DNA of 64,000 nt from positions 315,573 through 379,572 of the forward strand of contig JBBDHU010000001.1 in NCBI GenBank assembly GCA_040880705.1, given 5' to 3'. Positions 1-64,000 of this stretch are shown here, in pieces. The notes beneath the pieces were generated by a model. The model was not told where the DNA came from. It was given only the letters and a program-made list of their open reading frames with translations, and did not search any database. Within the stretch, counting starts at the first letter, position 1, and each line of letters opens with the position of its first letter. Position numbers and translations under genes: made by a program. This DNA is from Actinomycetota bacterium. GTDB lineage: Bacteria; Actinomycetota; UBA4738; JBBDHU01.

Positions 1-398
1 TTTCCCAGCAGGTCGGGTGTGGGGACGAAGATGTCGAAGTCGAGCTGCGCGCTCCTGATTTTCGCCAGCGCCTCGTCCGTGTTGTTGAAGGTGGATATCT
101 CCCAATTGATGTCGAAGTCCGCATATTTCTTCTTGAAGTCGTCCAGTACGGCCTTGTAGATGTACTGATCCCAGTTGTAGATCTTGAGGGTTGCCCCCTT
201 CTCGATCGGCAGATCGCTTGCGATCGGCTTGTTGTTGTCGTGAATCAGCCAACGAACCGGGCTGTCTCGCCGGGCGAGCGGGATGCTGGCGCCGGCGCCC
301 GAGGTGCCGGGCTTGCCGCAGGCCGCAAGGATCGCGCTGGCAAGCGGAACGCCTGCTGCAGTCGCCGCGGACCTACGGAGGAAATCACGGCGATTCAT
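1..398 (-). CDS. PotD/PotF-like polyamine-type ABC substrate-binding lipoprotein, 5' portion only (gene runs off the window start)
   Basis: Minus-strand ATG at 398..396 gives MNRRDFLRRSAATAAGVPLASAILAACGKP..., with a Tat RR motif and lipobox LAAC. Downstream DNA is roughly 75-80 percent identical to the 5' half of the complete paralog at 704..2044. Not in the ORF track because the window edge truncates it. Confidence 0.6.
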   Translation of the reverse strand, partial: MNRRDFLRRSAATAAGVPLASAILAACGKPGTSGAGASIPLARRDSPVRWLIHDNNKPIASDLPIEKGATLKIYNWDQYIYKAVLDDFKKKYADFDINWEISTFNNTDEALAKIRSAQLDFDIFVPTPDLLG

Positions 399-703
399 GC
401 GTCCGAAGCTCGGCTTCCAACGCGGGTGCGGTGCCATTCTCTCTCCCTTCAACCAGGACGGCCGGGTCATTGGTAGGCGGCCGTGAACGATTCCTAAGAA
501 TTCGCTGCTTCAATTATCACAAGCGACAAAGTACGCGCAACCCAACAAGGAGAGGCTCCGGACGAATCGCCTATCCCATGGGCTACCCACCCATGTTTCT
601 ACGGCAAGAGCCCTGTTTAGCCGTGGATTCCTCGATCGATGGTCGAGCACCGGACTAGGCAGGTCGAATTGGCCCGTGGCGGGTGGCTCCTGCCGCTCCG
701 ACT

Positions 704-2044
704 TCAGACCCCCGAGGCGAACCTCTCCCAGTTGTCGTGCCACATCGCGTCGACCTCGGGGCTGAGCCCGGTAAAGATCCACCCCTTGTCGAAGTCTTCT
801 GGAAGGACGATGGCGTTCTCGCCCAAGTGGGGCCAGTAGCAGACGATCCATCCCCATTTCCAGCCGCACTCGAGCAGCTCCTTCGGGTCGAGCTTCTGCT
901 GCGGCGGCTGGTAGCCCACCCAGCTGAAGTTCTTCATGGCGTGTTCGAACTCGAGTAAGTAGTCGAGGAATAGGTGTGCTAGGACGGGATTCCTCGCGTT
1001 CTTCAGGACGGCGACGAGGTCGTTTCCTATTAGCCCACGCTTGTCCTTCGGGTACCAGAACCCGAGGTCGGGGGCAGTGTGATAAGCGTTGGACTTCCCG
1101 TAGTAGGGAGCCGCGATGACGTCGCCCGACCAGGCTTGGTGCGCGGCGAAGACACCCCTCGGCAGCTGCTCGTAAGCGCCGTTGATCGTTAGTTGCACGT
1201 TGACCCTGTCGATCATTTCGATCAATGAGTCGGTTGCCCTCTCGACGACCGCCGGGTCGGTCGTGTTCAAGTCGACGCTGCCGGGGAACGTGCCGTCGTC
1301 GATCGCGTTCTTCATGATCCCGAAGTCGATGGCTTCGCTGTACACGTCGTACATACCTATCTTGCCCTTGTACTTGGGGTTCCAAAGAAGGTCATAGGGG
1401 TTCTTTCCCGCGTCCTCCAGCGCCGGTGGAGTGTCGCGCTCGTCGACGACGTCGCTCCTCCATTCGATCCCCGTTGTATAGACGGCATAGGGGACCGAGT
1501 ACCTCTGCCCCTGGTCGTAGTAAGGGTTCTCATCGCCCAGGAACTGCGGCCACAGCTCCTTGGTATGGGGCAGGTAGTCGTGATTCAGAGGCCGAATCAG
1601 CCTGAACTCGGTCAGTCGTCCGAGGAGGTCCGGGGTCGGGAAGAAGACGTCGAAGTCCACGTCGGTGCTACGGAGTTTCGCCTGAGCCTCGTCCAAGTTG
1701 TTGAACGTGGAGATCTCCCAGTCGACATCGTATTCCTCGTACTTCTTCGCGAAGTCGTCGAGGACCGCCTTGTAGATGTACTGGTCCCAGTTGTAGAGCT
1801 TCAGAGTCGCGCCCTTCTCGATGGGAAGGTCGCTCGGTATCGGCTTGTTGTCGTCGTAGATGGGCCATCTGACCGGCGAATCCTTCCTTGCGAGACGAAT
1901 GTTGGATCGTGGTCCGTTACCGGGCTTCCCGCATGCAGCGAGGATCGCGCTCGCCAGGGGGACGCCGGCCGCAGTTGCTGCCGATCGGCGGATGAAGTCG
2001 CGGCGATTGATCGGTTCCGGGCTCGGCTTCCAGCGGGGATGCAT
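704..2044 (-). CDS. Spermidine/putrescine-type ABC transporter substrate-binding lipoprotein (PotD/PotF family), Tat signal
   Basis: C-terminal 446 aa of the 867-aa minus ORF 704..3307. True start MHPRWKPSPEPINRRDFIRRSAATAAGVPLASAILAACGKP carries a twin-arginine motif plus lipobox. The body has PotD-like motifs (KLYNWDQYI, GYSVPY, WSGD). The N-terminal 421 aa of the tracked ORF is an antisense artefact over the crtI-like gene. Confidence 0.8.
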   Translation of the reverse strand: MHPRWKPSPEPINRRDFIRRSAATAAGVPLASAILAACGKPGNGPRSNIRLARKDSPVRWPIYDDNKPIPSDLPIEKGATLKLYNWDQYIYKAVLDDFAKKYEEYDVDWEISTFNNLDEAQAKLRSTDVDFDVFFPTPDLLGRLTEFRLIRPLNHDYLPHTKELWPQFLGDENPYYDQGQRYSVPYAVYTTGIEWRSDVVDERDTPPALEDAGKNPYDLLWNPKYKGKIGMYDVYSEAIDFGIMKNAIDDGTFPGSVDLNTTDPAVVERATDSLIEMIDRVNVQLTINGAYEQLPRGVFAAHQAWSGDVIAAPYYGKSNAYHTAPDLGFWYPKDKRGLIGNDLVAVLKNARNPVLAHLFLDYLLEFEHAMKNFSWVGYQPPQQKLDPKELLECGWKWGWIVCYWPHLGENAIVLPEDFDKGWIFTGLSPEVDAMWHDNWERFASGV

Positions 2045-2227
2045 ACGGGCTCCCTTCGCGCGTGCTCTGGCCGCTTTCTGGAACCAGCTAACAGAACGCG
2101 CCGCTCGGGCGCAACCCAGGGCACTTCCGCACGGGATCGCCGAAGGCTGCGTCGAGGGCGCGGCCGGTCGCGCGTTCGGCTTGTGGGGTATAACTTCTTC
2201 CTGTCCCGACCGAAGGATCATCCTTCC

Positions 2228-3850
2228 ATGCCGGCCAATATCTACGACGCCCTCATCGTCGGAGGAGGCCACAACGGCCTCATCTCGGGCGCCTACTTCG
2301 CACGCGCGGGCGCCAAGACCGTGGTCCTCGAGCGCCGGCACAAGACGGGCGGCGCCGCCGACACCAGTGCTCCGTTCGCCGATCATCCTGAGATCAACGT
2401 AACGACCTACTCGTACGTGATGAGCCTGATGCCCCCGACCATCATCAAGGAGCTCCAGCTCGAGAAGAACGGCTACGACGTGACCCCATTCGGGCCCTAC
2501 TACCAGGCCTACCCGGACGGGCGCTCGGTGAAGGTGTATCCCGACGACGCGAAGAAGAGCTACGACTCGATCGCGCAGTTTTCGAAGAAGGACGCCGAGA
2601 TCATGCCGAAGTGGGAGGAGTGGCTGGCCGGCGTGGCGGACGTCATGGGTCCTCTGCTTCTTCAGGTCCCTCCGAAGCTCGGCTCGATGAAGGTGGGAGA
2701 CCTGATCGAGAGCGCGAAGGTCGGATGGAAGATGCGCGGCCTGGGCGTGCGAGGCGTGGCCGACGTAACGCGGCTCTTCACGATGAGCGTCGCCGATCTC
2801 CTCGGCGATTGGTTCGAATCCGACCAGGTCAAGGGCATGCTCACGGTGAACGGCGTCATCGGAACCTGGGCAGGCCCCGAGGAGCCCGGCACGGCATACG
2901 TGATGCTGCATCACTCGATCGGAGACGTCGGCGACGGACACCTGGGAAGCTGGGGATTTCAGCAGGGCGGCATGGGCGGTGTCGCCGACGCATGCCGGAA
3001 GGCCGCGGAGTCGTTCGGCTGCGAGATCAGAACGAATTCCGGTGTCTCGAAGATCCTCACGGAGAACGGACGAGTCAAAGGAGTCGTTCTCGAGAATGGG
3101 GAGGAGCTTCGCGCGCCCACCATCGTGTCTACGATCCACCCTCAGATCGCTTTCCTCGATCTGATCGACAAGGAACAGCTGCCGGAGGAATTCGTCTGGG
3201 ACATCGAGCATTGGAAGACGCGAAGCGGCGTAGTGAAGGTGAACGTTGCCCTCTCCGAGCTGCCCGACTTCATCGCCGATCCCGGCAAGGAGATGCAGGA
3301 CATTCACACGGGTTCGGTCGAGCTCTGTTTCTCGCCCGAATACGCAGAGCGGGCGTTCCTGGACGCGAAAGAGGGACGTGCCGCCGAGCGGCCTTTCGTC
3401 GACGGGACCATCCCGACGACCCTCGACAAGAAGCTAGCTCCCGAGGGAGTGCATGTTTTCTCCATGTTCACGCAATGGGTTCCGCACTCGTGGGTCAAGG
3501 AGCCGCACCGCGACGAGCTGGAGGCATACGCCGACCGGATCATCGACATCTACTCGGAGCTGGCGCCGAACTTCAAGGGCGCGGTGATAGATCGGCAGGT
3601 GATCGGCCCCTACGACATGGAGCAAGACTTGGGGCTGATAGGCGGGAACATCTTCCAAGGGGAGTTGTCGGTCGATCAGCTTTTCCACATGCGTCCCTCA
3701 CCGGGCTACGCCGACTACCGAACACCGCTCAAAGGCCTCTATCACGGTTCGTCGGCGACACACGCCGGCGGCGGGGTCGTCGGCATCCCAGGCTGGCAGG
3801 CGTTTCGCCAGGCGAAGAAGGACCGGAAGGTGAAGAAGTCACGCGCCTGA
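2228..3850 (+). CDS. CrtI/phytoene-desaturase-family (COG1233, amine-oxidase fold) FAD-dependent oxidoreductase, paralog 1
   Basis: Start MPANIYDALIVGGGHNGLISGAYFARAGAKTVVLERRHKTGGAADT is a Rossmann FAD-binding GxGxxG motif. Conserved TYSYVMSLMPP, FSKKD and C-terminal LYHGSSATHAGGGV match the phytoene-dehydrogenase-related family. The 221-aa upstream extension in the ORF track overlaps potD and is not real. Confidence 0.8.
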   Translation: MPANIYDALIVGGGHNGLISGAYFARAGAKTVVLERRHKTGGAADTSAPFADHPEINVTTYSYVMSLMPPTIIKELQLEKNGYDVTPFGPYYQAYPDGRSVKVYPDDAKKSYDSIAQFSKKDAEIMPKWEEWLAGVADVMGPLLLQVPPKLGSMKVGDLIESAKVGWKMRGLGVRGVADVTRLFTMSVADLLGDWFESDQVKGMLTVNGVIGTWAGPEEPGTAYVMLHHSIGDVGDGHLGSWGFQQGGMGGVADACRKAAESFGCEIRTNSGVSKILTENGRVKGVVLENGEELRAPTIVSTIHPQIAFLDLIDKEQLPEEFVWDIEHWKTRSGVVKVNVALSELPDFIADPGKEMQDIHTGSVELCFSPEYAERAFLDAKEGRAAERPFVDGTIPTTLDKKLAPEGVHVFSMFTQWVPHSWVKEPHRDELEAYADRIIDIYSELAPNFKGAVIDRQVIGPYDMEQDLGLIGGNIFQGELSVDQLFHMRPSPGYADYRTPLKGLYHGSSATHAGGGVVGIPGWQAFRQAKKDRKVKKSRA

Positions 3851-3876
3851 CGCAAGGCAAGTCTTAGGAGCCCCCA

Positions 3877-5502
3877 TTGAGTGCTAATCAGTACGACGCG
3901 ATCGTGATCGGGGGCGGCCACAACGGTCTGTGCGCCGGCGCATACCTCGCGAAGAACGGCGCCAACGCCATAGTCCTGGAGAAGCGCCACAAAACCGGTG
4001 GCGCCGCCGACACCTCGGCCCCCTGGCCCGAGCACCCCGACTTCAAGGTCACGACCTATTCGTATGTCTCCGGGCTGATCCCTCCACGAGTCGTAAAGGC
4101 GCTTCAGCTGGAGAAGCACGGGTACAAGGTCCACCCTATGGGCCCCGTTTACCAAGCATGGCCCGACGGGCGTTCGATGATGTTTCAGTTGGGCAATGCC
4201 AAGGCAGGCAAGGACGAGATAGCGAAGTTCTCCAAGAAGGATTCCGAGGCGATCTTCGAATGGGAGGAATGGATCGGACGCATCGCCGACATCCTCGGGC
4301 CACTGCTCCTTTCCGTGCCGCCTAAGGTCGGCTCCAAGAGGCCCGGGGACGTTATCGACCAGGCGAAACTCGTGTGGCGGCTGCGAAAGGAGATCGACGT
4401 CCGCACGACTGCGCAGATCACCAAGCTAATGACGATGAGCCTCTCCGATCTCCTCGACGAGTGGTTCGAGTCGGATGAGATGAAGGGCGTGCTCGCGATC
4501 GACGGCGTGATTGGAACCTGGGCCGGGCCCGACGAGCCCGGAACGGCCTACGTCCTGGCACACCACGCGATCACCGATATTGGCGACGGCCTGCTCGGCA
4601 ACTGGGGATTCCCTGAAGGTGGCATGGGTGCCGTGGCCGATGCGTTCAGGCGTTCGGCCGAAGCGTTCGGATGCAGGATTCGAACCGAGGCCCCCGTAGA
4701 GAAGATCCTGATCGAGAACGGCAGGGCGAAGGGAGTCGTGCTTGCAGGCGGCGAGGAGCTTCGCGCGCCGGTCGTAGTTACGGCCTGCCACCCGCAAATC
4801 ACGTTCCTTCAGCAGATCGAACCCGAAGAGCTGCCGGACGATTTCGTTCGCGACATCGAGAAATGGAAATCGCGCAGCGGGACCGTGAAGATCAACCTGG
4901 CGCTTTCCGAACTGCCCAACTTCATAGCCGATCCCAACCCGCGCGACGGCAGCGTTCCGGAGCACCTGACGGGGTCGGTCGAGCTTTCGCTCTCTCCCAA
5001 GTACGTTGAACAGGCTTTCCAGGATGCGAAACAAGGGCGCGCGGCTACGGCGCCTTTCTCGGACGGGGTGATCCCGACGGTGATCGACAAGACGCTGGCA
5101 CCGGAAGGAGTTCACATCTTCTCGTTGTTCACACAGTGGTGTCCCCAGGAGTGGTCGACCGAGCCGCACACCGGCGAGCTGGAGGCCTACACCGACCGAA
5201 TCATCGACCTATACGACGGCCTGGCTCCCGGTTTCAAGGCCTCGGTCATCGCCCGTCAAACACTCGGCCCTCACGAGATGGAGGAGGAACTCGGCTTGAT
5301 CGGCGGCAACATATTCCACGGCGAACTCTCGGCCGATCAGCTCTTCCACATGCGCCCGGCGCCCGGTTTCGCGGACTTCCGTTCGCCGATCAAGGGTCTC
5401 TACCAAGCCCATTCCGGGACGCACGCCGGCGGAGGAGTGAATGGCATCCCCGCGTATCACGCGGTGCGCCAGATAAGAAAAGACAGAGCGCTAAAACGCT
5501 GA
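3877..5502 (+). CDS. CrtI/COG1233-family FAD-dependent oxidoreductase, paralog 2 (tandem to paralog 1)
   Basis: TTG start at 3877 preceded by AGGAG at 3866-3870. LSANQYDAIVIGGGHNGLCAGAYLAKNGANAIVLEKRHKTGGAADT. Colinear with paralog 1 over its full length. Confidence 0.8.
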   Translation: MSANQYDAIVIGGGHNGLCAGAYLAKNGANAIVLEKRHKTGGAADTSAPWPEHPDFKVTTYSYVSGLIPPRVVKALQLEKHGYKVHPMGPVYQAWPDGRSMMFQLGNAKAGKDEIAKFSKKDSEAIFEWEEWIGRIADILGPLLLSVPPKVGSKRPGDVIDQAKLVWRLRKEIDVRTTAQITKLMTMSLSDLLDEWFESDEMKGVLAIDGVIGTWAGPDEPGTAYVLAHHAITDIGDGLLGNWGFPEGGMGAVADAFRRSAEAFGCRIRTEAPVEKILIENGRAKGVVLAGGEELRAPVVVTACHPQITFLQQIEPEELPDDFVRDIEKWKSRSGTVKINLALSELPNFIADPNPRDGSVPEHLTGSVELSLSPKYVEQAFQDAKQGRAATAPFSDGVIPTVIDKTLAPEGVHIFSLFTQWCPQEWSTEPHTGELEAYTDRIIDLYDGLAPGFKASVIARQTLGPHEMEEELGLIGGNIFHGELSADQLFHMRPAPGFADFRSPIKGLYQAHSGTHAGGGVNGIPAYHAVRQIRKDRALKR

Positions 5503-5526
5503 GAACCGTTTGGTCTGCCTGAGAGA

Positions 5527-7623
5527 ATGACGACCGTGACCAGGGATGCCGTTGCAACGATGCTCGAGGCTCGCTCCGTCGCTGTAGTTGGGGCTAGCCC
5601 GCGCGAGGGCTCGTTCGGCGAGATGATGATGCTCGAACTCACCCGCGCCGGGTTCGACGGTGACATATACCCGGTCAACCCCAAGTACGAGGAGATCCTC
5701 GGTCACCGCGCCTATCCATCCGTTTCGGAGGTGCCTGTTTCCGTGGACATCGCGATCCTCGGCGTATCGAACTCGAGGATCGAGGGGGCGCTAACGGAGG
5801 CCGCCGATTCGGGGGCGCGATCGGCCGCGATATTCGCCAGTTGCTACGAGGATCCCAAGGACGGGGTTCCGCCTCTTACGGAGAGGCTGGCCAAGATCGC
5901 TCGTGATGCCGGCATGGCGGTTTGCGGGGGCAACTGCATGGGCTTTCTCAACATGGAGAACGGACTACGCGTGTGCGGTTACGTCGAGCCGGAACGTCCC
6001 GCCGGGAGCGTTGCATTCATTAGCCATTCCGGGTCGGCGTTTTCCGCAATGGCTTACAACAACCGCGATCTGGAGTTCAACCTGCTGGTGTCTGCAGGGC
6101 AGGAGCTGGTGACGACCGCGGCCGACTACATGACCTATGCGCTCGAGCGCGAAAGCACCAAGGCCGTTGGTTTGTTCATAGAGACGGTGCGCGACCCCGA
6201 CAAATTCCACCTCGCACTCGAGCGAGCGGCGGAGCGCGACATCCCGGTGGTTGCTTTGAAGGTCGGCCGCGAGGAAGGCGCTCGCGAGATGGTTCAGGCG
6301 CATTCCGGCGCTCTTGCCGGAGAGGACGGCGCGTACGAGGCGCTCTTCGACGCGTATGGGGTTCAGAGGGTCAACAGTCTCCACGAGATGTGTGACACCC
6401 TCGAGCTGTTCACGAGAAACGGCCGCCGTGCGGGTCCCGGCGCGTTCGCTTCGATCCACGACTCGGGCGGGGAGCGCGCACTGATGATCGATTCGGCGGC
6501 CGAAGTCGGCGTCCCTTTCGCGCAGATTTCCGATGAGACGAAAAAACGGCTGGAGGAGAGTTTGGAGGAAGGCCTCCCGGCGGTGAACCCTCTCGACGCA
6601 TGGGGGACCGTGGAGGAGGCCCGGCGAGTGTTCACGGAATGCATCGAGGTGCTGCTGGACGATCCCGACACCGCCGCGCTTGCCTTCGCGGTGGACATGA
6701 CGTCCGAGGACGACGAGGAATTCTCCAACGCGGCATTCGCCGAGCGCACACTCGTGGACCGGGACAAGCCGGTCGCCGTGCTGTCCAACCTCTCGAGCGC
6801 CATCCACGCTCCGGACGCGAAAAAGCTGCGGGAGATCGGGATCCCCGTTCTCGAGGACACATTGACCGGCCTGGCGGCGTTCAAGCATCTCTTCGACTAC
6901 CGGGACTTCCACGCGCGGCCGCCGGCCGGCAAGGCGGCTCTTCCGGGCGACGACACTCGATCGCGCTGGCGAGAGCGGCTCTCAACCGGCGAACCGCTAG
7001 CGGAGGTGGAGGGACTGTCTCTGCTTTCCGATTACGGGGTGCCCGTTGTCGGCGCCGAGCCCGCCGCTTCGGCCGAGGAGGCTAGAGCCGCAGCCGAAAA
7101 GGTTGGTTACCCCGTTGCCGTCAAGACGGCTGAGCCGGGAGTGCTGCACAAGTCGGACGCGGGGGGAGTGAAGCTGGGCCTTGAGACCGATGAAGATGTG
7201 TCAGCCGGGTATGAAGAGCTGGCGGCGAGTCTCGGCCCGAGGGTCGTGGTCGCGCCGATGGTGTCCCCCGGGGTTGAGTTCGCCCTCGGTGTCGTGCGCG
7301 ACCCGCAGTTCGGTCCGCTCGTGCTGGTGGCCGCCGGCGGGATATTCGTTGAACTCTTGAAGGATCGCCGGCTGGCGTTGCCCCCGGTCGACGAAGCGGG
7401 TGCGCGAAGGTTGTTGGATGGTTTGAAGACGCGCCCGCTGTTGGACGGGGTCAGGGGGGCGCCGTCCGCCGATATCGATTCGATCGCGCGTGCGATCGTC
7501 GCCGTTTCCTCACTCGCATCAGACTTGGGAGAGCATCTGGAGGCGCTCGACGCGAATCCGTTGATTGCGGGGCCGGACGGCTGCGTCGTGGTCGACGCGC
7601 TGGTCATCCCGCGGCGCGTCTAG
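5527..7623 (+). CDS. Acetate--CoA ligase (ADP-forming) / NDP-forming acyl-CoA synthetase family, CoA-binding plus ATP-grasp domains
   Basis: N-terminal CoA-binding domain (SVAVVGASPREGSFG...YPVNPKY...GGNCMG). C-terminal ATP-grasp (GYPVAVKTAEPGVLHKSDAGGVKLGL). 698 aa. Follows the two crtI-like genes with a 24-nt gap. Confidence 0.75.
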   Translation: MTTVTRDAVATMLEARSVAVVGASPREGSFGEMMMLELTRAGFDGDIYPVNPKYEEILGHRAYPSVSEVPVSVDIAILGVSNSRIEGALTEAADSGARSAAIFASCYEDPKDGVPPLTERLAKIARDAGMAVCGGNCMGFLNMENGLRVCGYVEPERPAGSVAFISHSGSAFSAMAYNNRDLEFNLLVSAGQELVTTAADYMTYALERESTKAVGLFIETVRDPDKFHLALERAAERDIPVVALKVGREEGAREMVQAHSGALAGEDGAYEALFDAYGVQRVNSLHEMCDTLELFTRNGRRAGPGAFASIHDSGGERALMIDSAAEVGVPFAQISDETKKRLEESLEEGLPAVNPLDAWGTVEEARRVFTECIEVLLDDPDTAALAFAVDMTSEDDEEFSNAAFAERTLVDRDKPVAVLSNLSSAIHAPDAKKLREIGIPVLEDTLTGLAAFKHLFDYRDFHARPPAGKAALPGDDTRSRWRERLSTGEPLAEVEGLSLLSDYGVPVVGAEPAASAEEARAAAEKVGYPVAVKTAEPGVLHKSDAGGVKLGLETDEDVSAGYEELAASLGPRVVVAPMVSPGVEFALGVVRDPQFGPLVLVAAGGIFVELLKDRRLALPPVDEAGARRLLDGLKTRPLLDGVRGAPSADIDSIARAIVAVSSLASDLGEHLEALDANPLIAGPDGCVVVDALVIPRRV

Positions 7624-8012
7624 GCTGGCTTCAAGCTCGAGATGACTCCGAGGACGTCGCCGACGTCTCCCAAGCTTTCCCGCTCGGGTTCCGCGATCGC
7701 CAGGGAGTCGGCGAGTTCCCGTAGCGGCGCGAGGATCGGCCTGTAAAAGGCCCATCGCCCTCTCTTCTCCCGTTCGAGAAGGCCGGCGTCCTGCAGCACC
7801 TTGAGGTGGTGGCTCACCGTGGGCTGCGACAGCCCGAGTGGCCCCGTGAGCTGGCAAACGCAGGCCTCACCGGCACGCGTAATAAGACTGAGGGCCCGAA
7901 GCCGGGCCGGGTCTGCGAGGACCTGCATGGCCGAGGCCATCTTCCCCGCCGCCTCGGCGCTCATCGGAGCTCCGAGCGGGGTGCAGCAGTCGATCATTGG
8001 CAGGGGCTTCAT
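7620..8012 (-). CDS. ArsR/SmtB-family metalloregulatory transcription factor
   Basis: HTH signature LSQPTVSHHLKVLQDAGLL. N-terminal Cys pair (MIDCCTPL) and CVCQL, typical of metal-sensing sites. Start taken at MKPLP (ATG 8012..8010); the tracked ORF extends 12 codons further upstream into an AT-rich stretch. 4-bp convergent overlap with the acyl-CoA synthetase gene. Confidence 0.75.
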   Translation of the reverse strand: MKPLPMIDCCTPLGAPMSAEAAGKMASAMQVLADPARLRALSLITRAGEACVCQLTGPLGLSQPTVSHHLKVLQDAGLLEREKRGRWAFYRPILAPLRELADSLAIAEPERESLGDVGDVLGVISSLKPA

Positions 8013-8060
8013 ATTGACATCTATCGATAGAATATCGTAGAAATACATCGATGTACGTCG
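8013..8060. promoter_or_regulatory. AT-rich operator/promoter region with two perfect palindromes sharing an ATCGAT core, immediately upstream of arsR
   Basis: CTATCGATAG (8021-8030) and TACATCGATGTA (8044-8055) are perfect inverted repeats in an unusually AT-rich patch containing TTGACA. Paired palindromes in the ArsR gene's own promoter are the standard autoregulatory arrangement for this family. Confidence 0.35.
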
Positions 8061-8148
8061 ATTTCCGGCAAGAAAAGGGAGGTGACCGCTGTGGAGCCGT
8101 GCTGCCCACCTGACAGCTGCCCGCCCGACTGCTGCTGAGGACGAGGCG

Positions 8149-9324
8149 CTAGGCCGGCCAGTCGGTATAGATCCCGGCCCCGCGTTTCTTCAGCTCGTTT
8201 CCTATGACGAGACGCTGGATCTCGGACGTGCCCTCCCAGATTCGGTCGACGCGGATCTCGCGCCATAGGCGCTCGACCGGCTGCTCGCGCATGTAGCCGC
8301 GGCCGCCGAAGATCTGCACGGCGTCGTCGGTGACCCTGCCTGCCGTCTCGGAGCAGACGAGCTTCACCGCGGATGCCAGGGCGTGGATCTCTTTGCGATC
8401 GGCCTCCGTCCGGGAAGCCTGCATCCCCGCGCGGTACAGGAGAGATTTCGCGGCCATGATTCCCGCGGCCATGTCAGCAAGCATGAACTCGATCCCCTGA
8501 AAATCGATTATCGGTTCGCCGAATTGCACGCGCGTCTTAGCGAACTCCAAAGAGAGATCGAGGGCACGCGTCGCCGCGCCCACCGTTCGCGCGCCGATCA
8601 TCAGTCGCTCCTCCACGAACCAGTCCTTCGTTAGCTCGTAGCCGCGGCCAATTCCACCAAGGACCTTGTCTTCTCCGACGCGGACGCCGTCGAACTCGAA
8701 GATCGGATGCTCGAAGTAAGCCGTGTGCGTGTACTTGGGCGTGCGAACCTCTCGGATTCCGGGCAGGTCCTTGTCGACCAGGAATATCGTCGCCTTGCCG
8801 GGATCGCCGTCAACATGTGCATGAACCAAGATGAAGTCGGCTATGTCGCCGGCGGTCACGTGCCACTTGGTCCCGGTGATGACCCAATAGTTCCCGTCCC
8901 TCGTCGCAGTGGTCTTGATCATCGTGGGATCCGAGCCTGCATCTTCTTCCGTGATCGCGTAGCAGTCCCGTCGATCACCTCGGCAGGCGGGTCGCAGATA
9001 TTCCTCTTTTTGTTTGTCAGTGCCCTCGGCAAGAACGTTCGAAGGGTGCCAGGGGATCGCCCATAGGCAGTTGGTTGCCTTCCCCAGCTCCTCCTCGATC
9101 AGGATCTGCTGGAAGGTGCTCAGTCCCTGCCCGCCCTCCTGTTTGGAATGGTTGATCGCGTTCAGTCCGTAGCCGGGGACGGCTCGCCGGATCGTCTGAA
9201 TGCTGGTTTCGGACAGCCCGCCGTTCTCCTCGCATTCCTGTTCGTACGGAAAGAGGTACTTCTCCGTGAACTCCCGGGCCCGCTTCTTGAGTTCCCGGTC
9301 GGCTTCACTCAGTTGCAGGTCCAC
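8149..9324 (-). CDS. Acyl-CoA dehydrogenase
   Basis: Full ACAD architecture, with the active-site region YMREQPVERLWREIRVDRIWEGTSEIQRLVIG. Start placed at GTG (VDLQLSEADRELKKRAREF), which is preceded by GAGGAGA. ACADs canonically begin MDFxLSEEQ. Confidence 0.8.
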   Translation of the reverse strand: MDLQLSEADRELKKRAREFTEKYLFPYEQECEENGGLSETSIQTIRRAVPGYGLNAINHSKQEGGQGLSTFQQILIEEELGKATNCLWAIPWHPSNVLAEGTDKQKEEYLRPACRGDRRDCYAITEEDAGSDPTMIKTTATRDGNYWVITGTKWHVTAGDIADFILVHAHVDGDPGKATIFLVDKDLPGIREVRTPKYTHTAYFEHPIFEFDGVRVGEDKVLGGIGRGYELTKDWFVEERLMIGARTVGAATRALDLSLEFAKTRVQFGEPIIDFQGIEFMLADMAAGIMAAKSLLYRAGMQASRTEADRKEIHALASAVKLVCSETAGRVTDDAVQIFGGRGYMREQPVERLWREIRVDRIWEGTSEIQRLVIGNELKKRGAGIYTDWPA

Positions 9325-9376
9325 TGCGGTTCTCCTCGCCTTGTGGTACTTGTGACGCATCCTAATTGGAGGCGTT

Positions 9377-9898
9377 GTGACGCTGCGGCGAGCCTTGATC
9401 GGCGGCGGGGTCCTTCTCGTCCTGACTGCGGGCGGGCTGTGGTTTCTCTTCGGACGCGGGGATTCGTCCTACGCGGCGCTTCGCCAGGCCGAGACCGAGC
9501 AGGTTCCCGGGACATGGGGGCTCGTTCTGGAGCCGCCGGGCGGGCTCGCTCCGAGGATCTCGCCCGAGCGTGCGTATGAGATCGCGGCCGGCAGCCGTCC
9601 GCCGAGCAAGATGTCGCGCTCACTGGCCCTGCTTACGAACCGGATCACTTATGTGGTCGACGGGGTGGAGTCCCCGATCCAACAGGTGCCGGCGTGGGTA
9701 GTCGTGGCCCACGACGTGTGCATCGCTTCGTTCAAGGGCGAGCTGGTTTCATCCGCCAGGCGTCCCGAGGCACCGGATCGGTGCACGGACAAGAACCTCT
9801 GGATCGCAGGGGTGAACGCGATAACCGGCGAGCGAATAATCGTTGCGAGGGGTTACGACGAGACCGGGGTTTGGAGACCCGATCGCGAAGGCTTCTAG
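9377..9898 (+). CDS. Hypothetical membrane-anchored/secreted protein
   Basis: GTG start after GGAGG. N-terminal hydrophobic helix (LIGGGVLLVLTAGGLWFLF). No recognisable domain. Confidence 0.4.
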   Translation: MTLRRALIGGGVLLVLTAGGLWFLFGRGDSSYAALRQAETEQVPGTWGLVLEPPGGLAPRISPERAYEIAAGSRPPSKMSRSLALLTNRITYVVDGVESPIQQVPAWVVVAHDVCIASFKGELVSSARRPEAPDRCTDKNLWIAGVNAITGERIIVARGYDETGVWRPDREGF

Positions 9899-11185
9899 CT
9901 AGGCTTTTTCCGCGTGCTGGAGGAACCGCTGCCACTCCGATTGCCAAAGAGCGTCGGTCTCGGGATCGAGCGGGAGCAGCATCTGCGACCGCTCGAACTG
10001 TTCGGGCGTGATCAACTCGGATCGCTCGAAGGGACCGTGCATCCTTACTTCATCACCGTTAAGGGTCGCGTGATAGGGGCACTCGACCCACGGTTGCTCG
10101 CACTTCAGGAGAGCGGGAGTCTCTCCGATCCCTTTCAGCGGAGGCTGGTACCCGTTCCACATGAAATTCTCAACGGCCACGTTTGAATCGAGCAGGTAGT
10201 TGACGAACGCGTGGGCCAGGACGGGATTGCTTCCTCCCGGGAGGATTGAGGTTAGGTCGTTGCCGACGATCCCATCCCCGTCGCTCGGCCAGAAAAAGTA
10301 AGGGGGGGAGTGGCTGCTTTTTCCCACGCGCGGCGACGAATAGACATCTCCCGACCATGACTGAGCCACGTCGATCCCTGCAGGGAGTCCATAGTATGCG
10401 GCTTCCGGGGTGACAAGTCTTGGGCCTAGCCGGATAAGGTCGTCGGTCGCCCGTCTGAGCGAGCCTACATCGTTTGTATTGATATCAGCTGCTCCGTTAC
10501 GCAGTAGTGCCATCCCGATGGCCTCCCGATATTCGTTCAGAACGGCGGCACCGTTCTTGTAGCGCCAAAACACGTCGTATGGGCCGTTCGCAAAGGGTTG
10601 CTCGGGAGGGATACTGGCCAGCTCGTCCCGGATCAAGATCCCGGTTCCGTAAACTGTGTAAGGAACCGAGTATCTCTGCCCCAAGTCGTAAAATGGCGCG
10701 CCTCGCCGCGTAAAAGACGTCCAGAGGTTCCCTAGGTTTGGCAAATATTCGTGATTTAGAGGCCGCAGCTCCTTCGACTGGACGAGCTCGCCCAATACTT
10801 CGACAGTGGGAAAGAACACGTCGAAGTCCCGCTGGGCTCCGCGGATTCCCGCAACCCCCTCTTGGATCGTCTCGTAGTTCTTGACCTCGTACGAGACGTC
10901 GAACTTCTTCGCAAAACTCTCCAGGACGTCCTCGTAGAGGTACTCCCGCCATTGATAGACCTTGAGCGTCGCGCCCTTCTCGATCTCGAGGCCGCTCGCG
11001 ATCGGAGGGTTGTCTCCGTAGATCGGCCAGGTGACGGGATTTTCCTTGCGAACCAGGGGGATCGAAGACGTCCTTGGTTTAGGCCTGGTCGGGGAGCACG
11101 CAGCGAGCAGCGACCCGCCCAGCGATAGGCCGGCGGCCGCCGCCGCCGATGACCTCAGGAACTCGCGCCGGGAAAGGGATCGCAT
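9899..11185 (-). CDS. PotD/PotF-like polyamine-type ABC substrate-binding lipoprotein (third paralog), Tat signal
   Basis: MRSLSRREFLRSSAAAAAGLSLGGSLLAACSPT (RR motif plus lipobox). Body colinear with the 704..2044 protein (KVYQWREYLYEDVLESFAKKFDVSYEV, GYSVPY, WSGDV). The 36-aa upstream extension in the track was ignored. Confidence 0.8.
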   Translation of the reverse strand: MRSLSRREFLRSSAAAAAGLSLGGSLLAACSPTRPKPRTSSIPLVRKENPVTWPIYGDNPPIASGLEIEKGATLKVYQWREYLYEDVLESFAKKFDVSYEVKNYETIQEGVAGIRGAQRDFDVFFPTVEVLGELVQSKELRPLNHEYLPNLGNLWTSFTRRGAPFYDLGQRYSVPYTVYGTGILIRDELASIPPEQPFANGPYDVFWRYKNGAAVLNEYREAIGMALLRNGAADINTNDVGSLRRATDDLIRLGPRLVTPEAAYYGLPAGIDVAQSWSGDVYSSPRVGKSSHSPPYFFWPSDGDGIVGNDLTSILPGGSNPVLAHAFVNYLLDSNVAVENFMWNGYQPPLKGIGETPALLKCEQPWVECPYHATLNGDEVRMHGPFERSELITPEQFERSQMLLPLDPETDALWQSEWQRFLQHAEKA

Positions 11186-11293
11186 TCGATGTCCATCTTG
11201 AGATGTGTGGGCCGGTTGGGCAACGGGTATCCCCCTGACCAGCGCACCTAAAGTTTTCGGCCTATTTCTGCCGATACCTAAAACTAGGTACAT

Positions 11294-12538
11294 ATGGTCT
11301 CGACCCTCGCACGTGCTCGGATAAGGCTCCCAGGCAAGCTGGCCGGCATGTTCTTGCTGGCCTCCGGGATCCTCACGATCGTCACCCTTCCGCTGGCCGC
11401 CGCGGACCTGAACGTCCCCGGAACGGCAGCCGTCGGCGTGGCGGCCGTCGCCCTCGGCGTCCTTGCCTGGGTTCTCCCCTGGGACCGCTGGCCGCGATCG
11501 GCAACGCTGGCCCTGGTTCCCCCGGCCTTCGTTCTGATTGCCCTAGGGAACCTGTTCGGAGGATCCGACGTGCACCTCTACGGCATCTTTTTCGTACTCG
11601 CGTTCGTTTGGCTCGGGGTTGCGCACCCGCCGCGCCGCTCGCTCATGGCCGCGCCGCTCGCTGCCATCGCGTACGTCGTCCCGCTCTTCTTCCTCCCGGG
11701 CGATATCGCATCCGGAGTGGGATCGGCAATCGTGACGGTCGGGGTGTGCGTCCTGGTAGGCGAAACGCTTGCCTGGTCGCGGCGCCGCGTTTCGGAGACC
11801 GAGCGCCTGTTGAAAGCGGAGCATTTGCAGACGGAGCACTTCAAGGAGCTGGATGAAATGAAACGAACGGTCCTTCACGCCGTGTCTCACGAGCTTCGCA
11901 CGCCCGTTTCCTCGATCCTGGGTTACTCGGTCACGCTCCAGCGCCAGGGCGAGGACTTGGGTTCTCCGCAAAGGCGGGAGATCGCCACCCGCATGGCGTT
12001 CCAATCGCGAAAGCTGCTTCAGATGCTCGAGGACTTGCTGGACCTCGACCGCATCGATCAGGGTCTCCTCGAGCCGAATCGCGAACCGGTCGACGTGGGC
12101 GCGCTGACCGCCCGGGTCGTTCGCGAGCTCGACGTCCTGCGAGGGCGAGACGTTCGAATGCAGATCCTTCCGATCGTGGAGTCCGTCGACGCGGTGAAGG
12201 TCGAGCGGATCGTGACGAACCTCCTTACCAACACGGCCAGGCACACGCCGCTGGATTCGGTTATCTGGGTGCGCGTTGTGCCGGCGGACGGCGGAGCCGA
12301 AGTCGCCGTCGAGGACAACGGTCCAGGAGTCCCTGCGGAGCTCCGCGAAGCGGTGTTCGAGCCATTCCGGCGAGCCGACTACGCGGAGGGCTCGAGCGGT
12401 TACGGAATCGGGCTGTCGATAGTCGCGCGCTTCGCCGAGCTTCACGGCGGCCGGGCTTGGGTCGAGGACCGGCCGGGCGGTGGCGCGTCCTTCAGGGTCG
12501 TCTTGCCGGGCCCGCCCGCTATGGCGCTGGGTGCCTGA
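11294..12538 (+). CDS. Membrane sensor histidine kinase (HisKA + HATPase_c), orphan
   Basis: About four N-terminal TM helices. H-box VSHELRTPVSS. C-terminal GYGIGLSIVARFAELHGGRAWVEDRPGGGASFRVVLP. No response regulator adjacent. Confidence 0.7.
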   Translation: MVSTLARARIRLPGKLAGMFLLASGILTIVTLPLAAADLNVPGTAAVGVAAVALGVLAWVLPWDRWPRSATLALVPPAFVLIALGNLFGGSDVHLYGIFFVLAFVWLGVAHPPRRSLMAAPLAAIAYVVPLFFLPGDIASGVGSAIVTVGVCVLVGETLAWSRRRVSETERLLKAEHLQTEHFKELDEMKRTVLHAVSHELRTPVSSILGYSVTLQRQGEDLGSPQRREIATRMAFQSRKLLQMLEDLLDLDRIDQGLLEPNREPVDVGALTARVVRELDVLRGRDVRMQILPIVESVDAVKVERIVTNLLTNTARHTPLDSVIWVRVVPADGGAEVAVEDNGPGVPAELREAVFEPFRRADYAEGSSGYGIGLSIVARFAELHGGRAWVEDRPGGGASFRVVLPGPPAMALGA

Positions 12539-12588
12539 GCAAGTACCTCTTTTGCTCCAACCGGTGATTCGCCTATAGATTCCGCTCG

Positions 12589-14211
12589 ATGCCGGACGAG
12601 CGAATCTACGACGTGATCGTCGTCGGCGGGGGTCACAACGGCCTGACCTGCGCCGCCTACCTGGCGCGCGCCGGGCTGAGCGTCCTGGTTCTGGAGCGCC
12701 GCGATGTCTTGGGCGGAGCGGCCGTAACCGAGGAGCCGTGGCCCGGATACCACGTGTCCAGCGCCTCGTATGTCGTGAGCCTCATGCCGAAAAGGATCGT
12801 CGACGAACTCTCGCTGAAGCGCTACGGCTACAGGGTTTCCCTTATCTCGCCCGACTACTTCGTTCCCTTCCCCGACGGATCCTCGATCACCTTCTGGGGC
12901 GATATGGAGCGAGACCAGGCCGAGATCGCCAAGTTCTCGAAGAAGGACGCCGAGGCATTCGCGGGGTTCGACGAGTATCTGGAACGGATAGGCCACCTCC
13001 TTCACGACCTGCAATTCGTGATTCCCCCGAACCTTCGCCTTCAGGATCTGCCGAAATGGGGATCGCTCGCCGGCAGGTTCCGGAACTGGACCGGGCGGGA
13101 CATCGCGGAAGTAATCCGGCTCTTCACGATCAGCGCATCCGACCTGCTCGACACCTGGTTCGAGGACGATCGCGTGAAGGGGGCGCTGGCCACCCAATGC
13201 GTGATCGGTTCATGGAACGGGCCGATGAGCCCGGGGTCCGCCTACGTTCTGCTTCACCATTGGGTCGGGGAAGTGGACGGGCAAGCCGGGGCGTGGGGAT
13301 GGGTCTACGGCGGCATGGGGGCGCTCAGCTGGTCGATCGCCCAGTCGGCGAAAGCGTCGGGGGCGCGGATAAGGACCGACGCTCCGGTCAAGCGCATCAT
13401 CGTTGCGGGCGGCCGGGCCACGGGTGTCGAACTGGAGAACGGCGAGGGCATTCGCGCGCGACGTGTCGTATCGAACGCCCATCCGGTGCTCACATACCTA
13501 GACATGGTCGGCGAGGAGCACCTCCCCGCCCAGGTCGTCGGCGACATCAAGAGGTATCGCACACGCTCGGGATCGGTGAAGGTCAATCTCGGCCTCTCGA
13601 AGCTGCCACTTCCTTCGGCGATGGGAGAGGATGCTGGCAACGTCCACAAAGGCCTCATGGCGATATCTCCATCGATCGAATACCTGGAAAAAGCGTGGGA
13701 CGACGCGAAATACGGCGGCATGTCGAAGCATCCTTACGTCGAGGCGGTGTTCCCGACCGCGCACGAGTCCGAGATCGCCCCCAAGGGCAAGCACATCGCC
13801 CTCGCGTTCTGCCAGTTCGCCGCCTACGACCTGAAACGAGGCAAGTGGGAAAAGGAACGCGAGAAGTTCGGCAAGAGAGTTATAGAAACGATCGGCGAGT
13901 ACTGTCCGGGATTCGAGGACACCGTCGAACACATCGAAGTTCTGGGGCCGCGAGATCTGGAAGAGCAGTTCGGGCTCGTCGGTGGAAGCATCTTCCACGG
14001 CGAACTCGCTCCAGACCAGCTGTTCATGCTCCGGCCGATCCCGGGATACGCCGACTACCGCACCCCGGTCGCCGGCCTTTACCTTTGCGGCAGCGGGACG
14101 CACCCGGGGGGCGGGGTAATGAGCGTCCCGGGATACAACGCCTCCAGGGTCGTATTGCGCGACTTCAAGCGAGGGCAACTCGTCGACAAGGTGCTCGACT
14201 TCGGGCGCTAG
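12589..14211 (+). CDS. CrtI/COG1233-family FAD-dependent oxidoreductase, paralog 3 (most divergent copy)
   Basis: MPDERIYDVIVVGGGHNGLTCAAYLARAGLSVLVLERRDVLGGAAVTEE. Has SYVVSLMP, FSKKDAEAF and C-terminal LYLCGSGTHPGGGV. Confidence 0.8.
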   Translation: MPDERIYDVIVVGGGHNGLTCAAYLARAGLSVLVLERRDVLGGAAVTEEPWPGYHVSSASYVVSLMPKRIVDELSLKRYGYRVSLISPDYFVPFPDGSSITFWGDMERDQAEIAKFSKKDAEAFAGFDEYLERIGHLLHDLQFVIPPNLRLQDLPKWGSLAGRFRNWTGRDIAEVIRLFTISASDLLDTWFEDDRVKGALATQCVIGSWNGPMSPGSAYVLLHHWVGEVDGQAGAWGWVYGGMGALSWSIAQSAKASGARIRTDAPVKRIIVAGGRATGVELENGEGIRARRVVSNAHPVLTYLDMVGEEHLPAQVVGDIKRYRTRSGSVKVNLGLSKLPLPSAMGEDAGNVHKGLMAISPSIEYLEKAWDDAKYGGMSKHPYVEAVFPTAHESEIAPKGKHIALAFCQFAAYDLKRGKWEKEREKFGKRVIETIGEYCPGFEDTVEHIEVLGPRDLEEQFGLVGGSIFHGELAPDQLFMLRPIPGYADYRTPVAGLYLCGSGTHPGGGVMSVPGYNASRVVLRDFKRGQLVDKVLDFGR

Positions 14212-14260
14212 GCGCCTTCCACCTGCTACTTTCTGAGCCCCAGACCGAGGGCTTTCATCC

Positions 14261-15394
14261 ATGGCCGTAGAACCCAGGGAAGTAACCGATCGTGCTCGCT
14301 CCGAATGGCGTCCCAAGGCGACGCTGCCCGGAGACGCCTACCACCGGCCTGAAGTGTGGGAGCGCGAGAAGGAGCTGATCTTCCAGGCAGCGTGGTACTG
14401 CGTCGGTCGCGAGGAGGAGATCGCCGAGCCGGGCGACTTCATGGTGCGAGACGTCGCCGGGGAGGGCGTGCTGCTTGCTCGCGCGAAGGGCGAGAAGCTC
14501 AGAGCCTTCTACAACGTGTGCCGCCATCGCGGAACGCGGCTCTGCGACGGTGAGGGGCACGCGAAATCCAACGTGTTCGTCTGTCCCTATCACGCGTGGA
14601 CTTACGACACCGCCGGGAACCTTCTCGGCACTCCGAACGTTCACGAGGACGAAGGGTTCGACAGATCGTCCAACTCTCTTTGGCAGATGGCGGTAGAAGT
14701 ACAGGACGGATTCATCTACGTGAACATGTCGAGCGACCCGGAAACTCTGGGCGACTTCCTCTCACGCAACCCCGAAGGCGATCCCGCGGAACACACCCGC
14801 TGGGGATTGGACGAACTTCGTCTCGGTCACCGCATCGACTACGAGGTCGCCGCGAACTGGAAGATCATTCTCGAGAACTACAACGAGTGCCTGCATTGCC
14901 CGAGCATCCATCCGGAACTCGTGAGCCTCGTTCCGCTGTTCAAGAAGGGCCTTGTCGAGGGCGAGCGCGGGGCTGAGCTGGTGCACGGCGCACAGACGCT
15001 GTCCATGGATGGGACGACCAACCGCCCGCCCTTTCCGAGCCTCGAGCCCGAGGACTGCCGTGTTTACTTCGGCATGACGGTGTTCCCGACCTTCATGATC
15101 AACTACCAGCCGGACTACGTGATGACCTACCGGCTCGAACCTAGGGATCCGCTCAACACCTTGGTCATAAGCGAGTTCCTATTTCGCCCCGAGGTCATCG
15201 AGTCGGCGGATTTCGATCCCTCGGGTGTCGTTGACTTCTGGGATCTGGTCAGCCGCCAGGATTGGTCGGTGTGCGAACGGGCGCAAAAGGGTGTTCGCTC
15301 GCGCGCGTTTTCCAAGGGCGGGGTCTTCCCCTTCAACGACCGGTGGGTGCACGAATTCAACCGGCGCTATCGGGAGTCGATGGACGAGGGCTAG
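14261..15394 (+). CDS. Rieske [2Fe-2S] non-heme-iron oxygenase alpha subunit (GbcA / CntA / stachydrine-demethylase-like)
   Basis: Rieske motif CRHRGTRLC...CPYHAW, followed by a mononuclear-iron catalytic domain (NYNECLHCPSIHPEL). 377 aa. Confidence 0.8.
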   Translation: MAVEPREVTDRARSEWRPKATLPGDAYHRPEVWEREKELIFQAAWYCVGREEEIAEPGDFMVRDVAGEGVLLARAKGEKLRAFYNVCRHRGTRLCDGEGHAKSNVFVCPYHAWTYDTAGNLLGTPNVHEDEGFDRSSNSLWQMAVEVQDGFIYVNMSSDPETLGDFLSRNPEGDPAEHTRWGLDELRLGHRIDYEVAANWKIILENYNECLHCPSIHPELVSLVPLFKKGLVEGERGAELVHGAQTLSMDGTTNRPPFPSLEPEDCRVYFGMTVFPTFMINYQPDYVMTYRLEPRDPLNTLVISEFLFRPEVIESADFDPSGVVDFWDLVSRQDWSVCERAQKGVRSRAFSKGGVFPFNDRWVHEFNRRYRESMDEG

Positions 15395-15416
15395 ACTCCC
15401 GCCACTGGGGGCTTGA

Positions 15417-16565
15417 GTGGATCCGATCTCGGCCGACACAATCACGAACGACATCTACGCCGGGCCATTTCACGAGCGACAGAAGGCAGCCGGCGGAACT
15501 TTCTATGAGGACATGGGCGGGCTGTGGACGCAAGCCTTCTCCGATCCGGTCGGCGAATACTGGGCGGTCCGTCGCGGAACGGCCATATGGGACGTTTCTT
15601 CGCTGGTCAAGTTTCGGCTTACCGGTTCCGATGCGCTTGCCGCACTCGACCGCCTGACAACCCGGCGTCTCTCCGGTGCGGATCCCGGAGTCATACGTTA
15701 CGGCATGATTCTCGATGAACGGGGCCGGATGCTCGACGAGGGGACCTCGCTGGCCGTTTCGCCGACCGAGGCTTACTTCTTCGGCAACGACGAACGCGAG
15801 CGGTTCGTCGAGCACTTGAACTCTCACACGCGGGACTTGGAAGTCACGATCGAGAACGTGACCACGAGGATTCCGAACATCGCCGTACAGGGGCCGGGGT
15901 CCTACGCTCTGCTTTCAGCGCTCTCGGATACGGAATTCGCCGGGCTGGGGTGGTTCCGGTTCATCCCGCAGCCCGTTCGGATCGCCGGAGTGCCGGGATT
16001 GCTATCGCGAACGGGGTTCACCGGCGAACTCGGATACGAATTCTTCCTGCTCGACGAAGGTGAGGGCGCGGGCCGGCTGTGGGACGCGATCGTCGAGGCC
16101 GGAGCCGCGCCGATCGGCCTCGATGCGATCGAAATGCTGCGTGTGGAAGCGGGTTTGGTTATCCAAGAGGAGGACTACTTTCCCGGCGAAACGGATCCGT
16201 ACGACCTCTCGCTCGATTCGTTCATCGACATCGACGGGCACGCTTTCGTCGGGCGAGAAGGGGCCGCGGAGACGGCTACCGCTCCTCTCCGGCGGTTCAA
16301 GACGCTCGTGTTCGAGGGCGACGGTGTCCCCGACCCTGGGGAGCCGGTTACCAAGAACGGCGTCGTCGTGGGCGACGTGAGGAGCGCCGAGCGCACGCCC
16401 CGCTACGGCGCGATTGCGCTTGCCGTTTTGCAAAGTCGTTCGGCTCGGGAGGGCGACACGGTCGAGGTCGGCGAACGAACGGCCACCGTGCGGGGCCTTC
16501 CCATCGACGACCCGAAGAAGGAACGCCCGCGAAGCGATCCGCTCAATCCCAAGATGGCCGGTTAA
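15417..16565 (+). CDS. GcvT-family aminomethyltransferase-like protein (folate-binding; DmdA/GcvT/DMGO C-domain-like), copy 1
   Basis: GTG start 6 nt after CTGGGGG. GCV_T-type fold signatures (IWDVSSLVKFRLTGSDA, IAVQGP, SRTGFTGELGYEF, EMLRVEAG). Stop is 3 nt from the start of the next crtI-like gene. Confidence 0.75.
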   Translation: MDPISADTITNDIYAGPFHERQKAAGGTFYEDMGGLWTQAFSDPVGEYWAVRRGTAIWDVSSLVKFRLTGSDALAALDRLTTRRLSGADPGVIRYGMILDERGRMLDEGTSLAVSPTEAYFFGNDERERFVEHLNSHTRDLEVTIENVTTRIPNIAVQGPGSYALLSALSDTEFAGLGWFRFIPQPVRIAGVPGLLSRTGFTGELGYEFFLLDEGEGAGRLWDAIVEAGAAPIGLDAIEMLRVEAGLVIQEEDYFPGETDPYDLSLDSFIDIDGHAFVGREGAAETATAPLRRFKTLVFEGDGVPDPGEPVTKNGVVVGDVRSAERTPRYGAIALAVLQSRSAREGDTVEVGERTATVRGLPIDDPKKERPRSDPLNPKMAG

Positions 16566-16567
16566 AA

Positions 16568-18184
16568 GTGGCTGCCAACACCTACGACGCGATCGTGGTG
16601 GGCGGGGGACACAATGGCCTCGTCGCGGCCGCGTACCTGGCCAAGGCGGGGGCGCAGACCTTGGTTCTGGAGGCGCGTGAACGAACCGGAGGGGCGGCGG
16701 ACACCAGCTCCCCGTTCCCCGATCTCCCCGATGTGAAGGTCACCACGCTCTCGTATGTGATGAGCCTCATGCCCCCGTCGATCATTCGCGACCTGCAATT
16801 GGAGAACTTCGGATACAAGGTCTTCCCGATGGGCCCGACCTACGCGCCGCAGCCGGGCTCCGGCACCCTTCGGGTGAGCGAAGACGAGGGTCTTCGCGAG
16901 CGCGTGGCGAAGTTTTCGAAGAAGGACGCCGATGCGATCGGCGGCTGGGGCGAGTGGATAGAAAGAAGCGCGAACCTCCTCGGCCCGATCCTGATGCAGA
17001 CGCCCCCGCCGGTGGGCTCAACTGCGATCGGTGACCTGATCGAGCAGGCCAAGTTCGCTCTGAAGCTTCGAAAGGGGATGACCGAACGCCAGGCGGCAGA
17101 CATAACGAAGCTCTTCACGATGTCGGCGGCCGACCTGCTATCCGAATGGTTCGAGTCCGACATTGTGAAGGGCGCGCTTTCGACCGACGGCGTCATCGGC
17201 ACCTGGGCCGGTCCCGAGGAGCCGGGAACCGCGTACGTCCTGATGCACCACCTGGTCGGCGACCTCGGTGACGGGCAGATCTCGGAGTGGGGTTATCCCG
17301 AAGGGGGGATGGGAGCGGTCTCGCGGGCGATTCGCGCGTCGGCGGAGAGCTTCGGTGCGGATGTTCGCGTGGGCTCTCCGGTCGAGAGGATTCTCGTCGA
17401 GGACGGCCGCGCGACCGGGGCCGTTATCGAAGGCGGGGAAGAGCTTCACGCACCGGTCGTCGTCACCGCTTGTCACCCGAAGATCACCTTCCTGAAGCAG
17501 CTCGATCGCGGCGATCTTCCCGGAGACTTCGTGCGGGACATCGAGAACTGGAAGACGCGAAGCGGCACCGTGAAGATCAACATGGCCCTGTCGAGGCTGC
17601 CGGAATTCCGTGACGACCCGGGCGCCGGACCGGAAATCCAAAGCGCCTCGATCATGATCGCGCCGAATCTCCGCTACCTGGAGCGGGCCTTCGAGGAGGC
17701 AAGAGGCGGCAAGCCGGCGACGGCTCCTTTCTCCGAGACATGTATCCCAACCGTGTTGGACCACACACTCGCTCCCGAGGGAACTCACGTCATGTCGATG
17801 TTCACCCAGTGGGTGCCCCACGAGTGGGCGAACGAACGCCACCAGGACGATCTGGAGGCATACGCCGACCGGTTGGTCGACATCCATGAGGACTTCATGC
17901 CGGGGTTGAAGGACTCCGTCCTGGGGCGCCAGGTGATCGGTCCCTGGCAGATGGAGAACGAATTCAACCTGATCGGCGGGAACATCTTTCACGGCGAGCT
18001 GGCGCCGAACCAGCTTTTTCACATGAGGCCGGCGCCCGGGTACGCGAACTACAGGACGCCGATCCGCGGGCTCTATCAGGCGTCGTCGGCAACTCACGCG
18101 GGCGGGGGCGTCACGGGCATGCCGGGACATCACGCGGTTAGGGAGATTGCCCGCGACCGCAAGCTTCGACGCAGCAAGGGTTAG
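16568..18184 (+). CDS. CrtI/COG1233-family FAD-dependent oxidoreductase, paralog 4
   Basis: GTG start (VAANTYDAIVVGGGHNGLVAAAYLAKAGAQTLVLEARERTGGAADT). TYSYVMSLMPPSI and FSKKD motifs. The tracked ORF carries a 163-aa spurious upstream extension. Confidence 0.75.
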   Translation: MAANTYDAIVVGGGHNGLVAAAYLAKAGAQTLVLEARERTGGAADTSSPFPDLPDVKVTTLSYVMSLMPPSIIRDLQLENFGYKVFPMGPTYAPQPGSGTLRVSEDEGLRERVAKFSKKDADAIGGWGEWIERSANLLGPILMQTPPPVGSTAIGDLIEQAKFALKLRKGMTERQAADITKLFTMSAADLLSEWFESDIVKGALSTDGVIGTWAGPEEPGTAYVLMHHLVGDLGDGQISEWGYPEGGMGAVSRAIRASAESFGADVRVGSPVERILVEDGRATGAVIEGGEELHAPVVVTACHPKITFLKQLDRGDLPGDFVRDIENWKTRSGTVKINMALSRLPEFRDDPGAGPEIQSASIMIAPNLRYLERAFEEARGGKPATAPFSETCIPTVLDHTLAPEGTHVMSMFTQWVPHEWANERHQDDLEAYADRLVDIHEDFMPGLKDSVLGRQVIGPWQMENEFNLIGGNIFHGELAPNQLFHMRPAPGYANYRTPIRGLYQASSATHAGGGVTGMPGHHAVREIARDRKLRRSKG

Positions 18185-18194
18185 GCTGGCCGCG

Positions 18195-19583
18195 ATGTCC
18201 GACGACGGACGGCACGAGGACCTCGCCAAAGCAGAGGCTTCCGGCGATGTGCCTCGCCTCGTTGCCGCGCCGCCGGGGCCTGAGTCCCGCGCGCTACACG
18301 AGAGACAGGAGAAAGTGGCTTGGTCGGGCGCGCTCGACACGATGCCGATCGGTGTCAAACGCAAACACAACGCGACGATCGAGGACGTCGACGGCAACCT
18401 GCTTATAGACATGCTCACCGGTTGGGGGGCGACCAACGTCGGCGCCACTCACCCGGAGGTGATGGCAGCGGCCATAGACGCGCTCCGCGACTACGGCCAG
18501 GAGATCCCCGACTACATATCCTCTCCGCTCGTCGTCGAGTTGGCCGAGAAGCTGGTCGGGATCGCCCCGGACCCGCTCGCACGCGTGACGTTCGAGATAA
18601 GCGGGACCGAAGCGGTCGAGTCGGCGATGAAGTTCATGCGCGCGAAGAGCGAACGGCCGTTCATCCTCACGTTCCTCGGCCAGTATCACGGGGAGAGCTA
18701 CGGGGCTCAGGCCGTCGGATCCCAGGCAAGCGGCTACTCGCGATTCATGCGCGAGTTGAACAACGGTTACGTACACGTTCCCTATCCGAACCCCTACCGT
18801 TGCCCGTTCCACGCGACGCCCGCCGAATGCGACGGCGTTTGTGTGATCGATTACTTGCGCGAACAGGTGCTGCCCTACCTGGTGGCGGCAGACCGGGTCG
18901 CCGGCGTAATGATCGAGCCGGTTGCGGGCGAGGCCGGCGTATGGATCCCGCCCGACCCCTTCTGGCCGGCCCTAATGGAACTGTGCGACGAGAACGGGTG
19001 GCTCTGGTGTGCCGACGAGGCGCAAACTCTCTTCGGCCGGTGCGGCCCGATGTTCGCGACGGAGCTTTGGGATCTGCACCCGGATTTGATGGTGCTGGCC
19101 AAGGCCCTGTCGGGCGGCGTGCTGCCGATTGCCGCATGCCTCGGATCCGAGGACGTGATGGGCGACTCGGAGGTGTACGCCGGCGGCACCTACTCGTGGT
19201 TTCCGCCCTCCTGTGCCGCAGCCCTCAAGGGGATCGAGGTCCTGGAGCGCGACGACATGCTCGAGAAGGGGCGGCGTCTCGAGCGGATCGCCCTCGAGCG
19301 TCTTGTTCCGCTCGCGGAGAAGTACGAGATCGTCGGCGAGGCTCGCGTCAAGGGCCTCTACATCGGCGTTGAATTCGTGAAGGACAAGGATTCGAAGGAA
19401 AAGGCAATCGAAGAGGCGCGCGCCGTTCACTTCAATTGCCTGGAACGCGGGATCGTCGACATATACGACCGTGGGATGAACGTGGTCCGGTGGCAACCGG
19501 CGCTCACGATGCCGGAGGACATGTTGATGAAGGCGTGCGACATCTTGGAGGAATCGATCGCCGCTGTGGACGGCGCTCGCTAG
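18195..19583 (+). CDS. Class-III (fold-type I) pyridoxal-phosphate aminotransferase (putrescine/GABA/omega-aminotransferase-like)
   Basis: Start placed at MSDDGRHED. Characteristic EPVAGEAGVWIPP and VLAKALSGGVLPIAA (PLP lysine region). 462 aa. Confidence 0.75.
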   Translation: MSDDGRHEDLAKAEASGDVPRLVAAPPGPESRALHERQEKVAWSGALDTMPIGVKRKHNATIEDVDGNLLIDMLTGWGATNVGATHPEVMAAAIDALRDYGQEIPDYISSPLVVELAEKLVGIAPDPLARVTFEISGTEAVESAMKFMRAKSERPFILTFLGQYHGESYGAQAVGSQASGYSRFMRELNNGYVHVPYPNPYRCPFHATPAECDGVCVIDYLREQVLPYLVAADRVAGVMIEPVAGEAGVWIPPDPFWPALMELCDENGWLWCADEAQTLFGRCGPMFATELWDLHPDLMVLAKALSGGVLPIAACLGSEDVMGDSEVYAGGTYSWFPPSCAAALKGIEVLERDDMLEKGRRLERIALERLVPLAEKYEIVGEARVKGLYIGVEFVKDKDSKEKAIEEARAVHFNCLERGIVDIYDRGMNVVRWQPALTMPEDMLMKACDILEESIAAVDGAR

Positions 19584-20554
19584 GTCTGCTGCAGCACTCG
19601 GTCCAGCACGTCCAAGGGAATCCGCGACCCGCTGATAACCAGAACCGTCCGTCGTCCCGAGAATTCCCCGCTCTCTTTGAGAAGGGCGGCAACTGACAGC
19701 ACTGCCGCGCCCTCGACCATCACCGAGTGCCGCCCAAGAACCAGTCGAAGAGCTTCGGCGATCTCGTCCTCGTCCGGAAGTATCCACTTGTCTACGTGGT
19801 CAATGCAGATGGGAAGGGTCAGCGTTCCCTGCTCCAGAGGGCCGACGGTCGCGTCGGACAAGGAGGACTCCCAAGGGACATCCACAAGCCCTCCCGCCTC
19901 GACCGACTTCGCCATTACCGGGGAAGCGGCGGCCTGGCACCCAATGACTTCTGTCTTCTTGGAGGCGAGGTACCCCGCGATCCCCGCGATCAAGCCGCCG
20001 CCGCCCACCGGGACGAAAATCGCGTCGAATCCGTCCAATTGCCTTTCCAGCTCGGACGCGACCGTTCCTTGGCCGGCGATAACCCGGCGGTCGTTGTAAG
20101 CCGAGACGAAAACCCTTCCGGTCTGCTCGGCAAGCCTTCTCGCGACGAGGTCCGTCTCGTTTGGATCGCCTTCGATCAGGCGAAGGTTCGCGCCGCGTGC
20201 CTCCAGGGCCTCGATTTTCGCCGGCGAAGCATTCAAGGGCAGGAGGATCTCGCCCTCGATCCCGAGCACCGACAGCGCGTGAGCCATCGCGTTCGCGTGG
20301 TTGCCGGTGGACGAGGTAACCACCCCGCCTTGCTTTTCCTCCTGCGTCAGCGAAAGGAGCGCGTTGAAAGCCCCGCGCGCCTTGAACGACCCGGTGACCT
20401 GGAAGTTCTCGAACTTGAGGTAAACGTCGGAACCCGTGGCCTTCGAGAGAAACGGCGAGCGCTCGACCGGCGTCTCGCGAATGTAGGGGGCGATGGCTTC
20501 GGATGCTCGTTCGACATCGGTTGCGATCTGCGCGGCACTTAGGTCCTCGCCCAT
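19580..20554 (-). CDS. PLP-dependent threonine/serine dehydratase-family enzyme (fold-type II), no ACT domain
   Basis: SFKARG PLP-lysine motif and GGGGL glycine loop. Start ATG 20554..20552 shares its A with the TGA stop of the upstream DAO gene (ATGA overlap). Confidence 0.7.
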   Translation of the reverse strand: MGEDLSAAQIATDVERASEAIAPYIRETPVERSPFLSKATGSDVYLKFENFQVTGSFKARGAFNALLSLTQEEKQGGVVTSSTGNHANAMAHALSVLGIEGEILLPLNASPAKIEALEARGANLRLIEGDPNETDLVARRLAEQTGRVFVSAYNDRRVIAGQGTVASELERQLDGFDAIFVPVGGGGLIAGIAGYLASKKTEVIGCQAAASPVMAKSVEAGGLVDVPWESSLSDATVGPLEQGTLTLPICIDHVDKWILPDEDEIAEALRLVLGRHSVMVEGAAVLSVAALLKESGEFSGRRTVLVISGSRIPLDVLDRVLQQT

Positions 20555-21966
20555 CAGCCCAGGTTGTAACCGAGCCTTCTCGGAAGCCGCGCCAGCCATC
20601 GCAGAAACCGGTTGGGTCGCCGCCCCGAGTCCTCGGCGTCATCCGTCCTGACGATCGCTTCGTGGGTGATGTACGCGCCGACCGAAAGGAACGGCTCCGG
20701 CGGGAAGAGCTTCGGCTTGTACCCGACCAGCGGGAGGCGCGTGTACTCGTTCTCGGTTCCTAGAGTCAGACCGGAAAGGATCTTTCCTGCCATATGGCAC
20801 GGCCCGACGCCGCCGCCGGTGAAACCGAGCCCGTAGTGAACGTTCGCCGACGGGAACGATCCGAAGAACGGGATGTGGTAGCCCGAGACGTCGATCGGTC
20901 CTCCCCAGGCCGCTTCGATCGGCACATTGGCGAAGTTCGGAAACATCCTGTGGAGGTCGGTCACAAGCTTGTGAACCGACTTCTCGTCGTAGTCGAGCCG
21001 CGGTCCCATGCCGGTGCCCATGCCGGCCCGGGAAGACGCGCCCCCGAATGCGATCCTTCCGTCGGGCGTCGTACGAAGGTAGTGAAGTGACGGCCTCAGG
21101 TCGTAGATGCCCTGTCTGCCCGTCCAGCCGATCTCCTCGAGTTTCTCCGGAGCCGGCGCCGTGAGAGCGATGTAGCTCGCGCGGGGGAGGATGGCTCGGC
21201 GAAACCTCTTCCATTGCCGGGCCCAAGCATTGATCGCGATGACCGCCCTTCCCGCGCGGGCCCGCCCGCCGCGAGTCTCCGCGAGGAGCGGAAGGCCGGC
21301 GTGGAACCTCGTCACCTGGGTCTTCTCGAAGATTCGAACTCCCTGCTCGAGCAGCACCCTTCTAAGGCCACGAGCCAGCCGCGCCGGCTGAACCATGGCC
21401 ACCTTTGAGAGCGCAACTCCGCCCCGGAACACCGGCGAGCGGCATACGCCGGCGACTTCCTCGGGTGAGAGTTCGCGGACCCGTCCGGCGGCGACCCCGA
21501 GCCGGCGCATCAGCGCCAGCCAGTCCTCGGCAGCATCGTCCTGGGCGGGTGAGGCCGAGACGCCCACGTGGTCGGCAGGTTCCCACCAGGCGTCGACTTC
21601 GTGTTCCTCGCACCAGGATCCCATCTCCTCGATGGAGCGGGCCGCCAGCTTTCCGATCCTCAGCGCCTTCCCCTCGCCGAAGACGTCCACCATCACCTCT
21701 AGGTCGTCCCACAGGTCGTTCACGAACCCGCCGTTCCTGCCGCTCGGGCCGCCGCCGCAGATGTCCTGCTCGAGCAAGACGACGTCTAAGGAGGGTTCGG
21801 CTTGCTTGAGGAAGTGGGCCGTCCACATGCCGGTGTAGCCGCCGCCGATGATGATCACGTCGGCCTCGGTGTCGTTTGCGAGGGGCGGGCAAGGCTCACC
21901 CGGATCGTCTGCGAGAGCTTCACGCAACCAGTAGCTGCGCTTTCCTGCTAGGTCGGTGCCGATCAT
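20554..21966 (-). CDS. FAD-dependent oxidoreductase, DAO family (gamma-glutamylputrescine oxidase / sarcosine-oxidase-beta-like)
   Basis: [18 protein letters not shown] dinucleotide-binding motif. DAO-type C-terminus (GYHIPFFG...GLGFTGGGV). 470 aa. Confidence 0.75.
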
Positions 21967-22010
21967 GGGAACATGGATTCCATCCGGGCAACGAGATTAC
22001 AGGAGGTTCC

Positions 22011-23687
22011 TTGGCCCCCGATGATCGACCCAGAAGCTGGGAAGTCACCGACGGTCCCGAACGCGCGCCCGCTCGGGCGATGCTCCGCGCCGTCGGGCTC
22101 TCCGACGAGGACATGTCCCGGCCCCAGGTCGGCGTCGCTTCATCCTGGAACGAGGTCACGCCCTGCAACTACCACCTGAACAAGCTGGCCGCGTTCTCGA
22201 AGGAAGGGGTTCGCGCGGCGCAGGGCGTCCCTCTTGAGTTCACGACGATCGCGGTTTCGGACGGCATCGCGATGGGCCACGAAGGCATGCGCGCGTCCCT
22301 GATCAGCCGTGAGGTGATCGCGGACTCGGTCCAGCTTGTCATGCACGCGGAGCGGATGGACGCGCTGGTCGGAATCGCGGGCTGCGACAAGAGCGAGCCC
22401 GGGATGCTGATGGCGATGGCCCGGCTGAACCTCCCGTCGGTTTACCTCTACGGGGGAACGATCCTTCCCGGTACCTATCAGGGGCGGGACGTGACGATCC
22501 AGGACGTCTTCGAGGCCGTCGGGGCGCACGCCCGCGGAACCATGACGGACGAGGAACTGTCGGGCATCGAGCACGCCGCATGTCCGGGCGCCGGCTCGTG
22601 TGCCGGCATGTACACGGCGAACACGATGGCTGCGATCGGCGAAGCCATAGGGATGTCGCTCCCCGGCAGCGCTTCGCCACCGGCCGTCGACTACCGTCGG
22701 GAAGTCGCGGCCCGCGAATCGGGGGAGGCGGTCATGGCCCTCCTGGAGAAGAACATCCGGCCGCGAGACATCATGACGAGGCCGGCATTCGAGAACGCGA
22801 TCGCCGTGACGATGGCGGTTGCGGGTTCGACGAACGCCGTCCTGCACTTGCTCGCGCTCGCACGCGAGGCGGAAGTCGAGCTCGAGCTCGACGATTTCGA
22901 CCGGATCGCGCGCAAGGTTCCCCATCTCGTGGACGTTCGCCCCGCGGGCCGCTTCGTCATGTCGGATGTCGACCGCGTCGGAGGAGTTCAGGTCGTCATG
23001 AAGGAACTCTTGGACGCCGGGCTTTTGGACGGCGACGCGCTAACCGTGTCGGGTAAGTCGATCGGTGAGAATCTCGACGAACTGCATCCGGCGAAGCCGG
23101 ACGGCGACGTCGTGCGCCCGATCTCGAACCCGATCCATCCGTGGGGCGGAACCGTCATACTTCGCGGCTCGCTCGCGCCGGACGGCGCGGTTTGCAAGGC
23201 GGCCGGGATGGAGGGAACGGTGTTCCGCGGCCGCGCGCGCCCGTTCGAATCGGAGGAAGACGCTTTCAAGGCCGTCCTGAACAACCAGATCGAGAAGGGC
23301 GATGTGATCGTCATCAGGAACGAGGGCCCGGTCGGGGCGCCGGGGATGCCGGAAATGCTTGCGACCACAGCCGCGGTCGCCGGTGCGGGGCTCGGCAAGG
23401 AAGTCGCGTTGGTCACAGACGGGCGTTTCAGCGGAGCGACGAAAGGATTCTCGGTGGGGCACATCGCGCCGGAGTCGGTCGTCGGGGGACCGATCGGACT
23501 GGTTGAGGAGGGCGACACCGTCGTGCTCGACGTCGACAATCGCCTCATCGACCTGGAGGTGGACGACGCCGAGTTGGCCCGCAGGCGCGAAGGGTGGACG
23601 CCGAGGCCGCCGCGGTACGAGACCGGAGCCTTGGCCAAGTACGCGCGGCTCGTCTCCCAGGCGAACGAGGGGGCCGTTACCGGATGA
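22011..23687 (+). CDS. ilvD: Dihydroxy-acid dehydratase
   Basis: Conserved [16 protein letters not shown] and [17 protein letters not shown] (Fe-S cysteines) and full-length colinearity with IlvD. Start assigned to TTG 22011 (AGGAGG 4 nt upstream), because the tracked ATG 21876 would overlap the divergent gene. Start uncertain. Confidence 0.85.
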
Positions 23688-24916
23688 CGGATCTGCTCAA
23701 CCCACAGGCTCTCGAGTGTCGCGAATGCCACAAGCGATACCCGGTTGAGCCTCGGTCGATCTGCGAAGAGTGCTTCGGCCCGCTCGAGCCTCACTACGAC
23801 ATCGAGTCGATGTCCCCGGACGACTTCAGAAAGCAGGTGGAGACGGGGCCGCCGACGCTTTGGAGATACCAGGGCCTGCTGCCGGGCGGGAACGTGGACC
23901 GCGTCGATCTCGGCGGCGGCTTCACGCCCCTTCGAAGGGCGGACAGGCTCGGGCAAGCCATCGGCATCAGGAACCTGTGGATCAAGGACGACACGGTGAA
24001 TCCCACCAACTCGTTCAAGGACAGGGTCGTCTCCGTGGCCTTGACGATGTCGCGGGCATTCGGCTTCGAAGCGGTCGCTTGCGCTTCCACGGGAAACCTG
24101 GCGAACGCGACCGCAGCCCACGCCGCGCACGCGGGGATCCCGGCGTACATCTTCATCCCGGCCGATCTCGAGCGCGCCAAGGTACTCGCCACCGCGGCCT
24201 ACGGCGCGAACGTCGTCGAGGTGCAGGGGAACTACGACGACGTTAACCGCCTTTGCTCCGAGGTCGCCGAGACACTTCCGTGGGCATTCGTGAACGTGAA
24301 CATGCGTCCCTTCTACGCGGAGGGTTCCAAGACCCTCGGGTTCGAAACCGTCGAGCAGCTCGGGTGGCAGATTCCCGACCATGTAGTGGTGCCGGTAGCG
24401 TCGGGCGCGTTGCTGACGAAGGTGCACCGCGCATTCAGGGAGCTAATAGAACTCGGGGTCGTGAAGGACTACCCGGCGAGGATCAGCGGAGCGCAGGCGG
24501 CGGGCTGCGCTCCGGTCGCCAATGCCTTCAAGTCCGGCGCCGACGAGATCCAGCCGGTCAAGCCCGACACGATCGCGCGGTCACTCGCGATCGGCAACCC
24601 GGCCGACGGGTTCTACGCGCTGCAGACTGCGCGAAGCACAGGCGGCGGCATCGAGGCATGCACCGAAGAAGAGGTCATTCAGGGGATCCAGTTACTGGCC
24701 GAAACCGAGGGAGTGTTCGCCGAAACCGCCGGGGGCGTGACCGTCGCGTGCATGAAGAGGCTTCGCGAGACCGGAGTCATTCGCCGCGACGAGGAGACCG
24801 TCGCCTACATCACGGGTTCTGGCTACAAGACCGTCGAGGCCTTGGAGGGGAAGGTTCAGCCCACGATGTCGGTTGAACCCAAGCTGAAGGACTTCATGGA
24901 CAAGCTGGAGAAGTAG
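23684..24916 (+). CDS. thrC: Threonine synthase-family PLP enzyme with N-terminal zinc-ribbon
   Basis: [23 protein letters not shown] Zn-ribbon. NSFKDR PLP-lysine motif. Start ATG 23684 overlaps the ilvD stop (ATGA). Confidence 0.75.
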
Positions 24917-24930
24917 CACCCGGGCGAGGT

Positions 24931-26148
24931 TCAGCCGCTGGGAGTTCGCTCCTCGATCTTCCAGGGTGCGCCGTATTCGTTCAACAGATCCAGGAACGGC
25001 AAGCTGTCGAACGCCTCCGGCCCGAGAACCCCGGCACCTTTCCAGGTTCCCGAAGCGATCAACTCTAGAGCCGCGGCCGGGTTGATGGCCGTTTGCCAAA
25101 CGACTGCCTGCACGCCGTCATTGGCCATCGTCTCTTCGTTGTCCGCTACTTGGTACAGGTACACCTCGCGCGGTTTTCCGTCCTTATCCGTTCCGCGAAC
25201 CCAGGTCCCGGCGCATGTCTTTCCGGTCATCTTGTCGCCGAGCGTGGCCGGATCGGGAAGCGTCGCCGCGACTACGTCGCGGGGGGAGACTTCCACATTG
25301 CCCACCTTGACGGCATCGGTCTTGTCCAAGCCGAGCTTGTGGAGCGTCTGGAGGACTTCGACGAACTCGTCGCCGAGCCCGTATTTGAACGTCACGCGGC
25401 CGGCGTCGACCCAGCGAGGGATCAACATGACTTCCTCGTGTTCGACCATGACGCACTTGATGGTTCCGATTCCTTCGGGGAACGAGAATTCCTCGGGCTC
25501 GGAGAAAGGTTCCGTCGTGAACCACCCTCGGTCCTTCTCCCACACGATCGGTGGGTTGAGGCATTCCTCGATCGTGGTCCAGATCGAGAAGGTAGGCGCG
25601 AAGTCGAAGCCTTCGACCTCGAGGTTCGCTCCGTCGCGCACCCCTATCTCTTCGATCGAGTCGAATAGATGGTCCGCCGCATAGCGAGCGAACACGTCCG
25701 ACATCCCCGGCTCGACCCCCATTCCGACGAGCGCAAGTTGTCCTCGCTGCTCCCACACGTCCGCGAGGTCCCATTGGTACTGGCCGAGCGGCCGGCCCAG
25801 CTCCTCGTAAGGCCTCTCGGCGTGCGGTTGCGAAAGCGACATCGCCATGTCGACGTAGGTCGCCCCGGCCTCCAGCGACGCGTCGAATATTGCCGGCACG
25901 AACCGGGGGTCTGCGGCATTGAGGACCGCGTCACAGCCGTGTTCCTTCGCGAAGTGAGCGATTGCCGGCGCGTCCGATGCGTCCAGGCGAGCCGCCGAGA
26001 AGCGGCCGTCGTCCAAACTCTCGGCCACCGAGCGCGCGCGAGCCTCGTTCAGGTCGGTCAGGATGGCCGATTCGAAGAAATCCCTGTGCCTGACGACAGC
26101 AGCGAACGCGGAGCCCACCCCTCCGGACCCGACCACGAGGATTCGCAT
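24931..26148 (-). CDS. Saccharopine-dehydrogenase-family NAD(P)-binding enzyme (carboxynorspermidine dehydrogenase / homospermidine-synthase-like)
   Basis: Start MRILVVGSGGVGSAFAAV (Rossmann). Sacchrp_dh-type body. The tracked 64-aa upstream extension was ignored. Confidence 0.7.
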   Translation of the reverse strand: MRILVVGSGGVGSAFAAVVRHRDFFESAILTDLNEARARSVAESLDDGRFSAARLDASDAPAIAHFAKEHGCDAVLNAADPRFVPAIFDASLEAGATYVDMAMSLSQPHAERPYEELGRPLGQYQWDLADVWEQRGQLALVGMGVEPGMSDVFARYAADHLFDSIEEIGVRDGANLEVEGFDFAPTFSIWTTIEECLNPPIVWEKDRGWFTTEPFSEPEEFSFPEGIGTIKCVMVEHEEVMLIPRWVDAGRVTFKYGLGDEFVEVLQTLHKLGLDKTDAVKVGNVEVSPRDVVAATLPDPATLGDKMTGKTCAGTWVRGTDKDGKPREVYLYQVADNEETMANDGVQAVVWQTAINPAAALELIASGTWKGAGVLGPEAFDSLPFLDLLNEYGAPWKIEERTPSG

Positions 26149-26177
26149 GACGGGGGAGTCTACGGGGCCCCGGCCGG

Positions 26178-26206
26178 TTGACCGGGGCCGGGGAGCCGCG
26201 TAAACT
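26178..26206 (+). promoter_or_regulatory. Putative sigma70-type promoter of the ilvB leader (TTGACC, 17-nt spacer, TAAACT)
   Basis: TTGACC 26178-26183, 17-nt spacer, TAAACT 26201-26206. The same geometry and -10 box occur upstream of the leuA leader. Confidence 0.4.
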
Positions 26207-26217
26207 TGCTGGTTACG

Positions 26218-26277
26218 ATGCAGAATTCGGGCATGTCTCGCACAGCAACGCGGCCGGCCCTGGTACTTATTCCGTAG
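26218..26277 (+). CDS. Putative ilvB leader peptide MQNSGMSRTATRPALVLIP (branched-chain codon run L-V-L-I before stop)
   Basis: 19-codon ORF starting about 12 nt after the -10 box. Ends with four consecutive Leu/Val/Ile codons. Lies between the promoter and an intrinsic terminator, upstream of ilvB. Confidence 0.45.
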   Translation: MQNSGMSRTATRPALVLIP

Positions 26278-26308
26278 GCGCGACGGGCTGCATCGGCCTG
26301 CGCGCCAA

Positions 26309-26332
26309 CCCCTCGATCCGAGGGGTTTTTTT
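26309..26332 (+). terminator. Intrinsic terminator / attenuator hairpin upstream of ilvB
   Basis: CCCCTCG atc CGAGGGG stem-loop followed by TTTTTTT (26326-26332), 50 nt before the ilvB RBS. Confidence 0.55.
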
Positions 26333-26385
26333 GTACCCAAGCGCGAGCACCGGTGAAACCGTCAAATGAGAGGAGGAGGCGCGTC

Positions 26386-28137
26386 ATGAAGCTCAGCGGA
26401 GCACAATCGTTGATCAAGTCGCTCGAGGAGCAGGGAGTCGACGTCGTATTCGGCGTGCCCGGAGGAGCCATCCTTCCCGCTTACGATCCGATACTGGACT
26501 CCTCGGTTCGCCACATCCTCTGCCGGCACGAGCAAGGCGCCGGCCACGCCGCTTCCGGCTATGCGTGGGCGACCGGAAAGGCCGGCGTTTGCATGGCCAC
26601 CTCCGGCCCCGGTGGTTGCAACCTGGTGACCGCGCTTACCGACGCCAAGATGGACTCGGTCCCGATGGTCGCGATCACCGGCCAGGTCCCGACGCCGGTC
26701 GTGGGCAACGACGCGTTCCAGGAAGCCGACATCACCGGCATCACGATGCCCGTGACCAAGCACAACATGCTCGTGACCGAAGTCGACGCCATTCCGAGCG
26801 CCATCAAGGAGGCGTTCTACATAGCCGAGACCGGCCGTCCCGGCCCGGTTCTCGTCGACATTCCGAAGGACGTTTTGCAGATGGAGGCCGAATTCCACTG
26901 GCCCGACTCCGTTGATCTGCCCGGCTACAAGCCGGTGACGAAGGGCAATCCCCGTCAGGTGAGGGAAGCCGTGAAGCTCATCTTGCAATCGGAGCGCCCG
27001 GTCCTTTACGTGGGCGGCGGGATCATCAAGTCCGACGGCTCGGAGGAGCTCTTCCGCCTGGCCACAGAGGGCCGGCTGCCCGTCGTCACTACGTTGATGG
27101 CCCGCGGCGCGTTCCCCGACTCGCACGAGTTGTGCGCCGGCATGCCCGGAATGCACGGCGGCTACACCGGCGTGACTTCCATGCAGAAAGCGGATCTACT
27201 GGTTTCGCTCGGCGCGCGCTTCGACGACCGGGTGACCGGCAAGCTCACCGAGTTCGCTCCCAACGCGAAGATCATCCACGTCGATGTCGATCCCGCCGAG
27301 ATCGGAAAGAACCGCAAGGCAGACGTCCCGATCGTCGGCGACGCGAAGATCGTCACCGGACAACTGGCCGACGAGCTTGCGAAGCAGCAGGCCGAGGCAG
27401 GCGGTCCGCCGGACCGTTCGCAGTGGCTCAATCTGCTCCAAGAGTGGAAGACGAAGTTCCCGTACACCTACGACCAGCCGGAGGACGGCCCGATCAAGCC
27501 GCAGTTCGTTACCGAGAAGCTGTACGAGGCGACGAAGGGCGACGGGATACTGGTCGCCGGCGTCGGCCAGCACCAGATGTGGGCGTCTCAGTACTGGAAG
27601 TTCGAGCGCCCGCGAACCTGGATCAACTCCGGCGGGCTGGGGACGATGGGTTATGCGGTTCCGGCCGCGATGGGCGCCAAGGTCGCGCGTCCCGATGAGC
27701 TGGTGGTGGCCATCGACGGCGACGGCTGCTTCCAGATGACCAACCAGGAACTGGCCACGATGACCACGGAGAACATCCCGGTGGTCATCGCGATCATGAA
27801 CAACGCCTACCTCGGGATGGTTCGCCAGTGGCAGGAGCTGTTCTACAACGAGCGCTATTCCCAGGTTTATCTGACCCACGACGTGCCCGACTACGTGCAG
27901 CTGGCCGAGGCATACGGATGCGTCGGCCTCAGAGCGGAAGCCCCCGAGGAGGTCGAGCCCGTGATCGACAAAGCGCTGTCCGTCGGCGACCGCACTGTCG
28001 TCATCGACTTCCGCTGTGACCAGGTGGAGATGGTCTTCCCGATGGTTCCGGCGGGAGCTTCGAACGACGACATCATCCTTGGCCCGGGCCAGGAAGCTCC
28101 CGAACCCGAGGATCCGAAGGCGGCTCCGCTCGCATGA
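26386..28137 (+). CDS. ilvB: Acetolactate synthase large (catalytic) subunit
   Basis: TPP enzyme signatures ([36 protein letters not shown]). Strong RBS GAGAGGAGGAGG. Start [19 protein letters not shown]. Confidence 0.9.
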
Positions 28138-28655
28138 GCCTTCACACGTTGTCCGTTCTCGTCGAGAACAGGCCCGGCGTGCTCGCGCGCGTGGCCGGGC
28201 TGTTCGCCGCGCGCGGGTTCAACATCCATTCGCTCGCCGTCGGCACGACCGAAACGCCCGACCTGTCGAGGATGACTATCGTCGTTGACGTGAAGACGAA
28301 GCCGCTCGAGCAGGTGGTCAAGCAGCTCAACAAGCTGATCAACGTGATCAAGGTGCTCGAGCTGGCCGCCGGCGAAGCGGTGGAGCGCGAACTCTCGATG
28401 ATCAAGGTGCGAACCGAAGGCGACGATCGCGCTCGCGTGATCGAGATCGTCGACATCTTCCGCGGGAGGATCGTCGGCGTGACGCATTCGACGATCACCG
28501 TCGAAGCGACCGGCACGCCGGAGAAGGTCGAGGCGCTGCTCGAACTCCTTTCGTCGTTCGGCGTCGTGGAGCTCGCGCGAACCGGGCGCGTCGCGCTTTC
28601 GCGGGAGGAGCGGGGGATCAACGAACGGGTGCTCAAAGCGGCACCGGACGACTGA
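28134..28655 (+). CDS. ilvN: Acetolactate synthase small (regulatory, ACT-domain) subunit
   Basis: [41 protein letters not shown] overlap with the ilvB stop. Confidence 0.9.
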
Positions 28656-28669
28656 GAGGGGAGTTCGGG

Positions 28670-29680
28670 ATGGCGACGATCTACTACGACAAGGATGTGG
28701 ACGGCTCGGCGCTGGACGGACAGAAGATCGCGGTGCTCGGTTACGGAAGCCAGGGGCACGCGCACGCCCTGAACCTTCAGGATTCCGGGCACGACGTCCG
28801 GGTCGGGCTCCGAAAGGACTCGAAGTCTTGGCCCGTCGCGGAAAAGGACGGGGTGAAGGTCCTCGAGACGCCGGATGCGGTGGCCGAGGCCGACGTCACC
28901 ATGGTTCTGCTTCCCGACACAGCGCAGTCCGCCGCTTACGACCGCGACATCGCGCCCAACCTTCAGGGCGGCAACATGCTGATGTTCGCGCACGGCTTCA
29001 ACATCCATTTCGAACAAGTGAAGCCGCCGGCGGAAATCGACGTCACGATGATCGCGCCGAAGGGACCCGGTCACTTGGTTCGCCGAACTTACACCGAGGG
29101 AATCGGCACGCCGGCTTTGCTTGCGGTGCACCAGGATTCGACTGGAAGCGGGAAGACGCGTGCCCTTGCGTACGCGCAGGGCATCGGCGCGACGCGGGCC
29201 GGCTTGATCGAGACGACTTTCAAGGAGGAGACCGAGACGGATCTCTTCGGCGAACAGTCTGTGCTTTGCGGAGGGCTTTCCTCACTGGTGCAGGCCGGGT
29301 TCGAAACGCTCGTCGCGGCCGGGTACCAGCCTGAGGTCGCGTACTTCGAGTGCCTTCACGAGGTGAAGCTGATCGTCGACCTGTTCTACGAGGGCGGGTT
29401 GAGCTACATGCGCTACTCGGTCTCGGACACCGCGGAGTACGGTGACTACACGCGCGGCCCGCGCGTCATCAACGACGAGACGCGTGCCGAGATGCGCCGG
29501 ATCCTCGACGAGATCCAGTCCGGTGAGTTCGCGAAGGAATGGGTCGGCGAGGCCAAGGACGGCTTCCCGCGCTTCCTGAAGATGCGTGCGGAGGCTCGGG
29601 AGACCCAGATCGAGGACGTGGGGGCGAAGCTGCGGGACATGATGCCTTGGCTCGGCGCGAAGAAGGCTCCGGACGCATAG
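28670..29680 (+). CDS. ilvC: Ketol-acid reductoisomerase
   Basis: [21 protein letters not shown], and conserved FAHGFNIHF and EQSVLCGG motifs. Confidence 0.9.
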
Positions 29681-29703
29681 GCCTCGTAGGTTCCGTCGAG
29701 GCC
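29680..29703. terminator. GC-rich hairpin between convergent ilvC and the ATPase gene (possible bidirectional terminator, no T-run)
   Basis: GGCCTCG (29680-29686) pairs with CGAGGCC (29697-29703) around a 10-nt loop. Confidence 0.3.
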
Positions 29704-29722
29704 CTCCCGCGTGCCCCCGCCG

Positions 29723-30859
29723 TTACGTGAGGGACTGCACAACTCCGGTTAGGTCTGTGTAGCGAACTCTTGCCTTGCCGGCCAGGCCGCGATCAAAGGA
29801 GGGCTCGACTACGGGAGCGACGACGAAGCTCGCTCCCTCCCGGTAGGCCCGTCGGAAGGCATTCAGCCCGCCAAGCGACTCGCGCCCGTCGACGCGCCAT
29901 TTGCACTCGATCGCGATCGGCGGGCGGCCGCGCCGGTCGAGGACGAAGTCGACCTCGGCTCCTTTGGTTGTGCGCCAGTACTGGATCTTCCCGACGCCGG
30001 GCGTGGACTGCAGCTCGTTCAGGACGTAGTGCTCCCACAGGACGCCCGCGTCATCGGGACGCGAGGCCGTCCAGCCGTTCAGCACGCAAACGAAGCCGGT
30101 GTCGAACCCGTAGACCTTTGGGGCGCGAGTGAGTTCGTTCGACCGGTTGCGCGAGTACGGCGTGATCACGTGCGCGACTTTCGTGAGTTCCAGTACGGAC
30201 AGGTAGTTGGACACCGTTGGGCGGCTAGCCTCGATCGGACCGGCGAACGCGGTTGCCTCGAAGATCCCGCCGCTGCGCGCGAGGACCATCTCCACCAGAC
30301 GCTGGAACGAGCTGCGACGTTCCAGGCGAAAGAGTTCCTGGATGTCGCGGGACCAGTACGCGTCCAGCCATTCCTGGACGTCGGACTCGGGCAGGCCTGC
30401 GAGATAGGAGGCGGGGAGCCCTCCTCGCTCAAGACGCTGCTCCAACGAGCCGCCCGCCGCTGCGCGGTCGGCCTCGTTCATGGGCGTGAGCCACAGCTCC
30501 TCCTTTCGCCCGGCGAGGGAGTCCCGGAACCGGTCGGCCGCTTGGAGCGTCGATGAGCCCGTGGCCACTATGTGGGTGTCGGGGAAGTGGTCTGTCGCGA
30601 TCTTCAGCAACTCGGCCGGATCCGGGAGGCGGTGCACTTCGTCGAGCGCCAGCCGCTGGCCTCGGGTCGCGGCCAGGAACGACTCCGGATCGGCGAGAGC
30701 GCGCCGGACGCTGGGAAGTTCGCAGTCCAAATAGCGCACGTCCGGGAGGGACTTCACCAGTACCGTCTTGCCTGCTCGCCGGACTCCGGTGAGCCAGACG
30801 AGCGATCGGCGCTCCCAGGCATGCTCGATGCTATCGGCCCAGTGCTCCCTGCGGAACAT
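29723..30859 (-). CDS. AAA+ ATP-binding protein of the PF13173/DUF4143 family
   Basis: Walker A GVRRAGKT. Walker B-like hydrophobic stretch plus DE. C-terminal DUF4143-like region. 378 aa. Opposite strand to the flanking ilv/leu genes. Confidence 0.75.
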   Translation of the reverse strand: MFRREHWADSIEHAWERRSLVWLTGVRRAGKTVLVKSLPDVRYLDCELPSVRRALADPESFLAATRGQRLALDEVHRLPDPAELLKIATDHFPDTHIVATGSSTLQAADRFRDSLAGRKEELWLTPMNEADRAAAGGSLEQRLERGGLPASYLAGLPESDVQEWLDAYWSRDIQELFRLERRSSFQRLVEMVLARSGGIFEATAFAGPIEASRPTVSNYLSVLELTKVAHVITPYSRNRSNELTRAPKVYGFDTGFVCVLNGWTASRPDDAGVLWEHYVLNELQSTPGVGKIQYWRTTKGAEVDFVLDRRGRPPIAIECKWRVDGRESLGGLNAFRRAYREGASFVVAPVVEPSFDRGLAGKARVRYTDLTGVVQSLT

Positions 30860-30868
30860 GCAGGTAGT

Positions 30869-30914
30869 CTTGCATATTCTGCCCGGAATTGCAATCTGAG
30901 TTGCATATTATGCC
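30869..30914. repeat. AT-rich direct repeats CTTGCATATTCTGCC / GTTGCATATTATGCC flanking ATTGCAATCT, immediately upstream of the ATPase gene
   Basis: Two 14/15-nt near-identical direct repeats plus a related TTGCAAT core in a locally AT-rich patch. Confidence 0.3.
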
Positions 30915-31386
30915 AGGCCTTGCGGGCGGGCTTGGGGCTGATTAGCTTTGCCCGCGTGAGACTCCGTACGGTGGTCCGAAAAGTTGGACTGATGAGCAGG
31001 CCGGCGCTCTCGGTCCGGCTCGCCCCGGATTCGACTTGGGCCATTCGCTGGTGGCGTCGGCCACGAGCGGGGCGGTCGCAGCAACGCTCCTATTCATCGT
31101 CGTGTTGCGCGCGCGAGGGCTTGTGCGCACCGGCCCGGCCGTAGTCGCCGGCCTTTTCACACTCTTGCCCCTGCTCGCCCCGGGAATCGGTCCCCTCGCC
31201 GTCGCCGGGCTGCTCATCCTCGCCGTGGACGTGTGCATCCCGCGACCGCCTCTCCTGAGGCCGCCCCGGTCGGGAAGTGAGCGTGAGCGGCGGTACGGCG
31301 CTCCCTTAGTGACCTCGGAACGGTTTGCGGATACCCTGAGCGGCGGGTGGTTCCCGCCCGACCGACGAGCTTGGGGAGGGGAGCGG

Positions 31387-31881
31387 ATGTCCATCCCGCA
31401 GGAAGGGTATGCCCTCGGTCCGGACGACGGGGAGGCATTGTGGTTCAACGGTGGACTAGCCGTGCTGAAGGCGACGGCGGAGAGCACCGGTGGCCGCTTC
31501 GCGGCTGTGGACTTTCGCGTGCCGAAAGACTTCGCGTCACCCCTGCACATCCACCGCGCCGAGGACGAGTTCTTCGTCGTGCTCTCGGGCGAGGTGCGGG
31601 TGCGTCACGGCGACGAGGTCATCGAGGCGGAGGCCGGCTCCATCGTCTACGGCCCTCGCGATGTTCCGCACGGGTTCCGGGTCGACTCACCGGAGGCCCG
31701 CCTGCTGTTGTTCTTCGGTCCCTCCGGGGTCGAGGGGTTCTTCCGGGACGGCGGGAAGCCGGCCGGAGGCGTTCACCTGCCCCCGCCCGACGAACAGTTC
31801 GTGGACAAGGAGGTGCTCACGGAGATCGCCACGGGGTTCCAACAGGAGTTCATAGGACCACCCCTCCCCCCGAAGGAGTGA
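31387..31881 (+). CDS. Cupin-domain protein (cupin_2 / quercetin-dioxygenase-like)
   Basis: Start MSIPQEG after GGGAGGGGAG. Cupin motifs PLHIHRAEDEFFVVLSGEV and VYGPRDVPHGF. The tracked ORF (31036..) adds a 117-aa hydrophobic N-terminal extension that may or may not be real. Confidence 0.6.
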   Translation: MSIPQEGYALGPDDGEALWFNGGLAVLKATAESTGGRFAAVDFRVPKDFASPLHIHRAEDEFFVVLSGEVRVRHGDEVIEAEAGSIVYGPRDVPHGFRVDSPEARLLLFFGPSGVEGFFRDGGKPAGGVHLPPPDEQFVDKEVLTEIATGFQQEFIGPPLPPKE

Positions 31882-31888
31882 AACCGGG

Positions 31889-31916
31889 TTGACACATCGC
31901 CTGACCTGCGTAAACT
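31889..31916 (+). promoter_or_regulatory. Putative sigma70-type promoter of the leuA leader (TTGACA, 16-nt spacer, TAAACT)
   Basis: TTGACA 31889-31894, 16-nt spacer, TAAACT 31911-31916. Leader ATG follows 10 nt after the -10 box. Confidence 0.45.
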
Positions 31917-31926
31917 GACTTTTACC

Positions 31927-31980
31927 ATGCAGACCAAGGGCGACCAGACGCACGCGCACGGCCTGCTGCTTATCCGATAG
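31927..31980 (+). CDS. Putative leuA leader peptide MQTKGDQTHAHGLLLIR (three consecutive Leu codons then Ile)
   Basis: 17-codon ORF between the promoter and a terminator hairpin upstream of leuA. The control codons are Leu-rich. Confidence 0.5.
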   Translation: MQTKGDQTHAHGLLLIR

Positions 31981-32011
31981 GCGCACGCGGGCCTTGCCCT
32001 GCGCGCGCCGA

Positions 32012-32034
32012 CCCCTCCACGCGAGGGGTTTTTT
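32012..32034 (+). terminator. Intrinsic terminator / attenuator hairpin upstream of leuA
   Basis: CCCCTC cacgc GAGGGG followed by TTTTTT, 20 nt before the leuA GTG start. Confidence 0.55.
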
Positions 32035-32055
32035 CATGTCCGGAGGTGACAAGAG

Positions 32056-33615
32056 GTGAGCGAGAACCAAGTGCGGTTCTTCGACACGACGCTGCGCGAC
32101 GGCGAACAGGCGCCGGGCATCGCGCTGACGCGTTCCGAGAAGGTCGAGATCGCGGAGCAGCTCGCGCGCCTCAACGTCGACATCATCGAGGCCGGCTTTG
32201 CCATATCGGGCGAGGGCGAGTTCGAGGCCATCCGCGAGATCGCGTCAAGTGTGCGAGGCCCCGTGATTTGCTCGCTCGCCCGCGTGACGCCGGGCGACAT
32301 CGACCGCGCTGCGGAGGCGCTGAAGGGCGCCGAGCGCTGGCGGATCCACACCTTCATATCCACGAGCGACATACACATGCAGGACATGTTGCGAATGTCG
32401 AACAACCAGGTGCTGGATTCGATCCGCGACGGCGTCAAGCACGCTGTCTCCTACACCGACGACGTCGAGTTCTCGGCTCAGGACGCCACGCGAACCGAGC
32501 TGGACTTCTTGCTGGAGTGCTTCAAGGTCGCCGTGGACGCGGGCGCGACAACGATCAACGTTCCCGACACGGTCGGCTATGCGATGCCGCACGAGTTCGG
32601 CGAGCTCGTTCGAGTAGTTCGTGAACAGACTCCCGACAACGTGATCATCTCGACTCATTGCCACAACGATCTCGGCCTGGCCGTGGCAAACGCGCTGGCC
32701 GGCGTCGTGAACGGTGCACGGCAGGTGGAGGTCGCCGTCAATGGGATCGGCGAGCGGGCCGGGAACTGCTCTTTGGAAGAGGTCGCGATGATCGTTCGGA
32801 CGCGCGGCAAGACGCTCGGCGTACGCCACAACCTCAAAACCAAGGAGATCATGCGAACCTCACGTCTTGTATCGATGACCACCGGCTACACGGTGCAGCA
32901 GAACAAGGCCGTGGTCGGCTCGTCGGCGTTCGCGCACGAATCGGGAATCCATCAGCACGGCGTGCTCTCCAACCGCGCCACCTACGAGATCATGGATCCG
33001 CTCGAGATCGGGTTGGAAGGCAACCGCATCGTTCTGGGCAAGCACTCGGGGCGCCACGCGTTCGACGACGCGCTTCACAAGATGGGCTACGACCTGGACA
33101 AGGACTCCTTGAACCACGTGTTCGGGCGGTTCAAGGAGCTGGCCGATCGCAAGATCGAGCTGACCGACCAGGACCTCGAGGCGATCGTGTCCGAGGAGGC
33201 CGGGAAGCGAAAGCGGGTTGCGGCAGCCGACGAATGGGTCATCGAGGAACTCGAGTTCACCGGCGGAACGGACCTGTCTCCCAAGGCGAAGGTTCGAATG
33301 CGCCGCGGCGAAGAAGTGATCGAGGACTCCGCGAAGGGCAACGGGCCGATCGATGCCGTGTGCACGGCGGTTCAAAGGGCCACGGGGGTCTTCGCGAAGC
33401 TCATCACGTTCAACGTTGCGGCCATCACCGGGGGCACCGACGCTCTCGGCGACGTGGTGGTGCAAGTCGAGATCGACGGCCGGCGGGTGACCGGCCGCGG
33501 AGTCTCGGTGGACACTGTGGAGGCATCCGCGCTCGCCTACCTGGCCGCGATCAACCGCTCGATTCAGGTCGCGGCGGCGGAGGACGACACCTCCTCTGCG
33601 GAAAAGACGCCGTGA
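32056..33615 (+). CDS. leuA: 2-isopropylmalate synthase
   Basis: GTG start after GGAGG. FDTTLRDGEQAPG HMGL-like TIM-barrel signature. HCHNDLGLAVAN. C-terminal LeuA dimerisation/regulatory domain. Confidence 0.9.
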   Translation: MSENQVRFFDTTLRDGEQAPGIALTRSEKVEIAEQLARLNVDIIEAGFAISGEGEFEAIREIASSVRGPVICSLARVTPGDIDRAAEALKGAERWRIHTFISTSDIHMQDMLRMSNNQVLDSIRDGVKHAVSYTDDVEFSAQDATRTELDFLLECFKVAVDAGATTINVPDTVGYAMPHEFGELVRVVREQTPDNVIISTHCHNDLGLAVANALAGVVNGARQVEVAVNGIGERAGNCSLEEVAMIVRTRGKTLGVRHNLKTKEIMRTSRLVSMTTGYTVQQNKAVVGSSAFAHESGIHQHGVLSNRATYEIMDPLEIGLEGNRIVLGKHSGRHAFDDALHKMGYDLDKDSLNHVFGRFKELADRKIELTDQDLEAIVSEEAGKRKRVAAADEWVIEELEFTGGTDLSPKAKVRMRRGEEVIEDSAKGNGPIDAVCTAVQRATGVFAKLITFNVAAITGGTDALGDVVVQVEIDGRRVTGRGVSVDTVEASALAYLAAINRSIQVAAAEDDTSSAEKTP

Positions 33616-34664
33616 ATTCCTATCGCATCGCCGTCATCCCCGGCGACGGCACCGGCCCGGAAGTCATCCGCGAGGGCTGCAAGGTTCTAGACGCCGTCTC
33701 GGGCGGTTCCAAGCTGGATTGGGTGGACTACGACCTCTCGGGTGAGCGTTACCTTCGCGACGGTACCGTCCTCCCCGACGAGACGCTCCAGGAACTTCGG
33801 GCGATGGATGCGATCTATCTGGGCGCGGTCGGACATCCCGACGTCCCGCCCGGCGTGATAGAGCGGGGACTGTTGCTGAGATTGCGCTTCGGGCTGGACC
33901 AGTACGTGAACCTTCGCCCGGTCGTTCGCTATCCGGGCGTGCAGACACTCATTCCGTCACACGGCGACGACGACGTCGACTTCGTCGTGGTGCGCGAGAA
34001 CACCGAGGGACTGTACGTCGGCGCCGGCGGATTGTTCCGCAAGGGCGCGCCGCAGGAAACGGCAATCCAGGCCAGCGTGAACAGCCGGTTCGGCGTCGAG
34101 CGAATCATTCGCTACGCGTTCGAATACTCGAAGCGCCCCGACAGGCGCAAGCACGTCACGATGGTTCACAAGACCAACGTGTTGAACTTCGCCGGCGATC
34201 TCTGGTCGCGAGTGTTCGCGGAGGTCGCATTGGAATACCCGGACGTGGACACGGCTTACGTCCACGTCGACGCTGCGTGCATCTACTTCCTGGATTCTCC
34301 GCAACGATTCGACCTGATCGTCACGGACAACATGTTCGGCGACATCATCACCGACCTCGGAGCGATGATCCAGGGCGGCATGGGCGTAGCTGCGGGCGGC
34401 AACATCAATCCCGAGGGCGTCTCGATGTTCGAGCCGATCGGCGGAACGGCGCCGTCCGAGGTGGGGAAGGGCACTATCAACCCGATAGCGGCGATCGCCG
34501 CCGGGGGGATGATGCTCGACCAGCTCGGCGAAGCCGGCGCGGCGGCGCGGGTAGACCGCGGGGTGCGGTTCGCGGTATCGAAGATGGCCTCGATGGCTGC
34601 CGGCCAGATGGGCTACTCGACGAGCGAAGTAGGCGACCTGGTGGTGGAGGGGGCGTCGCGATGA
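33612..34664 (+). CDS. leuB: 3-isopropylmalate dehydrogenase
   Basis: GTG start overlapping the leuA stop (GTGA). IAVIPGDGTGPEV, NMFGDIITDLGA, GGTAPSEVGKG. The track shows a 318-aa spurious upstream extension. Confidence 0.9.
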   Translation: MNSYRIAVIPGDGTGPEVIREGCKVLDAVSGGSKLDWVDYDLSGERYLRDGTVLPDETLQELRAMDAIYLGAVGHPDVPPGVIERGLLLRLRFGLDQYVNLRPVVRYPGVQTLIPSHGDDDVDFVVVRENTEGLYVGAGGLFRKGAPQETAIQASVNSRFGVERIIRYAFEYSKRPDRRKHVTMVHKTNVLNFAGDLWSRVFAEVALEYPDVDTAYVHVDAACIYFLDSPQRFDLIVTDNMFGDIITDLGAMIQGGMGVAAGGNINPEGVSMFEPIGGTAPSEVGKGTINPIAAIAAGGMMLDQLGEAGAAARVDRGVRFAVSKMASMAAGQMGYSTSEVGDLVVEGASR

Positions 34665-36226
34665 ACGTCGAGCTTTACGACACCACGCTTCGCGACGGGG
34701 CGCAGCGCGCCGGTCTCTCGTATTCCATCGAGGACAGGATGCGGATCCTGCATAAGCTAGACGAGCTTGGGTTTCCGTATGTCGAGGGCGGATGGCCCGG
34801 CGCGAACCCCCGCGACACGGAGTTCTTCCGGCTCGCGACCAAGGAGAAGCTCAAGAACGCGCAACTCACCGCGTTCGGAATGACTCGAAAGGCCGGGGAG
34901 AAGGCTGCCGACAGCCCTGTGCTCCGGGATCTCATCGATGCCGGAACAGAGACCGTGTGTCTCGTCGGGAAGTCCTGGGACCTGCACGTCACCGAGGCGC
35001 TCCGAACCGACCTGAAGGAAGGCGTCCAGATGGTCGCCGATTCGATCGCCTTTCTCGCAAACGAAGGCCGGCGTGTTTTCTTCGATGCCGAACACTTCTT
35101 CGACGGCTATCGAAACAACCTCGAATACGCGATGGAGGTGCTTCGAGCCGCGGAGGATGCAGGCGCCGAGCGCCTCGTCCTTTGTGACACCAACGGAGGG
35201 TCGCTCCCCGCGGGCATCTCACACGTGGTTGCCGCGGTGCGCGATACCGTCGAAGCACCGCTGGGAGTTCACGTTCACAACGACACGGGGTGCGCCGTTG
35301 CCGGATCGCTGGTCGCCGTCGAGGCCGGGGCGCTTCAGGTTCAGGGGACCATCAACGGCTACGGCGAGCGCTGCGGCAATGCCGACTTGGTCCCGATCGT
35401 CGCCGACCTGCAGCTGAAGATGGGCGTCGAGTGCTTGCCGCAGGAATCCATCGGACGCCTGACCGAGCTTTCCCACTTCGTCGCCGAGGTCGCCAACGTC
35501 ATCCCCGAGGCGCACCAGCCTTACGTCGGCCGCTACTCGTTCACTCACAAGGCGGGGTTGCACACGGCGGGGGTGGCACGCCTGACGGAGGCTTACGAGC
35601 ATGTTCCGCCGGAATCCGTTGGGAACCATCGCGGAGTCGCCGCGTCGGATCTCGGGGGGAAGGCGACGCTTCTCATGAAGGCGACGGAGCTGGCGATCGA
35701 CCTGGATGAGAAGTCGATCCCTTCGATCCTGACCAGGTTGAAGGAGCTGGAAGCGAAGGGCTACACGTTCGAGGCGGCCGACGCGTCGCTCGAGTTGCTG
35801 ATGCGCCGCGACATGGGATGGGAACAGGACTGGTTCAGCATCGAGAGCTTCCGGGTGACCGTCGACGAATGGGAAGGGGCCGGAGTTCAGGCGGAGGCCA
35901 CCGTGAAGGTCCACGCGGCCGATGAGCGCCACCTCGCGACGGCCGAAGGAGCCGGCCCGGTCGGCGCCCTCGACAACGCGTTTCGAAAGGCCGTCGGGCA
36001 GATCTATCCGGAGTTGGAGTACATAGAGCTGACCGACTACCGAGTGCGCGTCCTGGACACGAAATCGGGGACCGGGGCGGTCGTTCGCGTGCTGATCGAT
36101 TCGTCTAACGGCGAGCGGGAGTGGACCACGATCGGCGTCTCGGAGAACATTATCGAGGCATCGTGGGAGGCGCTCCAAGATTCGATCGTCTTCGGGCTCC
36201 TGCATCCGCGTGAGCACGCGGCCTAG
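34661..36226 (+). CDS. cimA: LeuA-family paralog, citramalate synthase-like (CimA/LeuA_rel)
   Basis: ATG overlapping the leuB stop (ATGA). YDTTLRDGAQRAG, HVHNDTGCAVAGS. C-terminal LeuA_dimer-like domain. 521 aa. Confidence 0.8.
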   Translation: MNVELYDTTLRDGAQRAGLSYSIEDRMRILHKLDELGFPYVEGGWPGANPRDTEFFRLATKEKLKNAQLTAFGMTRKAGEKAADSPVLRDLIDAGTETVCLVGKSWDLHVTEALRTDLKEGVQMVADSIAFLANEGRRVFFDAEHFFDGYRNNLEYAMEVLRAAEDAGAERLVLCDTNGGSLPAGISHVVAAVRDTVEAPLGVHVHNDTGCAVAGSLVAVEAGALQVQGTINGYGERCGNADLVPIVADLQLKMGVECLPQESIGRLTELSHFVAEVANVIPEAHQPYVGRYSFTHKAGLHTAGVARLTEAYEHVPPESVGNHRGVAASDLGGKATLLMKATELAIDLDEKSIPSILTRLKELEAKGYTFEAADASLELLMRRDMGWEQDWFSIESFRVTVDEWEGAGVQAEATVKVHAADERHLATAEGAGPVGALDNAFRKAVGQIYPELEYIELTDYRVRVLDTKSGTGAVVRVLIDSSNGEREWTTIGVSENIIEASWEALQDSIVFGLLHPREHAA

Positions 36227-36649
36227 CTACTCGCCGAAAAGCACGAACACCTTGAACTTGTTGCTCTCTCCGTGACCGCCGATCTTCCACTGGAACTTGT
36301 AGGGATGGTTTTGGACGGCGTGCCGACGGTGAGTTTGCCAGGCGACGCGCATGATCCCCCCATCGGTTATGTCGGCCGTGGCGAAACGGTTCCACTCGTC
36401 GCTTCCGGGCCGCTTGCGGAGCAGGCGCCCTTCCAGATGGGGGTGCGGCGGATCGACGATGCCACGGATGTGCACCTTGTCCCCGAAGTGGAAGCTCTTG
36501 TTTCGCCCACAGGGCGGCCCTCTTCTCTCTTTCGACGAACAGCCGGTGAACGACTCCGGTGGATCTGCGGCCAAAGGAATCGCGGGCAGGAGAAGCGCAG
36601 AGGAGACCAGGAGAACGGCACTAACAGCCTTAGGGACGACTCGAGCCAT
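36227..36649 (-). CDS. Hypothetical secreted protein (signal peptide)
   Basis: MARVVPKAVSAVLLVSSALLLPAIPLAADP signal. No recognised domain. The 53-aa upstream extension in the track was ignored. Confidence 0.45.
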   Translation of the reverse strand: MARVVPKAVSAVLLVSSALLLPAIPLAADPPESFTGCSSKERRGPPCGRNKSFHFGDKVHIRGIVDPPHPHLEGRLLRKRPGSDEWNRFATADITDGGIMRVAWQTHRRHAVQNHPYKFQWKIGGHGESNKFKVFVLFGE

Positions 36650-36680
36650 GGCCCTTCCTCCTTGCATCGATGTGGGGACG

Positions 36681-37352
36681 CTAGGCCCGGTCCTTTCTGC
36701 TGTCAAACCTGCGCTCCGGCGCCTTTCGGTCCGTCCAGCCCGGCCAGAGGATTTCCGCGAGCCGGACCGGGACTTCGCCGTTGCCGTGCATCGCTCGCCA
36801 AACGCCACGGTAAGCCGGCAGGAGGCCGGTTGCCACGACCAGATGTCCGATCACCGACAGGAGAAGGACAACCGTCGCGATCTGATGCAGGCGGATATTA
36901 AATGCGTATACGCCCGGGGCGAACTGCCGGGGGAACGCCATGAAGAGGCCGGTCACCGAGAGAACGAGCAGCGAGATGACGACGACGATGTTGAAGACGC
37001 GCTGTCCCGGATCGAAGTGGTTGTTGTGATTCGGGAGTGTGTTCCGGGTCGGGTGCAAGACGAATCCCGGGTAGCTTCGAAACCACCAAACGTCCGACCT
37101 TCGAAAATGGAAGGAGTCGCGAAGGAATCGTCGCGCCGACCTGGGGTTGGCCACCACGATGACTCCGGCTGCGGCGATCAAGAGAAATCCCACCCATCGG
37201 TGCGAGACGGCCGCTCCGACGTGGCCACCGAAAACTGCGGCGATCCAGTGCTGACCCTCAGCGAAGACCGCCACTCCGGAAAGGAACAGAAATCCGGTGG
37301 TCAGGTAGAGGGTCGCGTGGATCCGGCGGGCCTGCCGCGCGTTTCGCGGCAA
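36681..37352 (-). CDS. Cytochrome b-family (PF01292-like) integral membrane protein
   Basis: Four predicted TM helices with conserved His in helices (HWIAAVFGGHVG, HQIATVVLLLSVIGHLV). 223 aa. Confidence 0.5.
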   Translation of the reverse strand: MPRNARQARRIHATLYLTTGFLFLSGVAVFAEGQHWIAAVFGGHVGAAVSHRWVGFLLIAAAGVIVVANPRSARRFLRDSFHFRRSDVWWFRSYPGFVLHPTRNTLPNHNNHFDPGQRVFNIVVVISLLVLSVTGLFMAFPRQFAPGVYAFNIRLHQIATVVLLLSVIGHLVVATGLLPAYRGVWRAMHGNGEVPVRLAEILWPGWTDRKAPERRFDSRKDRA

Positions 37353-37374
37353 CCTGTCGAGGTCGGATGCGGGG

Positions 37375-37836
37375 TTAGTACCCCCGGTCGTAGCCGCCGT
37401 CGTCGGCCCCGGTCGTGTCGGGCGGTTGCTCTTCCGGCGCCCCGCCTGTCCCCGCGACGCTCACGCGAACGGAGGTGGACACGTCGGTCTCGTTGTGGTT
37501 GGCGTCGGCCAGCACGACGCGGATCTGCTTCGTGCCGGCTGGAACCTTGAGGTCTGCGGCGGTGCTTTCCACGACTTCGTACTCGGAGCTGTCGTCGTAG
37601 TAGACGTGAATGTGCATCTTTCCGGTGTCCGTTGGGCCGATCTCGGCGCCGTTGACCACCATGACCAGATGGACCGGGTTGGAGACCTCCTGGCCCTCGG
37701 TCGGGCTGGTGATGATCAGCTGTGACTGCCCGCCCGCACCCGAGCCCTGGCCGGCCGTGCCGCCTTGCGAGGCGTTCCGGCACGCGGCCGTCGCCAGCAG
37801 GCTTGCCGCGAGCAGTATCCAGACTCGGCTTCTCAT
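37375..37836 (-). CDS. Small secreted lipoprotein (DUF4399-like)
   Basis: Signal plus lipobox (LLAASLLATAAC). GKMHIHVYYDD motif. 153 aa. Directly upstream of the cytochrome b gene on the same strand. Confidence 0.5.
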   Translation of the reverse strand: MRSRVWILLAASLLATAACRNASQGGTAGQGSGAGGQSQLIITSPTEGQEVSNPVHLVMVVNGAEIGPTDTGKMHIHVYYDDSSEYEVVESTAADLKVPAGTKQIRVVLADANHNETDVSTSVRVSVAGTGGAPEEQPPDTTGADDGGYDRGY

Positions 37837-37896
37837 CTCTTCGCACGAGTCTATCCCGTCTCCCCGTTTGGGTGGCCTCCCCTAGACTTGGGCGCG

Positions 37897-38376
37897 ATGG
37901 CACATGAACACGGCGGCCTGCGGCAGATCGAGTTCTTGCTGGGGACATGGCGCGGCGGGGGAGAAGGTGACTGGCCGGGGGCCGATCACTTCGTCTACGA
38001 GGAAGAGATTCGTTTCGAGGACGGAGGCGCAGGTGCGGACTTCCCGTTCTTCTCGTACCTCGAGCGATCGTGGGATCCGCAGACGGGGGAGACCCTTCAC
38101 AAGGAGGCCGGCTTCTGGCGATGTCATGAGGGCGGAGCCGTCGACGCAGTGCTGTCGCACCCGGTCGCGGTCACCGAGGTCACCGAGGGACGGCTGGAGG
38201 GCTCGAGCATCGTGCTTTCGTCCAAGGCGATTGCCCGCGCGAGTGAGAGCGACCCGGTGACACGGCTCGAGCGGCGATACGCCATCAACCGCGACACGCT
38301 GACGTACGAACTGGAGATGGCGACCGAGGATGTGGTGCTCACGCATCACCTCAGCGGCAGGCTCGAACGAGCCTAG
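37897..38376 (+). CDS. FABP-family / nitrobindin-like (THAP4-type beta-barrel, DUF1794) protein
   Basis: Start MAHEHGGLRQIEFLLGTWRGGGEG, the hallmark of this family. 159 aa. Confidence 0.65.
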   Translation: MAHEHGGLRQIEFLLGTWRGGGEGDWPGADHFVYEEEIRFEDGGAGADFPFFSYLERSWDPQTGETLHKEAGFWRCHEGGAVDAVLSHPVAVTEVTEGRLEGSSIVLSSKAIARASESDPVTRLERRYAINRDTLTYELEMATEDVVLTHHLSGRLERA

Positions 38377-39071
38377 ATCTCCACCTTGCCGAGGTTCTCT
38401 CCCTTGTAACGATCCTTGTCGACGCATCCGTCGATGCCGTTGACGGATCCGCAATCCGTCCATTGCCAAAATGTCCAGCCGTGTCGCGACCAATTTCGTG
38501 CCGGCACGTCCGGGTTGCGTGTGAACCAGTGCGCGATCCACAGCCGGTATCCGTTCTTGGCGAACCTTCGTGTGTTGTCGAGCGCTCCCCTCCAGAAACT
38601 GGGGCTCGTGTAGATCATCGGCTTGACGCCGATGCGATTTTGCACTCGGTTCAGCCAGATCGCCGCCCATTGGGCCATGCGCCGGGGGCTCAGCCCCCCG
38701 GTCTGCTCGAGATCCAATGCGGGAATCATGTTCCCCGAGTGCAGATCCGCGTTGTCCACGAAATGGTTCGCCTCTTCGAGTGCGTCCGGCTTGCCGCCGT
38801 TCGGCTTCGCGTAGTGGTATGCGGTGAAATGGATTCCCTCTCCTTCGGCGCCGTCCTTGTTGAAGTCGTACATCGGATCGGCGTAGTTGTTCCCGCGCGT
38901 CGCGCGCGCGATAACGAAACGAATCGAGGTGTTTCCGACGGCCGGCCAATTGATGACGTCCTGGTATTGCGAGACGTCTATTCCTTTTGCGCGCCCTGCA
39001 GAAGCGGGCTCTGCCTGCAGGACCATCGACAGGGAGACGACGAGCACCAGAGTAGAGAGCATTTTTCGCAT
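38373..39071 (-). CDS. Glycoside hydrolase family 25 lysozyme (secreted)
   Basis: Signal peptide. KGIDVSQYQ catalytic signature. C-terminal DxxD motifs. Confidence 0.8.
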   Translation of the reverse strand: MRKMLSTLVLVVSLSMVLQAEPASAGRAKGIDVSQYQDVINWPAVGNTSIRFVIARATRGNNYADPMYDFNKDGAEGEGIHFTAYHYAKPNGGKPDALEEANHFVDNADLHSGNMIPALDLEQTGGLSPRRMAQWAAIWLNRVQNRIGVKPMIYTSPSFWRGALDNTRRFAKNGYRLWIAHWFTRNPDVPARNWSRHGWTFWQWTDCGSVNGIDGCVDKDRYKGENLGKVEI

Positions 39072-39108
39072 CGGTAAATACCCTAGCAACACGAGCGGCA
39101 AACGAAGC

Positions 39109-39423
39109 TCAGTCCCTTAGTTTCTTACGCTCCGCGATCATTTCAACGGCACTCGTGATGCGGCGGGCCCGCGTCTCTTCCCTTTTGGCTTCCTCGATCC
39201 ATTGCACGTACTCGCGTTGATGCGAATAGGAGAAGGAACTCCACGCCTCGAGAAGCCCCTTCCGGCGTGAGAGTGCTTTTCTGAGGTCGTTCGGCAACTC
39301 GACGACGCGGGGTTGTTCATCCAGCTCCACAACTACCTCGACCTTGTCGCCCGCCTCGGCCCCGGCTTCCGCCATCACGGCCGTCGGCACGCCGATCATC
39401 GTTACGCCTCGCATCTTCATCAC
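39109..39423 (-). CDS. DUF1905 / YdeI-OmpD-associated-family small protein
   Basis: LPNDLRKALSRRKGLLEAWSSFSYSHQREYVQWIEEAKREETRARRI resembles the YdeI C-terminal region. 104 aa. Start ambiguous (several Met). Confidence 0.4.
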   Translation of the reverse strand: MMKMRGVTMIGVPTAVMAEAGAEAGDKVEVVVELDEQPRVVELPNDLRKALSRRKGLLEAWSSFSYSHQREYVQWIEEAKREETRARRITSAVEMIAERKKLRD

Positions 39424-39565
39424 GGAGCCGCGATACGGCGCGCCGTTGAACCGGGCAACACCGGCGTGCGGCCTTTGCCGCCGAGCGCAGCGACGACCTT
39501 CGCAGGGACCTTTACGAAGTGCCCGCTGCCCCCGGCGGACTTGAGCGGTGCGGTGAACCGCTCCC

Positions 39566-40354
39566 TCATCTACCCTCCAGTTCTTGTACTGCCCCTAGAT
39601 CCTTCTCGGATATCCCCGGCCGCTCGGCCTCGGCCCCGGGCGGCAGCTCGACCTGAAGCACGGTCGCGCGCATCACTCGGATCCGCACATCCGTCGCTTG
39701 GTAGTCGAGCATGTGCCCGCCTCTCGTTCGATCCTCCGTGACGAAATGCAGGTGGTATCCGGGAATCTCGATCCCCCGGGCTTCGTCGGGAAACCGATAG
39801 CCGAAGAACGACCCCGTAGCTTGCTCGAACTTGAATTTCCGCTGATTCGCTGCCAGCGCCTCGGCGAACAGGCGGTACTGCTTGCGCTCCGGAACGGCGC
39901 TTCTGGCATCGACCCGCGGGAAGTGGCCGTCGAGCCGGATGCAGAGCGACGCCTCCGGCGAGTCGGCCAGCCGGCCGATCTCCGCCTCGATCTCCGAGCG
40001 GTCGTGGGTTCCCTCGAATATCTCGTCGGCGTCGGGTCGCATGAAAGTGACCATGGCGAACGGCGTCAGCCTCTCGGGGGGAACGGGATGCGAAACCCCG
40101 TCCGCCGTCATCTGGAACACCTCGCCGTCGAGAACCAGCAACTCGCCGTCGAGAGAGTTCAGTGTTCCGATCCCGTGATCCCCGTGAGCGAGCAACTCGC
40201 CGATCGTGACGTCACCGTCGTATCGCCCGGCCATGAGCCCGTCCAGGGTCGCAACCTGCAGGATGTGCCGCTCGCCCGGGCGATCGGGTTGAACCTGGGC
40301 GCGCGGAACCTCGACTATCCGAAGTCCGGGGATTCGGATTTCGTTCTCACTCAC
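39566..40354 (-). CDS. alsD: Alpha-acetolactate decarboxylase
   Basis: Full-length AlsD/BudA architecture with conserved His/Glu metal ligands (GTLNSLDGE, IPGYHLHFVTEDRTRGGHMLD). Confidence 0.85.
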   Translation of the reverse strand: MSENEIRIPGLRIVEVPRAQVQPDRPGERHILQVATLDGLMAGRYDGDVTIGELLAHGDHGIGTLNSLDGELLVLDGEVFQMTADGVSHPVPPERLTPFAMVTFMRPDADEIFEGTHDRSEIEAEIGRLADSPEASLCIRLDGHFPRVDARSAVPERKQYRLFAEALAANQRKFKFEQATGSFFGYRFPDEARGIEIPGYHLHFVTEDRTRGGHMLDYQATDVRIRVMRATVLQVELPPGAEAERPGISEKDLGAVQELEGR

Positions 40355-40392
40355 GGCTTCGACCCTAACCGAGTGCCGGCGGGCCGGGCCCC

Positions 40393-41511
40393 CTAGTCGA
40401 AGAGCTGAATGCTCCCCGCTTTCACGAATCGAACGAACGGCGGGTACTCGGCCTCCCGCTCGTCGGAGAAACTGACCAGTCCGAGGATCGTTTCGTCGGC
40501 GACGAATTCGCGGAGCCCCTGCTCGATGCCGGAGGATCCCTTCCCTCCCAAGACGACGGCCCGGGTCAGGATTTCAACTGCGGCGTATCCCTGCGCCGCG
40601 AAGGTGTCCGGGGCCCTACCGATCGCCTGCTCGTAGCCCTTCACGAACTGCTTGCTGAGTGCGTTGGGGCGTCTGGGGTCCCAGGACGAAGCCACGATTA
40701 GGCCCCCACCCGTTCGGCCGGCCGCCCTCAGGACAGATGGAGTGTTGAAACCGTTTCCCCCGACGACGAGCTGCCGTCGCCGCTGGTCCTTCATCACTCT
40801 CATTAACATCAGCGCGTCGGCCGCGTAGGACGGAATGAAGAACGCCTCCGGGCCCGGTGCGGCCGCGTTCTCGACGGCCTCGGCGTGGTCTCGCCCGTTG
40901 GTCGTGAAATGAGCTTGGCGAATGATCGTGATCCCGTATGCTTTCGCGGATTCACGGAACCATCCGGCTGCGGCACTCGAATATTCCTCGTTCGGATCGA
41001 AGATGATTGCCGCGGTGGTGAGGCCGGTTCTTTCCGCCGCCGACTCTACTCCGGCGTCTATGATCGCCCGCTCACTCAACGACACCCTCCACACCGTGTC
41101 GCCGAACTTGGTTATGTCGAGGGCCGAGTTCGTTGCTGCCAGGACGGGCACTCCCGCCTGCTGCGCTATCTGGTCGGTCTCGGCCGCCACGACCGAGAGC
41201 ATCGGCCCGATTATCACGTTGACCTTCTCCGCTATGAGTTCGCGAAAAGCCTGCTGGGCACCGGCTACGGTCGACTTGTCATCGCGAGAGACCAGTTCCA
41301 CGTGGGTGTCCCCGAGATCTCCGGACTGGTTCAGGCGTTCGACCGCATACCTGACGCCGGCAAGCGCGCTCCTTCCGTAGACGGCCGCGTCGCCGGTCGT
41401 TGACATCACGACGCCCACCTTGAGGTTGTCCGTTGGGGTCGGCGCAGGCTTGCCGCCGCAGGACGCCGCGAGCAGAGCCAAGGCGCATAGAAGGGAGGGC
41501 ACGCGTTTCAT
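40393..41511 (-). CDS. LivJ/Peripla_BP_6-type ABC substrate-binding lipoprotein
   Basis: Signal plus lipobox (ALALLAASCGG). Type-I periplasmic binding fold. Confidence 0.75.
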   Translation of the reverse strand: MKRVPSLLCALALLAASCGGKPAPTPTDNLKVGVVMSTTGDAAVYGRSALAGVRYAVERLNQSGDLGDTHVELVSRDDKSTVAGAQQAFRELIAEKVNVIIGPMLSVVAAETDQIAQQAGVPVLAATNSALDITKFGDTVWRVSLSERAIIDAGVESAAERTGLTTAAIIFDPNEEYSSAAAGWFRESAKAYGITIIRQAHFTTNGRDHAEAVENAAAPGPEAFFIPSYAADALMLMRVMKDQRRRQLVVGGNGFNTPSVLRAAGRTGGGLIVASSWDPRRPNALSKQFVKGYEQAIGRAPDTFAAQGYAAVEILTRAVVLGGKGSSGIEQGLREFVADETILGLVSFSDEREAEYPPFVRFVKAGSIQLFD

Positions 41512-41582
41512 GGGCAGACATCCTAGCCGTGCCTAGCATTCTCCAGCCGTTATCGTCTGCGCTTCCGGCCAAGGGACAAATA

Positions 41583-42755
41583 ATGATGAGAGCAACTCGC
41601 CGTCTGGTTGTCGGGACGGTTGCGGCCGTCCTCGCCGCGGGATGCACGAGCACCGGGAGCACGACCTCCGGCACCACCGGCGGCGGAGGCGGCGACGCGA
41701 TCAAGATCGTTCTGGAGGGCCCGATCACGGGCGATCAAGGTGCAACCGGAACCGACATGCTGTATGCGGCTCAGCTCGCCGTCGAGCAGGCCAATGCGGA
41801 TGGAGGCGTGCTGGACCAGCAGGTCGAACTGATCGAGGCCGACGATCAGGCGCTAACCGGCAAAGGAGTCCAGCTGGCGAAAGAGCTTGCCACCGACGAT
41901 GTGTTCGCCGTAGTCGGCCCGTACAACTCCTCTGTGGGGGTCAAGAATCTGCCAATCTGGATCGACGGGGGAGTGATCCCCATCCACCTCACGAGCAACG
42001 CCGACACGGACGGGATGGGCTACACCGTCCAACCGAAGGACTATCAGGTGGCTCCCGTCGAGGTCCCCGCGCTGTCGGACTGGCTCGAGGCGGGGAGCGT
42101 CGCGATCGTGTACGACACCTCCACATACACGGCGGACATCGCGAAGCAGGTCAAAGACGATCTGGAGAAGGCGGGCGTGGAGGTTCCCCTCTTCGAAGGA
42201 TTCAAGACCGACAGGCTCGACGCAGGCAAGGTAGTGGATGCGATCGCCGCAACCGACGCGGATTACTTCTACTCCAGCACCTACTTTCCCGAGGGCGGCC
42301 AGATTGCGAAGGCGGCGCACCGAGTACTCGATCAAGACTGTTTCATGGGGCTCGCGAACCAGGATGCGGGTTTCGTCAAAGAGGCCGGCTCGGCGGCGGC
42401 CCAGGAGTGCTACGTAAGCGGCGTCCCTTCGGCCGAGCAGTTTCCGGAGGCCAAGCAGTACGTCGCCGACTACAGGGAGGAGTTCGGACGGGATCCGGGG
42501 ACTTGGGGCACCTTTACCTACGATTCGGTGAACCTTCTCTTCGATGCGGTCCGGCGCGCCGGCGCGTGGGATAAGCAGAAGTTGATGGACGAGCTCTCCG
42601 CCACGAAGGGCTACGAGGGCCTGACGGGGCCGATCACCATCGACCCGAAGACGGGGAATCGGGTGGTCCTTCCGATAGTCATTCTGAAGGTCGACGCCAA
42701 GGGGGACTTCGTCGTCGATCGAAGCTGGGCGAAGTTCGCCGGGTTCGAAATCTAG
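41583..42755 (+). CDS. LivJ/Peripla_BP_6-type ABC substrate-binding lipoprotein, second divergent copy
   Basis: MMRATRRLVVGTVAAVLAAGCTS signal plus lipobox. Type-I PBP fold. Divergently transcribed from the previous SBP. Confidence 0.7.
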   Translation: MMRATRRLVVGTVAAVLAAGCTSTGSTTSGTTGGGGGDAIKIVLEGPITGDQGATGTDMLYAAQLAVEQANADGGVLDQQVELIEADDQALTGKGVQLAKELATDDVFAVVGPYNSSVGVKNLPIWIDGGVIPIHLTSNADTDGMGYTVQPKDYQVAPVEVPALSDWLEAGSVAIVYDTSTYTADIAKQVKDDLEKAGVEVPLFEGFKTDRLDAGKVVDAIAATDADYFYSSTYFPEGGQIAKAAHRVLDQDCFMGLANQDAGFVKEAGSAAAQECYVSGVPSAEQFPEAKQYVADYREEFGRDPGTWGTFTYDSVNLLFDAVRRAGAWDKQKLMDELSATKGYEGLTGPITIDPKTGNRVVLPIVILKVDAKGDFVVDRSWAKFAGFEI

Positions 42756-42897
42756 CGCTCCCCAGGCACGACACCCCCGGGCACCGCTTGTAGTCGGGCG
42801 CGAAATCCCGGTAGATTTCGCCTTCCACGCTGGGATGCCGGGAGCGAACCCCCGCCCGGAATCGGGCTCCGCTTTTCGGTGAAGGAGAGGTGCAAGT

Positions 42898-43659
42898 ATG
42901 GAGAGGCTCGCGTCCGACGTAGGTGCGCCGGTCGAGAACGGACACGGAAAAATGCCGAAGGAGATAGCGGAGCGGCTCGAGGAGCAGCTCGAGTACTACC
43001 GCACGCGGGCACCCGAGTACGACCTGTGGGCGGAGCGCCAAGGTCCCTGGGCGCGCGATCCCGGGATCAGGAAGCAGTGGTTCGACGAGATAACGCTGCT
43101 GGAGGCTGCCCTCGACGTATTCGAGCCACGGGGCCGCATCCTCGAGATCGCATGCGGGACGGGGGCCTGGACCGAGCGGCTGGCCCGCCACACGAACGAA
43201 CTGACCGCCATGGACGCGGCGCCCGAAGTCCTCGACATCAACAGGGCCCGCCCGCACGGAGAAAACGTGGAATTCATCCACGCCGACATCTTCAGCTGGA
43301 CTCCTACCGAAAAGTTCGACGTGATCTTCTTCTCGTTCTGGCTCTCGCACGTGCCCCCGGCTTTGTTCGATCGCTTCTGGGAGGTCGTCGGACAGGCCCT
43401 CGTTCCCGGCGGCCGCGTGTTCGTGATCGACAACGTGCCAAGCGAGGACGCCGACAAGGTGGACCCGGAACTTCCAGGGCCGGACGCGAACTCGGTCGTT
43501 CGAAAGGTGACGGCCGGGGATGCGTTCAGGGTATTCAAGGTGCTCTACACCCCCGACGAGCTCGAGGAGCGCGTAGAGCCGCCGGGCTGGGATCTGCACG
43601 CCAAGTCGACCGGCTCGTTTTTCCTCTACGCGTCAGGGCAGCAGAACATCCCCGACTAG
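42898..43659 (+). CDS. Class I SAM-dependent methyltransferase
   Basis: ILEIACGTGAWT motif I. DVIFFSFWLSHV. GGAGAGG before the ATG. Confidence 0.75.
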   Translation: MERLASDVGAPVENGHGKMPKEIAERLEEQLEYYRTRAPEYDLWAERQGPWARDPGIRKQWFDEITLLEAALDVFEPRGRILEIACGTGAWTERLARHTNELTAMDAAPEVLDINRARPHGENVEFIHADIFSWTPTEKFDVIFFSFWLSHVPPALFDRFWEVVGQALVPGGRVFVIDNVPSEDADKVDPELPGPDANSVVRKVTAGDAFRVFKVLYTPDELEERVEPPGWDLHAKSTGSFFLYASGQQNIPD

Positions 43660-43678
43660 GCCGGCGCGCGAGGTCTCG

Positions 43679-43837
43679 CTAGCTCCTCAGATCTCTGAGC
43701 ACGGTCGTGGCCAGCTTCAGGACCACCACCAGCAGGAACGCGACGAGCAGGAGCAAGCCTGCGAATCTCGCCGTCCGCGACACTACGAAGACGAAAGCCG
43801 ACGAAACAAGCACCAGGAACGACACCGTGGAGGGCAT
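43679..43837 (-). CDS. Possible small hydrophobic membrane protein (52 aa), below ORF-track size cutoff
   Basis: Minus-strand ATG 43837..43835, MPSTVSFLVLVSSAFVFVVSRTARFAGLLLLVAFLLVVVLKLATTVLRDLRS. Two predicted TM segments. Confidence 0.25.
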   Translation of the reverse strand: MPSTVSFLVLVSSAFVFVVSRTARFAGLLLLVAFLLVVVLKLATTVLRDLRS

Positions 43838-44110
43838 GCGCCCACCCTAGTTCTACCCAACGACAGGTACGCCCGGCGCTGTTTTCGCAGCTCGACGAAG
43901 CCGCCGAGAGCGTTTGATATCCTGGACTCGGCATCAAGAGCACCCGGGAAAAGGCCGGGTGCGGCAACCTGGGACGGACACCCAAGGTGCCCTCCCGCGA
44001 CGGCGGGGATGCGGTCGCCGAAACGGCGGCAAGGAAGTGTCCTGAAGGCGAGGCCCGTTCTCCAAGGAGAGCGGGCTCATCGCATTACGGAACCGGCGCG
44101 GGTTGGTGGT

Positions 44111-45361
44111 CTAGCGGCGCCGTGGCCGTCCGGTCGGACGGCGCCTCCCCTTCTTGCTCGAGAAGACGACCCGCGGGGGCTCGATCTTCATTCCGGCCTC
44201 GACGAACTCGGCCTGCAACTTTAGACGCTTCGCGATCCGGCTGACGTCGGCCCGCTGCATCGGAGTGACGAAGGTGATCCCCGTTCCGGCGCGTCCGGCG
44301 CGGGCTGTTCGCCCGACCCTGTGCACGTAGCCCTTCTCGTCCTCCGGGGGATCGAAGTTAACGACGTGGGTGATGTGCTCCAGGTCGAGCCCGCGGGCGG
44401 CTACGTCCGTGGCGACCAACACGTCGTTCTTGCCGGCCGCGAAACGCCCCAGTGCCCGCTCCCTCGACGGCTGCGTCATATCGCCGTGCAATTCCTGCGC
44501 GTGGAATCCCTCCCGCCTGAGCGTTCTCGCAAGCTTGTCGGCTCCGCGTTTGGTGCGAACGAAGATCAGGGTCAAGCCGCGATCGGCCGCCAGCTCTCTT
44601 ACAAGAGCTGAGACTTTTCCCTCCGGTTCGACCGCGACGAAACGGTGGGCGGCCTCGGGGACGAGTTGAGCCTCGTCCACCACCTCGTGGCGGATGGGAT
44701 CCCTCGTGTAACGCGAAGCCAGCCTGCCGACCTCGCCGCTAAGCGTGGCGGAGAAGAGCATGGTCTGGCGATCGGACCCTAGAAAGGACAGGATCATGCT
44801 CACGTCGGGCAGGAACCCCATGTCGAGCATCCGGTCCGCCTCGTCGAGAACGCAGATGCGAACCGCGTGCAGCTTCAGGAGCTTTCTCCTGACCAGGTCG
44901 AGGAGTCTGCCGGGGGTGGCGATCACGATGTCCGCGCGTCTCGCTCGCTTTCCCTGGTCGGTCAGGCCGACACCGCCGTAGACGGCGGAGACCGAAAGGT
45001 GCTTCACGTCGGCGATCGCTCGGAAGTCCTCCGCCACCTGGCTCGCGAGTTCCCTGGTCGGGACGAGGATGAGTGCGGCCGGCGGGCCCTGGTCGTGAGC
45101 GATTCGCTCGACGATGGGGACGGCGAAAGCCAGGGTCTTTCCCGAACCCGTCCGCGATCGTGCCAGGACGTCGCGTCCGGCGATCGCGTCCTTGAGGACC
45201 AGCGACTGGATGGCGAAGGTGCCGTTGATGTTGCTGAGCGCCAGAGCCTCGACCACCTCGCCGGAGACGCCGAACTCGGCAAACCCCTGCGGCGTGGCCG
45301 GGACCTCCACGGGGGTCTCGACCACGGCTTCGACTTTTTCCTGCCCGGGCTCGGTACTCAT
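44111..45361 (-). CDS. DEAD-box ATP-dependent RNA helicase
   Basis: Q-motif, TGSGKT, PTRELA, DEAD, SAT, HRVGRTARAG motifs all present. Arg-rich C-tail. Confidence 0.85.
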   Translation of the reverse strand: MSTEPGQEKVEAVVETPVEVPATPQGFAEFGVSGEVVEALALSNINGTFAIQSLVLKDAIAGRDVLARSRTGSGKTLAFAVPIVERIAHDQGPPAALILVPTRELASQVAEDFRAIADVKHLSVSAVYGGVGLTDQGKRARRADIVIATPGRLLDLVRRKLLKLHAVRICVLDEADRMLDMGFLPDVSMILSFLGSDRQTMLFSATLSGEVGRLASRYTRDPIRHEVVDEAQLVPEAAHRFVAVEPEGKVSALVRELAADRGLTLIFVRTKRGADKLARTLRREGFHAQELHGDMTQPSRERALGRFAAGKNDVLVATDVAARGLDLEHITHVVNFDPPEDEKGYVHRVGRTARAGRAGTGITFVTPMQRADVSRIAKRLKLQAEFVEAGMKIEPPRVVFSSKKGRRRPTGRPRRR

Positions 45362-45429
45362 GCCCCCGAGGCTACCGCCCCTGCCATGCCACCGGTCGCC
45401 AAAAAAGGGATCATGGTCTCTAGCGCCAG

Positions 45430-47121
45430 ATGGGGGACCCAGGCTCGACCCACGCTGCAGGGACCAGGGCTGAGGACACTTCGGTCCTGCTTAGACGCGA
45501 CGCCATCCTCGACGCCGTCGGGTTTGCAGCCGAGCGTTTCCTGAGAAGCGAGTCCTGGGAAGACACGATCGACGAGGTCCTGGAACGCCTTGGGGAGGCC
45601 ACCGACTCCAGCCGGGTTTACGTCTTCCGGAACCGCCTGGGTGGAGACGGGGAGCTCGTCTCGGACCAGATATACGAATGGTGCGCTCCCGGGGTATCCC
45701 CGGGCATAACGTTGGATTGGAATCACAACTGGCCGTACCTGCCCGACTATGCGCACCATGTCGAAGCGCTCTCAACCGGCGAGACGCTCGTCTTCCGGCT
45801 GAGTGATGCACCCCCCATCGATCGCCAGGATCTGGTGGACGAATCGACGCTCTCCACCGCCTGCGCGCCGATCTTCACGGTTGATGAATGGTGGGGTTAC
45901 CTCGGCTTCGACGATTGCGTCGTCGAACGCGAATGGGCGAAGTCGGAGCTGGATGCCTTGCGCGCGGCGACGGCGACGCTCGGTGCGGCCATCGAACGCG
46001 AGCGCGCCGACAGGGAACGGCAGGAGGCGGAAGAGAGGTACAGGGCGATCGTGGAGCAGATGCCGGCCGTCAGCTACATCGAGGAGGTCGAGGACCCAGC
46101 CGACTTCCCTTACCCGACGGTTTTCATCAGCCCTCAGATCGAGGAGCTCATCGGATATTCACCCGAAGAGCTGATGGCGGATCCGGGGATCTGGGAGCGG
46201 ATCGTGGTCCCCGAGGATCGCGACATCCTCGTCACGTCCGACATGGAGGCGACGAGAGCCAACAAGCGCTACGAGTCCGAGTACAGGTTGATTTCGAGGG
46301 ACGGCCGGACCGTCTGGGTGCATGACGAAGCGGTTGTCCTCAGCGCTCGGCCGCACGGCCACCAGATCTGGCACGGGGTCATGTACGACATCACTGCCTT
46401 GCGGGAAGCGCTTGAATCAGAACAGGAGGTCGCGCGGCGTCTGCGCGTGCTCGACGAGATGAAGGATACGTTCCTGAACGCGGTCTCTCACGACCTTCGC
46501 ACACCCGTCTCGGCGATCCTCGGGCTGTCCCTCACGCTTCAGCGCGGGGAGGGGCTCAAAGAGGAGGAGAAGAGCGAGTTCGCCTCGCGGATCGCCACGA
46601 ATGCGCTGAAGCTGCAGAGGCTTGTCGACGATCTTCTGAACCTGGACCGGCTGACGAGGGGAGTTATTGAACTCGACCGGGAAAAGACCGAGCTATCAAC
46701 CTTGGTGGGGCGGGTTCTGGAGGAAACGGATCTTGCCTCGAAACGTCCCGTTGAATACGAGGCCGAGCCGACCTACGCGGATGTGGATCCCGCGAAGGTC
46801 GAACGGATAGTCGAGAACCTCGTGCTCAATGCTCTGCGTCACACGCCCGACGGGACACGGATCCACATCTCCGTGCGTCCGGGCGAGTCGGGGGCCCTGA
46901 TCAAAATCGAGGACGAGGGGCCCGGGGTCTCCCCCGATCTCAGGGAGGAGATCTTCGAGCCGTTCAGACAGACCGGGCAGAGCGCGTCCCCCGGGGCCGG
47001 GATCGGGCTTTCGCTGGTCGCCAGGTTTGCCGAGCTTCACGGCGGAAAGGCCTGGGTAGAGGAGCGCGAGGGCGGCGGTGCCTCGTTCCGTGTGTTCCTG
47101 CCGATCAAGAAGCCGGCGTAG
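45430..47121 (+). CDS. Cytoplasmic sensor histidine kinase (GAF-like + PAS + HisKA + HATPase_c), orphan
   Basis: H-box VSHDLRTPVSA. C-terminal GAGIGLSLVARFAELHGGKAWVEEREGGGASFRVFLP is near-identical to the C-terminus of the 11294..12538 kinase. No TM segments. No response regulator nearby. Confidence 0.75.
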   Translation: MGDPGSTHAAGTRAEDTSVLLRRDAILDAVGFAAERFLRSESWEDTIDEVLERLGEATDSSRVYVFRNRLGGDGELVSDQIYEWCAPGVSPGITLDWNHNWPYLPDYAHHVEALSTGETLVFRLSDAPPIDRQDLVDESTLSTACAPIFTVDEWWGYLGFDDCVVEREWAKSELDALRAATATLGAAIERERADRERQEAEERYRAIVEQMPAVSYIEEVEDPADFPYPTVFISPQIEELIGYSPEELMADPGIWERIVVPEDRDILVTSDMEATRANKRYESEYRLISRDGRTVWVHDEAVVLSARPHGHQIWHGVMYDITALREALESEQEVARRLRVLDEMKDTFLNAVSHDLRTPVSAILGLSLTLQRGEGLKEEEKSEFASRIATNALKLQRLVDDLLNLDRLTRGVIELDREKTELSTLVGRVLEETDLASKRPVEYEAEPTYADVDPAKVERIVENLVLNALRHTPDGTRIHISVRPGESGALIKIEDEGPGVSPDLREEIFEPFRQTGQSASPGAGIGLSLVARFAELHGGKAWVEEREGGGASFRVFLPIKKPA

Positions 47122-47189
47122 ATCTCCCGAAGAGCTTGCATCGCCCTTCTTCCCTCGCTAGCTTGGCCTAGCTCCCCTCCACTATTCCC

Positions 47190-47615
47190 ATGAACCCAAC
47201 CACTCATTTGCGTGCGTGCATGCGTGCCGTTCTGGCCGCCTTCCTCGTGCTGGCCGTGCTCGCCGGAACCTTCGGCGGAGTGACTCCGGCGTCTGCATCC
47301 TCGGCGTCGAAGATGCTTCATCTGACCAACGGCGCGCGAAAAGACCGAGGGTTAAAGCCGCTCAACAGGAGCCGGAAGCTCTCCCGCCTGGCGCGGGAGA
47401 ACGCGCGGAGCAACTCGGAGAGTGAGACGCTCGTCCACAGCGGTTCGGGAAAAGCTGAGAACGCGGGGTACGGCCCGTCGGTACGCGCGGTGTACAAGGC
47501 GTTCATGAACAGCGGTGTTCACAGAAAGAACATCCTCAACGGCTCGTTCCGTCGCGCGGGGGTCGGCGTGATCTCAGAGGACGGTTACAAGTGGGTGACT
47601 CTGATCTTCGCCTGA
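47190..47615 (+). CDS. Secreted CAP/SCP/PR1-like domain protein
   Basis: Signal peptide. HLTNGARKDRGLKPL...HSGSG...NILNGSFRRAGVGV resembles PF00188. Confidence 0.65.
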   Translation: MNPTTHLRACMRAVLAAFLVLAVLAGTFGGVTPASASSASKMLHLTNGARKDRGLKPLNRSRKLSRLARENARSNSESETLVHSGSGKAENAGYGPSVRAVYKAFMNSGVHRKNILNGSFRRAGVGVISEDGYKWVTLIFA

Positions 47616-47655
47616 TTCGGTGTGATAGTTTTCCTCGTCCGGAACACCGGAAGCC

Positions 47656-49989
47656 ATGCCAGAGTTCACCGACGAGTTCACAGCTGCCGCTCCGAACCTT
47701 TCGCCGGACGAGGCTCGAGAGGTCGCCGAGCGTTACTTCGGCGTTAGCGGGCCGGCCCAAGCGCTCGACAGCGAACGCGATCAGAACTTCCGCATAACGA
47801 ACGAAAACGGCGAGTCGTTCGTCCTGAAGATTGCCAATCCGGCTGAGGACCCGGCGGTGGCCGAGATGCAGGTCGATGCCCTCCGGCATGTCGAGGGAAC
47901 CGATCCCGGTCTTCCGGTTCCGCGTGTGGTACCAACGACAGAGGGTGTGCCGATAGCCGTCGTGGAAACTCCTACGGGAGAGAAGTGCACGGCGCGAATG
48001 GTGACCTTCCTCGAAGGAGTCAACAATGACGAACCCGCCCTCGACCTTGCCGCCATCCGGGATATCGGAGTCCTCGGTGCGCGGCTGTCGCGTGCCCTGC
48101 GCGGGTTCTTTCATCCCGCGGCCGGCCGGCCCCTGGTGTGGGACATTCGCCGCGCCGGAGAGCTGGCGCCGAAGCTCGAAGAGATCGCGGATTCGAGGTG
48201 GCGGGAGCTCGTCGCCGGCGAATTGGATCGATTCGAGGAGGTCCGCCCTTCGATAGGTGGGTTGCGCGCGCAAGTAGTTCACAACGATCTTTACGCCGAC
48301 AACGTGCTGGTCGATGCCGACGACGAGCGCCGGGTCACCGGGATCATCGACTTCGGGGATCTGCTGCACGCGCCTCTCGTGTGCGATCTGGCCGTAACCG
48401 TGTCGGCCATGATGTGGGCCCGGCCCGATCCGTTCGCCGCTGCCGAAGCTGCGATCGGCGGCTTTGTCTCGCTCACTCCCTTGGAGCCCGACGAGGTCGA
48501 GCTGCTGCCCGACCTCATGGCGGCCAGGCTGGCCGCAACCGTGCTGATCGGTGCGTGGAGATCAAAGCTGCATCCCGAGAACGTCGACTACATCTCGGTC
48601 GGGGACGCGCGTGCCGCCGATCTCCTCACGCTGTTCGAGGAGATCGGCAGGCCCGAGCTTCGTCGGCGGATCGCGGAGATGGCCACGCGCCCCCCCGCGA
48701 AGCCTGCCGTCGTGCCCGACGAGGAACTGATCGAGCGCCGCAGGCGAGTACTCGGCCCGATGCTTCCGCTCTCGTACGACGAGCCGGTCCATCCGGTACG
48801 CGGCGAGGGGGTTTGGATCTACGACGCCTCGGGCCGTGCTTTCCTCGACGCGTACAACAACGTGCCGCAGGTCGGGCACGCGCATCCGCGCGTAGTCGAG
48901 GCTCTGACGAATCAGGCCCGCCTTATCAACACGAACACCCGTTATCTGCACGAGTCGATCGTCGAGCTGTCGGAGCGGCTCATAGCCACGATGCCCGAAG
49001 GGCTGGACACCTGCCTTTATTTGAATTCGGGAAGTGAGGCGAACGACATCGCGTGGCGGATGTCGGTGGACTTCACAGGAAACGAGGGTGCGATCGTGAC
49101 GGAGTTCGCGTATCACGGCGTGACGGTCGCCTCTGCGGGGCTTTCCCCGGAGGAGTGGCCTGAGGGAAAACCGGTGAACGTCTCAACGGTTCCTCCTCCG
49201 GACGGTTTCCGCGGAGAGCACAGATCGGGTGAATCCGGCTGGGCCGGGCGGTTCGCCGAGTATCTCGACGATGCGGTCGCGTCGTTGCACTCGGCACGAA
49301 TCGAGCCGGCCATGTGCCTGATGGACTCGTCGTTCGCGAGCGACGGGATCTTCTTCCCGCCCGGCGAATATCTCCAAGGCGTCGTTCAAAAGACCCACGA
49401 GGCGGGGGGGCTGTTCGTTGCGGACGAGGTGCAGGCGGGCTTCGGACGCACCGGCGAGATGTGGAGCTTCGCCGCATCGGGAATTTCGCCCGATTTCGTT
49501 GCGCTGGGCAAGCCCATGGGCGACGGTCATCCCGTCGCCGCTATCGTGACGCGGCGACAGATCGCGGAACGCTTCTCAGAGTCCTATCCGGAGTTCTTCA
49601 GCACCTTCGGCGGGAACACCGTTTCCTGCGCCGTCGCCCTGGCCGTCCTGGACGTACTGGAAGAAGAAGGCCTCATGGCGAACGCCGCAGAGGTCGGGTC
49701 CTATCTGATGGACGGACTCGAGGGCCTCAGTCACGGGCTGATCGGAGACATCCGGGGTTCGGGACTGATGATCGGGGTAGAACTCGTGCGAGATGCGGAC
49801 ACGCGTGAAGCGGCAACCGAGGAGACCGATGCCGTCGTGAACGCGATGCGAGCGAGGGGTGTCCTCATCGGAAGCACCGGCCCGGCGGGCAATGTACTCA
49901 AGATCCGTCCGCCGCTCCCGTTCTCACGCGCGAACTCCGACCAGCTGCTCGAGACTCTCGATTCGGTTCTCCAGACGGCCGCCGGCTGA
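47656..49989 (+). CDS. Fusion protein: N-terminal APH/hydroxylysine-kinase-like phosphotransferase domain plus C-terminal class-III aminotransferase-fold (phospho-lyase-like) domain
   Basis: N-half has the kinase catalytic motif VVHNDLYADNVLVD and IIDFGD. C-half has class-III aminotransferase signatures (GRAFLDAYNNVPQVGHAHP, ADEVQAGFGRTGEMW, LGKPMGDGHPVAA). 777 aa, single uninterrupted frame. Confidence 0.8.
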   Translation: MPEFTDEFTAAAPNLSPDEAREVAERYFGVSGPAQALDSERDQNFRITNENGESFVLKIANPAEDPAVAEMQVDALRHVEGTDPGLPVPRVVPTTEGVPIAVVETPTGEKCTARMVTFLEGVNNDEPALDLAAIRDIGVLGARLSRALRGFFHPAAGRPLVWDIRRAGELAPKLEEIADSRWRELVAGELDRFEEVRPSIGGLRAQVVHNDLYADNVLVDADDERRVTGIIDFGDLLHAPLVCDLAVTVSAMMWARPDPFAAAEAAIGGFVSLTPLEPDEVELLPDLMAARLAATVLIGAWRSKLHPENVDYISVGDARAADLLTLFEEIGRPELRRRIAEMATRPPAKPAVVPDEELIERRRRVLGPMLPLSYDEPVHPVRGEGVWIYDASGRAFLDAYNNVPQVGHAHPRVVEALTNQARLINTNTRYLHESIVELSERLIATMPEGLDTCLYLNSGSEANDIAWRMSVDFTGNEGAIVTEFAYHGVTVASAGLSPEEWPEGKPVNVSTVPPPDGFRGEHRSGESGWAGRFAEYLDDAVASLHSARIEPAMCLMDSSFASDGIFFPPGEYLQGVVQKTHEAGGLFVADEVQAGFGRTGEMWSFAASGISPDFVALGKPMGDGHPVAAIVTRRQIAERFSESYPEFFSTFGGNTVSCAVALAVLDVLEEEGLMANAAEVGSYLMDGLEGLSHGLIGDIRGSGLMIGVELVRDADTREAATEETDAVVNAMRARGVLIGSTGPAGNVLKIRPPLPFSRANSDQLLETLDSVLQTAAG

Positions 49990-49990
49990 G

Positions 49991-51181
49991 GTGAGGCGGT
50001 CCGCCGCCATTGCCGCGGCGCTGGTGATCCTCGCCCTTCAAGCATGCACCAGTGCTGTCGAGCCGTCCGGGACGGGTGAGCCGACGGTTCCCGTGGAACC
50101 GGAGCGAACCACGACTGAGGTCACAACGGGCCTGTCGCTCACGGAGATCACCGATCCTGCAGGCCCCTACAAGATCTTCGTATTGACTATGACTCCCTCA
50201 TCGGTGCTGACGCTCGACGTGGGGCTTCCCCGCAAGTCGCTCGGTGGACAAGGTCCGCTTACTCGGATCGCCGCCCGGCACGACGCGATCGCGGCGGTGA
50301 ACGGGGACTACGGGACGTCTTCCGGTCGCCCGCTTCATCTGTTCGCCATGGACGGCGAGCTGTACCAAACGACGCTGATCAACCGCTCCGGGAGGAACTT
50401 CGCCATGTCCTCGGACGAGCGCCGCGCGTATTTCGGCAAGCCCGATGCGTCGATCGTGATCGAACGCCCCTTGGCCGGGCGGACGATCGATGTTCAGCGC
50501 TGGAACGATGGGGCGCCCGCGCCGGCGCAGGTCGCCGGCTACACGGACCGGGCGGCGGGTCTCGAACACCCGCCGGAGAACGCATGCTCGGCGCGACTGA
50601 TGCCTGACGGTGGGCCGGACTGGGAATCCGGTGAACAAGGGGTGCGCCGTGCATTCACCGTGGTGAAGGTCCGCTGTGGGGAAGACCCGGTGGATGTTGA
50701 ACCCGACACGGTCGTTGTTTCGGCGTCGATCAATGGGAGGCGAGCCGCCGAGGTCGGGGATCTTCGGATGGGGGAGCGCGTCGTTTTGACCTGGTCGATC
50801 GGCTGGCCGGGGGTGCTCGATGCCATCGGCGGCAGCGCGCTGTTGATCGAGGACGGCGAGATCGTCGCCGAGAAATGCCACGGCCACTACGAGTGCTGGC
50901 GGCATCCCCGGACGGGGGTCGGTATCACCGCCGACGATCGGATCCTTTTGGTCGTGGTCGACGGCCGCCAGGAGGACTACTCGATCGGGATGCGGCGGGA
51001 GGAATTCGCCGAGCTTATGCAGGAACTGGGCGCGGTTGATGCGCTCGCTCTCGACGGCGGCGGATCGAGCACGATGGTTATCGAGGACGGGCTCGTGAAC
51101 CATCCCCCGGATGGAGAGGAACGCCCGATCATGTCCGCACTGATGATCCTGGCCGGCCCCGATCCGGACGAGAAGCTCTAG
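49991..51181 (+). CDS. Phosphodiester glycosidase-family (NAGPA/DUF2233) lipoprotein
   Basis: GTG start right after the previous stop. Lipobox LALQAC. AAVNGDY and ALDGGGSSTM motifs. Confidence 0.6.
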   Translation: MRRSAAIAAALVILALQACTSAVEPSGTGEPTVPVEPERTTTEVTTGLSLTEITDPAGPYKIFVLTMTPSSVLTLDVGLPRKSLGGQGPLTRIAARHDAIAAVNGDYGTSSGRPLHLFAMDGELYQTTLINRSGRNFAMSSDERRAYFGKPDASIVIERPLAGRTIDVQRWNDGAPAPAQVAGYTDRAAGLEHPPENACSARLMPDGGPDWESGEQGVRRAFTVVKVRCGEDPVDVEPDTVVVSASINGRRAAEVGDLRMGERVVLTWSIGWPGVLDAIGGSALLIEDGEIVAEKCHGHYECWRHPRTGVGITADDRILLVVVDGRQEDYSIGMRREEFAELMQELGAVDALALDGGGSSTMVIEDGLVNHPPDGEERPIMSALMILAGPDPDEKL

Positions 51182-51675
51182 CTCCTTGCGTCCGTCGTCC
51201 GGCGACGCTCACTCGATCGCTGAGCGAGTGCCGCGTATCGCCAGGTGTCCTTTCGGATCTTGAGGACGGTCAGTGTCTCGACGCGGGCAATACCGGGCAC
51301 TCGGCGAATCTCGCGCAGAACCCTCAAAAGGTCGTCGTTGTCTCGGCAGATCAGCTCGCAGAGGATGTCGAAAACTCCGCTGCATTCCGCGGCGTACGGG
51401 ATCTCCGGGATGTCCGCGATCGCCTCGATCACGCGATCGAGCGCCGGTCCTTGTACTTGCAGGCCCAGGTAGACCTCGATCAACCCTAAGTTCGCGGCGT
51501 CAACGTCGATGACGAACTTCACGAGTCTGCCGCGCTCCATGCGGTTCACCCTGGCGCGGACCGTCGCGTCTGATACTCCTAGCTCCTCGGCGATCCTCGA
51601 AAACGGCATCCGCCCGTCGACCTGGAGCTGCTCGAGGATCCCGGTGTCCAGCTCGTCGAGGCGTGGATCGGCCAT
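51178..51675 (-). CDS. Lrp/AsnC-family transcriptional regulator
   Basis: LDELDTGILEQLQVDGRMPFSRIAEELGVSDATVRARVNRM HTH, followed by a RAM/ACT-like domain. Confidence 0.85.
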   Translation of the reverse strand: MADPRLDELDTGILEQLQVDGRMPFSRIAEELGVSDATVRARVNRMERGRLVKFVIDVDAANLGLIEVYLGLQVQGPALDRVIEAIADIPEIPYAAECSGVFDILCELICRDNDDLLRVLREIRRVPGIARVETLTVLKIRKDTWRYAALAQRSSERRRTTDARS

Positions 51676-51737
51676 GGCCTCGAATCTAGCAAAACTCCAG
51701 TCCGGTCACTGATGTTATTCGAGGTATCAGCCCGGAT

Positions 51738-52835
51738 TTGCCTCTGGAAAGGCCGCTATCATTGGCGATGATGGATCGAAAGGCCTTGCGATTCGGCATT
51801 TTGTTCGGCTCGCTCTTCGTCGCGATCACTCTGACCTCAACTCTGTTTCCCCAGGCGGGCGCGCAGGAGGGCGAAGGCACGCGGATCGCGGCCGTGGGGG
51901 ACCTCGTCTGCGCCTTCGGTGCCCGCACGGAACGCCACGTCGCGGGCGCGGCGAAGGTCCACGGCAAGTGCGAACCCGGGAGGGTCGCGCGTTTGGTGAC
52001 GGAAGGTGGATACGACGCCTTCCTGCCGCTCGGCGACCTTCAGTACTCGTACGGCGGCTACTGGCGTTATGTCACTTACTGGGACAAGTTCTACGGTTCG
52101 GTGAAGGACATCACCCGGCCGGCGGCCGGAAACCACGAGGCCTACAACGATTTCTCCGGCTACGTCCGCTACTTAGGTTCGAAGCGAACGCACTTCCCCG
52201 ACAACTACGAGACATACCGGCCGGGCGACGAGCCCAGGCGCGTCACCGGCTACTACTCCTACAACATGGGAGGGTGGCACCTCATCTCGATCAACTCCCA
52301 GCTTTGCATCAACAAGATGTGGAATCTCAAGACCCGCTGGACGACGCCGATCCCCGGCGGCGGATGCGAGCCGGGTGACCCTCAATACGAGTGGCTGAAG
52401 CGCGACCTATCGCGGCATTCGAACGACGAATATCCGTGCACGATCGCGTACTTCCATCACCCGATGTTCAAGGTGACTAAGTACAAGCTCCCCGGGAACA
52501 ACGTCCAAGGCCCGCTCTACGAGTTACTTCACGGGGCGAATGCCGACGTCTTGCTCACCGGCCACCAGCACAACTACCAGCGTTGGGGCCCGATCGATCC
52601 CGAGGGGAATGCCGATCCGAACGGCATGATGCAGTTCATCGTGGGAACGGGCGGCGACTCGTACCAGCCCCTGCCGGACGAGAGCGAGTGGCCCGAGGAA
52701 GTGGCCACAGCCAACACGCAGACCTACGGCATCCTCGAGATGACTCTTCGTGAAGGGGCCTACGACTTCGAGTTCATCGCGGCCCCCGGCCAGCCGGTCG
52801 ACTTCGAGGACTCTGGCAGCGCGGACTGTCACTAG
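51738..52835 (+). CDS. Calcineurin-like metallophosphoesterase (purple-acid-phosphatase-like), secreted
   Basis: GDLQYSYGG, GNHE, FHHPMF, GHQHNYQRW metal-ligand motifs. The more likely start is the internal MMDRKAL about 30 nt downstream. Coordinates follow the ORF-track frame; my manual count disagreed by 1 nt. Confidence 0.7.
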   Translation: MPLERPLSLAMMDRKALRFGILFGSLFVAITLTSTLFPQAGAQEGEGTRIAAVGDLVCAFGARTERHVAGAAKVHGKCEPGRVARLVTEGGYDAFLPLGDLQYSYGGYWRYVTYWDKFYGSVKDITRPAAGNHEAYNDFSGYVRYLGSKRTHFPDNYETYRPGDEPRRVTGYYSYNMGGWHLISINSQLCINKMWNLKTRWTTPIPGGGCEPGDPQYEWLKRDLSRHSNDEYPCTIAYFHHPMFKVTKYKLPGNNVQGPLYELLHGANADVLLTGHQHNYQRWGPIDPEGNADPNGMMQFIVGTGGDSYQPLPDESEWPEEVATANTQTYGILEMTLREGAYDFEFIAAPGQPVDFEDSGSADCH

Positions 52836-52851
52836 GGTCGGAAGCGAACCA

Positions 52852-54456
52852 ATGGCGGCGAATCAATACGACGCGGTAGTCATCGGCGGAGGCCATAACG
52901 GCCTGGTTGCGGCCGCGTACCTCGCCAAGTTCGGCAAAAGGGTCGTCGTGCTGGAAGCCCGGCACAAGACAGGGGGCGCGACGGACACGTCGCAACCCTG
53001 GCCGGAGGCTCCGGAGTTCAAGGTGACGACCCTTTCGTACACGATCAGCCTTATGCCTCCCTACATCATCAACGACCTGAGGCTCCCCGAGTTCGGCTAC
53101 AAGGTGCTGCCGCTGTCGATGGGCTATCTCCCGCTTCCCGGCGGAGGTTCGATAAAGGAGGGTGGGGACGAGCGCCAAGTATGGGAGACCTACGCCAAGT
53201 TCTCGAAGGCGGACGCCGACAACCTCGGCCCGTATTTCGAGTGGATCGACCGAATCGGCAAGATGCTCAAGCCCCTCCTCGACCGGACGCCGCCCCATGT
53301 CGGTTCGAAACGCTTGAAGGACGTGCGCGATCAAGCGCAACTACTGTGGATGCTCCGAAAAGACGTCGACGAAAGCACCGCCGCCGACATCACGCGACTC
53401 TTCACGATGAGCGTGTCCGATCTCCTGGACCGCTGGTTCGAGAACGACACGATCAAGGGTTTCATGGCGGTGAACGGGATCATCGGAACTTGGGCCGGGC
53501 CGATGGAGCCGGGCACGGCGTATGTCCTGATGCACCATTCGATCGGCGAGGAAACCGAGGGGCAGGTGGCATCTTGGGGCCAGCCCGAGGGCGGAATGGG
53601 CGCGATTGCCGACGCCATGCGCCGTTCGGCGGAGGCGAGCGGGGCCGAGGTCCGCGTCAACTCGCCCGTCGAGAAGGTCTTGATTCAAAACGGGAGGGCG
53701 ACCGGCGTCGTGATCAAGGGGGGCGAGGAAGTGTCGGCGAAGGTTGTAATCACCGCCTGCCACCCGCAGATCACCTTCCTCGATCAGATCGATCGGGCCG
53801 ACCTGCCGGCGGAGTTCGTCAACGACATCGAGCACTGGCGGACCCGTTCGGGAACCGTGAAGATCAACCTGGCGCTCGCCGAGCTGCCCGAGTTCACGGC
53901 CGACCCGGGATTCGATCCGGACGTGCACGGATCGGCGATACAGATCCTCGACGACATGGAGTATCTCGAGCGCGCTTTCCAGGAGGCGCGAAGCGGCAAG
54001 GGAGCTGAGCTGCCGTTCTCGGACTGCGAGATCCCGTCGGTCTGGGACAAGACGCTCGCCCCCGAGGGCAAGCACGTCATGTCCTTGTTCTCCCAATGGG
54101 TTCCGAAGGAATGGGCCGACGAGGATCACACCGAGGATCTCGAGAGGTACGCGGACCGGCTGATCGACCGGTTCAACGCGGTCGCGCCCAACTTCAAGGG
54201 TTCGATCCTTCACCGGCAGATCATCGGTCCGAGGGAGATGCAGGAGGAATACAACCTGATCGGCGGCAACATCTTCCACGGTGAGCTGGCGGTCGATCAA
54301 CTGTTCCACATGCGCCCGGCGCCGAAATTCGGCGACTACCGAACGCCGATCAAGGGCCTGTATCAGGCATCGAGCGGAACGCACGCGGGGGGCGGCGTAA
54401 GCGGCCTGCCGGGGCACCACGCGGTGCGTGAGATTCGAAAAGACCGAGCACTCTAA
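52852..54456 (+). CDS. CrtI/COG1233-family FAD-dependent oxidoreductase, paralog 5
   Basis: MAANQYDAVVIGGGHNGLVAAAYLAKFGKRVVVLEARHKTGGATDT. TLSYTISLMPP, FSKAD. C-terminal LYQASSGTHAGGGV. Confidence 0.8.
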   Translation: MAANQYDAVVIGGGHNGLVAAAYLAKFGKRVVVLEARHKTGGATDTSQPWPEAPEFKVTTLSYTISLMPPYIINDLRLPEFGYKVLPLSMGYLPLPGGGSIKEGGDERQVWETYAKFSKADADNLGPYFEWIDRIGKMLKPLLDRTPPHVGSKRLKDVRDQAQLLWMLRKDVDESTAADITRLFTMSVSDLLDRWFENDTIKGFMAVNGIIGTWAGPMEPGTAYVLMHHSIGEETEGQVASWGQPEGGMGAIADAMRRSAEASGAEVRVNSPVEKVLIQNGRATGVVIKGGEEVSAKVVITACHPQITFLDQIDRADLPAEFVNDIEHWRTRSGTVKINLALAELPEFTADPGFDPDVHGSAIQILDDMEYLERAFQEARSGKGAELPFSDCEIPSVWDKTLAPEGKHVMSLFSQWVPKEWADEDHTEDLERYADRLIDRFNAVAPNFKGSILHRQIIGPREMQEEYNLIGGNIFHGELAVDQLFHMRPAPKFGDYRTPIKGLYQASSGTHAGGGVSGLPGHHAVREIRKDRAL

Positions 54457-54466
54457 GGAGGACGAA

Positions 54467-55648
54467 TTGTCAGCACAGGAAGACGTCTGGCCGAGCACCG
54501 ACCTCTACTTCGGGCCGTGGTACCGGCGTTCGCCATATTTCGAGGCGACACTGCGCGCCGGAGCCAAGGCCTACGACATCTACAACCACATGCTCTTGCC
54601 CGGCTACTACGACGACCCGAACGTCGAGTACGAAGCGATGATCAACGACGTCGTCGTCTGGGATGTCGCGGTTGAGCAGACCGTGGAAATCGCCGGCCCC
54701 GACGCCGATCGTTTGATCGACAGGATCACCTGCCGCGATTTGACGAAGTGCGCGGTCAAGCAGGGCAAGTACATGCTCGTTACCGCGCCGGACGGCGGCA
54801 TCGTCAACGACCCCGTTCTTCTGCATGTCGGCGAGAACCGCTGGTGGATGCAGCTCGCGGATTCCGACGCCGGACTGTACGCGCTCGGCGTCGGACAGGC
54901 AGGGGGATACGATGCGCAGGTCTCGTTTCCTCACGCGTACCCGATGCAGGTGCAAGGTGCGAAGTCCGCGAAGACGCTCGAGAAGCTGGTCGGGCCAGCC
55001 ATCTACGACCTCAAGTACTACTGGTGCGACTTCTTCGAGATCGAAGGCATTCCCGTTCTCATAAGCCGGACCGGCTACACGGCCCTGCCGGGCTTCGAAG
55101 TGAACATCCTCGAAATGGAACGCGGAACTCAGCTCTGGGACGCGGTGTTCGCGGCCGGGGAGGAGTTCAACATCCGCGCCGCCGCGCCGAACATGGCCAG
55201 GCGCATCGAGGCCGGGATCATGAACTACGGCTCCGACATGGACATCGAGAACAATCCCTTCGAGATCATGGGCTTCGAGCGTCTCGTCGAGGAACAGAGT
55301 CAGGACTACATCGGCAAGGAGGCTCTCGAACGGATTCGCCGCGAGGGTGTTAGCCGCAGGCTGGTCGGAATCGGGATCGACGGCGACGAGATCGAGGCGG
55401 ATCCCGAGGACTTCTGGCCGGTTCGCTCCGGAGGAAAGGAAGTCGGCAAGGTGACGGACGCCGTCTGGTCCCCGCGCCTGAAGAAGAACATCGGTTACGT
55501 ATGGGTGCCCGTTGAATTGTCCGAGCCGGGAAACAGGCTGGAGATCGAGTCAGAGAACGGTTCGCTCACGGGGACGACGGCGGCGATCCCGTTCGTCGAC
55601 CCGAAGAAGGAAGTCCCGGCCGGCTCGCTCGCTTCGCAGAAAACCTGA
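54467..55648 (+). CDS. GcvT-family aminomethyltransferase-like protein, copy 2
   Basis: TTG start 6 nt after AAGGAGG. LYFGPWYRRSPYFEAT... GCV_T fold (ISRTGYTALPGFE). 393 aa. Confidence 0.75.
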   Translation: MSAQEDVWPSTDLYFGPWYRRSPYFEATLRAGAKAYDIYNHMLLPGYYDDPNVEYEAMINDVVVWDVAVEQTVEIAGPDADRLIDRITCRDLTKCAVKQGKYMLVTAPDGGIVNDPVLLHVGENRWWMQLADSDAGLYALGVGQAGGYDAQVSFPHAYPMQVQGAKSAKTLEKLVGPAIYDLKYYWCDFFEIEGIPVLISRTGYTALPGFEVNILEMERGTQLWDAVFAAGEEFNIRAAAPNMARRIEAGIMNYGSDMDIENNPFEIMGFERLVEEQSQDYIGKEALERIRREGVSRRLVGIGIDGDEIEADPEDFWPVRSGGKEVGKVTDAVWSPRLKKNIGYVWVPVELSEPGNRLEIESENGSLTGTTAAIPFVDPKKEVPAGSLASQKT

Positions 55649-55658
55649 GGAGGTTTTG

Positions 55659-56834
55659 TTGACAGAAATAGGAGGACCCGCGAAGGCGCCGCCTGCGGCC
55701 GGCCGCACGAGGCTGTACTTCGGTCCGTGGTATCAGAAGTCGCCCTTCTTCGAGGCGACGAGGCGCGCCGGATGCTCCGCTTACGACATCTACAACCACA
55801 TGTATCACCCGAACTCTTACGGCGATCCCGAGGAGGAGTACCAGGCCCTGATCAACGACGTGACGCTCTGGGACGTGGCGGTCGAGCGAATCGTCGAGAT
55901 CTCCGGACCGGACGCGACGGAGCTCACCAACATGCTGACCTGTCGCGACCTCACCAAGTGCGATGTCAAACAGTGCAAGTACATGCTTGTGACTGCGCCC
56001 GACGGCGGGATCGTCAACGATCCGGTCTTGCTTCGGATCGAAGAGAACAAGTGGTGGATGGCGCTGTCGGATTCCGACGCAGGTCTCTATGCGCTCGGCG
56101 TGGCGGCCGAATCGGGTCTGAACGCCGAGGTCACACACCCCGAGGTCTATCCGGTTCAGGTCCAGGGGCCGAAATCGAAGGAAACGATGCGCGACCTGTT
56201 CGGAGACTGGGTCCTCGACATGAAGTACTACTGGTGCGAGGAGACGGACCTCGATGGCATACCGGTCGTGATCAGCCGTACCGGCTGGACGGCAGTCGTC
56301 GGTTACGAGATCTACCTGAGGGACCCGTCTAGAGGCGACGACCTCTGGGAGAAGATCCTCGAGGCCGGGAAGCCACACAATATACGAGTTACGCCGTCAT
56401 CCGACATCCGCCGCATCGAGGCGGGTATTTACGACTACGGATCCGATTTGTCGATCGACACAAACCCCTTCGAGGCGATGGGACTGGAACGCTTGGTCGA
56501 AGAGCAGGAGGCCGACTACATCGGCAAGGACGCCCTGGAAAGGATTCGCCGGGAGGGCGTGACGCGCAAGATAGTCGGGATCGAGATCGAGGGCGACCCG
56601 CAGGGGCAGCCGCCCGACCACCTGCCGGCGTTCAGCGGCGGCGAACGGGTCGGCTACGTGACCGACATCGCCTACTCGCCCCGGCTCGAGAAGAACATCG
56701 GGTACGTCTGGGTTCCGATCGATCTGGCCGAACCGGGCAACGAGCTCGCGGTTGAATCACCGCAAGGAACGCTCAAGGGCAAGACCGCCTCCGTTCCGTT
56801 CATCGACCCGAAGAAGAAGGTTCCGGCCCAGTAG
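55659..56834 (+). CDS. GcvT-family aminomethyltransferase-like protein, copy 3 (tandem paralog of copy 2)
   Basis: TTG start 5 nt after GAGGAGG. LYFGPWYQKSPFFEAT... Colinear with copy 2 throughout. Confidence 0.75.
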   Translation: MTEIGGPAKAPPAAGRTRLYFGPWYQKSPFFEATRRAGCSAYDIYNHMYHPNSYGDPEEEYQALINDVTLWDVAVERIVEISGPDATELTNMLTCRDLTKCDVKQCKYMLVTAPDGGIVNDPVLLRIEENKWWMALSDSDAGLYALGVAAESGLNAEVTHPEVYPVQVQGPKSKETMRDLFGDWVLDMKYYWCEETDLDGIPVVISRTGWTAVVGYEIYLRDPSRGDDLWEKILEAGKPHNIRVTPSSDIRRIEAGIYDYGSDLSIDTNPFEAMGLERLVEEQEADYIGKDALERIRREGVTRKIVGIEIEGDPQGQPPDHLPAFSGGERVGYVTDIAYSPRLEKNIGYVWVPIDLAEPGNELAVESPQGTLKGKTASVPFIDPKKKVPAQ

Positions 56835-56897
56835 GGAACTCCTGCCCCCGAGACGGTGTAGTAGTTACGTACTCATATCTCGGTGGGGGGCTGACCA

Positions 56898-57443
56898 CTG
56901 GAGGATGCGGAGCTCGTCGACCGGGCAAAGCGAGGTGACGTCGTTGCCTACGAGCAGCTCGTGCGGCGCTACCAGGACGACGCGATCCGGCTGGCGACGC
57001 TATTGACCGGATCCAGGCAGGACGCCGAGGACGCGGCACAGGAGGCGTTCGTCAAAGCCTATTTCGCGCTGGACCGCGTGCGCAAGGATACCTCGTTCCG
57101 GCCTTGGATCCTTCGCATCGCTGCGAACGAGGCGCACAACCGCCGGCGTTGGAATCGCAGCCGCGAATCCGTCGCGCTGACCGGCGATCACCCCTCGGGG
57201 GATGCAGCCCCGTCTCCCGAGGAGGTGGTCGTCGATCGCGAAAGCGCGGACGCCGTCCTCGCTTTGGTGTCCGGCCTCAGAGAGCAGGAACGGCTTGTCG
57301 TGGGTTGCCGTTATCTGCTCGGTCTCACCGAAAATGAGACGGCGGAGGCGCTCGGCATCCGGAATGGAACCGTGAAGTCCAGATTGTCGCGAGCGTTGGC
57401 ACGTCTGCGCGAGGCTGCTGAAGAGGAGGGAGGGCTTGCTTGA
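56898..57443 (+). CDS. ECF-type RNA polymerase sigma-70 factor; start codon unresolved
   Basis: Region 2 and region 4 signatures (DAEDAAQEAFVKAYFAL, LGLTENETAEALGIRNGTVKSRLSRA). The conserved N-terminal ELVDRAKRGDVVAYEQLVRRY is encoded in frame upstream of the first canonical start (GTG 56961). The only start-like codon after the in-frame TGA at 56892 is CTG 56898. Confidence 0.6.
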   Translation: MEDAELVDRAKRGDVVAYEQLVRRYQDDAIRLATLLTGSRQDAEDAAQEAFVKAYFALDRVRKDTSFRPWILRIAANEAHNRRRWNRSRESVALTGDHPSGDAAPSPEEVVVDRESADAVLALVSGLREQERLVVGCRYLLGLTENETAEALGIRNGTVKSRLSRALARLREAAEEEGGLA

Positions 57444-58159
57444 GCGAAGTTCCGGGACGTGAATTGATCGAGAAGCTGGAGGCCGCCGGGCGCATCCTGC
57501 CCGGCGCGCACCCGGACTTCGCGCGATCCGTCGCCGATGCCGTCCGCGAGCGGCGCCGGCCGAGGCTTCCCGCATTGGCCGCCTGGTCGAGGCGCCGGCG
57601 TGTGCTGGCGTTTGCTGCGGCGGTGTTGGCCCTGGCTGCCATCGCCGCGGCCGCGAAAATCACCGTCGGCGTCGTGACCATCCGGGAGGTGCCGGAACAA
57701 GGGCCGGCAGTTCCCGAGTTGGACCGGCGTCTCGGAAGGCCGGCGTCGCTTAGCGAGGCCCGTGTTGCTGTGCCCGGTCTAGCCGTTCCGGTCGAGACGG
57801 AACTCGGGCCGCCGGATTCGGTGTTCCTCGACCGCGACGAGGGACGGGCGACGCTGGCGTGGACGCCTCGAGAGGGCCTGCCATCCATCCGCGGACTCGG
57901 ATGGGGCCTTGTGCTAATGGAGTTCCGAGGGGACGCGCCCCTGGTTACGAAGGAAGTGTCGGCGCCGGTGGAGGAGGTTCTCGTCGAAGGCGAGTTCGGG
58001 TTCTGGATAGAGGGTCCGCACGCGCTCCTGCTTCCCGACGGAACCAGCCTTCGCATATCGGGGAACGTCCTCGTGTGGCAGCGGGGCGAGCTGACGGTGC
58101 GGCTTGAGTCGGAGCTCGGCAAGGCCGAGTCCTTGGATTTCGCGAAAACGCTCGCCTAA
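57440..58159 (+). CDS. Putative anti-sigma factor / single-pass membrane protein
   Basis: TTG start overlapping the sigma stop. Cytoplasmic N-terminus, one TM (VLAFAAAVLALAAIAAAA), extracytoplasmic C-domain. This gene order is typical of ECF anti-sigma factors. Confidence 0.5.
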   Translation: MSEVPGRELIEKLEAAGRILPGAHPDFARSVADAVRERRRPRLPALAAWSRRRRVLAFAAAVLALAAIAAAAKITVGVVTIREVPEQGPAVPELDRRLGRPASLSEARVAVPGLAVPVETELGPPDSVFLDRDEGRATLAWTPREGLPSIRGLGWGLVLMEFRGDAPLVTKEVSAPVEEVLVEGEFGFWIEGPHALLLPDGTSLRISGNVLVWQRGELTVRLESELGKAESLDFAKTLA

Positions 58160-58196
58160 GGGGAACCCGGAGGTCTCGGCGCGTGTAGTTCGGTTG

Positions 58197-58730
58197 ATGA
58201 GACGGATATTTCTGCTCACCTCTTTCGTGATCGCGGTTCTTCCCGCAACCGCGCTCGCGGGCGGCGCCTGCAGGGGAGTACCGGTCACGGAGGGCGCCGA
58301 CCCCGTAGTCGAGCTGCGCGATGCTTGTTTCACGCCGACTATCGTGAGGGTTGACCTCGGCCAGGAAGTGACTTGGATAAACCGCGATGGATTCATCCAC
58401 GCCGTCACCGGCGCGAACTCCAGCTGGGGCAACTACGACGAGCTACACCAGGGCGATCGAACGACCCACCAGTTCGTTGAGCCGGGTGTGTACCCGTACT
58501 TCTGCTTTTACCACCCGGGGATGACCGGCGCCGTCGTGGTGGGAGAGGGGCAGGCTTCCTCATCAAACGCCAAAGCGGCCGTGTCCGCGGGAGGATCCAC
58601 GGCGAACCCCGGCGCCGGTGCCGCGGCACTGGTCCTGTCCATCGGCCTCATGATCGGGGCTGCCGGGGCGGGCACGGGAGTCTGGGTGCTAAGAAAGCGC
58701 AAGGACCGGAAAGCCATTCCCCAGTTATAG
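58197..58730 (+). CDS. Cupredoxin (type-1 blue copper, plastocyanin/pseudoazurin-like) with signal peptide and C-terminal membrane anchor
   Basis: Cu ligand pattern H (FIHAV) ... C-x2-H-x2-M (YFCFYHPGM). N-terminal signal, and C-terminal hydrophobic segment followed by KRKDRK. Confidence 0.6.
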   Translation: MRRIFLLTSFVIAVLPATALAGGACRGVPVTEGADPVVELRDACFTPTIVRVDLGQEVTWINRDGFIHAVTGANSSWGNYDELHQGDRTTHQFVEPGVYPYFCFYHPGMTGAVVVGEGQASSSNAKAAVSAGGSTANPGAGAAALVLSIGLMIGAAGAGTGVWVLRKRKDRKAIPQL

Positions 58731-58777
58731 GCGCACTATTCGGCGACTGCGACATGCCCTTCGCCGCTCGGGGATAA

Positions 58778-58987
58778 TCGACGCAGTATGGACGGCGAGC
58801 GAGATATCACTCGCGCGCACCTGGTGCGCCGCTTCGCAATCGGGATCCTGCTCATGGGGGGACGGGGTTAGGGCTTCATCTGGTCAAGGTCCTGCTCGAC
58901 GACCTCGGCGGGACCGTCTCCGTCTCGGGCAACCTTGGCGAGGGGAGCACCTTCACCGTCCGGCTGCCCCGCGCGCGGCCCAGTTAG
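58778..58987 (+). pseudogene. Remnant of a histidine-kinase HATPase_c C-terminus (about 70 codons, no HisKA/sensor part)
   Basis: Frame reads ...[44 protein letters not shown]-stop, which is the G2 box and C-terminal tail of the HATPase_c domain. It is preceded by in-frame stops and overlaps the 3' end of betA on the other strand. Confidence 0.45.
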
Positions 58988-60642
58988 TCGCGCGCATACC
59001 GGTAGAAGCCGACTCCCTCCGCAGGCAGCGGCGTGTTTCCGAGGATCAGGTCGGCAGCTTTTTCCGCCACCATCATCACCGGTGCGTAGATATTGCCGTT
59101 CGTCACATAGGGCATCACCGATGCATCCACGACGCGAAGTCCCTCCAGGCCTTGCACCTTCATGGCGAGGGGGTTCACCACCGACATGTCGTCCACTCCC
59201 ATCCGCGCGGTGCACGAGGGGTGCAAAGCGGTTTCGGCGTCACTCGCGACCCACTCGAGGATCTGCTCGGGTGTCGAGACGCCCGGCCCGGGTGAAAGCT
59301 CCCCATCGTTGAACGGATCGAACGCCGGCTGCGTGAGGATCTTGCGGGCGACGTGGACGGCTTCCACCCACTCCCTGCGGTCCTGTTCCGTCGATAGGTA
59401 GTTGAAGACCAGTGCGGGGTGTTCCCTCGGGTCTGCACTCTTGATCTTTATCGAACCGCGAGCGTCCGAGTACATCGGCCCCACGTGCACCTGGTACCCG
59501 TGAGCGCTTGCGGGGGCCGATCCGTCGTATCGCACCGCGATCGGCAGGAAATGGAACATCAGGTTCGGGTATGCGACCTCGTCGTTGCTTCGAACGAACC
59601 CTCCCGCCTCGAAATGGTTCGTCGCGCCCGGTCCCTTCCGGAAGAACAGCCACTGGAAGCCGACCCAGGGGCGCCATCTCCATTTCATGTAAGGCGCGAC
59701 CGAGACGGGCTGCTTGCACGCGTATTGAACGTAGACCTCCAAGTGATCCTGAAGGTGTTCGCCGACGCCCGGCAGATCGTGGACGACCTCGACTCCCAAT
59801 CCTTCGAGTTCGTGGGCGTTCCCGACCCCCGAGACCTGCAGAACCTGAGGTGAGTTGATCGCCCCACCGCAAAGAACGACTTCCCCGGCCTCCACCGTCT
59901 GGGCCGAACCCCTGCGCCGTTCGTACTCGACGCCTACGGCGCGCGTGCCGTTGAAGAGGATTCTCGAGACGAAGGCCCGCGTCTCGACTTCCAGGTTTTT
60001 CCGCTCCATCACGGGATGCAGGTACGCCCTTGCGGCGGACAGTCGCCGGCCGTTGTGGATGTTGCGGTCGAAGGCCGCGAAGCCCTCCTGCTGGTAGCCG
60101 TTGACGTCTTCCGTGATCGGGTATCCCGCTTGCTGAACCGCCTCGAAGAACGCCCCGAACAATGGAGTGGTGGCCGGACCTCGCTCGAGAACCAACGGCC
60201 CGGCGTGCCCGCGGAACTCGTCGTCGCGTGCGGCCGCGAGGCAGCTCTCCATTCGCTTGAAGTAGGGGAGACAGTGCGCGTAGTCCCAGGTCTCCATGCC
60301 GGGGTCAGATGCCCACCGCTCGTAATCCATCGGGTTCCCGCGCTGGAAGATCATGCCGTTGATGCTGCTGGAGCCGCCGAGCACCTTGCCCCTCGCGTGA
60401 TAGATGCGCCTGCCGTTCATGTGGGGCTCGGGCTCGGACTCGTATTTCCAGTCGTAGAACTTGCTTCCTATCGGAAACGGCAAGGCCGCCGGCATGTGTA
60501 TGAAGACGTCCCAGATGTAGTCCGGGCGCCCGGCCTCCAGAACCAGAACGCTGTTCGAGGAATCCGCACTAAGGCGGTTCGCCAGCGCGCATCCGGCCGA
60601 ACCTCCGCCGATGATCACGAAGTCGTAACTCTTCGGCGCCAT
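58984..60642 (-). CDS. betA: GMC-family choline dehydrogenase
   Basis: [23 protein letters not shown] motif. GMC signatures ([15 protein letters not shown]-terminal HPSCTARMG...VVDASVMP). Confidence 0.85.
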
Positions 60643-60827
60643 TCGCTCTCCAGCCGGTCCGGTCTCTGCTGACCCCCGTCGGATGCTAGCCGGATTCCAC
60701 CGGTTGCGCGCTGGCTTGAATTCCGCCTCTGCCTTGCGCCGTCGCGGCGGGAGGACCAGTATGGGCCGAGCCGCCGGCCCGTTCGGCGGTCCATCCGATT
60801 ACGACGGGAAGGGAGGCGCTCCGCGGG

Positions 60828-61871
60828 GTGCGGGCGGTGGAGGAAGCGTCGTCGCCTGATGTGACGGTCTCGTGCCGGAACGCCTGGAAGGTCTACGGCC
60901 CCGATCCGGAGCGCATCGTGGGCTCCTCGGACGCCGACTTGCCGAGAGGCGAACTTCTCGAAAAGACCGGCTGCGTCGTCGCCGTTCGCGACGTCTCCTT
61001 CGAAGTTGCAACCGGGGAGGTCTTCGTCGTGATGGGCTTGTCGGGATCCGGCAAGTCCACGTTGGTACGCATGATCAACCGTATCCACGAGCCCACCGAG
61101 GGCGAAGTCCTGATAGACGGCGAAGACCTGCTCGAGGCCGGCAAGGAGAGGCTGCGCGACATCCGCCGCCAGAAGATAAGCATGGTGTTCCAGCACTTCG
61201 GGCTTCTGCCGCACCGCCGGATCGTCGAGAACGTCGCCTTCGGCCTGGAGATACAAGGAATGGACAAAGACGAGCGGACCGTCTCGGCAGGGGCGGTCCT
61301 GAACAAGGTCGGTCTCGAGGGGTGGGGCCAGTCCTTCCCGGACGAGCTTTCCGGCGGAATGCAACAGCGGGTTGGCCTTGCCCGCGCTCTTGCCAACGAT
61401 CCCGAGATCCTGCTGTTCGACGAGCCGTTCAGCGCCCTCGATCCGCTGATCCGGCGCGACATGCAAGACGAGGTGCTGAAACTCCAGCGGGAAGTCCGAA
61501 AGACGATGATCTTCATCACCCACGACCTGGCAGAGGCGCTCAAGCTCGGTGACCGGATCGCGATCATGAAGGACGGACGGTTCGTCCAGGTGGACACGCC
61601 CGAGCGCGTGGTCAGCCACCCGGCGAACGACTACGTCGCGGATTTCATCCGAGATGTGCCGCGGGCGCACGTTCTGACCGCGCAGTCGATCATGCGGCCG
61701 GCGGACGGGTTGCAGGGCGACGGTCCGACTGTTTCCCCGGAGACGGTCGTCCAGGACCTGATCCCCATGGTCGCGCAGGCGGACCTGACGATTCGTGTCG
61801 TGGACAACGGCAACGTACTGGGCGTCGTGGACCGGGGCGCGGTCATGTCGGCACTCGTCGAGGAGCGCTAG
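60828..61871 (+). CDS. proV: Glycine betaine/proline-type ABC transporter ATP-binding protein (ProV/OpuAA-like)
   Basis: Walker A GLSGSGKST. LSGGMQQRVGLARAL signature. Walker B ILLFDEPFSALD. C-terminal CBS-like tail. GTG start. Confidence 0.85.
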   Translation: MRAVEEASSPDVTVSCRNAWKVYGPDPERIVGSSDADLPRGELLEKTGCVVAVRDVSFEVATGEVFVVMGLSGSGKSTLVRMINRIHEPTEGEVLIDGEDLLEAGKERLRDIRRQKISMVFQHFGLLPHRRIVENVAFGLEIQGMDKDERTVSAGAVLNKVGLEGWGQSFPDELSGGMQQRVGLARALANDPEILLFDEPFSALDPLIRRDMQDEVLKLQREVRKTMIFITHDLAEALKLGDRIAIMKDGRFVQVDTPERVVSHPANDYVADFIRDVPRAHVLTAQSIMRPADGLQGDGPTVSPETVVQDLIPMVAQADLTIRVVDNGNVLGVVDRGAVMSALVEER

Positions 61872-63914
61872 GTGGCGGTAGCACCTCCCCGCGCCCGGCT
61901 GCCGGTGGCAACGGGCGAAGTCCCGTTGCTGCGGGCCGAACCGAGTCCTTGGCGTCGCAGGGCCGTATGGGCGGTGGCCGTCGTGGCCGTCATCTGGGCG
62001 GGACGGGCGATGTTCGCGCCCGGGTTCCCGCAACGATGGGTGGTCGACGTAACGGGATGGTTCGACGCGTTTCGGGATTGGGCGATCCTGAATCGCACTA
62101 CGAGCCCGCTCTTCGTGTACTTCCTCACACCGATCGAGGACGCCGCAACCGCGGTGGTGACGTCGACGGTCACCCTTCTGGAACGAATGACCTGGACCGG
62201 CCTGGTCGTGACCGCCTCGGCGATCGCAGGATTGGTCGCGGGATGGCGCATGGCCGTTCTCACCTTCGCGGGAGTGCTGGCCTTCGGCGTGCTGGGCGTC
62301 TGGGAGGAGAGCCTAATCACGCTGGCCCTGGTGCTCGTCGCGGTGATAATCGCCCTCATCATCGGCATTCCGGTCGGCATCTGGGCCGGGCGCAGGCCCC
62401 GAGTCGAGAGAACTCTTCGGCCGATCCTCGACGCGTTGCAGACGATACCGGCCTACTCGTATCTTCTCCCCGCGGTGCTGCTGTTCGGCATCGGCGAGGC
62501 CCCCGCTTTGATCGCAACGATGGCGTTCGCGTTGCCCCCGGCAATCAGGCTGACGGCGCTCGGGATCCGAAACGTCCCGAAGACATCCTTGGAAGTCGCC
62601 GATGCATTCGGCTCCACGCCGAGGCAGTCCCTTCGCCTGGTTCAGGTGCCGCTGGCAAAGCACTCGATCATGCTGGGCGTCAACCAGACGATCATGATGG
62701 CTCTCGGGCTGGTCGTGATCGCGGCGTTCGTCGGCGCGGGCGGGCTCGGGCAATCCGTGCTCGACGGGTTGCAGCGGTTGAACGTCGGAGAGGCGTTGAA
62801 CGGCGGCATCGCGATCGTCGTGATGGCCATCGTGCTCGATCGGGTGACGACCGCGTGGAGCCGTCGCGATCGCAAGCGGCTGCGGCCTCTGGTCGTGGCC
62901 GGGCGCACCCTGACGAGGCGGCGGGTGCTCATTGCTGCGGTGCTCGTGTCGGTCGCCGCGGTCGTCGTGGGGCGCCAGGTCCTGCAGCAGCAGGATTTCC
63001 CGGAGGGCTTGGAGGTGTCCGTGGCCACCCCCGCGAACGCCGTGGTCGAGTGGTCCCAGACGACCCTGGGCGGCGTCACCAGCGCAACCAGCGACTTCAT
63101 GCTGATCTACCTATTGGACCCGCTCGAGCGCCTGGCCGTCGATCTGCCGTGGTGGGTAATCGGCGGAGGCGTCGCGCTCGCGGCCCTGCGGATGTCCGGC
63201 GGCCGGCTCGCGGTGGGGCTGTTCGCCTGCGTCGCCGCGCTCGGGTCGCTCGGCATGTGGAACTTCGCCATGGCGACTGTGAGCCAGGTCCTTGTGGCCG
63301 TCGCCATCACGATCGTCGTGGCGATCCCCCTGGGAATACTCGCCGCGAAGAGCGATGCATTCGAACGGGTATCGAAACCGATCCTCGACGCCATGCAGAC
63401 GATGCCGGCGTTCGTGTACATCGTTCCGGTGTTGTTTCTGGTCGAGCCCGGCCGCGTTCCGGCGATCATCGCATCGTTCGTCTACGCGCTTCCGGTCGGA
63501 ATCCGGCTGACGAACCTGGGGATCCGTCAGGTCCCGAATGAGATCGTGGAGGCGGCGAAGGCGTTCGGCGCGACCTCCTGGCAGGTGCTGCGCAAGGTGG
63601 AGCTGCCTTTGGCCAAGCCGTCGATTCTGCTCGGAATCAACCAGACGATTATGATGGTGCTCTCAGTCGTGATCATCGCGGGTTTGATAGGCGCTGCCGG
63701 ACTCGGCCAGGAGGTCGTGTTCGCCCTGGGCAAGCAGCAGATCGGCCGGGGCGTGGTCGCCGGTGTCAGCATCCTGCTCCTCGCCATTGTCCTCGACCGG
63801 CTCACGCAGGCCATGGGCGCGGCGGCACGCACGATGCGGGGCCCCGTGGGGATCGGCATTGGGTGGTGGACCCGCGTAAAGGCGATCACAGTAGGAGCAC
63901 CGGATAACGGTTAG
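61872..63914 (+). CDS. proW: Glycine betaine-type ABC permease, tandemly duplicated/fused (two ProW-like BPD_transp_1 domains in one 680-aa protein)
   Basis: Two internal repeats each containing the EAA-like loop ([32 protein letters not shown] and [32 protein letters not shown]). GTG start 1 nt after the proV stop. Confidence 0.8.
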
Positions 63915-63930
63915 GGAGAGAGGAGGAGGC

Positions 63931-63999
63931 ATGAGAGCAGGAAAGTTGACGGGAGTTCTCGCGGTCCTCGCGACGCTCTCGGTGCTTGCCGCGGCATGC
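63931..63999 (+). CDS. Start of a lipoprotein gene, probably the cognate ProX/OpuAC-type substrate-binding protein (truncated by window end)
   Basis: GGAGAGAGGAGGAGG RBS, then MRAGKLTGVLAVLATLSVLAAAC (signal plus lipobox) directly downstream of proVW. Confidence 0.45.
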   Translation, partial: MRAGKLTGVLAVLATLSVLAAAC

Positions 64000-64000
64000 A

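Follow-up and report, generated by a model that had tools for sequence, protein, structure and literature searches.

Gene content of the window

The 64,000-nucleotide stretch of DNA analysed here (the window) was inventoried from a codon-usage gene call, to which g01b was added later, together with an all-versus-all BLASTP comparison and Pfam scans, which reproduced the family counts and coordinates of the original prediction. It encodes five flavoproteins of ∼540 amino acids (aa) with Amino_oxidase/NAD_binding_8 domains and pairwise identities of 42–63%, three PotD/PotF-like SBP_bac_8 lipoproteins (g01, g01b and g07), three GCV_T proteins (g11, g45 and g46) and one pair each of histidine kinases (g08/g38), class-III aminotransferases (g13/g40) and LivJ-like proteins (g34/g35). 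The recurrence of families is thereby confirmed; g13/g40, g34/g35 and g11 versus g45/g46 are related at the superfamily level only and are unremarkable as 'paralogs'.

All five PYROXD2-like FAD oxidoreductases are encoded on the plus strand. The adjacent g02 (2228–3850) and g03 (3877–5502, TTG start) also resemble CrtO; g09 (12589–14211) is the first gene of the tightly packed operon g09–g13, which includes g12 (16568–18184), and g44 (52852–54456) is the first gene of the operon g44–g46. The products of g02, g03, g12 and g44 are mutually 54–63% identical, and g09 shares 42–44% identity with these four (BLASTP). A sixth copy (P0023) lies ∼13 genes to the left of the window, as judged from accession numbering. 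By our estimate, six members of one family within ∼70 genes is far above random placement, and the clustering is non-random.

Three further genes of the g09–g13 operon, all on the plus strand, encode enzymes of other families. g10 (14261–15394) encodes a GbcA-like Rieske oxygenase alpha subunit with Rieske and Ring_hydroxyl_A domains (NCBIfam GbcA 175 bits, cutoff 670); the gene call took GTG 14354 as its start, and ATG 14261 gives a protein of 377 aa. A Rieske reductase partner was not found in the window. The GcvT-family protein g11 (15417–16565; Pfam GCV_T and GCV_T_C) is similar to the C-terminal domain of TMAO demethylase (NCBIfam Tdm 224 bits and GcvT 172 bits, both under cutoff) and only 24–25% identical to g45/g46. 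The class-III (omega-amine type) aminotransferase g13 (18195–19583; Aminotran_3, 274 bits) scores under all NCBIfam equivalog cutoffs and shares 26% identity with g40 (47656–49989, plus strand), an APH-type kinase fused to a class-III aminotransferase (NCBIfam PRK06148 775 bits, cutoff 1128). The second operon carries two DmdA-like GcvT-family genes, g45 (54467–55648) and g46 (55659–56834), both on the plus strand, whose products are 62% identical and score 321 and 314 bits, respectively, against the NCBIfam DmdA cutoff of 410; g45 matches the DmdA structure 3tfh with 245 bits.

The PotD-like genes are on the minus strand: g01 (3–470; N-terminal part only, continuing past the left window edge), g01b (704–2044), which has a TAT/lipoprotein signal, and g07 (9899–11185). 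The SBP_bac_8 score of g01b is 63 bits, and its NCBIfam PotF/PotD matches are far under the equivalog cutoffs. Identity to the counterparts in a sibling metagenome-assembled genome (MAG) is 94% for g01 (P0217) and only 64% for g07 (P0270).

Two genes near the first flavoproteins encode an ADP-forming (NDP-forming) acyl-CoA synthetase (g04, 5527–7623, plus; Pfam CoA_binding_2, Succ_CoA_lig and ATP-grasp_5, NCBIfam matches under cutoffs) and an acyl-CoA dehydrogenase (g05, 8149–9360, minus; Pfam), whose top NCBIfam matches, all under cutoff, are of the acryloyl-CoA reductase and crotonobetainyl-CoA dehydrogenase types. The histidine kinases are a membrane protein with HisKA and HATPase_c domains (g08, 11348–12538, plus) and a GAF-PAS protein (g38, 45430–47121, plus); their tails had been described as near-identical, which is an overstatement, as the C-terminal 233 aa are 51.5% identical. 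A threonine/serine-dehydratase-like PLP enzyme (g14, 358.5 against a cutoff of 371) and a DAO-family FAD oxidoreductase (g15, 'aminophosphonate oxidoreductase', 373 against 633) are encoded on the minus strand at 19580–21966. The divergent g34 (minus) and g35 (plus; 40393–42755) encode LivJ-like Peripla_BP_6 binding proteins with only 25% identity.

The branched-chain amino acid core (22080–36226, plus; ilvD, thrC, ilvB, ilvN, ilvC, leuA, leuB and a cimA/leuA-like gene, Pfam and NCBIfam) is interrupted by a saccharopine-dehydrogenase-like gene (24931–26148, minus) and by AAA_14/DUF4143 ATPase and cupin genes (minus-strand or unrelated). In two other loci (L022 and L023) a flavoprotein gene of the PYROXD2-like family also adjoins ilvD-ilvBNC. 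The right end of the window carries the choline dehydrogenase gene betA (58984–60642, minus; TIGR01810 839.5 bits, cutoff 732) and a choline/betaine ABC transporter (60828–63914, plus) consisting of an ATPase (ProV/ChoV) and a fused double permease (ChoW/ProW), both above their NCBIfam cutoffs (proV 373 bits versus 326.6, choW 465 versus 363); in the sibling MAG the transporter is followed by an OpuAC binding protein. The catabolic operons thus flank the native ilv/leu core and adjoin betA-choVW. The theme of amines and osmolytes originally proposed for the region fits its genes (PotD-like, GbcA-like Rieske, DmdA/Tdm-like GcvT, class-III aminotransferases, BetA and ChoW/ProV).

Homology of the flavoproteins to PYROXD2

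To our knowledge, none of the proteins in this flavoprotein family has been assigned a substrate by experiment. All five copies are 38–40% identical to human PYROXD2 over the full length (39% for g02; 40%, 385 bits, E = 3e-132 for g09), the query being exactly NP_116098.2/Q8N2H3. PYROXD2 falls inside the bacterial neighbour-joining (NJ) tree, a protein named in UniRef as flatworm PYROXD2 ranks 29th of 150 matches to a profile based on the window copies, and the pattern of NCBIfam scores is alike for PYROXD2 and the window proteins. Judged from their sequences, the flavoproteins are homologous to human PYROXD2. The bacterial sequences nearest to PYROXD2 (L038 and L047, the latter on a short contig) have neither GcvT nor Rieske genes nearby.

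The label of 'CrtI-like' carotenoid enzymes does not hold, the window copies being below all carotenoid-enzyme thresholds. CrtO is their best NCBIfam match, yet with 215–267 bits against a cutoff of 1000, and crtI_fam gives 78–146 bits against 238; the Amino_oxidase domain is above the Pfam gathering threshold. Pfam and NCBIfam scans of window genes revealed no carotenoid-pathway domains in the genes covered. The AF2 model of g09 (pLDDT 81, pTM 0.87) has CrtD (4rep) as its best PDB match (TM 0.75, 17% identity).

PYROXD2, whose precise function has been described as little known (PMC8777681), showed no activity when assayed on carotenoids (PMC12010460). The PYROXD2 locus controls the levels of urinary trimethylamine and plasma dimethylamine (PMC3169529) and of N2-acetyl-N6,N6-dimethyllysine (PMC13352909).

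Conserved modules in other genomes

We compared the window with 80 foreign loci of ∼21 kb each, a sample in which relatives of g44 are over-represented. In 35 of these loci the flavoprotein gene is present in at least two copies. A GcvT homologue is encoded in 37/80, directly beside the flavoprotein gene in 18 of these 37, and a Rieske gene in 26/80; one or the other is present in 49/80, and about half of the loci have no GcvT or Rieske gene. The ADP-forming acyl-CoA synthetase is found in 12/80 (a g04 homologue is directly beside the flavoprotein gene in 10/80), with an acyl-CoA dehydrogenase near the pair, and the class-III aminotransferase in 11/80. Members of the APC amino acid permease family recur in 16 loci, mostly from Acidobacteriota, and a DAO flavoprotein in eight.

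The gene order around individual copies is also retained. Orthologues of g02 (nearest relative L019, 78% identity) belong to a module consisting of a substrate-binding protein, ABC transporter, flavoprotein, acyl-CoA synthetase and acyl-CoA dehydrogenase. In the NJ tree g03 clusters with L007, L012, L018 and L036, and in the last three of these loci a g46-like GcvT gene adjoins the flavoprotein gene. At least 119 relatives of g44 are found at 65–77% identity; its synteny is the same in the sibling MAG, the flavoprotein stays beside a g45-type GcvT gene in metagenome loci L086 and L108, and one relative (70% identity) adjoins a formiminotransferase-cyclodeaminase gene. Soil metagenome relatives of g45 (67–80% identity) are arranged as [Rieske]-GcvT'-GcvT, followed in both annotated soil loci (n = 2) by a methylenetetrahydrofolate reductase (MTHFR) gene.

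Such modules are conserved in Actinomycetota, Acidobacteriota, Gemmatimonadota, Chloroflexota, Planctomycetota and Pseudomonadota, and share one toolkit: PYROXD2/CrtO-like FAD oxidoreductase, DmdA- or Tdm-like GcvT protein, GbcA-like Rieske oxygenase, PotD-type binding protein/transporter, ADP-forming acyl-CoA synthetase with acyl-CoA dehydrogenase, and class-III aminotransferase.

Age and origin of the paralogs

The recurrence of families had been attributed to a lineage-specific catabolic island in which genes were duplicated relatively recently, in tandem or to dispersed sites, and then neofunctionalized. The copies do retain detectable DNA similarity (66–74% across whole genes), and the exact g02–g03 tandem was absent from every other locus examined. 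However, dS is saturated in all pairs, including the adjacent ones (1.05–1.85), and the nucleotide identity of the adjacent g02/g03 (68.7%) is about the same as that of the dispersed g03/g12 and g03/g44 (66–67%), so that adjacency adds almost nothing. Every window flavoprotein groups with sequences from other genomes (the trees are NJ only), exclusive pairing of window copies being seen in only 0–2 of 100 bootstraps, and outside relatives (78% identity for g02, 67–82% for g12, 67–77% for g44) are closer than any flavoprotein paralog within the window (≤ 63%); likewise, g45 is closer to its outside relatives than to g46. Multi-copy clusters and tandem pairs recur across phyla, and GC3 of the catabolic genes (0.80) is close to the window mean (0.81; branched-chain core, 0.845); the base composition is native and uniform. 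Neither tRNA genes in the window nor integrases or transposases among its genes scanned against Pfam and NCBIfam were found. We regard the age of the duplications as established by these data. Recent duplication is improbable as an account of the whole region, and in the case of the flavoproteins and GcvT proteins it is largely refuted. A lineage-restricted tandem duplication, although not a recent one, is what g01/g01b look like from sequence comparison, since these are 77–78% identical to each other and have nearest relatives beyond the two sibling MAGs at ≤ 59%; g07 shares 42–49% identity with both.

The source of the window being a MAG, the clustering might also reflect chimeric contigs, collapsed strains or another assembly or binning artefact, and identity to the sibling MAG is indeed uneven, dropping from 97.5% to 93% and on to 69% along the region. 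Against this, the independent assembly GCA_040878365.1 has its genes in the same order on a 191,619-bp contig (synteny among close relatives was compared in sibling MAGs only). A 604,491-bp MAG contig, listed under two accession series, encodes exact matches to window proteins, such as P0121 (100% identical to g12); accession numbering is collinear with the window gene order, and copies with 42–63% identity are far too divergent for strain collapse. An artefact is therefore a very remote prospect. The arrangement very probably represents ancient modules lying side by side rather than recent duplication. The original prediction is thus partly supported, its observation being confirmed and its interpretation mostly refuted; the region is a good hunting ground for enzymes with functions still to be found.

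A possible route of N-demethylation

We assign a probability of roughly 0.6 to the explanation as a whole, in which the paralog density reflects several adjoining catabolic operons, anciently diverged, individually conserved and sharing one enzyme toolkit. The chemistry itself, in which methylated amines would lose their methyl groups one at a time and folate would accept the one-carbon units, is put forward tentatively, at slightly less than even odds. The imported compound, a methylated amine, a polyamine or a quaternary ammonium compound, would differ from operon to operon. The first methyl group would be removed from the onium centre by the Rieske oxygenase or a DmdA-like methyltransferase, the remaining N-methyl C–N bonds of tertiary and secondary amines would be oxidized by the PYROXD2-like flavoproteins, and the GcvT-like proteins would hand the one-carbon unit to tetrahydrofolate (THF). 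The final primary amine would be taken off by the class-III aminotransferase and the carbon skeleton handled by CoA activation and dehydrogenation. The folate link is favoured by the formiminotransferase-cyclodeaminase gene beside the g44 relative and by MTHFR after the g45-type tandems, although the latter fits methyl transfer to 5-methyl-THF better than formaldehyde capture.

For the flavoproteins, C–C desaturation or saturation is equally possible, since their nearest solved structures are the carotenoid C–C desaturases CrtD and CrtI, not amine oxidases. They could act as CrtI, CrtD, CrtISO and RetSat do, by desaturating, saturating or isomerizing C–C bonds, here those of CoA-activated or lipid-like intermediates, with the GcvT-like proteins as independent DmdA/LigM-type methyltransferases of the same pathways. 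The best NCBIfam match to CrtO, the direct proximity to acyl-CoA synthetase genes with acyl-CoA dehydrogenase nearby, and MTHFR, which fits flavoprotein-free methyl transfer, all point this way, but the sub-threshold carotenoid scores, the lack of carotenoid-pathway domains among the scanned genes, the assay of PYROXD2, its genetic link to small N-methyl amines, the Amino_oxidase domain and the frequency of GcvT or Rieske genes argue against it, and we consider this combination unlikely. Under N-demethylation, the flavoprotein–GcvT link may be one of shared pathway only, with no physical couple. The model for the GcvT-like step is provided by dimethylglycine oxidase and sarcosine oxidase, which transfer one-carbon units to THF, whereas DmdA-type enzymes, in contrast to the flavoprotein–GcvT pairing proposed here, operate without any flavoprotein.

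Gene content and extent of the region

Gene calling with a codon log-odds model yielded about 54 genes in the window, to which g01b was added afterwards; the DNA is about 64% GC and contains many shadow ORFs. All-versus-all BLASTP and Pfam searches confirmed both the recurrent gene families of the original prediction and their positions. Pfam identified five flavoproteins of about 535–540 aa each with Amino_oxidase/NAD_binding_8 domains (g02, g03, g09, g12 and g44), which had been called 'CrtI-like', and three GCV_T proteins (g11, g45 and g46), while three PotD/PotF-like SBP_bac_8 lipoproteins (the partial g01, g01b and g07) were found with Pfam and BLASTP. The two histidine kinases (g08 and g38) are 51.5% identical in BLASTP across the catalytic C-terminal 233 aa. 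For the class-III aminotransferases g13 and g40 (26% identity), for the divergently transcribed LivJ-like pair g34 and g35 (25% identity) and for g11 relative to g45/g46, the claimed paralogy went no further than the superfamily level.

The window also contains the branched-chain amino-acid (BCAA) biosynthesis core, ilvD-thrC-ilvBNC-leuA-leuB-cimA, together with genes for an ADP-forming acyl-CoA synthetase (g04), an acyl-CoA dehydrogenase (g05) and a DAO flavoprotein (g15). The right end of the window carries betA and choV/choW, which score above the respective NCBIfam cutoffs (839.5 bits versus 732 for betA, 465 versus 363 for choW and 373 versus 326.6 for proV). Tightly packed operons are formed by g02-g03-g04, g09-g10-g11-g12-g13 and g44-g45-g46. 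The anticipated theme of amine and osmolyte catabolism is borne out by this gene content, and the paralog clustering is correct as observed and non-random. Catabolic operon clusters are frequent in soil Actinomycetota and paralog density by itself is ordinary.

Several other features of the window deserve mention. The g40 gene (47656–49989, plus strand) encodes an APH-aminotransferase fusion in which an aminoglycoside-phosphotransferase-like kinase domain is joined to the class-III aminotransferase; the protein is of the PRK06148 type (775 bits versus a cutoff of 1128) and resembles hydroxylysine-kinase/phospholyase-type pairs, with a NAGPA phosphodiester-glycosidase-like gene next downstream. 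Inside the ilv cluster there is a gene with the saccharopine-dehydrogenase fold (24931–26148, minus strand), whose best match is carboxynorspermidine synthase (179 bits versus a cutoff of 800) and whose product is possibly a polyamine-related enzyme. A SAM-I/IV riboswitch (RF01725; 49.1 bits versus a gathering score of 41.1) is located at 43926–44046 on the plus strand, flanked by g36, a methyltransferase gene, and by the 3' end of g37, which encodes a DEAD-box helicase on the minus strand. The riboswitch has no obvious plus-strand gene directly 3', the next one being g38 at 45430, and may be orphan or antisense-acting. Finally, g52 (ChoW/ProW) encodes two permease units fused into one protein and contains an internally duplicated segment (62421–62752 and 63378–63709) of 68% nucleotide identity.

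The gene order from g36 to g52 is the same on a 191,619-bp contig of a sibling MAG (GCA_040878365.1), and two proteins of the window, g12 and g01b, have 100% identical counterparts in an 'Actinomycetota bacterium' MAG, encoded on a contig of 604,491 bp. An assembly artefact was ruled out by this agreement of independent assemblies. A sixth PYROXD2-like copy (P0023/MEX1046073), which is 72% identical to g44 and 67% identical to g12, lies about 13 genes to the left of window position 1 in both MAGs, as inferred from collinear accession numbers, so the paralog-dense region extends past the window. The shared gene order and the sixth copy indicate that the clustering is genuine, recurs in separate assemblies and exceeds the window in size. 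At the nucleotide level, the sibling MAG locus (aligned to window 42855–63877) is 97.5% identical over g36–g49, 93% over betA and 69% over proV/proW. At the protein level, identity to the sibling MAG is 97–100% for g36–g42 and g44–g49, 91% for g43 and 96% for BetA, and 94%, 80% and 64% for the binding proteins g01, g01b and g07, respectively. Between these close relatives, it seems to be the components for transport that change fast or are replaced.

The 'CrtI-like' flavoproteins as homologues of human PYROXD2

Conserved motifs of the flavoproteins pointed to human PYROXD2, the sequence of which was verified by exact match (NP_116098.2/UniRef100_Q8N2H3). In BLASTP, g09 was 40% identical to it over 548 columns (385 bits, E = 3e-132) and the other four copies were 38–39% identical, all five scoring 333–385 bits over about 550 columns; this full-length homology equals or is comparable with, or exceeds, that to any characterised enzyme. 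Bacterial 'first-copy' proteins, from the loci described below as Module C and from related loci, were 41–45% identical to PYROXD2. PYROXD2 and the five flavoproteins have one NCBIfam score pattern in common; the CrtO score of PYROXD2 is 267 bits. In a neighbour-joining tree built without a CrtO outgroup, PYROXD2 was placed inside the bacterial family as a sister to the sequences from two foreign loci (L038 and L047), near Bdellovibrionales, Pseudomonadota and sphingomonad sequences. A profile of the window copies and their relatives had a UniRef-named flatworm PYROXD2 at rank 29 among its best 150 matches. The family is very large, with about 3500 clusters at 50% identity (E ≤ 1e-30). The 'CrtI-like' genes are bacterial homologues of PYROXD2 that reside in conserved, folate-linked amine-catabolic modules.

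A eukaryote-like protein from a Logan assembly (P0377, 816 aa, a singleton cluster) has an N-terminal GFA domain (PF04828) fused to a PYROXD2-like domain. GFA is the glutathione-dependent formaldehyde-activating enzyme, and this single unverified gene model is a hint of formaldehyde release by the flavoprotein. It was the only Rosetta-stone fusion among the top 150 family representatives and none of the bacterial loci had a GFA homologue; we considered the fusion too weak to serve as evidence.

The precise function of PYROXD2 is little known; biallelic variants lead to a mitochondrial disorder (PMC8777681). In metabolite-QTL mapping, its locus controls urinary trimethylamine and plasma dimethylamine, the levels of which are higher when expression is lower (PMC3169529), and the gene has been associated with N2-acetyl-N6,N6-dimethyllysine (PMC13352909). 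PYROXD2 is about 35% identical to CrtO and was found to have no carotenoid activity (PMC12010460). In the library searched, we found no paper tying PYROXD2 to demethylation or describing the bacterial gene context, and searches joining phytoene dehydrogenase/desaturase with GcvT, DmdA, Rieske or betaine, or COG1233 with amine, returned nothing relevant.

A carotenoid role for the window flavoproteins was rejected on the basis of scores under the thresholds and gene context. The five proteins scored 78–146 bits against crtI_fam (TIGR02734, cutoff 238) and 50–104 bits against CrtD and CrtISO (cutoffs 550–640); CrtO, at 215–265 bits versus a cutoff of 1000, was nevertheless the best NCBIfam match. 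No carotenoid neighbours (phytoene synthase, GGPP synthase or cyclase) were found among the scanned genes of the window or the called genes of the sibling MAG locus and of three other loci (L082–L084). The N-terminal GGGHNGL motif of the FAD-binding Rossmann fold is invariant and the CrtI-like three-domain fold is present, both of which are common to the whole superfamily and do not discriminate between its members. None of the solved structures is a close match; by sequence, the best PDB entry is CrtI (78 bits). An AF2 model of g09 (pLDDT 81, pTM 0.87) gave CrtD (4rep) as the best match (TM 0.75, 17% identity), followed by CrtI (4dgk), with MAO, NicA2 and putrescine oxidase in a second tier (TM 0.53–0.61). 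All five proteins also match the Pfam Amino_oxidase domain (PF01593) with 30–60 bits against a gathering threshold of 19.8, although the alignments frequently span just a portion of it. The window copies share with CrtI, CrtD and CrtO the FAD Rossmann superfamily and the predicted overall fold, but differ from them in the low identity to the known structures, in scores far under the cutoffs and in a window without carotenoid-pathway domains among the genes scanned.

Age and origin of the copies

The copies had been taken for a recent, lineage-specific expansion. For the flavoprotein family and for g45/g46 this interpretation is refuted by saturated dS values and by closer relatives elsewhere and, in the case of the flavoproteins, also by the lack of exclusive clades. 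Nei–Gojobori dS ranged from 1.05 to 1.85 and was saturated in all pairs, among them the neighbours g02/g03 and g45/g46 as well as g01/g01b, the pair with the highest similarity. In self-BLASTN, the adjacent g02/g03 were 68.7% identical versus 66–67% for the dispersed g03/g12 and g03/g44, so adjacency contributes almost nothing. No two flavoproteins of the window are more than 63% identical, whereas foreign relatives are 67–82% identical to g12 and 78% identical to g02 (a single locus, L019), and the matches listed for g44 include at least 119 cluster representatives of other organisms with 65–77% identity. Similarly, g45 has at least 80 soil-metagenome relatives with 67–80% identity, compared with 62% to g46. 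In a neighbour-joining tree of the window copies and 118 family members from 83 foreign loci, the window flavoproteins are spread over separate clades, each shared with sequences from elsewhere, and an exclusive clade of any two of them was recovered in 0–2 of 100 bootstraps.

Lineage-specific duplication held up only for the PotD-like pair g01/g01b, and even there it is old. These proteins are 77–78% identical to each other, and no relative from beyond the two sibling MAGs exceeds 59% identity, consistent with a lineage-restricted tandem duplication of considerable age. Recent tandem or segmental duplication, with unsaturated dS and paralogs that are mutually closest, was not seen; g01/g01b are a partial exception in being mutually closest outside the sibling MAGs.

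GC3 was 0.80 for the catabolic genes, 0.81 for the window on average and 0.845 for the BCAA core, the slightly higher value of the latter being expected of highly expressed genes. A genomic-island or horizontal origin was rejected given the GC content of 0.60–0.67 throughout, the native-like GC3 of the catabolic genes and the lack of tRNA genes in the window and of integrase or transposase genes among those scanned against Pfam and NCBIfam. A plasmid origin was likewise rejected, as megablast of window 1–25000 against PLSDB gave no match. The replacement of 'recent expansion' by 'juxtaposed ancient modules' is mainly housekeeping.

Conserved modules in other genomes

A scan of species-representative genomes revealed at least 594 loci with members of the flavoprotein family, and the best 80 of these, i.e. 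the closest to g44, were analysed. Two or three flavoprotein copies were present within about 21 kb in 35 of these 80 loci. A GcvT homologue was found in 37 loci (directly adjoining the flavoprotein gene in 18 of them), a GbcA-like Rieske gene in 26, an ADP-forming acyl-CoA synthetase in 12 (directly adjoining in 10), a PotD-like binding protein in 12 and a class-III aminotransferase in 11. Further recurrent neighbours were an APC amino-acid permease and a DAO flavoprotein. Clusters of neighbourhood ORFs were heavily contaminated by antisense shadow ORFs of high-GC genes and only those confirmed by Pfam were retained.

Three arrangements recurred. Module A consists of a binding protein, an ABC transporter, a flavoprotein of the g02 type, an acyl-CoA synthetase, an acyl-CoA dehydrogenase (ACAD), a Rieske protein and an aminotransferase; it is found in Acidimicrobiia, Streptosporangiaceae, Rubrobacteraceae and the cultured Mycolicibacterium chubuense (locus L017). 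Module B is a flavoprotein of the g03/g44 type followed by a GcvT of the g46 type. Module C, with the order Rieske–GcvT–flavoprotein–flavoprotein, occurs in Acidobacteriota, Gemmatimonadota, Chloroflexota and Planctomycetota, and its flavoprotein tandem must be ancient because the two copies fall in two separate deep clades of the neighbour-joining tree. In one other locus (L082, 10001–13303), a relative of g44 (70% identical) lies immediately upstream of a three-domain formiminotransferase-cyclodeaminase (FTCD), a further enzyme dependent on folate that neighbours the family. In two other actinobacterial MAGs (L022 and L023) a member of the flavoprotein family adjoins ilvD-ilvBNC, so this genome is not alone in having such a gene close to the BCAA core.

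A related arrangement, in which an optional Rieske gene is followed by a diverged GcvT and a g45-type GcvT, was found in most of the 80 soil loci L085–L164; the diverged GcvT is usual and the Rieske gene frequent. In two annotated soil loci (L091 and L102), the gene for an Amidohydro_3 amidohydrolase comes before this arrangement, and those for methylenetetrahydrofolate reductase (MTHFR) and an HtrA-like protease come after it. Most of the soil loci had no PYROXD2-like gene within the recovered stretch. This arrangement appears to be an undescribed folate-dependent demethylation cassette.

A possible role in oxidative N-demethylation

The operons can be viewed as variants of a single scheme. 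An amine or onium compound would enter through a PotD-type or Cho-type transporter, and from its quaternary centre the first methyl would be stripped by a Rieske oxygenase (as in GbcA) or a DmdA-like THF methyltransferase; the MTHFR neighbours in relatives would fit a 5-methyl-THF product. The PYROXD2-like flavoproteins would oxidise the remaining N-methyl C–N bonds, and the Tdm-/GcvT-like proteins would pass the one-carbon unit to folate, like the folate domains of dimethylglycine and sarcosine oxidases. A class-III aminotransferase would take off the final primary amine and the carbon skeleton would be processed by CoA ligation and dehydrogenation. The neighbouring betA-choVW genes would provide glycine betaine from choline.

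The repeated linkage to folate one-carbon enzymes, quaternary-amine oxygenases and amine transporters leads to a testable biochemical hypothesis, namely that flavoproteins of the PYROXD2 family, in bacteria as in humans, serve folate-linked one-carbon pathways by oxidative N-demethylation of small methylamines, both tertiary and secondary, with the five to six diverged copies specialised for different substrates within one demethylase toolkit. We regard this reading as tentative and put its probability at roughly 30%. A role of PYROXD2 in methylamine metabolism was reportedly raised by a metabolite-QTL study in 2011. The main alternative, that the flavoproteins perform CrtI-like C–C chemistry on CoA esters and the GcvT-like proteins act independently, is plausible given that carotenoid desaturases are the closest structures, that acyl-CoA synthetase genes often adjoin the flavoprotein genes and that DmdA requires no flavoprotein.

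If N-demethylation is the correct reading, operons with GcvT/DmdA-like, Rieske, MTHFR/FTCD, transporter and aminotransferase genes would give the first functional context for an enzyme whose human orthologue, PYROXD2, controls the levels of trimethylamine, dimethylamine and dimethyllysine and is the cause of an infantile mitochondrial disorder. What this analysis chiefly adds is the assignment of the 'CrtI-like' genes to a very large flavoprotein family that includes human PYROXD2. Their reclassification as PYROXD2 homologues is its most useful outcome and supplies a hypothesis for a family without a known reaction, along with tractable bacterial proteins and a culturable carrier, M. chubuense.

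Comparison with known systems

The binding proteins scored 39–63 bits against the PotD and PotF equivalogs (582 and 636 bits, respectively) and match only at the level of the general SBP_bac_8 fold, with 63 bits for g01b and 26 bits for g07 (threshold 27). In g11, g45 and g46, both the GCV_T folate-binding domain and the GCV_T_C barrel are present. These proteins scored 110–136 bits against the glycine-cleavage T protein (TIGR00528, cutoff 235.85) and the window contains neither gcvH nor gcvP. DmdA is the enzyme to which g45 and g46 are most similar, with 245 bits to PDB 3tfh and 321 and 314 bits, respectively, to the DmdA equivalog NF009133 (cutoff 410; g11, 98 bits). The MTHFR genes after g45-type genes in the two annotated soil loci likewise recall THF-dependent demethylation systems (DmdA, LigM-type, MetF). 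However, the genes described here have sub-cutoff scores, occur as tandem pairs, have a flavoprotein neighbour and come from an Actinomycetota MAG rather than a marine alphaproteobacterium.

The g10 protein contains Rieske and Ring_hydroxyl_A domains and has GbcA as its best match, as in the GbcAB/BmoAB systems, and betA and choVW of the bet/cho pathway are present. Its score, however, is only 175 bits against the GbcA cutoff of 670, and no GbcB-type reductase was found in the window. Dimethylglycine oxidase/dehydrogenase and heterotetrameric sarcosine oxidase offer a precedent for pairing a flavin amine-oxidising unit with a GcvT-family folate unit for N-demethylation; the GcvT-like proteins match the folate domains of these enzymes with 50–101 bits. 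In these enzymes a DAO-fold flavoprotein is joined to the folate domain by fusion or in a complex, whereas the flavoprotein of the present operons would be a stand-alone PYROXD2/CrtO-like protein, its physical coupling to GcvT being putative.

Human PYROXD2 (Q8N2H3) has a similar length and the same single-domain architecture as the window flavoproteins, and the genetics of trimethylamine, dimethylamine and dimethyllysine fit the amine-catabolic context of the window (PMC3169529, PMC13352909). The eukaryotic protein is mitochondrial and encoded by a single-copy gene outside any operon, whereas its bacterial homologues are multiple diverged copies encoded beside GcvT, Rieske and transporter genes.

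Follow-up and report, generated by a model that had tools for sequence, protein, structure and literature searches.

A three-gene operon of PYROXD2-like flavoproteins and an ADP-forming acyl-CoA synthetase, with a candidate role in the catabolism of an imported cationic amine

The window, that is, the whole 64-kb stretch of Actinomycetota DNA analysed here, carries near its left end a tight array of three genes on one strand: two flavoprotein paralogues (FP1 and FP2) and an acyl-CoA synthetase. They are divergent from two genes for binding proteins. The features in this part of the window are as follows.

3-437, minus strand: second PotD/F-like Tat lipoprotein binding protein, N-terminal part; the gene is cut by the window edge
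704-2044, minus strand: PotD/F-like ABC substrate-binding Tat lipoprotein, 446 aa, SBP_bac_8/SBP_bac_1
2045-2227: divergent intergenic region, 183 nt separating the divergent starts, presumably with both promoters
2228-3850, plus strand: FP1, PYROXD2-like FAD flavoprotein, ATG start, 540 aa
3877-5502, plus strand: FP2, paralogue of FP1, TTG start, 541 aa
5527-7623, plus strand: ADP-forming (ACD-superfamily) acyl-CoA synthetase by Pfam architecture, ATG start, 698 aa
7620-8048, minus strand: ArsR/SmtB-family regulator, convergent with the synthetase, with a 4-nt overlap at the synthetase end
8149-9360, minus strand: acyl-CoA dehydrogenase (ACAD), four ACAD domains, start at 9360 or 9324
9899-11293, minus strand: third PotD-like Tat binding protein, 42% identical to the protein at 704-2044

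The positions of the FP1, FP2 and synthetase reading frames were reproduced with their translations as originally predicted. The predicted gap of 24 nt between FP2 and the synthetase also stands, while that between FP1 and FP2 measures 26 nt, not 27 nt. AGGAG is seen 6 nt upstream of the FP2 TTG, in agreement with the proposed start, and the CoA-binding and ATP-grasp domains expected in the synthetase are found as Pfam CoA_binding_2, Succ_CoA_lig and ATP-grasp_5. The two divergent genes do encode tandem PotD/PotF-like Tat lipoproteins, with the signal motifs RRDFIRR (704-2044) and RRDFLRR (3-437), each with the lipobox LAAC, and an ACAD does lie just beyond the operon, 9324 being the start chosen previously. 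Scans for promoters and terminators found no more than expected by chance, and the divergent intergenic region has no sigma-70 consensus match and only weak inverted repeats. The three genes are therefore called an operon on the basis of their spacing and conserved synteny.

The NCBIfam matches of the binding protein at 704-2044 are to PotF and PotD only, both far under cut-off (weak similarity, 63 bits against a cut-off of 636), and its relatives of solved structure are all polyamine-binding proteins (PotD, PotF, SpuD/E). In another assembly that covers the same locus, a complete second binding protein of 448 aa is present, with two permeases upstream.

The full-length identity between FP1 and FP2 is 63%. 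Both proteins have FAD/Amino_oxidase Pfam domains and full-length, sub-threshold matches to the CrtO and CrtI-family models (cut-offs 1000 and 238 bits, respectively). With the CrtO model FP1 and FP2 score 215-240 bits, the window flavoproteins together 215-265 bits and PYROXD2 itself 276 bits, so that all stand in the same sub-threshold relation to it. FP1, FP2 and a more distant paralogue in the window, FP3, share 37-41% identity with mammalian PYROXD2 along their entire length (355-395 bits, E 1e-120 to 1e-136): FP1 has 37% identity to the mouse protein, FP2 38% to that of gibbon, and FP3, at 41%, is the nearest of five paralogues. The homology is collinear, and an N-terminal FAD motif (GxGHNGL) and a C-terminal block (GGNIFHG...DQL...RP...GLY..GS..HPGGGV) are common to PYROXD2 and the window proteins. 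Judged by sequence, the flavoproteins are better described as PYROXD2-like than as CrtI-like, the name first given to them. However, PYROXD2 is mitochondrial and has an N-terminal extension, whereas its bacterial counterparts reside in the cytoplasm, come in several copies and are coupled to a CoA ligase or to GcvT proteins; the relationship is one of sequence homology. In a structural model of mediocre quality (pLDDT 66), CrtD and CrtI come out as the nearest structures and the flavin amine oxidases NicA2, MAO and putrescine oxidase as the next. We know of no member of PYROXD2 and its flavoprotein clade with a demonstrated reaction. Human genetic studies link PYROXD2 to trimethylamine and dimethylamine (PMC3169529), as well as to N6-methyl- and N6,N6-dimethyl-lysine (PMC9730628, PMC13352909). 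A link to methylated amines thus comes from human genetics for PYROXD2 and from gene context for the bacterial proteins.

The full-length similarity to CrtO and the CrtD/CrtI-like fold would fit a carotenoid or isoprenoid role, in which FP1 and FP2 are desaturases, ketolases or saturases with a lipophilic polyene or an isoprenoid acid as substrate, maybe as a CtmAB-like heterodimer with CoA activation as in monoterpene degradation. Tandem COG1233 pairs are known whose substrates are limonene or sterol side chains, with CoA activation as the next step (PMC4109377, PMC11061730), and these systems, the CtmAB limonene dehydrogenase and the sterol delta-24 desaturase, resemble the present locus in having adjacent CrtI-superfamily paralogues in a non-carotenoid catabolic role. 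However, their subunits are only about 27% identical, and they carry covalent FMN on the His of a G-F-L/R-x-N/S-T/L-H-A motif that is absent from FP1 and FP2. The high FP1-FP2 identity and the single copy in most other genomes, where the pair is not conserved, argue against an obligate heterodimer. The scores are far under the CrtO and CrtI-family cut-offs, and about 50 ORFs from all parts of the window, scanned with Pfam, yielded no phytoene/squalene synthase, polyprenyl synthase or lycopene cyclase domains, nor a ferredoxin partner gene beside the operon. Carotenoid and terpene genes are likewise missing from the gene families that recur as neighbours in some 60 related loci, and the neighbours that are present are hydrophilic-amine genes. 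A carotenoid or isoprenoid role is thus highly improbable, which bears out the original prediction on the carotenoid point.

In 59 of the 68 loci that could be evaluated, the gene immediately downstream of the flavoprotein is the synthetase (53 by a distance rule, plus six with truncated ORFs from the same listing). Where at least 8 kb is available on each side (n=38), the synthetase is found in 38 loci, an ACAD in 35 and a TetR regulator in 30. The flavoprotein-then-synthetase arrangement forms an uncharacterised cassette with wide conservation among soil Actinomycetota, Dormibacterota and Acidobacteriota. A single flavoprotein precedes the synthetase in 53 of 62 related loci, and the tandem FP1-FP2 pair is thus a lineage-specific duplication. 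FP1 is the copy closest to the synthetase-preceding orthologue (60-80% identity), and FP2 is 77% identical to a second flavoprotein copy in one related locus (L002). The usual company of the cassette consists of a BetI-like TetR, an ACAD, a PotD-like ABC importer and demethylation genes; the BetI-like TetR is upstream of the flavoprotein in most related loci, in contrast to the ArsR/SmtB-family regulator of the window. Among 62 loci of at least 12 kb, GcvT, GbcA-like Rieske or SoxB-like genes are present in 44, a PotD-like binding protein in 32, and at least one amine marker in 52. An aldehyde dehydrogenase is seen in just 9/62 loci, and ETF genes in nine. Orthologous clusters carry a class-III aminotransferase. 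The cluster of the cultured Mycobacterium sp. 2YAF39 has a BetI-like TetR, a GbcA-like Rieske protein, a SoxB-like oxidase and an aldehyde dehydrogenase scoring 613.7 bits with the aminobutyraldehyde dehydrogenase model, 1.3 under the cut-off of 615; enoyl-CoA hydratase (ECH) and thiolase are also found in the Mycobacterium locus. Plasmids of two cultured Alphaproteobacteria carry flavoproteins with 40-42% identity to PYROXD2, in the orders ECH-synthetase-HADH-FP-GcvT (Shinella) and TetR, then aminotransferase-FP-FP'-GcvT-Rieske-Rieske-polyamine ABC (Fuscovulum).

The window holds five PYROXD2-like paralogues (FP1-FP5), and three of these (FP3, FP4 and FP5) have as neighbours GcvT-type folate aminomethyltransferases or a GbcA-like Rieske N-demethylase, in the arrangements FP3-Rieske-GcvT-FP4 and FP5-GcvT-GcvT, of which the latter order recurs in another locus (L070).

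12589-14211, plus strand: FP3, more distant paralogue, 43% identical to FP1
14261-15394, plus strand: Rieske oxygenase alpha subunit, GbcA-like, Pfam Rieske and Ring_hydroxyl_A
15417-16565, plus strand: GcvT-family folate-binding aminomethyltransferase, GCV_T and GCV_T_C
16568-18184, plus strand: FP4, 56-59% identical to FP1/FP2, GTG start 2 nt past the GcvT stop
18147-19583, plus strand: class-III aminotransferase, start uncertain
52852-54456, plus strand: FP5, 54-62% identical to FP1, FP2 and FP4, start probably at Met35 of the ORF as listed
54428-56834, plus strand: two tandem GcvT-family proteins directly 3' of FP5 (ORFs 54428-55648 and 55512-56834, 62% identical)

The best NCBIfam match of the Rieske protein is GbcA (184 bits, under cut-off), and that of the GcvT protein at 15417-16565 is the C-terminal part of TMAO demethylase. 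A carboxynorspermidine-synthase-like gene is located at 24931-26340, and no aldehyde dehydrogenase was found among the ORFs scanned in the first 28 kb of the window. A flavoprotein beside a stand-alone GcvT protein (FP3/FP4, FP5, Shinella, Fuscovulum and L070) recalls the N-demethylases of the dimethylglycine/sarcosine oxidase type, which combine a DAO-family flavoprotein with a GcvT-type folate domain, and the GbcA-like gene within the same clusters recalls the Rieske glycine-betaine demethylase GbcAB. However, the flavoprotein here is of PYROXD2/CrtO rather than DAO type, and FP1 and FP2 adjoin a CoA ligase, not a GcvT protein. No demethylase pairing a PYROXD2/CrtO-type flavoprotein with GcvT is described in the literature searched.

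Among solved structures, the synthetase comes closest to those of 4-hydroxybutyrate-CoA ligase (262 bits), 3-hydroxypropionate-CoA ligase (255 bits) and DddX (249 bits); its PDB matches are 8wzu, 9y43 and 7cm9, the last being DddX. By sequence it is about as close to DddX (28.6% identity, full length) as to the two Nitrosopumilus ligases (26.4% for the 4-hydroxybutyrate enzyme). With DddX, an ATP-dependent DMSP lyase of the ACD superfamily (PMC8163506), it has in common a fused CoA-binding/ligase/ATP-grasp architecture, and DddX is also the sole ACD-family structure matched by the variable region 330-420. His259, Trp359 and Glu398 correspond to DddX His292 (phospho-His), Trp391 (cation-pi) and Glu432 (acidic base position), the signature put forward by the DddX authors (PMC8163506). 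The His and the Trp are present in 57/57 family members, whereas the two Nitrosopumilus ligases have Val or Gly at the Trp position and the Shinella synthetase lacks the Trp. The Glu432 position is acidic in 46/57, in a loop around Glu432/Phe435 whose alignment is ambiguous; Phe435 is replaced by Asn in the window and by Tyr in 51/57 orthologues. As the signature residues are kept, the synthetase might go beyond acid activation, in a putative ligase-lyase reaction releasing acryloyl-CoA. Acryloyl-CoA is the product of the DddX-type pathway, and the nearby ACAD, conserved beside the cassette with orthologues 64-75% identical, has acryloyl-CoA reductase AcrC as its best NCBIfam match (243 bits, under cut-off). 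In contrast to this soil lineage with its PotD-like importer, DddX is found in marine bacteria, where it is accompanied by a BCCT transporter and dddB/dddC.

On balance, we favour a reading of the operon, with its two recently duplicated PYROXD2-family flavoproteins and ADP-forming synthetase, as the core of an island of genes for the breakdown of a cationic amine taken up by the cell, probably N-methylated or of polyamine type. The PotD/F-like ABC system would import the amine, and the flavoprotein would oxidise an N-alkyl C-N bond, with an N-methyl group or a secondary or tertiary amine of the polyamine type as the most likely target; this is suggested by gene context and human genetics. The GcvT-adjacent paralogues would pass the C1 unit to tetrahydrofolate. 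An omega-ammonio carboxylate product could then be bound by the synthetase through the conserved Trp and converted to its CoA thioester via phospho-His259, possibly with DddX-style elimination of the onium group to acryloyl- or enoyl-CoA. The resulting product would be processed by the neighbouring ACAD, to which other genomes add ECH and thiolase. The characterised enzymes of the superfamily (CrtI, CrtO, CtmAB) oxidise C-H/C-C bonds beside double bonds, and the flavoprotein could instead be a desaturase or hydroxylase acting on an acid or CoA ester. In addition, a flavin amine oxidase would yield an aldehyde rather than an acid, and the scarcity of aldehyde dehydrogenase genes among the related loci weakens the proposed route.

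The originally proposed logic of importer, flavoprotein, CoA activation and ACAD matches the conserved neighbourhood; its assignment to polyamines is plausible but tentative, given the PotD/F-like importer and the class-III aminotransferase and aminobutyraldehyde dehydrogenase of orthologous clusters. In a classical polyamine pathway, putrescine, spermidine, cadaverine or agmatine would be imported, FP1 and FP2 would be polyamine oxidases or dehydrogenases, and the derived acid (4-aminobutyrate, beta-alanine or an N-carboxyethyl amine) would enter beta-oxidation-like steps as its CoA thioester. The exclusively polyamine-binding relatives of solved structure found for the binding protein are consistent with this, as are the near-threshold Mycobacterium dehydrogenase, the carboxynorspermidine-synthase-like gene and the C3/C4 omega-substituted acids used by the nearest relatives of the synthetase. 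However, C1/N-demethylation genes are needless for unmethylated polyamines, the human homologue is linked to methylated amines, and aminotransferase plus aldehyde dehydrogenase make up a full putrescine-to-GABA route without flavoprotein and synthetase. The GbcA-like Rieske, GcvT, SoxB-like and BetI-like neighbours favour N-methylated or onium amines at least as strongly, and the unmethylated-polyamine pathway is considered unlikely.

Similarly doubtful is an onium-acid pathway, in which the synthetase would ligate a trimethylammonio- or dimethylsulfonio-alkanoate (gamma-butyrobetaine, beta-alanine betaine or DMSP) to CoA, followed by DddX-style cleavage to acryloyl-CoA or by beta-oxidation (ACAD, ECH, thiolase) to betainyl-CoA and glycine betaine, the product being demethylated by the Rieske, SoxB-like, GcvT and flavoprotein enzymes. 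Betaines usually enter through OpuAC- or BCCT-type importers rather than a PotD/F-like one, class-III aminotransferases imply primary amines, DMSP is no obvious soil substrate, the flavoprotein step is left undefined and all the family-model scores are far under cut-off. In its favour are the DddX signature residues, the AcrC-like ACAD with further sub-threshold matches to crotonobetainyl-CoA dehydrogenase and hydratase models, the Mycobacterium ECH and thiolase, the BetI-like regulator, the GbcA-like Rieske protein and the ETF genes. The Shinella synthetase and flavoprotein also occur with a 3-hydroxyacyl-CoA/carnitine-dehydrogenase-type gene and a gene of the 3-keto-5-aminohexanoate-cleavage family.

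FP1 and FP2, the tandem pair among the five flavoprotein paralogues (FP1-FP5) of the window, are followed by the gene of an ADP-forming acyl-CoA synthetase (here the synthetase), and an acyl-CoA dehydrogenase gene (ACAD) lies nearby. The G+C content of the window is about 64%.

Genes of the operon and its flanks, in order of position.
3-437, divergent from the operon: second binding-protein copy, N-terminus only, with twin-arginine motif and lipobox LAAC
704-2044, divergent from the operon: binding protein (SBP_bac_8, 446 aa), with twin-arginine motif and lipobox LAAC
2228-3850: FP1, ATG start, 540 aa (ORF table and translation)
3877-5502: FP2, TTG start with AGGAG 6 nt 5' of it, 541 aa (ORF table and translation)
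5527-7623: synthetase, 698 aa, with CoA_binding_2, Succ_CoA_lig and ATP-grasp_5 (Pfam)
7620-8048, minus strand: ArsR-type (ArsR/SmtB) regulator, convergent to the synthetase and overlapping its end by 4 nt
8149-9360, minus strand: acyl-CoA dehydrogenase, after the ArsR-type regulator

Most of this anatomy had been read correctly in the original prediction: the TTG start of FP2 after AGGAG, the 698-aa CoA-binding and ATP-grasp protein 24 nt after FP2 (ORF table, gap and Pfam), the divergence from two Tat lipoprotein binding proteins and the presence of an acyl-CoA dehydrogenase just beyond the synthetase are all borne out. FP1 and FP2 are indeed adjacent paralogues, 63% identical end to end, with a gap of 26 nt rather than the 27 nt claimed. 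At the same locus in another assembly (L001) the second binding protein is complete and two permeases lie further upstream. A promoter and terminator scan of 1900-8200 gave nothing above shuffled expectation, and the stretch between the divergent genes has only weak inverted repeats. The 704-2044 protein falls below the equivalog cut-offs of PotF (63 bits, cut-off 636) and PotD (51 bits, cut-off 582); as to its nearest characterised relatives, each of the 22 solved-structure matches is a putrescine-, spermidine- or polyamine-binding protein or, in the case of 4gl0, a structural-genomics entry without a functional name.

With Pfam, the flavoproteins show an N-terminal FAD/NAD Rossmann motif (GGGHNG, residues 12-17) and a partial Amino_oxidase match, and nothing else. 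The family is very large (at least 8000 homologue candidates), and the matches listed include hundreds of soil-metagenome homologues from Actinomycetota, Dormibacterota and Acidobacteriota that are 65-67% identical and carry generic names only. Mammalian PYROXD2 aligns collinearly with FP1-FP3 over about 98% of the length (E 1e-120 to 1e-136), with invariant columns in common. FP3 and mouse PYROXD2 share 41% identity (395 bits, E 6e-136), FP1 and the same mouse protein 37% (355 bits), and FP2 and gibbon PYROXD2 38% (358 bits), all at full length; by comparison, the identity between FP1 and FP3 is 43%. These comparisons used database sequences, and the human PYROXD2 sequence is 97-98% identical to primate entries named PYROXD2. 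On the CrtO model mouse PYROXD2 scores 276 bits (cut-off 1000), and thus stands in the same relation to CrtO as the bacterial flavoproteins. From these alignments the FP family would be better described as PYROXD2-like, its pairwise scores against PYROXD2 exceeding its scores on the CrtO model.

The original prediction called the pair CrtI-like, and judged a carotenoid role unlikely for want of carotenoid genes in the window. The overall fold is of the CrtI type: the best Foldseek matches of an FP2 model are 4rep, 3ka7 and 4dgk, and the search returns CrtD and CrtI, then flavin amine oxidases. This model, from a 12-sequence alignment, is mediocre (pLDDT 66) and was used for fold class only. 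Sequence searches of solved structures with the flavoprotein match CrtI and MAO, all weakly. On the CrtI family model (TIGR02734, cut-off 238 bits) FP1, FP2 and FP3 score 78, 82 and 146 bits, and on the CrtO equivalog (NF045689, cut-off 1000 bits) FP1-FP5 score 215-265 bits (FP1 and FP2 215-240). In about 50 ORFs from all parts of the window, Pfam searches detected neither a phytoene/squalene synthase nor a polyprenyl synthase or lycopene cyclase, and no carotenoid genes (crtB, crtE, crtY) occur among the annotated recurrent neighbour families of about 60 related loci. With scores below the cut-offs and no carotenoid genes in either scan, a carotenoid role is rejected, in agreement with the prediction, and 'phytoene dehydrogenase-like' labels for this clade are misleading annotation. 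Tandem COG1233 flavoproteins with non-carotenoid roles are known from the CtmAB limonene dehydrogenase and the sterol delta-24 desaturase (PMC4109377, PMC11061730), in which paralogous subunits also stand side by side. Both subunits of that type carry a covalent-FMN histidine motif, G-F-L/R-x-N/S-T/L-H-A (PMC11061730), which a regular expression, also in relaxed form, did not find in any of FP1-FP5. FP1 and FP2 are adjacent too, but a single flavoprotein copy is present in 53/62 related loci and two copies in 9/62. An obligate heterodimer of the CtmAB type is therefore rejected, given the missing motif, the 63% identity of the copies and the single-copy genomes. In one related metagenome lineage (L002/L003) that has the FP1/FP2 duplication in common with the window, a TetR gene and another gene lie between the copies; thus the tandem is a local duplication rather than a defining trait. 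Of the two copies, FP1 most resembles the synthetase-linked orthologue elsewhere (up to 80% identity).

The remaining paralogues lie further along the window.

Other flavoprotein paralogues and the third binding protein.
9899-11293: third PotD-like binding protein, 42% identical to the first (704-2044)
12589-14211: FP3, about 43% identical to the other FPs
16568-18184: FP4, GTG start, 2 nt downstream of the preceding gene's stop codon
about 52852-54456: FP5, with two GcvT-family genes after it

FP1, FP2, FP4 and FP5 are 54-63% identical to one another. Between FP3 and FP4 lie a Rieske oxygenase, for which the best model is glycine-betaine monooxygenase GbcA, and then a GcvT-family protein, for which it is the folate domain of TMAO demethylase; a class-III aminotransferase follows FP4. 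FP5 heads the order FP5-GcvT-GcvT (52852-56834, plus strand), in which the two GcvT paralogues are 62% identical, and the same order is found in the related locus L070. Flavoprotein-plus-GcvT N-demethylases are known with flavoproteins of the DAO family, whereas the GcvT-linked flavoproteins here are PYROXD2-type, and FP5-GcvT-GcvT could be an undescribed type of flavoprotein-plus-folate-protein N-demethylase. A histidine kinase at 11294-12538 has no response regulator next to it.

A scan of GTDB species representatives yielded 80 related loci, the ORFs of which (a GC3-filtered set) were labelled by BLAST against the window proteins and by unbiased clustering. The synthetase is directly 3' of the flavoprotein on the same strand in 59/68 evaluable loci, a pairing referred to here as the cassette. 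Where at least 8 kb is available on both sides (38 loci), the synthetase is present in all 38, the orthologous ACAD in 35, a divergent TetR in 30, PotD-like ABC components in about 20, GcvT in 19 and Rieske in 17. The BetI-like TetR that is divergent upstream of the flavoprotein in 30/38 related loci is missing in the window. In the set of 62 loci with 12 kb or more, 44 have GcvT, Rieske or a SoxB-like DAO flavoprotein and 32 a PotD-like binding protein, and 52 carry an aminotransferase or any of these amine markers. Further recurrent neighbours are a Tat-secreted phospholipase-C-type phosphoesterase, an amidase, an EutQ-like cupin, an aldehyde dehydrogenase, and ETF alpha/beta with an Fe-S ETF oxidoreductase. 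The 9/68 loci without an adjacent synthetase include two recurrent architectures, FP-Rieske-cupin-GcvT (L004, L008 and L010, all with two synthetases, ACAD, ECH and a PotD-like transporter just upstream) and the FP-GcvT-GcvT order of L070.

Cultured organisms carry related clusters as well. The aldehyde dehydrogenase of Mycobacterium sp. 2YAF39 reaches 613.7 bits on the model for aminobutyraldehyde dehydrogenase, 1.3 bits short of the cut-off (615); the TetR there has family matches to BetI only, and further along the cluster are another ACAD, an enoyl-CoA hydratase and a thiolase. Flavoproteins on annotated plasmids of cultured Alphaproteobacteria are 37-40% identical to FP1 and 40-42% identical to mouse PYROXD2, so that such PYROXD2-like clusters occur in both Actinomycetota and Alphaproteobacteria. 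The order in Shinella sumterensis is ECH, acetate-CoA-ligase-family protein, 3-hydroxyacyl-CoA dehydrogenase, flavoprotein, GcvT and, after further genes, a 3-keto-5-aminohexanoate-cleavage-family protein; in Fuscovulum ytuae a TetR gene is followed by aminotransferase, flavoprotein, a second COG1233 flavoprotein (31% identical to FP1), aminomethyltransferase, two Rieske subunits and a polyamine-type ABC transporter. One locus (L025) is labelled as a Candidatus Micrarchaeia archaeon MAG; as its flavoprotein-synthetase pair is 65% identical to bacterial ones, this archaeal occurrence probably reflects wrong binning or recent transfer. In 17/62 loci (L006, L007, L011-L017 and others) the synthetase is directly followed, on the other strand, by a Tat-signal phosphoesterase of the phospholipase-C/acid-phosphatase family and a 280-aa lipoprotein. 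These two stand in place of the ABC importer, which hints that the substrate in these genomes could be a phospholipid head-group amine.

The synthetase had been predicted to activate an acid. It has the domains of the ACD superfamily: PF13380, PF13607 and PF13549 are all above cut-off, and in the phosphohistidine loop (AHSGALAG) His259 is invariant in 57/57 orthologues. The solved structures closest to the synthetase are 8wzu, an ADP-forming 4-hydroxybutyrate-CoA ligase (262 bits), and 9y43, a 3-hydroxypropionate-CoA ligase (255 bits), with the ATP-dependent DMSP lyase DddX (7cm9) at 249 bits. Overall identity does not discriminate between DddX (28.6%) and the 4-hydroxybutyrate ligase (26.4%). 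DddX couples DMSP to CoA and releases dimethyl sulfide by elimination, giving acryloyl-CoA, and its signature residues are the phosphohistidine His292, Trp391, which makes a cation-pi contact with the sulfonium, and the base Glu/Asp432 (PMC8163506). The window equivalents of His292, Trp391 and Glu432 are His259, Trp359 and Glu398, the alignment around 432 being ambiguous. The Trp391 equivalent is present in 57/57 flavoprotein-linked orthologues, and is Val or Gly in two thaumarchaeal ligases; the Shinella synthetase, 36% identical, is without this Trp. The 432-equivalent position is acidic (Asp or Glu) in 46/57 of the flavoprotein-linked orthologues. A query limited to the variable region (330-420) recovers DddX as the sole ACD-family structure, and weakly. 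At the Phe435 position the window synthetase has Asn (residue 401) or a gap, depending on the alignment, and Tyr stands at or near it in 51/57 orthologues; the Asn and the extra flavoprotein copy may mark a shifted substrate in the window lineage. By these residue correspondences the synthetase probably binds a short acid with a cationic group, and a DddX-like elimination is possible, which would make it a ligase-lyase in addition to the predicted acid activator. For the neighbouring ACAD the best model is the acryloyl-CoA reductase AcrC, far below cut-off, a match that would be compatible with elimination and is not diagnostic of it. The reverse direction of the synthetase (acetyl-CoA to acetate and ATP) has no support in the gene context and is rejected. 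If the synthetase is a ligase-lyase of the DddX type, such chemistry would extend from marine DMSP to terrestrial nitrogen compounds.

All conserved features around the cassette concern hydrophilic amines. The genes include a polyamine-type importer, a class-III aminotransferase, an aminobutyraldehyde dehydrogenase and a BetI-like repressor, and those for oxidative N-demethylation (GbcA-like Rieske, SoxB-like flavoprotein, GcvT and ETF). PYROXD2, the sole outside functional lead for the family, points to N-methylated alkylamines: variants at its locus are associated with trimethylamine and dimethylamine (PMC3169529) and very strongly with N6-methyl-lysine, N6,N6-dimethyl-lysine and N2-acetyl-N6,N6-dimethyl-lysine (PMC9730628, PMC13352909), and biallelic variants cause a mitochondrial disorder (PMC8777681). 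From the amine-type neighbours and the PYROXD2 lead, FP1 and FP2 are read as flavin enzymes, dehydrogenases or oxidases, that oxidise a C-N bond in an N-alkyl amine taken up by the importer. This step would give an ammonio-acid, which the synthetase would activate and perhaps also cleave, and the CoA ester made by the synthetase would pass to the ACAD. The scheme put forward earlier (import, oxidation, activation) is close to this reading, and its CrtI-like label gives way to PYROXD2-like (37-41% identity). Its polyamine substrate is made plausible by the polyamine-type importer, but the case for methylated or onium substrates, with GcvT, Rieske or SoxB-like proteins in 44/62 loci, is no weaker than the case for plain polyamines.

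Oxidation of a C-N bond is made less secure by precedent, since the bonds that characterised enzymes of the superfamily oxidise are C-H or C-C, not C-N. The product of an amine oxidase is an aldehyde, and a dedicated aldehyde dehydrogenase is found in only a minority of the related loci, which further weakens the C-N reading. We tentatively propose, with less than even confidence, that the flavoproteins are bacterial counterparts of PYROXD2, and that the family consists of unrecognised flavin N-alkyl (N-methyl) amine dehydrogenases working with GcvT, as a new N-demethylase type, or with a DddX-like CoA ligase. If so, the branch with the DddX-like ligase would be a CoA-dependent route of methylated or onium amine degradation that is widespread in soil bacteria, and the bacterial context would predict that PYROXD2 oxidatively removes methyl groups or methylamines from free methyl-lysines and related amines, a prediction for which the bacterial enzymes would offer a tractable test.

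The main interest lies in the PYROXD2 link and in the wide spread of the cassette. PYROXD2 is a disease-linked human mitochondrial flavoprotein with metabolite associations among the strongest reported (methyl-lysines, trimethylamine, dimethylamine), and we found no paper in the open-access literature giving its reaction. Bacterial homologues of about 40% identity, found repeatedly in clusters for amine import, N-demethylation (Rieske/GcvT) and CoA activation, provide an independent and tractable hypothesis for it. We likewise found no open-access paper that couples a PYROXD2-type flavoprotein to an ACD-type ligase or to GcvT proteins, and the finding is classed as an amine catabolic cluster of known superfamilies in a combination found undescribed in that literature. 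The cassette is abundant in soil Actinomycetota, Dormibacterota and Acidobacteriota, and is currently annotated as 'NAD(P)/FAD-dependent oxidoreductase' and 'acetate--CoA ligase family protein', with no more detail. It may thus be a common and unrecognised route of organic-nitrogen turnover.

Several other genes of the window are of related types. A few kb upstream of FP5-GcvT-GcvT, 47656-49989 (plus strand) encodes a 777-aa fusion of an APH-type kinase and a class-III aminotransferase-fold domain, an architecture predicted for pairs of amino-alcohol kinase and phospho-lyase (such as those for ethanolamine or hydroxylysine); an AsnC regulator (51178-51675) and a metallophosphoesterase (51738-52835) lie between it and FP5. 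A further amine or amino-alcohol module may lie at 58984-63914, where a minus-strand GMC oxidoreductase of the choline-dehydrogenase type precedes an ABC ATPase and a fused double permease. A threonine/serine-dehydratase-like PLP enzyme stands beside a DAO flavoprotein at 19580-21966 (minus strand), the latter scoring best on 'putative aminophosphonate oxidoreductase' (373 bits, cut-off 633), and this pair, followed by ilvD, recurs in L002/L003. Right after the amine island, 21876-36226 is a branched-chain amino-acid biosynthesis block with dihydroxy-acid dehydratase, a threonine-synthase-like PLP enzyme, acetolactate synthase large and small subunits, two LeuA-like genes and isopropylmalate dehydrogenase; a saccharopine-dehydrogenase/carboxynorspermidine-synthase-like gene (24931-26340, minus strand) lies inside it.

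Follow-up and report, generated by a model that had tools for sequence, protein, structure and literature searches.

Introduction

The GcvT-like domains of dimethylglycine oxidase (DMGO), sarcosine oxidase and TMAO demethylase (TDM) pass a methylene unit to tetrahydrofolate (THF) and thereby yield 5,10-methylene-THF. TDM channels formaldehyde to its C-terminal THF domain, and extra copies comprising the THF domain only are also recruited (PMC13619132). Here we describe an operon, found in a 64-kb stretch of DNA from an uncultured actinobacterium (the window, meaning all of the DNA analysed), whose GcvT-like protein would carry out the same C1 transfer but is free-standing. Its closest resemblance is to the formaldehyde-capturing THF domain of TDM. 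The catalytic site of TDM is non-flavin; the candidate partners here are flavoproteins. We found no published account of such a CrtI-like/GcvT-like module in the literature.

Results

The operon (12589-19583) consists of five genes, all called as ORFs on the + strand. G1 (12589-14211, 540 aa) and G4 (16568-18184, 538 aa, GTG start) encode CrtO/CrtI-like FAD flavoproteins, G2 (14261-15394, 377 aa) the alpha subunit of a Group V-type Rieske non-haem iron oxygenase, G3 (15417-16565, 382 aa, GTG start) a stand-alone GcvT-family folate-binding protein and G5 (18195-19583, 462 aa, ATG start) a class-III (omega-amine/GABA-type) aminotransferase. This is the order given in the preliminary description, with slightly corrected coordinates: successive gaps measure 49, 22, 2 and 10 nt, so that the start of G4 lies 2 nt past the G3 stop rather than the 3 nt reported before. 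The same order is seen in two independent assemblies: L001 runs from G1 through G2 and G3 into G4, and the shorter L002 from the end of G1 through the same genes, with both contigs breaking off inside G4. None of the five proteins reaches the curated NCBIfam cut-offs for carotenoid enzymes, the glycine-cleavage T-protein or GbcA.

The flavoproteins had been assigned to the CrtI/amine-oxidase fold rather than the DAO fold, and the domain matches agree. Amino_oxidase (PF01593) matches G1 with 60.3 bits and G4 with 47.2 bits (cut-off 19.8), both matches being partial, whereas PF01266 is confined in each to the first ~38 residues, that is, to the dinucleotide-binding motif. The motifs GGGHNG (residue 13), GGSIFHGE (465) and THPGGGV (504) are present in G1, which is ~44% identical to G4 and to two paralogues in the window, U1 and U2. 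The closest fold is a carotenoid desaturase, and the top full-length NCBIfam match of both proteins is CrtO, far under its cut-off (for G1, 264.8 bits against 1000; crtI_fam, 146.5 against 238.1). Neither crtB, crtE, crtY nor any other isoprenoid gene occurs within the 64 kb. By their scores, G1 and G4 are not bona fide carotenoid enzymes. No CrtI-like/GcvT fusion was present among the best 150 representatives.

G3 contains both GCV_T (PF01571, E 1.6e-48) and GCV_T_C (PF08669, E 2e-8). Among NCBIfam models, the TDM C-terminal THF domain scores highest (223.7 bits), followed by GcvT (171.7), SoxA (114.3), DmdA (98.2) and DesA (21.8); its top PDB match is 9q59. Identity with the THF-contact residues named for Paracoccus TDM extends to three of the four, R480, F582 and K782 of TDM aligning with R83, F180 and K368, and an acidic pair, D107-E108, sits where TDM and the T-protein have DD and DMGO has an Asp. 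Judged by sequence, G3 is nearest to domains that catch the C1 units released at a partner's catalytic site. By NCBIfam cut-offs it is not the glycine-cleavage T-protein, an identity against which it was to be checked: the GcvT models remain below cut-off (171.7 against 300; 109.6 against 235.85).

G2 matches Rieske (E 8e-20) and Ring_hydroxyl_A (E 1e-50), and among solved structures it is closest to CntA (6y8j, E 1.5e-48), with Stc2 (3vca) next. Besides the Rieske motif C87-x-H89...C108-x-x-H111, it contains E209-C210-L-H212-C213-x3-H217, which corresponds to E205/C206/C209 of CntA. It bears the Cys-x-x-Cys signature of Group V (CntA/Stc2/GbcA-type), known in quaternary-amine enzymes, in line with the earlier label of GbcA/CntA-like; the GbcA model, whose cut-off is 670, scores it at 184.5 bits. 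G5 matches Aminotran_3 (PF00202, E 2e-81) and is closest among solved structures to GABA aminotransferases and related racemases; orthologues with 70-86% identity follow a G4-type gene in L003, L083 and L166.

Neighbourhood conservation of the CrtI-like and GcvT-like pair is evident across Actinomycetota. In other MAGs of the phylum, a G3-orthologous gene lies at most two genes from a G4-type flavoprotein at 13 of 15 informative loci (L003, L004, L083, L085, L087, L089-L092, L095 and L166-L168), with identities of 54-69% for the G3 clade and 70-77% for the flavoproteins. Gene order varies, and at 11 of the 13, several of which lie on short contigs, the available DNA contains no Rieske gene. 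At L068, L070 and L029, flavoproteins of other subclades are paired with GcvT proteins that also belong to other subclades. The equivalent position can also be filled by other methyl/C1 enzymes, namely an MttB-family methyltransferase (L083, L089), a formiminotransferase-cyclodeaminase (L006) or DMGO-like DAO-GcvT fusions (L085), and the first two of these substitutions again point to folate/C1 chemistry. It is G4 that stays with G3 across loci; G1-type genes often have no GcvT neighbour (L177, L178). Over 80 species-representative loci, members of the flavoprotein family adjoin a gene for an ADP-forming acyl-CoA synthetase at 43, Mycolicibacterium included, and are linked to an acyl-CoA dehydrogenase at 31 and to GcvT at 10. 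Because the acyl-CoA linkages are commoner than that to GcvT, the substrate of the family's general reaction may be a carboxylate or a CoA-bound skeleton.

The gene set also recurs beyond the phylum. Four cultured alphaproteobacteria (Fuscovulum ytuae, Rhizobium sp. SL42, Parasedimentitalea marina and Shinella zoogloeoides) contain an operon of two CrtI-like genes and an aminomethyltransferase gene next to a TetR gene, adjoined by a class-III aminotransferase, one or more Rieske oxygenases and a polyamine-type ABC transporter. The operon genes overlap in three of the four; in Parasedimentitalea they are spaced by 11 nt and 0 nt. In Shinella sumterensis, 'gcvT' comes after a CrtI-like gene. With just 26-43% identity to the window proteins, these sets may be analogous assemblies rather than orthologues.

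Two more CrtI-like clusters in the window had been overlooked (2228-7623 and 51178-56834). In one, U1 (2228-3850, +) and U2 (3877-5502, +) precede an ADP-forming acyl-CoA synthetase (5527-7623, +). The other comprises an AsnC regulator (51178-51675, -), a metallophosphoesterase (51738-52835, +), the flavoprotein W5 (52852-54456, +; 62% identical to G4) and the tandem DmdA-like GcvT-family genes Ta (54428-55648, +) and Tb (55653-56834, +), which score 320.8 and 314.2 bits on the DmdA model (cut-off 410). Ta and Tb share 62% identity, and each is ~25% identical to G3. W5-Ta-Tb (52852-56834) is an independent and different CrtI-like/GcvT-like pair.

The surroundings noted before, namely PotD-like importers, BetA and ProVWX, were checked in turn. 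A PotD/PotF-like solute-binding protein (9899-11293, -; SBP_bac_8 and TAT_signal, with weak PotD/PotF matches), likely an uptake component, is called as 428 aa in L001, its true start probably lying downstream of the longest-ORF start. Solute-binding homologues occur at 30 of the 80 related loci, and a second PotD/F-like protein lies at about 704-2000 (-). BetA (58984-60642, -) passes the TIGR01810 cut-off, and the betaine-type ABC transporter comprises an ATPase and a fused permease (60828-63914); both count in favour of the methylated-amine reading discussed below. A sensor histidine kinase (11294-12538, +; HisKA and HATPase_c), 50 nt upstream of G1, is not conserved: its position at related loci belongs to AsnC or TetR regulators. 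Convergent to the operon are a PLP-dependent dehydratase-like gene (19580-20599, -; PALP; PRK06815, 358 bits against 371) and a DAO-fold flavoprotein gene (20554-21966, -; DAO E 5e-54; TIGR03329, 372.6 against 632.8). Their synteny is kept in L083 and L177, and homologues of the latter abut GcvT-like genes in L099-L101.

Discussion

We give an even chance to the reading that the operon encodes a split, THF-linked oxidative N-demethylase pathway. What the analysis shows is the identity of the genes, their folds, the residues at the THF site and a conserved linkage; the assembly of a complex, amine-oxidase chemistry, the succession of steps, the electron acceptor and the substrate are inferred. 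Every computational check that the preliminary description proposed and that was run favoured its interpretation, which is partly supported overall. Against it stand the partial PF01593 matches, the lack of a fusion protein among the best 150 representatives, the commoner linkage of the flavoprotein family to acyl-CoA genes, the G1-type genes that lack a GcvT neighbour, the low identity of the alphaproteobacterial proteins, and the partner of G3, which is not settled because G2 is adjacent to G3 as well. Coupling of the GcvT protein to CrtI-fold flavoproteins is supported in so far as the pairing with G4 is conserved, and is weakened by the position of G2 and by the DAO-fold gene 1 kb downstream.

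Which catalytic site might G3 serve? Conceivably that of G2, which would hydroxylate an N-methyl group to a carbinolamine that frees formaldehyde for trapping by G3 on THF, with the flavoproteins acting elsewhere, for example in oxidation of the carbon skeleton. G2 and G3 are neighbours here and in L083 (10 nt gap), L029, L046 and L070 have neighbouring Rieske and GcvT-like genes, the Fuscovulum GcvT-like gene directly precedes two Rieske genes, and TDM sets the example of a non-flavin site feeding formaldehyde to such a domain. We nevertheless consider this coupling unlikely, given the scarcity of Rieske genes at the G3/G4 loci and an arrangement in Rhizobium SL42, Shinella zoogloeoides and Parasedimentitalea in which the GcvT gene overlaps or abuts the flavoprotein genes and the Rieske genes are set apart or on the opposite strand. 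To our knowledge, none of the characterised Group V Rieske enzymes (GbcA, Stc2 and CntA) works with a folate partner.

Alternatively, G3 might need no partner at all and act as a self-sufficient THF methyltransferase of the DmdA/LigM type, taking a methyl group straight from an onium or ether substrate to form 5-methyl-THF; the flavoproteins would then only oxidise the demethylated product, and linkage would reflect a shared pathway, not a complex. Stand-alone demethylases of the GcvT family do exist (DmdA, LigM and DesA models), Ta and Tb have DmdA as their top model and likewise follow a CrtI-like gene, and MttB-family methyltransferases are found nearby in L083 and L089. This seems improbable to us, as G3 itself scores far better on TDM and GcvT than on DmdA and DesA, and because the 2-nt spacing and the overlapping genes of three alphaproteobacterial operons suggest that G3 and the flavoprotein are subunits of one enzyme. 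A similarly small chance attaches to the view that the CrtI-like proteins act on a lipid, isoprenoid or acyl chain as C-C desaturases, ketolases or saturases and lie near GcvT-like genes in a catabolic island with no mechanistic tie to them, or that G3 works in the classical way with a DAO-fold partner. The fold, the CrtO match, the acyl-CoA gene linkage, the DAO gene at 20554-21966 and the DAO/GcvT-like neighbours in L099-L101 speak in its favour. Yet carotenoid models and isoprenoid genes offer it no support, the loci regularly hold amine-type binding proteins, aminotransferases, quaternary-amine Rieske enzymes and BetI/TetR or AsnC regulators, and DAO genes are missing at most G3/G4 loci and, where present, are convergent and not co-transcribed.

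How might a split N-demethylase work? We envision that a quaternary or methylated omega-amino compound is converted to a primary amine by stepwise N-methyl removal, with the C1 units salvaged on THF. G2 would attack the quaternary ammonium substrate, by N-methyl hydroxylation in the manner of GbcA and Stc2 or by C-N cleavage in that of CntA; the flavoproteins, with G4 the confident candidate and G1 a probable second, would turn the N-methyl C-N bonds that are left into iminium species by dehydrogenation; G3, docked on the flavoprotein, would move the methylene unit to THF as 5,10-methylene-THF; and G5 would take off the resulting primary amino group. Candidate substrates are gamma-butyrobetaine and other omega-trimethylammonio acids, N-methylated diamines or polyamines, and choline-type compounds. 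Because the gene set recurs in distant bacteria, the operon is probably an undescribed machine that strips methyl groups from amines.

Organisation and Surroundings of the Operon

The five genes lie in one orientation on the forward strand and begin with a CrtI-like flavoprotein gene (G1, 12589-14211), followed by genes for a Rieske oxygenase (G2, 14261-15394), a GcvT-like protein (G3, 15417-16565), a second CrtI-like flavoprotein (G4, 16568-18184) and a class-III aminotransferase (G5, 18195-19583), with intergenic gaps of 49, 22, 2 and 10 nt, respectively. All five are open reading frames of high third-position G+C; G3 and G4 both start with GTG, and G4 begins 2 nt past the TAA stop of G3. 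A histidine kinase gene on the same strand as G1 (11294-12538) ends 50 nt 5' of it, and the 3' end of G5 overlaps convergently by 4 nt with a gene for a PLP-dependent enzyme. Two independent Logan contigs, each of which stops within G4, repeat the gene order: L001 runs from G1 through G3 into the start of G4, and the shorter L002 covers the same stretch except that only the end of G1 is present. Because a scan of 11000-20800 for consensus promoters and terminators yielded nothing above shuffled background, we place the boundaries of the operon by gene spacing alone. Composition is even along the window, which comes from an Actinomycetota MAG, with no anomaly hinting at recent horizontal acquisition.

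Several features of the surroundings deserve mention. The longest open reading frames of the divergent binding-protein and histidine kinase genes touch at 11293/11294 and leave no intergenic space; the binding-protein start probably lies about 108 nt further in, because the protein is called as 428 aa in L001. Genes for branched-chain amino-acid biosynthesis (ilvD, ilvB/N, ilvC and two that are LeuA-like; 21876-36226) come after the catabolic cluster. The segment bounded by the acyl-CoA dehydrogenase gene on one side and the DAO-ilvD genes on the other differs among related MAGs, and holds Rieske-GcvT-AsnC-CrtI-MttB-AT in L083 and, in the syntenic L177, a G1-like gene and then an amidase gene. 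At 47656-49989, an APH-type kinase domain is fused to a domain resembling class-III aminotransferases (PRK06148-like, 775 bits; cut-off 1128); a homologue in L167 (11472-13787) lies near a CrtI-Glyoxalase_6-GcvT trio. We take this fusion architecture to resemble that of amino-alcohol kinase/phospho-lyase pairs. The choline dehydrogenase BetA, which the preliminary description had placed in the window, is indeed encoded there and passes its equivalog cut-off (839.5 against 732.1); an ABC importer is also encoded, and BetA neighbours an ABC ATPase and a fused permease of 680 aa (58984-63914), an ordinary betaine/choline context.

Flavoproteins of the CrtI/Amine-Oxidase Type

The assignment of both flavoproteins to the CrtI/amine-oxidase rather than the DAO type, made in the preliminary description, has held up. 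Both score above the PF01593 cut-off of 19.8 (G1, 60.3 bits; G4, 47.2 bits), covering the profile only in part, whereas their matches to PF01266 are confined to residues 7-44, corresponding to profile positions 1-39 of 353, i.e. the dinucleotide-binding motif. In overall fold, they belong to the CrtI/flavin amine-oxidase structural superfamily; we found no solved structure from their own subfamily. LSD1/KDM1A, which acts on histone-lysine substrates and has no GcvT-like partner, is only distant kin.

The best full-length family model for G1 and G4 is the CrtO beta-carotene ketolase (NF045689), to which they score 264.8 and 225.2 bits, respectively, against a cut-off of 1000, and both also stay under the crtI_fam cut-off of 238.1 (TIGR02734; G1 146.5, G4 86.3). 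The annotated ORFs of the window include no crt genes. Compared with the carotenoid enzymes CrtO, CrtI and CrtD, the two proteins attain at most about a quarter of the CrtO cut-off and lack a carotenoid context. We reject their identification as bona fide carotenoid enzymes, an identity that the preliminary description had named as one that would refute its proposal.

Five paralogues of this kind are encoded in the window (G1, G4, U1, U2 and W5), and a further one, P0067, 67% identical to G4, sits on the same 604-kb contig. In database searches (8000 and 7877 scored hits), proteins annotated as 'phytoene dehydrogenase-like' come up by the thousand from Actinomycetota of soil and sediment, and homologues extend to Mycobacterium/Mycolicibacterium, Acidobacteriota, Rhizobiaceae and the roseobacter group. 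In a census of neighbours within about 10 kb of 80 species-representative loci, we found an ADP-forming acyl-CoA synthetase at 43, usually directly downstream, an acyl-CoA dehydrogenase at 31, a PotD-like binding protein at 30, a Rieske oxygenase at 26, a class-III aminotransferase at 24 and a GcvT-family protein at 10. These counts, together with the context in Mycolicibacterium chubuense, where a TetR regulator of the BetI type and a complete ABC transporter accompany the flavoprotein cluster, place the family in amine and betaine catabolism. The association with GcvT is restricted to certain flavoprotein subclades. G1-type genes, which are very abundant, frequently have no GcvT neighbour. 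Elsewhere in the window (2228-9360), U1 and U2 stand in tandem before an ADP-forming acyl-CoA synthetase gene, beyond which an ArsR regulator and an acyl-CoA dehydrogenase are encoded on the opposite strand; adjacency to this synthetase is the commonest context of the family, M. chubuense and M. chlorophenolicum included.

The GcvT-like Protein, the Rieske Oxygenase and the Aminotransferase

G3 belongs to the GcvT superfamily (PF01571, 165.6 bits against 25.6; PF08669, 34.4 against 25.9) and falls under all GcvT cut-offs (PRK00389, 171.7 against 300; TIGR00528, 109.6 against 235.85; PRK13579, 75.8 against 459). GCV_H and GDC-P domains are absent from the annotated ORFs of the 64-kb window. Given these scores and the lack of gcvH and gcvP in the window, an ordinary glycine-cleavage T-protein, the other identity that the original proposal had counted against itself, can be set aside. 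The top-scoring model is instead the C-terminal tetrahydrofolate (THF) domain of TMAO demethylase (TDM; 223.7 bits), and the top PDB match is 9q59; this domain, known from Methylocella and Paracoccus, is the nearest relative of G3. In the alignment, three of the four named THF contacts of TDM are identical (R480, F582 and K782, corresponding to R83, F180 and K368 of G3), while S268 of G3, followed immediately by a Phe, stands opposite the fourth, F672. D107-E108 of G3 aligns with the DD pair of TDM and T-protein, and E108 with the Asp of dimethylglycine oxidase (DMGO), a putative counterpart of the acidic residue near folate N5/N10 in C1-capture modules of the DMGO, SoxA and TDM type. The partner core of TDM is fused, Zn-containing and of the DUF1989 type and, unlike the partner proposed for G3, is not a flavoprotein. 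In Paracoccus TDM, a tunnel brings formaldehyde from the separate catalytic site to the THF domain, where methylene-THF is formed, and the complex also takes in THF-only half-subunits (PMC13619132).

G3 also aligns with the folate domain of DMGO (E 9e-25). DMGO of Arthrobacter globiformis (1pj5) and the mitochondrial dimethylglycine and sarcosine dehydrogenases (DMGDH, SARDH) combine, as proposed here, a flavin dehydrogenase with a GcvT-like folate module, which converts N-methyl-derived iminium or formaldehyde to 5,10-methylene-THF. In these enzymes a single chain of about 830 aa carries both the folate domain and a flavin domain of DAO fold (PF01266), whereas G1 and G4 are two paralogues of CrtI/PF01593-type fold on polypeptides separate from the folate protein. 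The heterotetrameric sarcosine oxidase SoxABDG (2gag, 1vrq) resembles the proposed system in dividing N-demethylation among several subunits, with THF bound by a GcvT-like region and the N-methyl group oxidised on a flavoprotein subunit apart from it; its SoxB is of DAO fold, its GcvT-like region lies inside the 960-aa SoxA, and it has no sequence relation to G1 and G4 past the dinucleotide-binding motif. Among the best 150 matches to G3 (HMMER, 1.84 billion representatives), no CrtI-like/GcvT fusion was found, the 17 longer multi-domain matches being SoxA-like, TDM-like or other fusions.

G2 is a Rieske oxygenase alpha subunit with the Rieske motif C87/H89/C108/H111, and its nearest solved relatives are the carnitine monooxygenase CntA (E 1.5e-48) and the stachydrine demethylase Stc2. 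It shares with GbcA, Stc2 and CntA the Rieske and mononuclear-iron motifs and a Cys-x-x-Cys beside the iron ligands. Its stretch E209-C210-L-H212-C213-PSI-H217 aligns with E205/C206/C209 of CntA and identifies it as a member of Group V, since Quareshy et al. (PMC10952381) describe the bridging Glu and the Cys-x-x-Cys pair as specific to those Group V Rieske enzymes whose substrates are quaternary ammonium compounds. The preliminary description called it 'GbcA/CntA-like'; its score to the GbcA equivalog NF058607 falls far short of the cut-off (184.5 bits against 670). G5 matches PF00202 over its full length (274.2 bits, residues 49-453) and reaches no specific equivalog cut-off; it is a class-III aminotransferase with GABA-type transaminases nearest.

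Recurrence of the Flavoprotein/GcvT Pair

To place the pair in other genomes, one genome per GTDB species was scanned with an alignment of G4 homologues and JGI metagenomes with an alignment of G3 homologues; individual homologues were examined on long contigs, and all window proteins were mapped onto the loci by tblastn. Genes of the G3 clade (54-69% identity) lie at most two genes from genes for G4-type flavoproteins (70-77%) in 13 Actinomycetota loci (L003, L004, L083, L085, L087, L089, L090, L091, L092, L095, L166, L167 and L168), so that the expectation of a pairing conserved in related genomes proved correct, albeit in varying gene order. The flavoprotein gene is missing only from L093 and L169; six more contigs are too short to judge, among them L086, which starts with the Glyoxalase_6 gene that normally separates the pair. 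The commonest order is CrtI-like, small protein, GcvT-like, whereas in the window the GcvT-like gene comes first; in L004, the order is G1-like, G4-like, GcvT-like, and the flavoprotein genes overlap. A G5 orthologue (70-86% identity) comes next in L003, L083 and L166. Flavoproteins less than about 66% identical to G4 no longer have G3-clade neighbours.

The small protein between or beside the two genes is one of two unrelated kinds: Glyoxalase_6 in L085, L086, L087, L091, L167 and L168, and a family of 144-152 aa in L003, L004, L089 and L166; the window has a gene for neither. The N-terminal extension of P0489, a GcvT-family homologue of 518 aa, weakly matches the latter family (E 0.002). Glyoxalase_6, DinB-like small proteins, MttB and FTCD, all present beside the pair elsewhere, are absent from the window.

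The window itself contains a second, independent flavoprotein/GcvT adjacency, formed by W5 and the GcvT-family genes Ta and Tb. This third CrtI-like cluster (51178-56834) comprises AsnC on the reverse strand, a metallophosphoesterase, W5, Ta and Tb; W5 is 62% identical to G4. Ta and Tb are tandem DmdA-like paralogues (320.8 and 314.2 bits against a DmdA cut-off of 410), 62% identical to each other and only about 25% identical to G3. In L068, L070 and L029, flavoproteins of the U1/U2 type are paired with Tb-like proteins.

Further links to C1 and methylamine metabolism appear in related loci. An MttB-family methyltransferase gene follows the G4-type gene in L083 (11630-13099) and the GcvT-like gene in L089 (5256-6707); these genes score under the cut-off for Pyl-type TMA methyltransferases and come from aerobic-looking Actinomycetota MAGs. 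L085, which has the G3/G4 pair, additionally encodes a true amine oxidase and two fusion proteins of DMGO-like DAO-FAO_M-GcvT architecture. In L006 (11711-13680), a W5-type flavoprotein gene is followed by formiminotransferase-cyclodeaminase (FTCD) and Glyoxalase_6 genes, a pair that also comes after two GcvT-like genes in tandem, in a widespread operon present on dozens of contigs from soil metagenomes (L102-L165). Because L006 has the CrtI-like flavoprotein where these contigs have the two GcvT-like genes, we suggest that interchangeable modules are arranged around a folate-dependent step.

When plasmids and chromids were searched by tblastn with G4, homologues of 36-39% identity came up in Alphaproteobacteria. 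In Fuscovulum ytuae, a locus with overlapping genes encodes TetR, a class-III aminotransferase, two CrtI-like proteins, an aminomethyltransferase family protein, two Rieske alpha subunits and a polyamine ABC transporter. Rhizobium sp. SL42, Parasedimentitalea marina and Shinella zoogloeoides share the order TetR, CrtI-like, CrtI-like, aminomethyltransferase, with aminotransferase, Rieske-type and ABC transporter genes nearby and, in two of the three, an NADH:flavin/FAD oxidoreductase of about 680 aa. In the two Rhizobiaceae (Rhizobium sp. SL42 and Shinella zoogloeoides), a protein of 81-83 aa is encoded after the aminomethyltransferase, a small extra gene that adds to the likeness with SoxABDG. 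Shinella sumterensis has enoyl-CoA hydratase, ADP-forming CoA ligase, hydroxyacyl-CoA dehydrogenase, CrtI-like and 'gcvT' genes. The pairing occurs in five of seven inspected alphaproteobacterial loci and is absent from those of Paracoccus aminophilus and Sphingobium. Because the alphaproteobacterial proteins are only 26-43% identical to those of the window, we regard this as recurrence of a domain set rather than simple orthology.

Discussion

How might such an operon act on its substrate? The best-supported reading, to which we give an even chance of being right, is a split, THF-linked oxidative N-demethylation pathway. We envision a scenario whereby the Rieske oxygenase G2 would open the attack on a quaternary amine, the CrtI-like flavoproteins would then oxidise the remaining N-methyl groups, G3 would capture the C1 unit on THF, and G5 would transaminate the leftover primary amine. 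The alphaproteobacterial loci combine up to three kinds of putative demethylase with a PotF-type transporter and an omega-aminotransferase, as would fit a substrate of the trimethylammonio- or methylamino-alkyl kind with its nitrogen in a position other than alpha to a carboxylate. Conceivably, the two CrtO/PYROXD2-like flavoproteins and the free-standing G3 form one heteromeric THF-dependent amine N-demethylase/dehydrogenase that delivers electrons to a reductase-less G2, so that the cascade from quaternary ammonium to primary amine would be self-contained and balanced in redox terms. Neither a GbcB/CntB-type reductase nor ferredoxin-reductase domains were found among the annotated window ORFs (at least about 100 aa), and no Rieske-adjacent reductase is annotated in the CrtI-CrtI-GcvT loci L170, L173, L175 and L176 or in the Mycolicibacterium locus L054. 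Taken jointly, the propositions of this heteromeric arrangement seem unlikely to us.

Alternatively, G3 might serve the Rieske enzyme, whose gene directly precedes its own, rather than the flavoproteins. Among the loci with a G3/G4 pair, a Rieske gene is found, in the DNA available, only in the window and in L083, and we know of no GbcA/Stc2/CntA-type enzyme that works with a folate protein; we think such a partnership improbable. That G3 is an autonomous, DmdA-like methyltransferase seems similarly doubtful to us. There is, finally, a small chance that the flavoproteins are C-C desaturases or else that G3 pairs with a nearby DAO-fold protein.

To our knowledge, folate-coupled oxidative N-demethylation has been known only with DAO-fold flavoproteins (DMGO, DMGDH, SARDH and SOX) and with the metal-dependent core of TDM. 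The open-access literature yielded no description of the module when CrtI, COG1233 or PYROXD2 was combined with GcvT, Rieske, betaine, polyamine or demethylation. We rate the module as a departure from the known folate-coupled flavoprotein N-demethylases in flavoprotein fold and in split architecture, and as conserved across phyla. If the split pathway is correct, a CrtI/amine-oxidase-fold partner on separate subunits would constitute a new architecture for folate-coupled demethylation and, in the heteromeric arrangement, a third flavoprotein scaffold for this chemistry, not recognised before.

Human PYROXD2 presumably belongs to the same COG1233/CrtO-like group as G1 and G4. It is an orphan flavoprotein whose enzymatic function is unassigned in the literature; the HPS1/PYROXD2 locus is associated with trimethylamine and dimethylamine levels, and the study in question favours HPS1 as the causal gene. 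Should the presumed kinship hold, our findings would point to a testable activity for the product of a human gene linked to mitochondrial disease, and the heteromeric arrangement, if true, would for the first time open the orphan CrtO-like (COG1233) family, PYROXD2 included, to biochemical study. For bacteria, the split pathway, if correct, would give the very numerous orphan 'phytoene dehydrogenase-like' proteins a function, and would mean that bacteria of soil and sea have a way, not recognised until now, of mineralising quaternary and methylated amines with no release of free formaldehyde.
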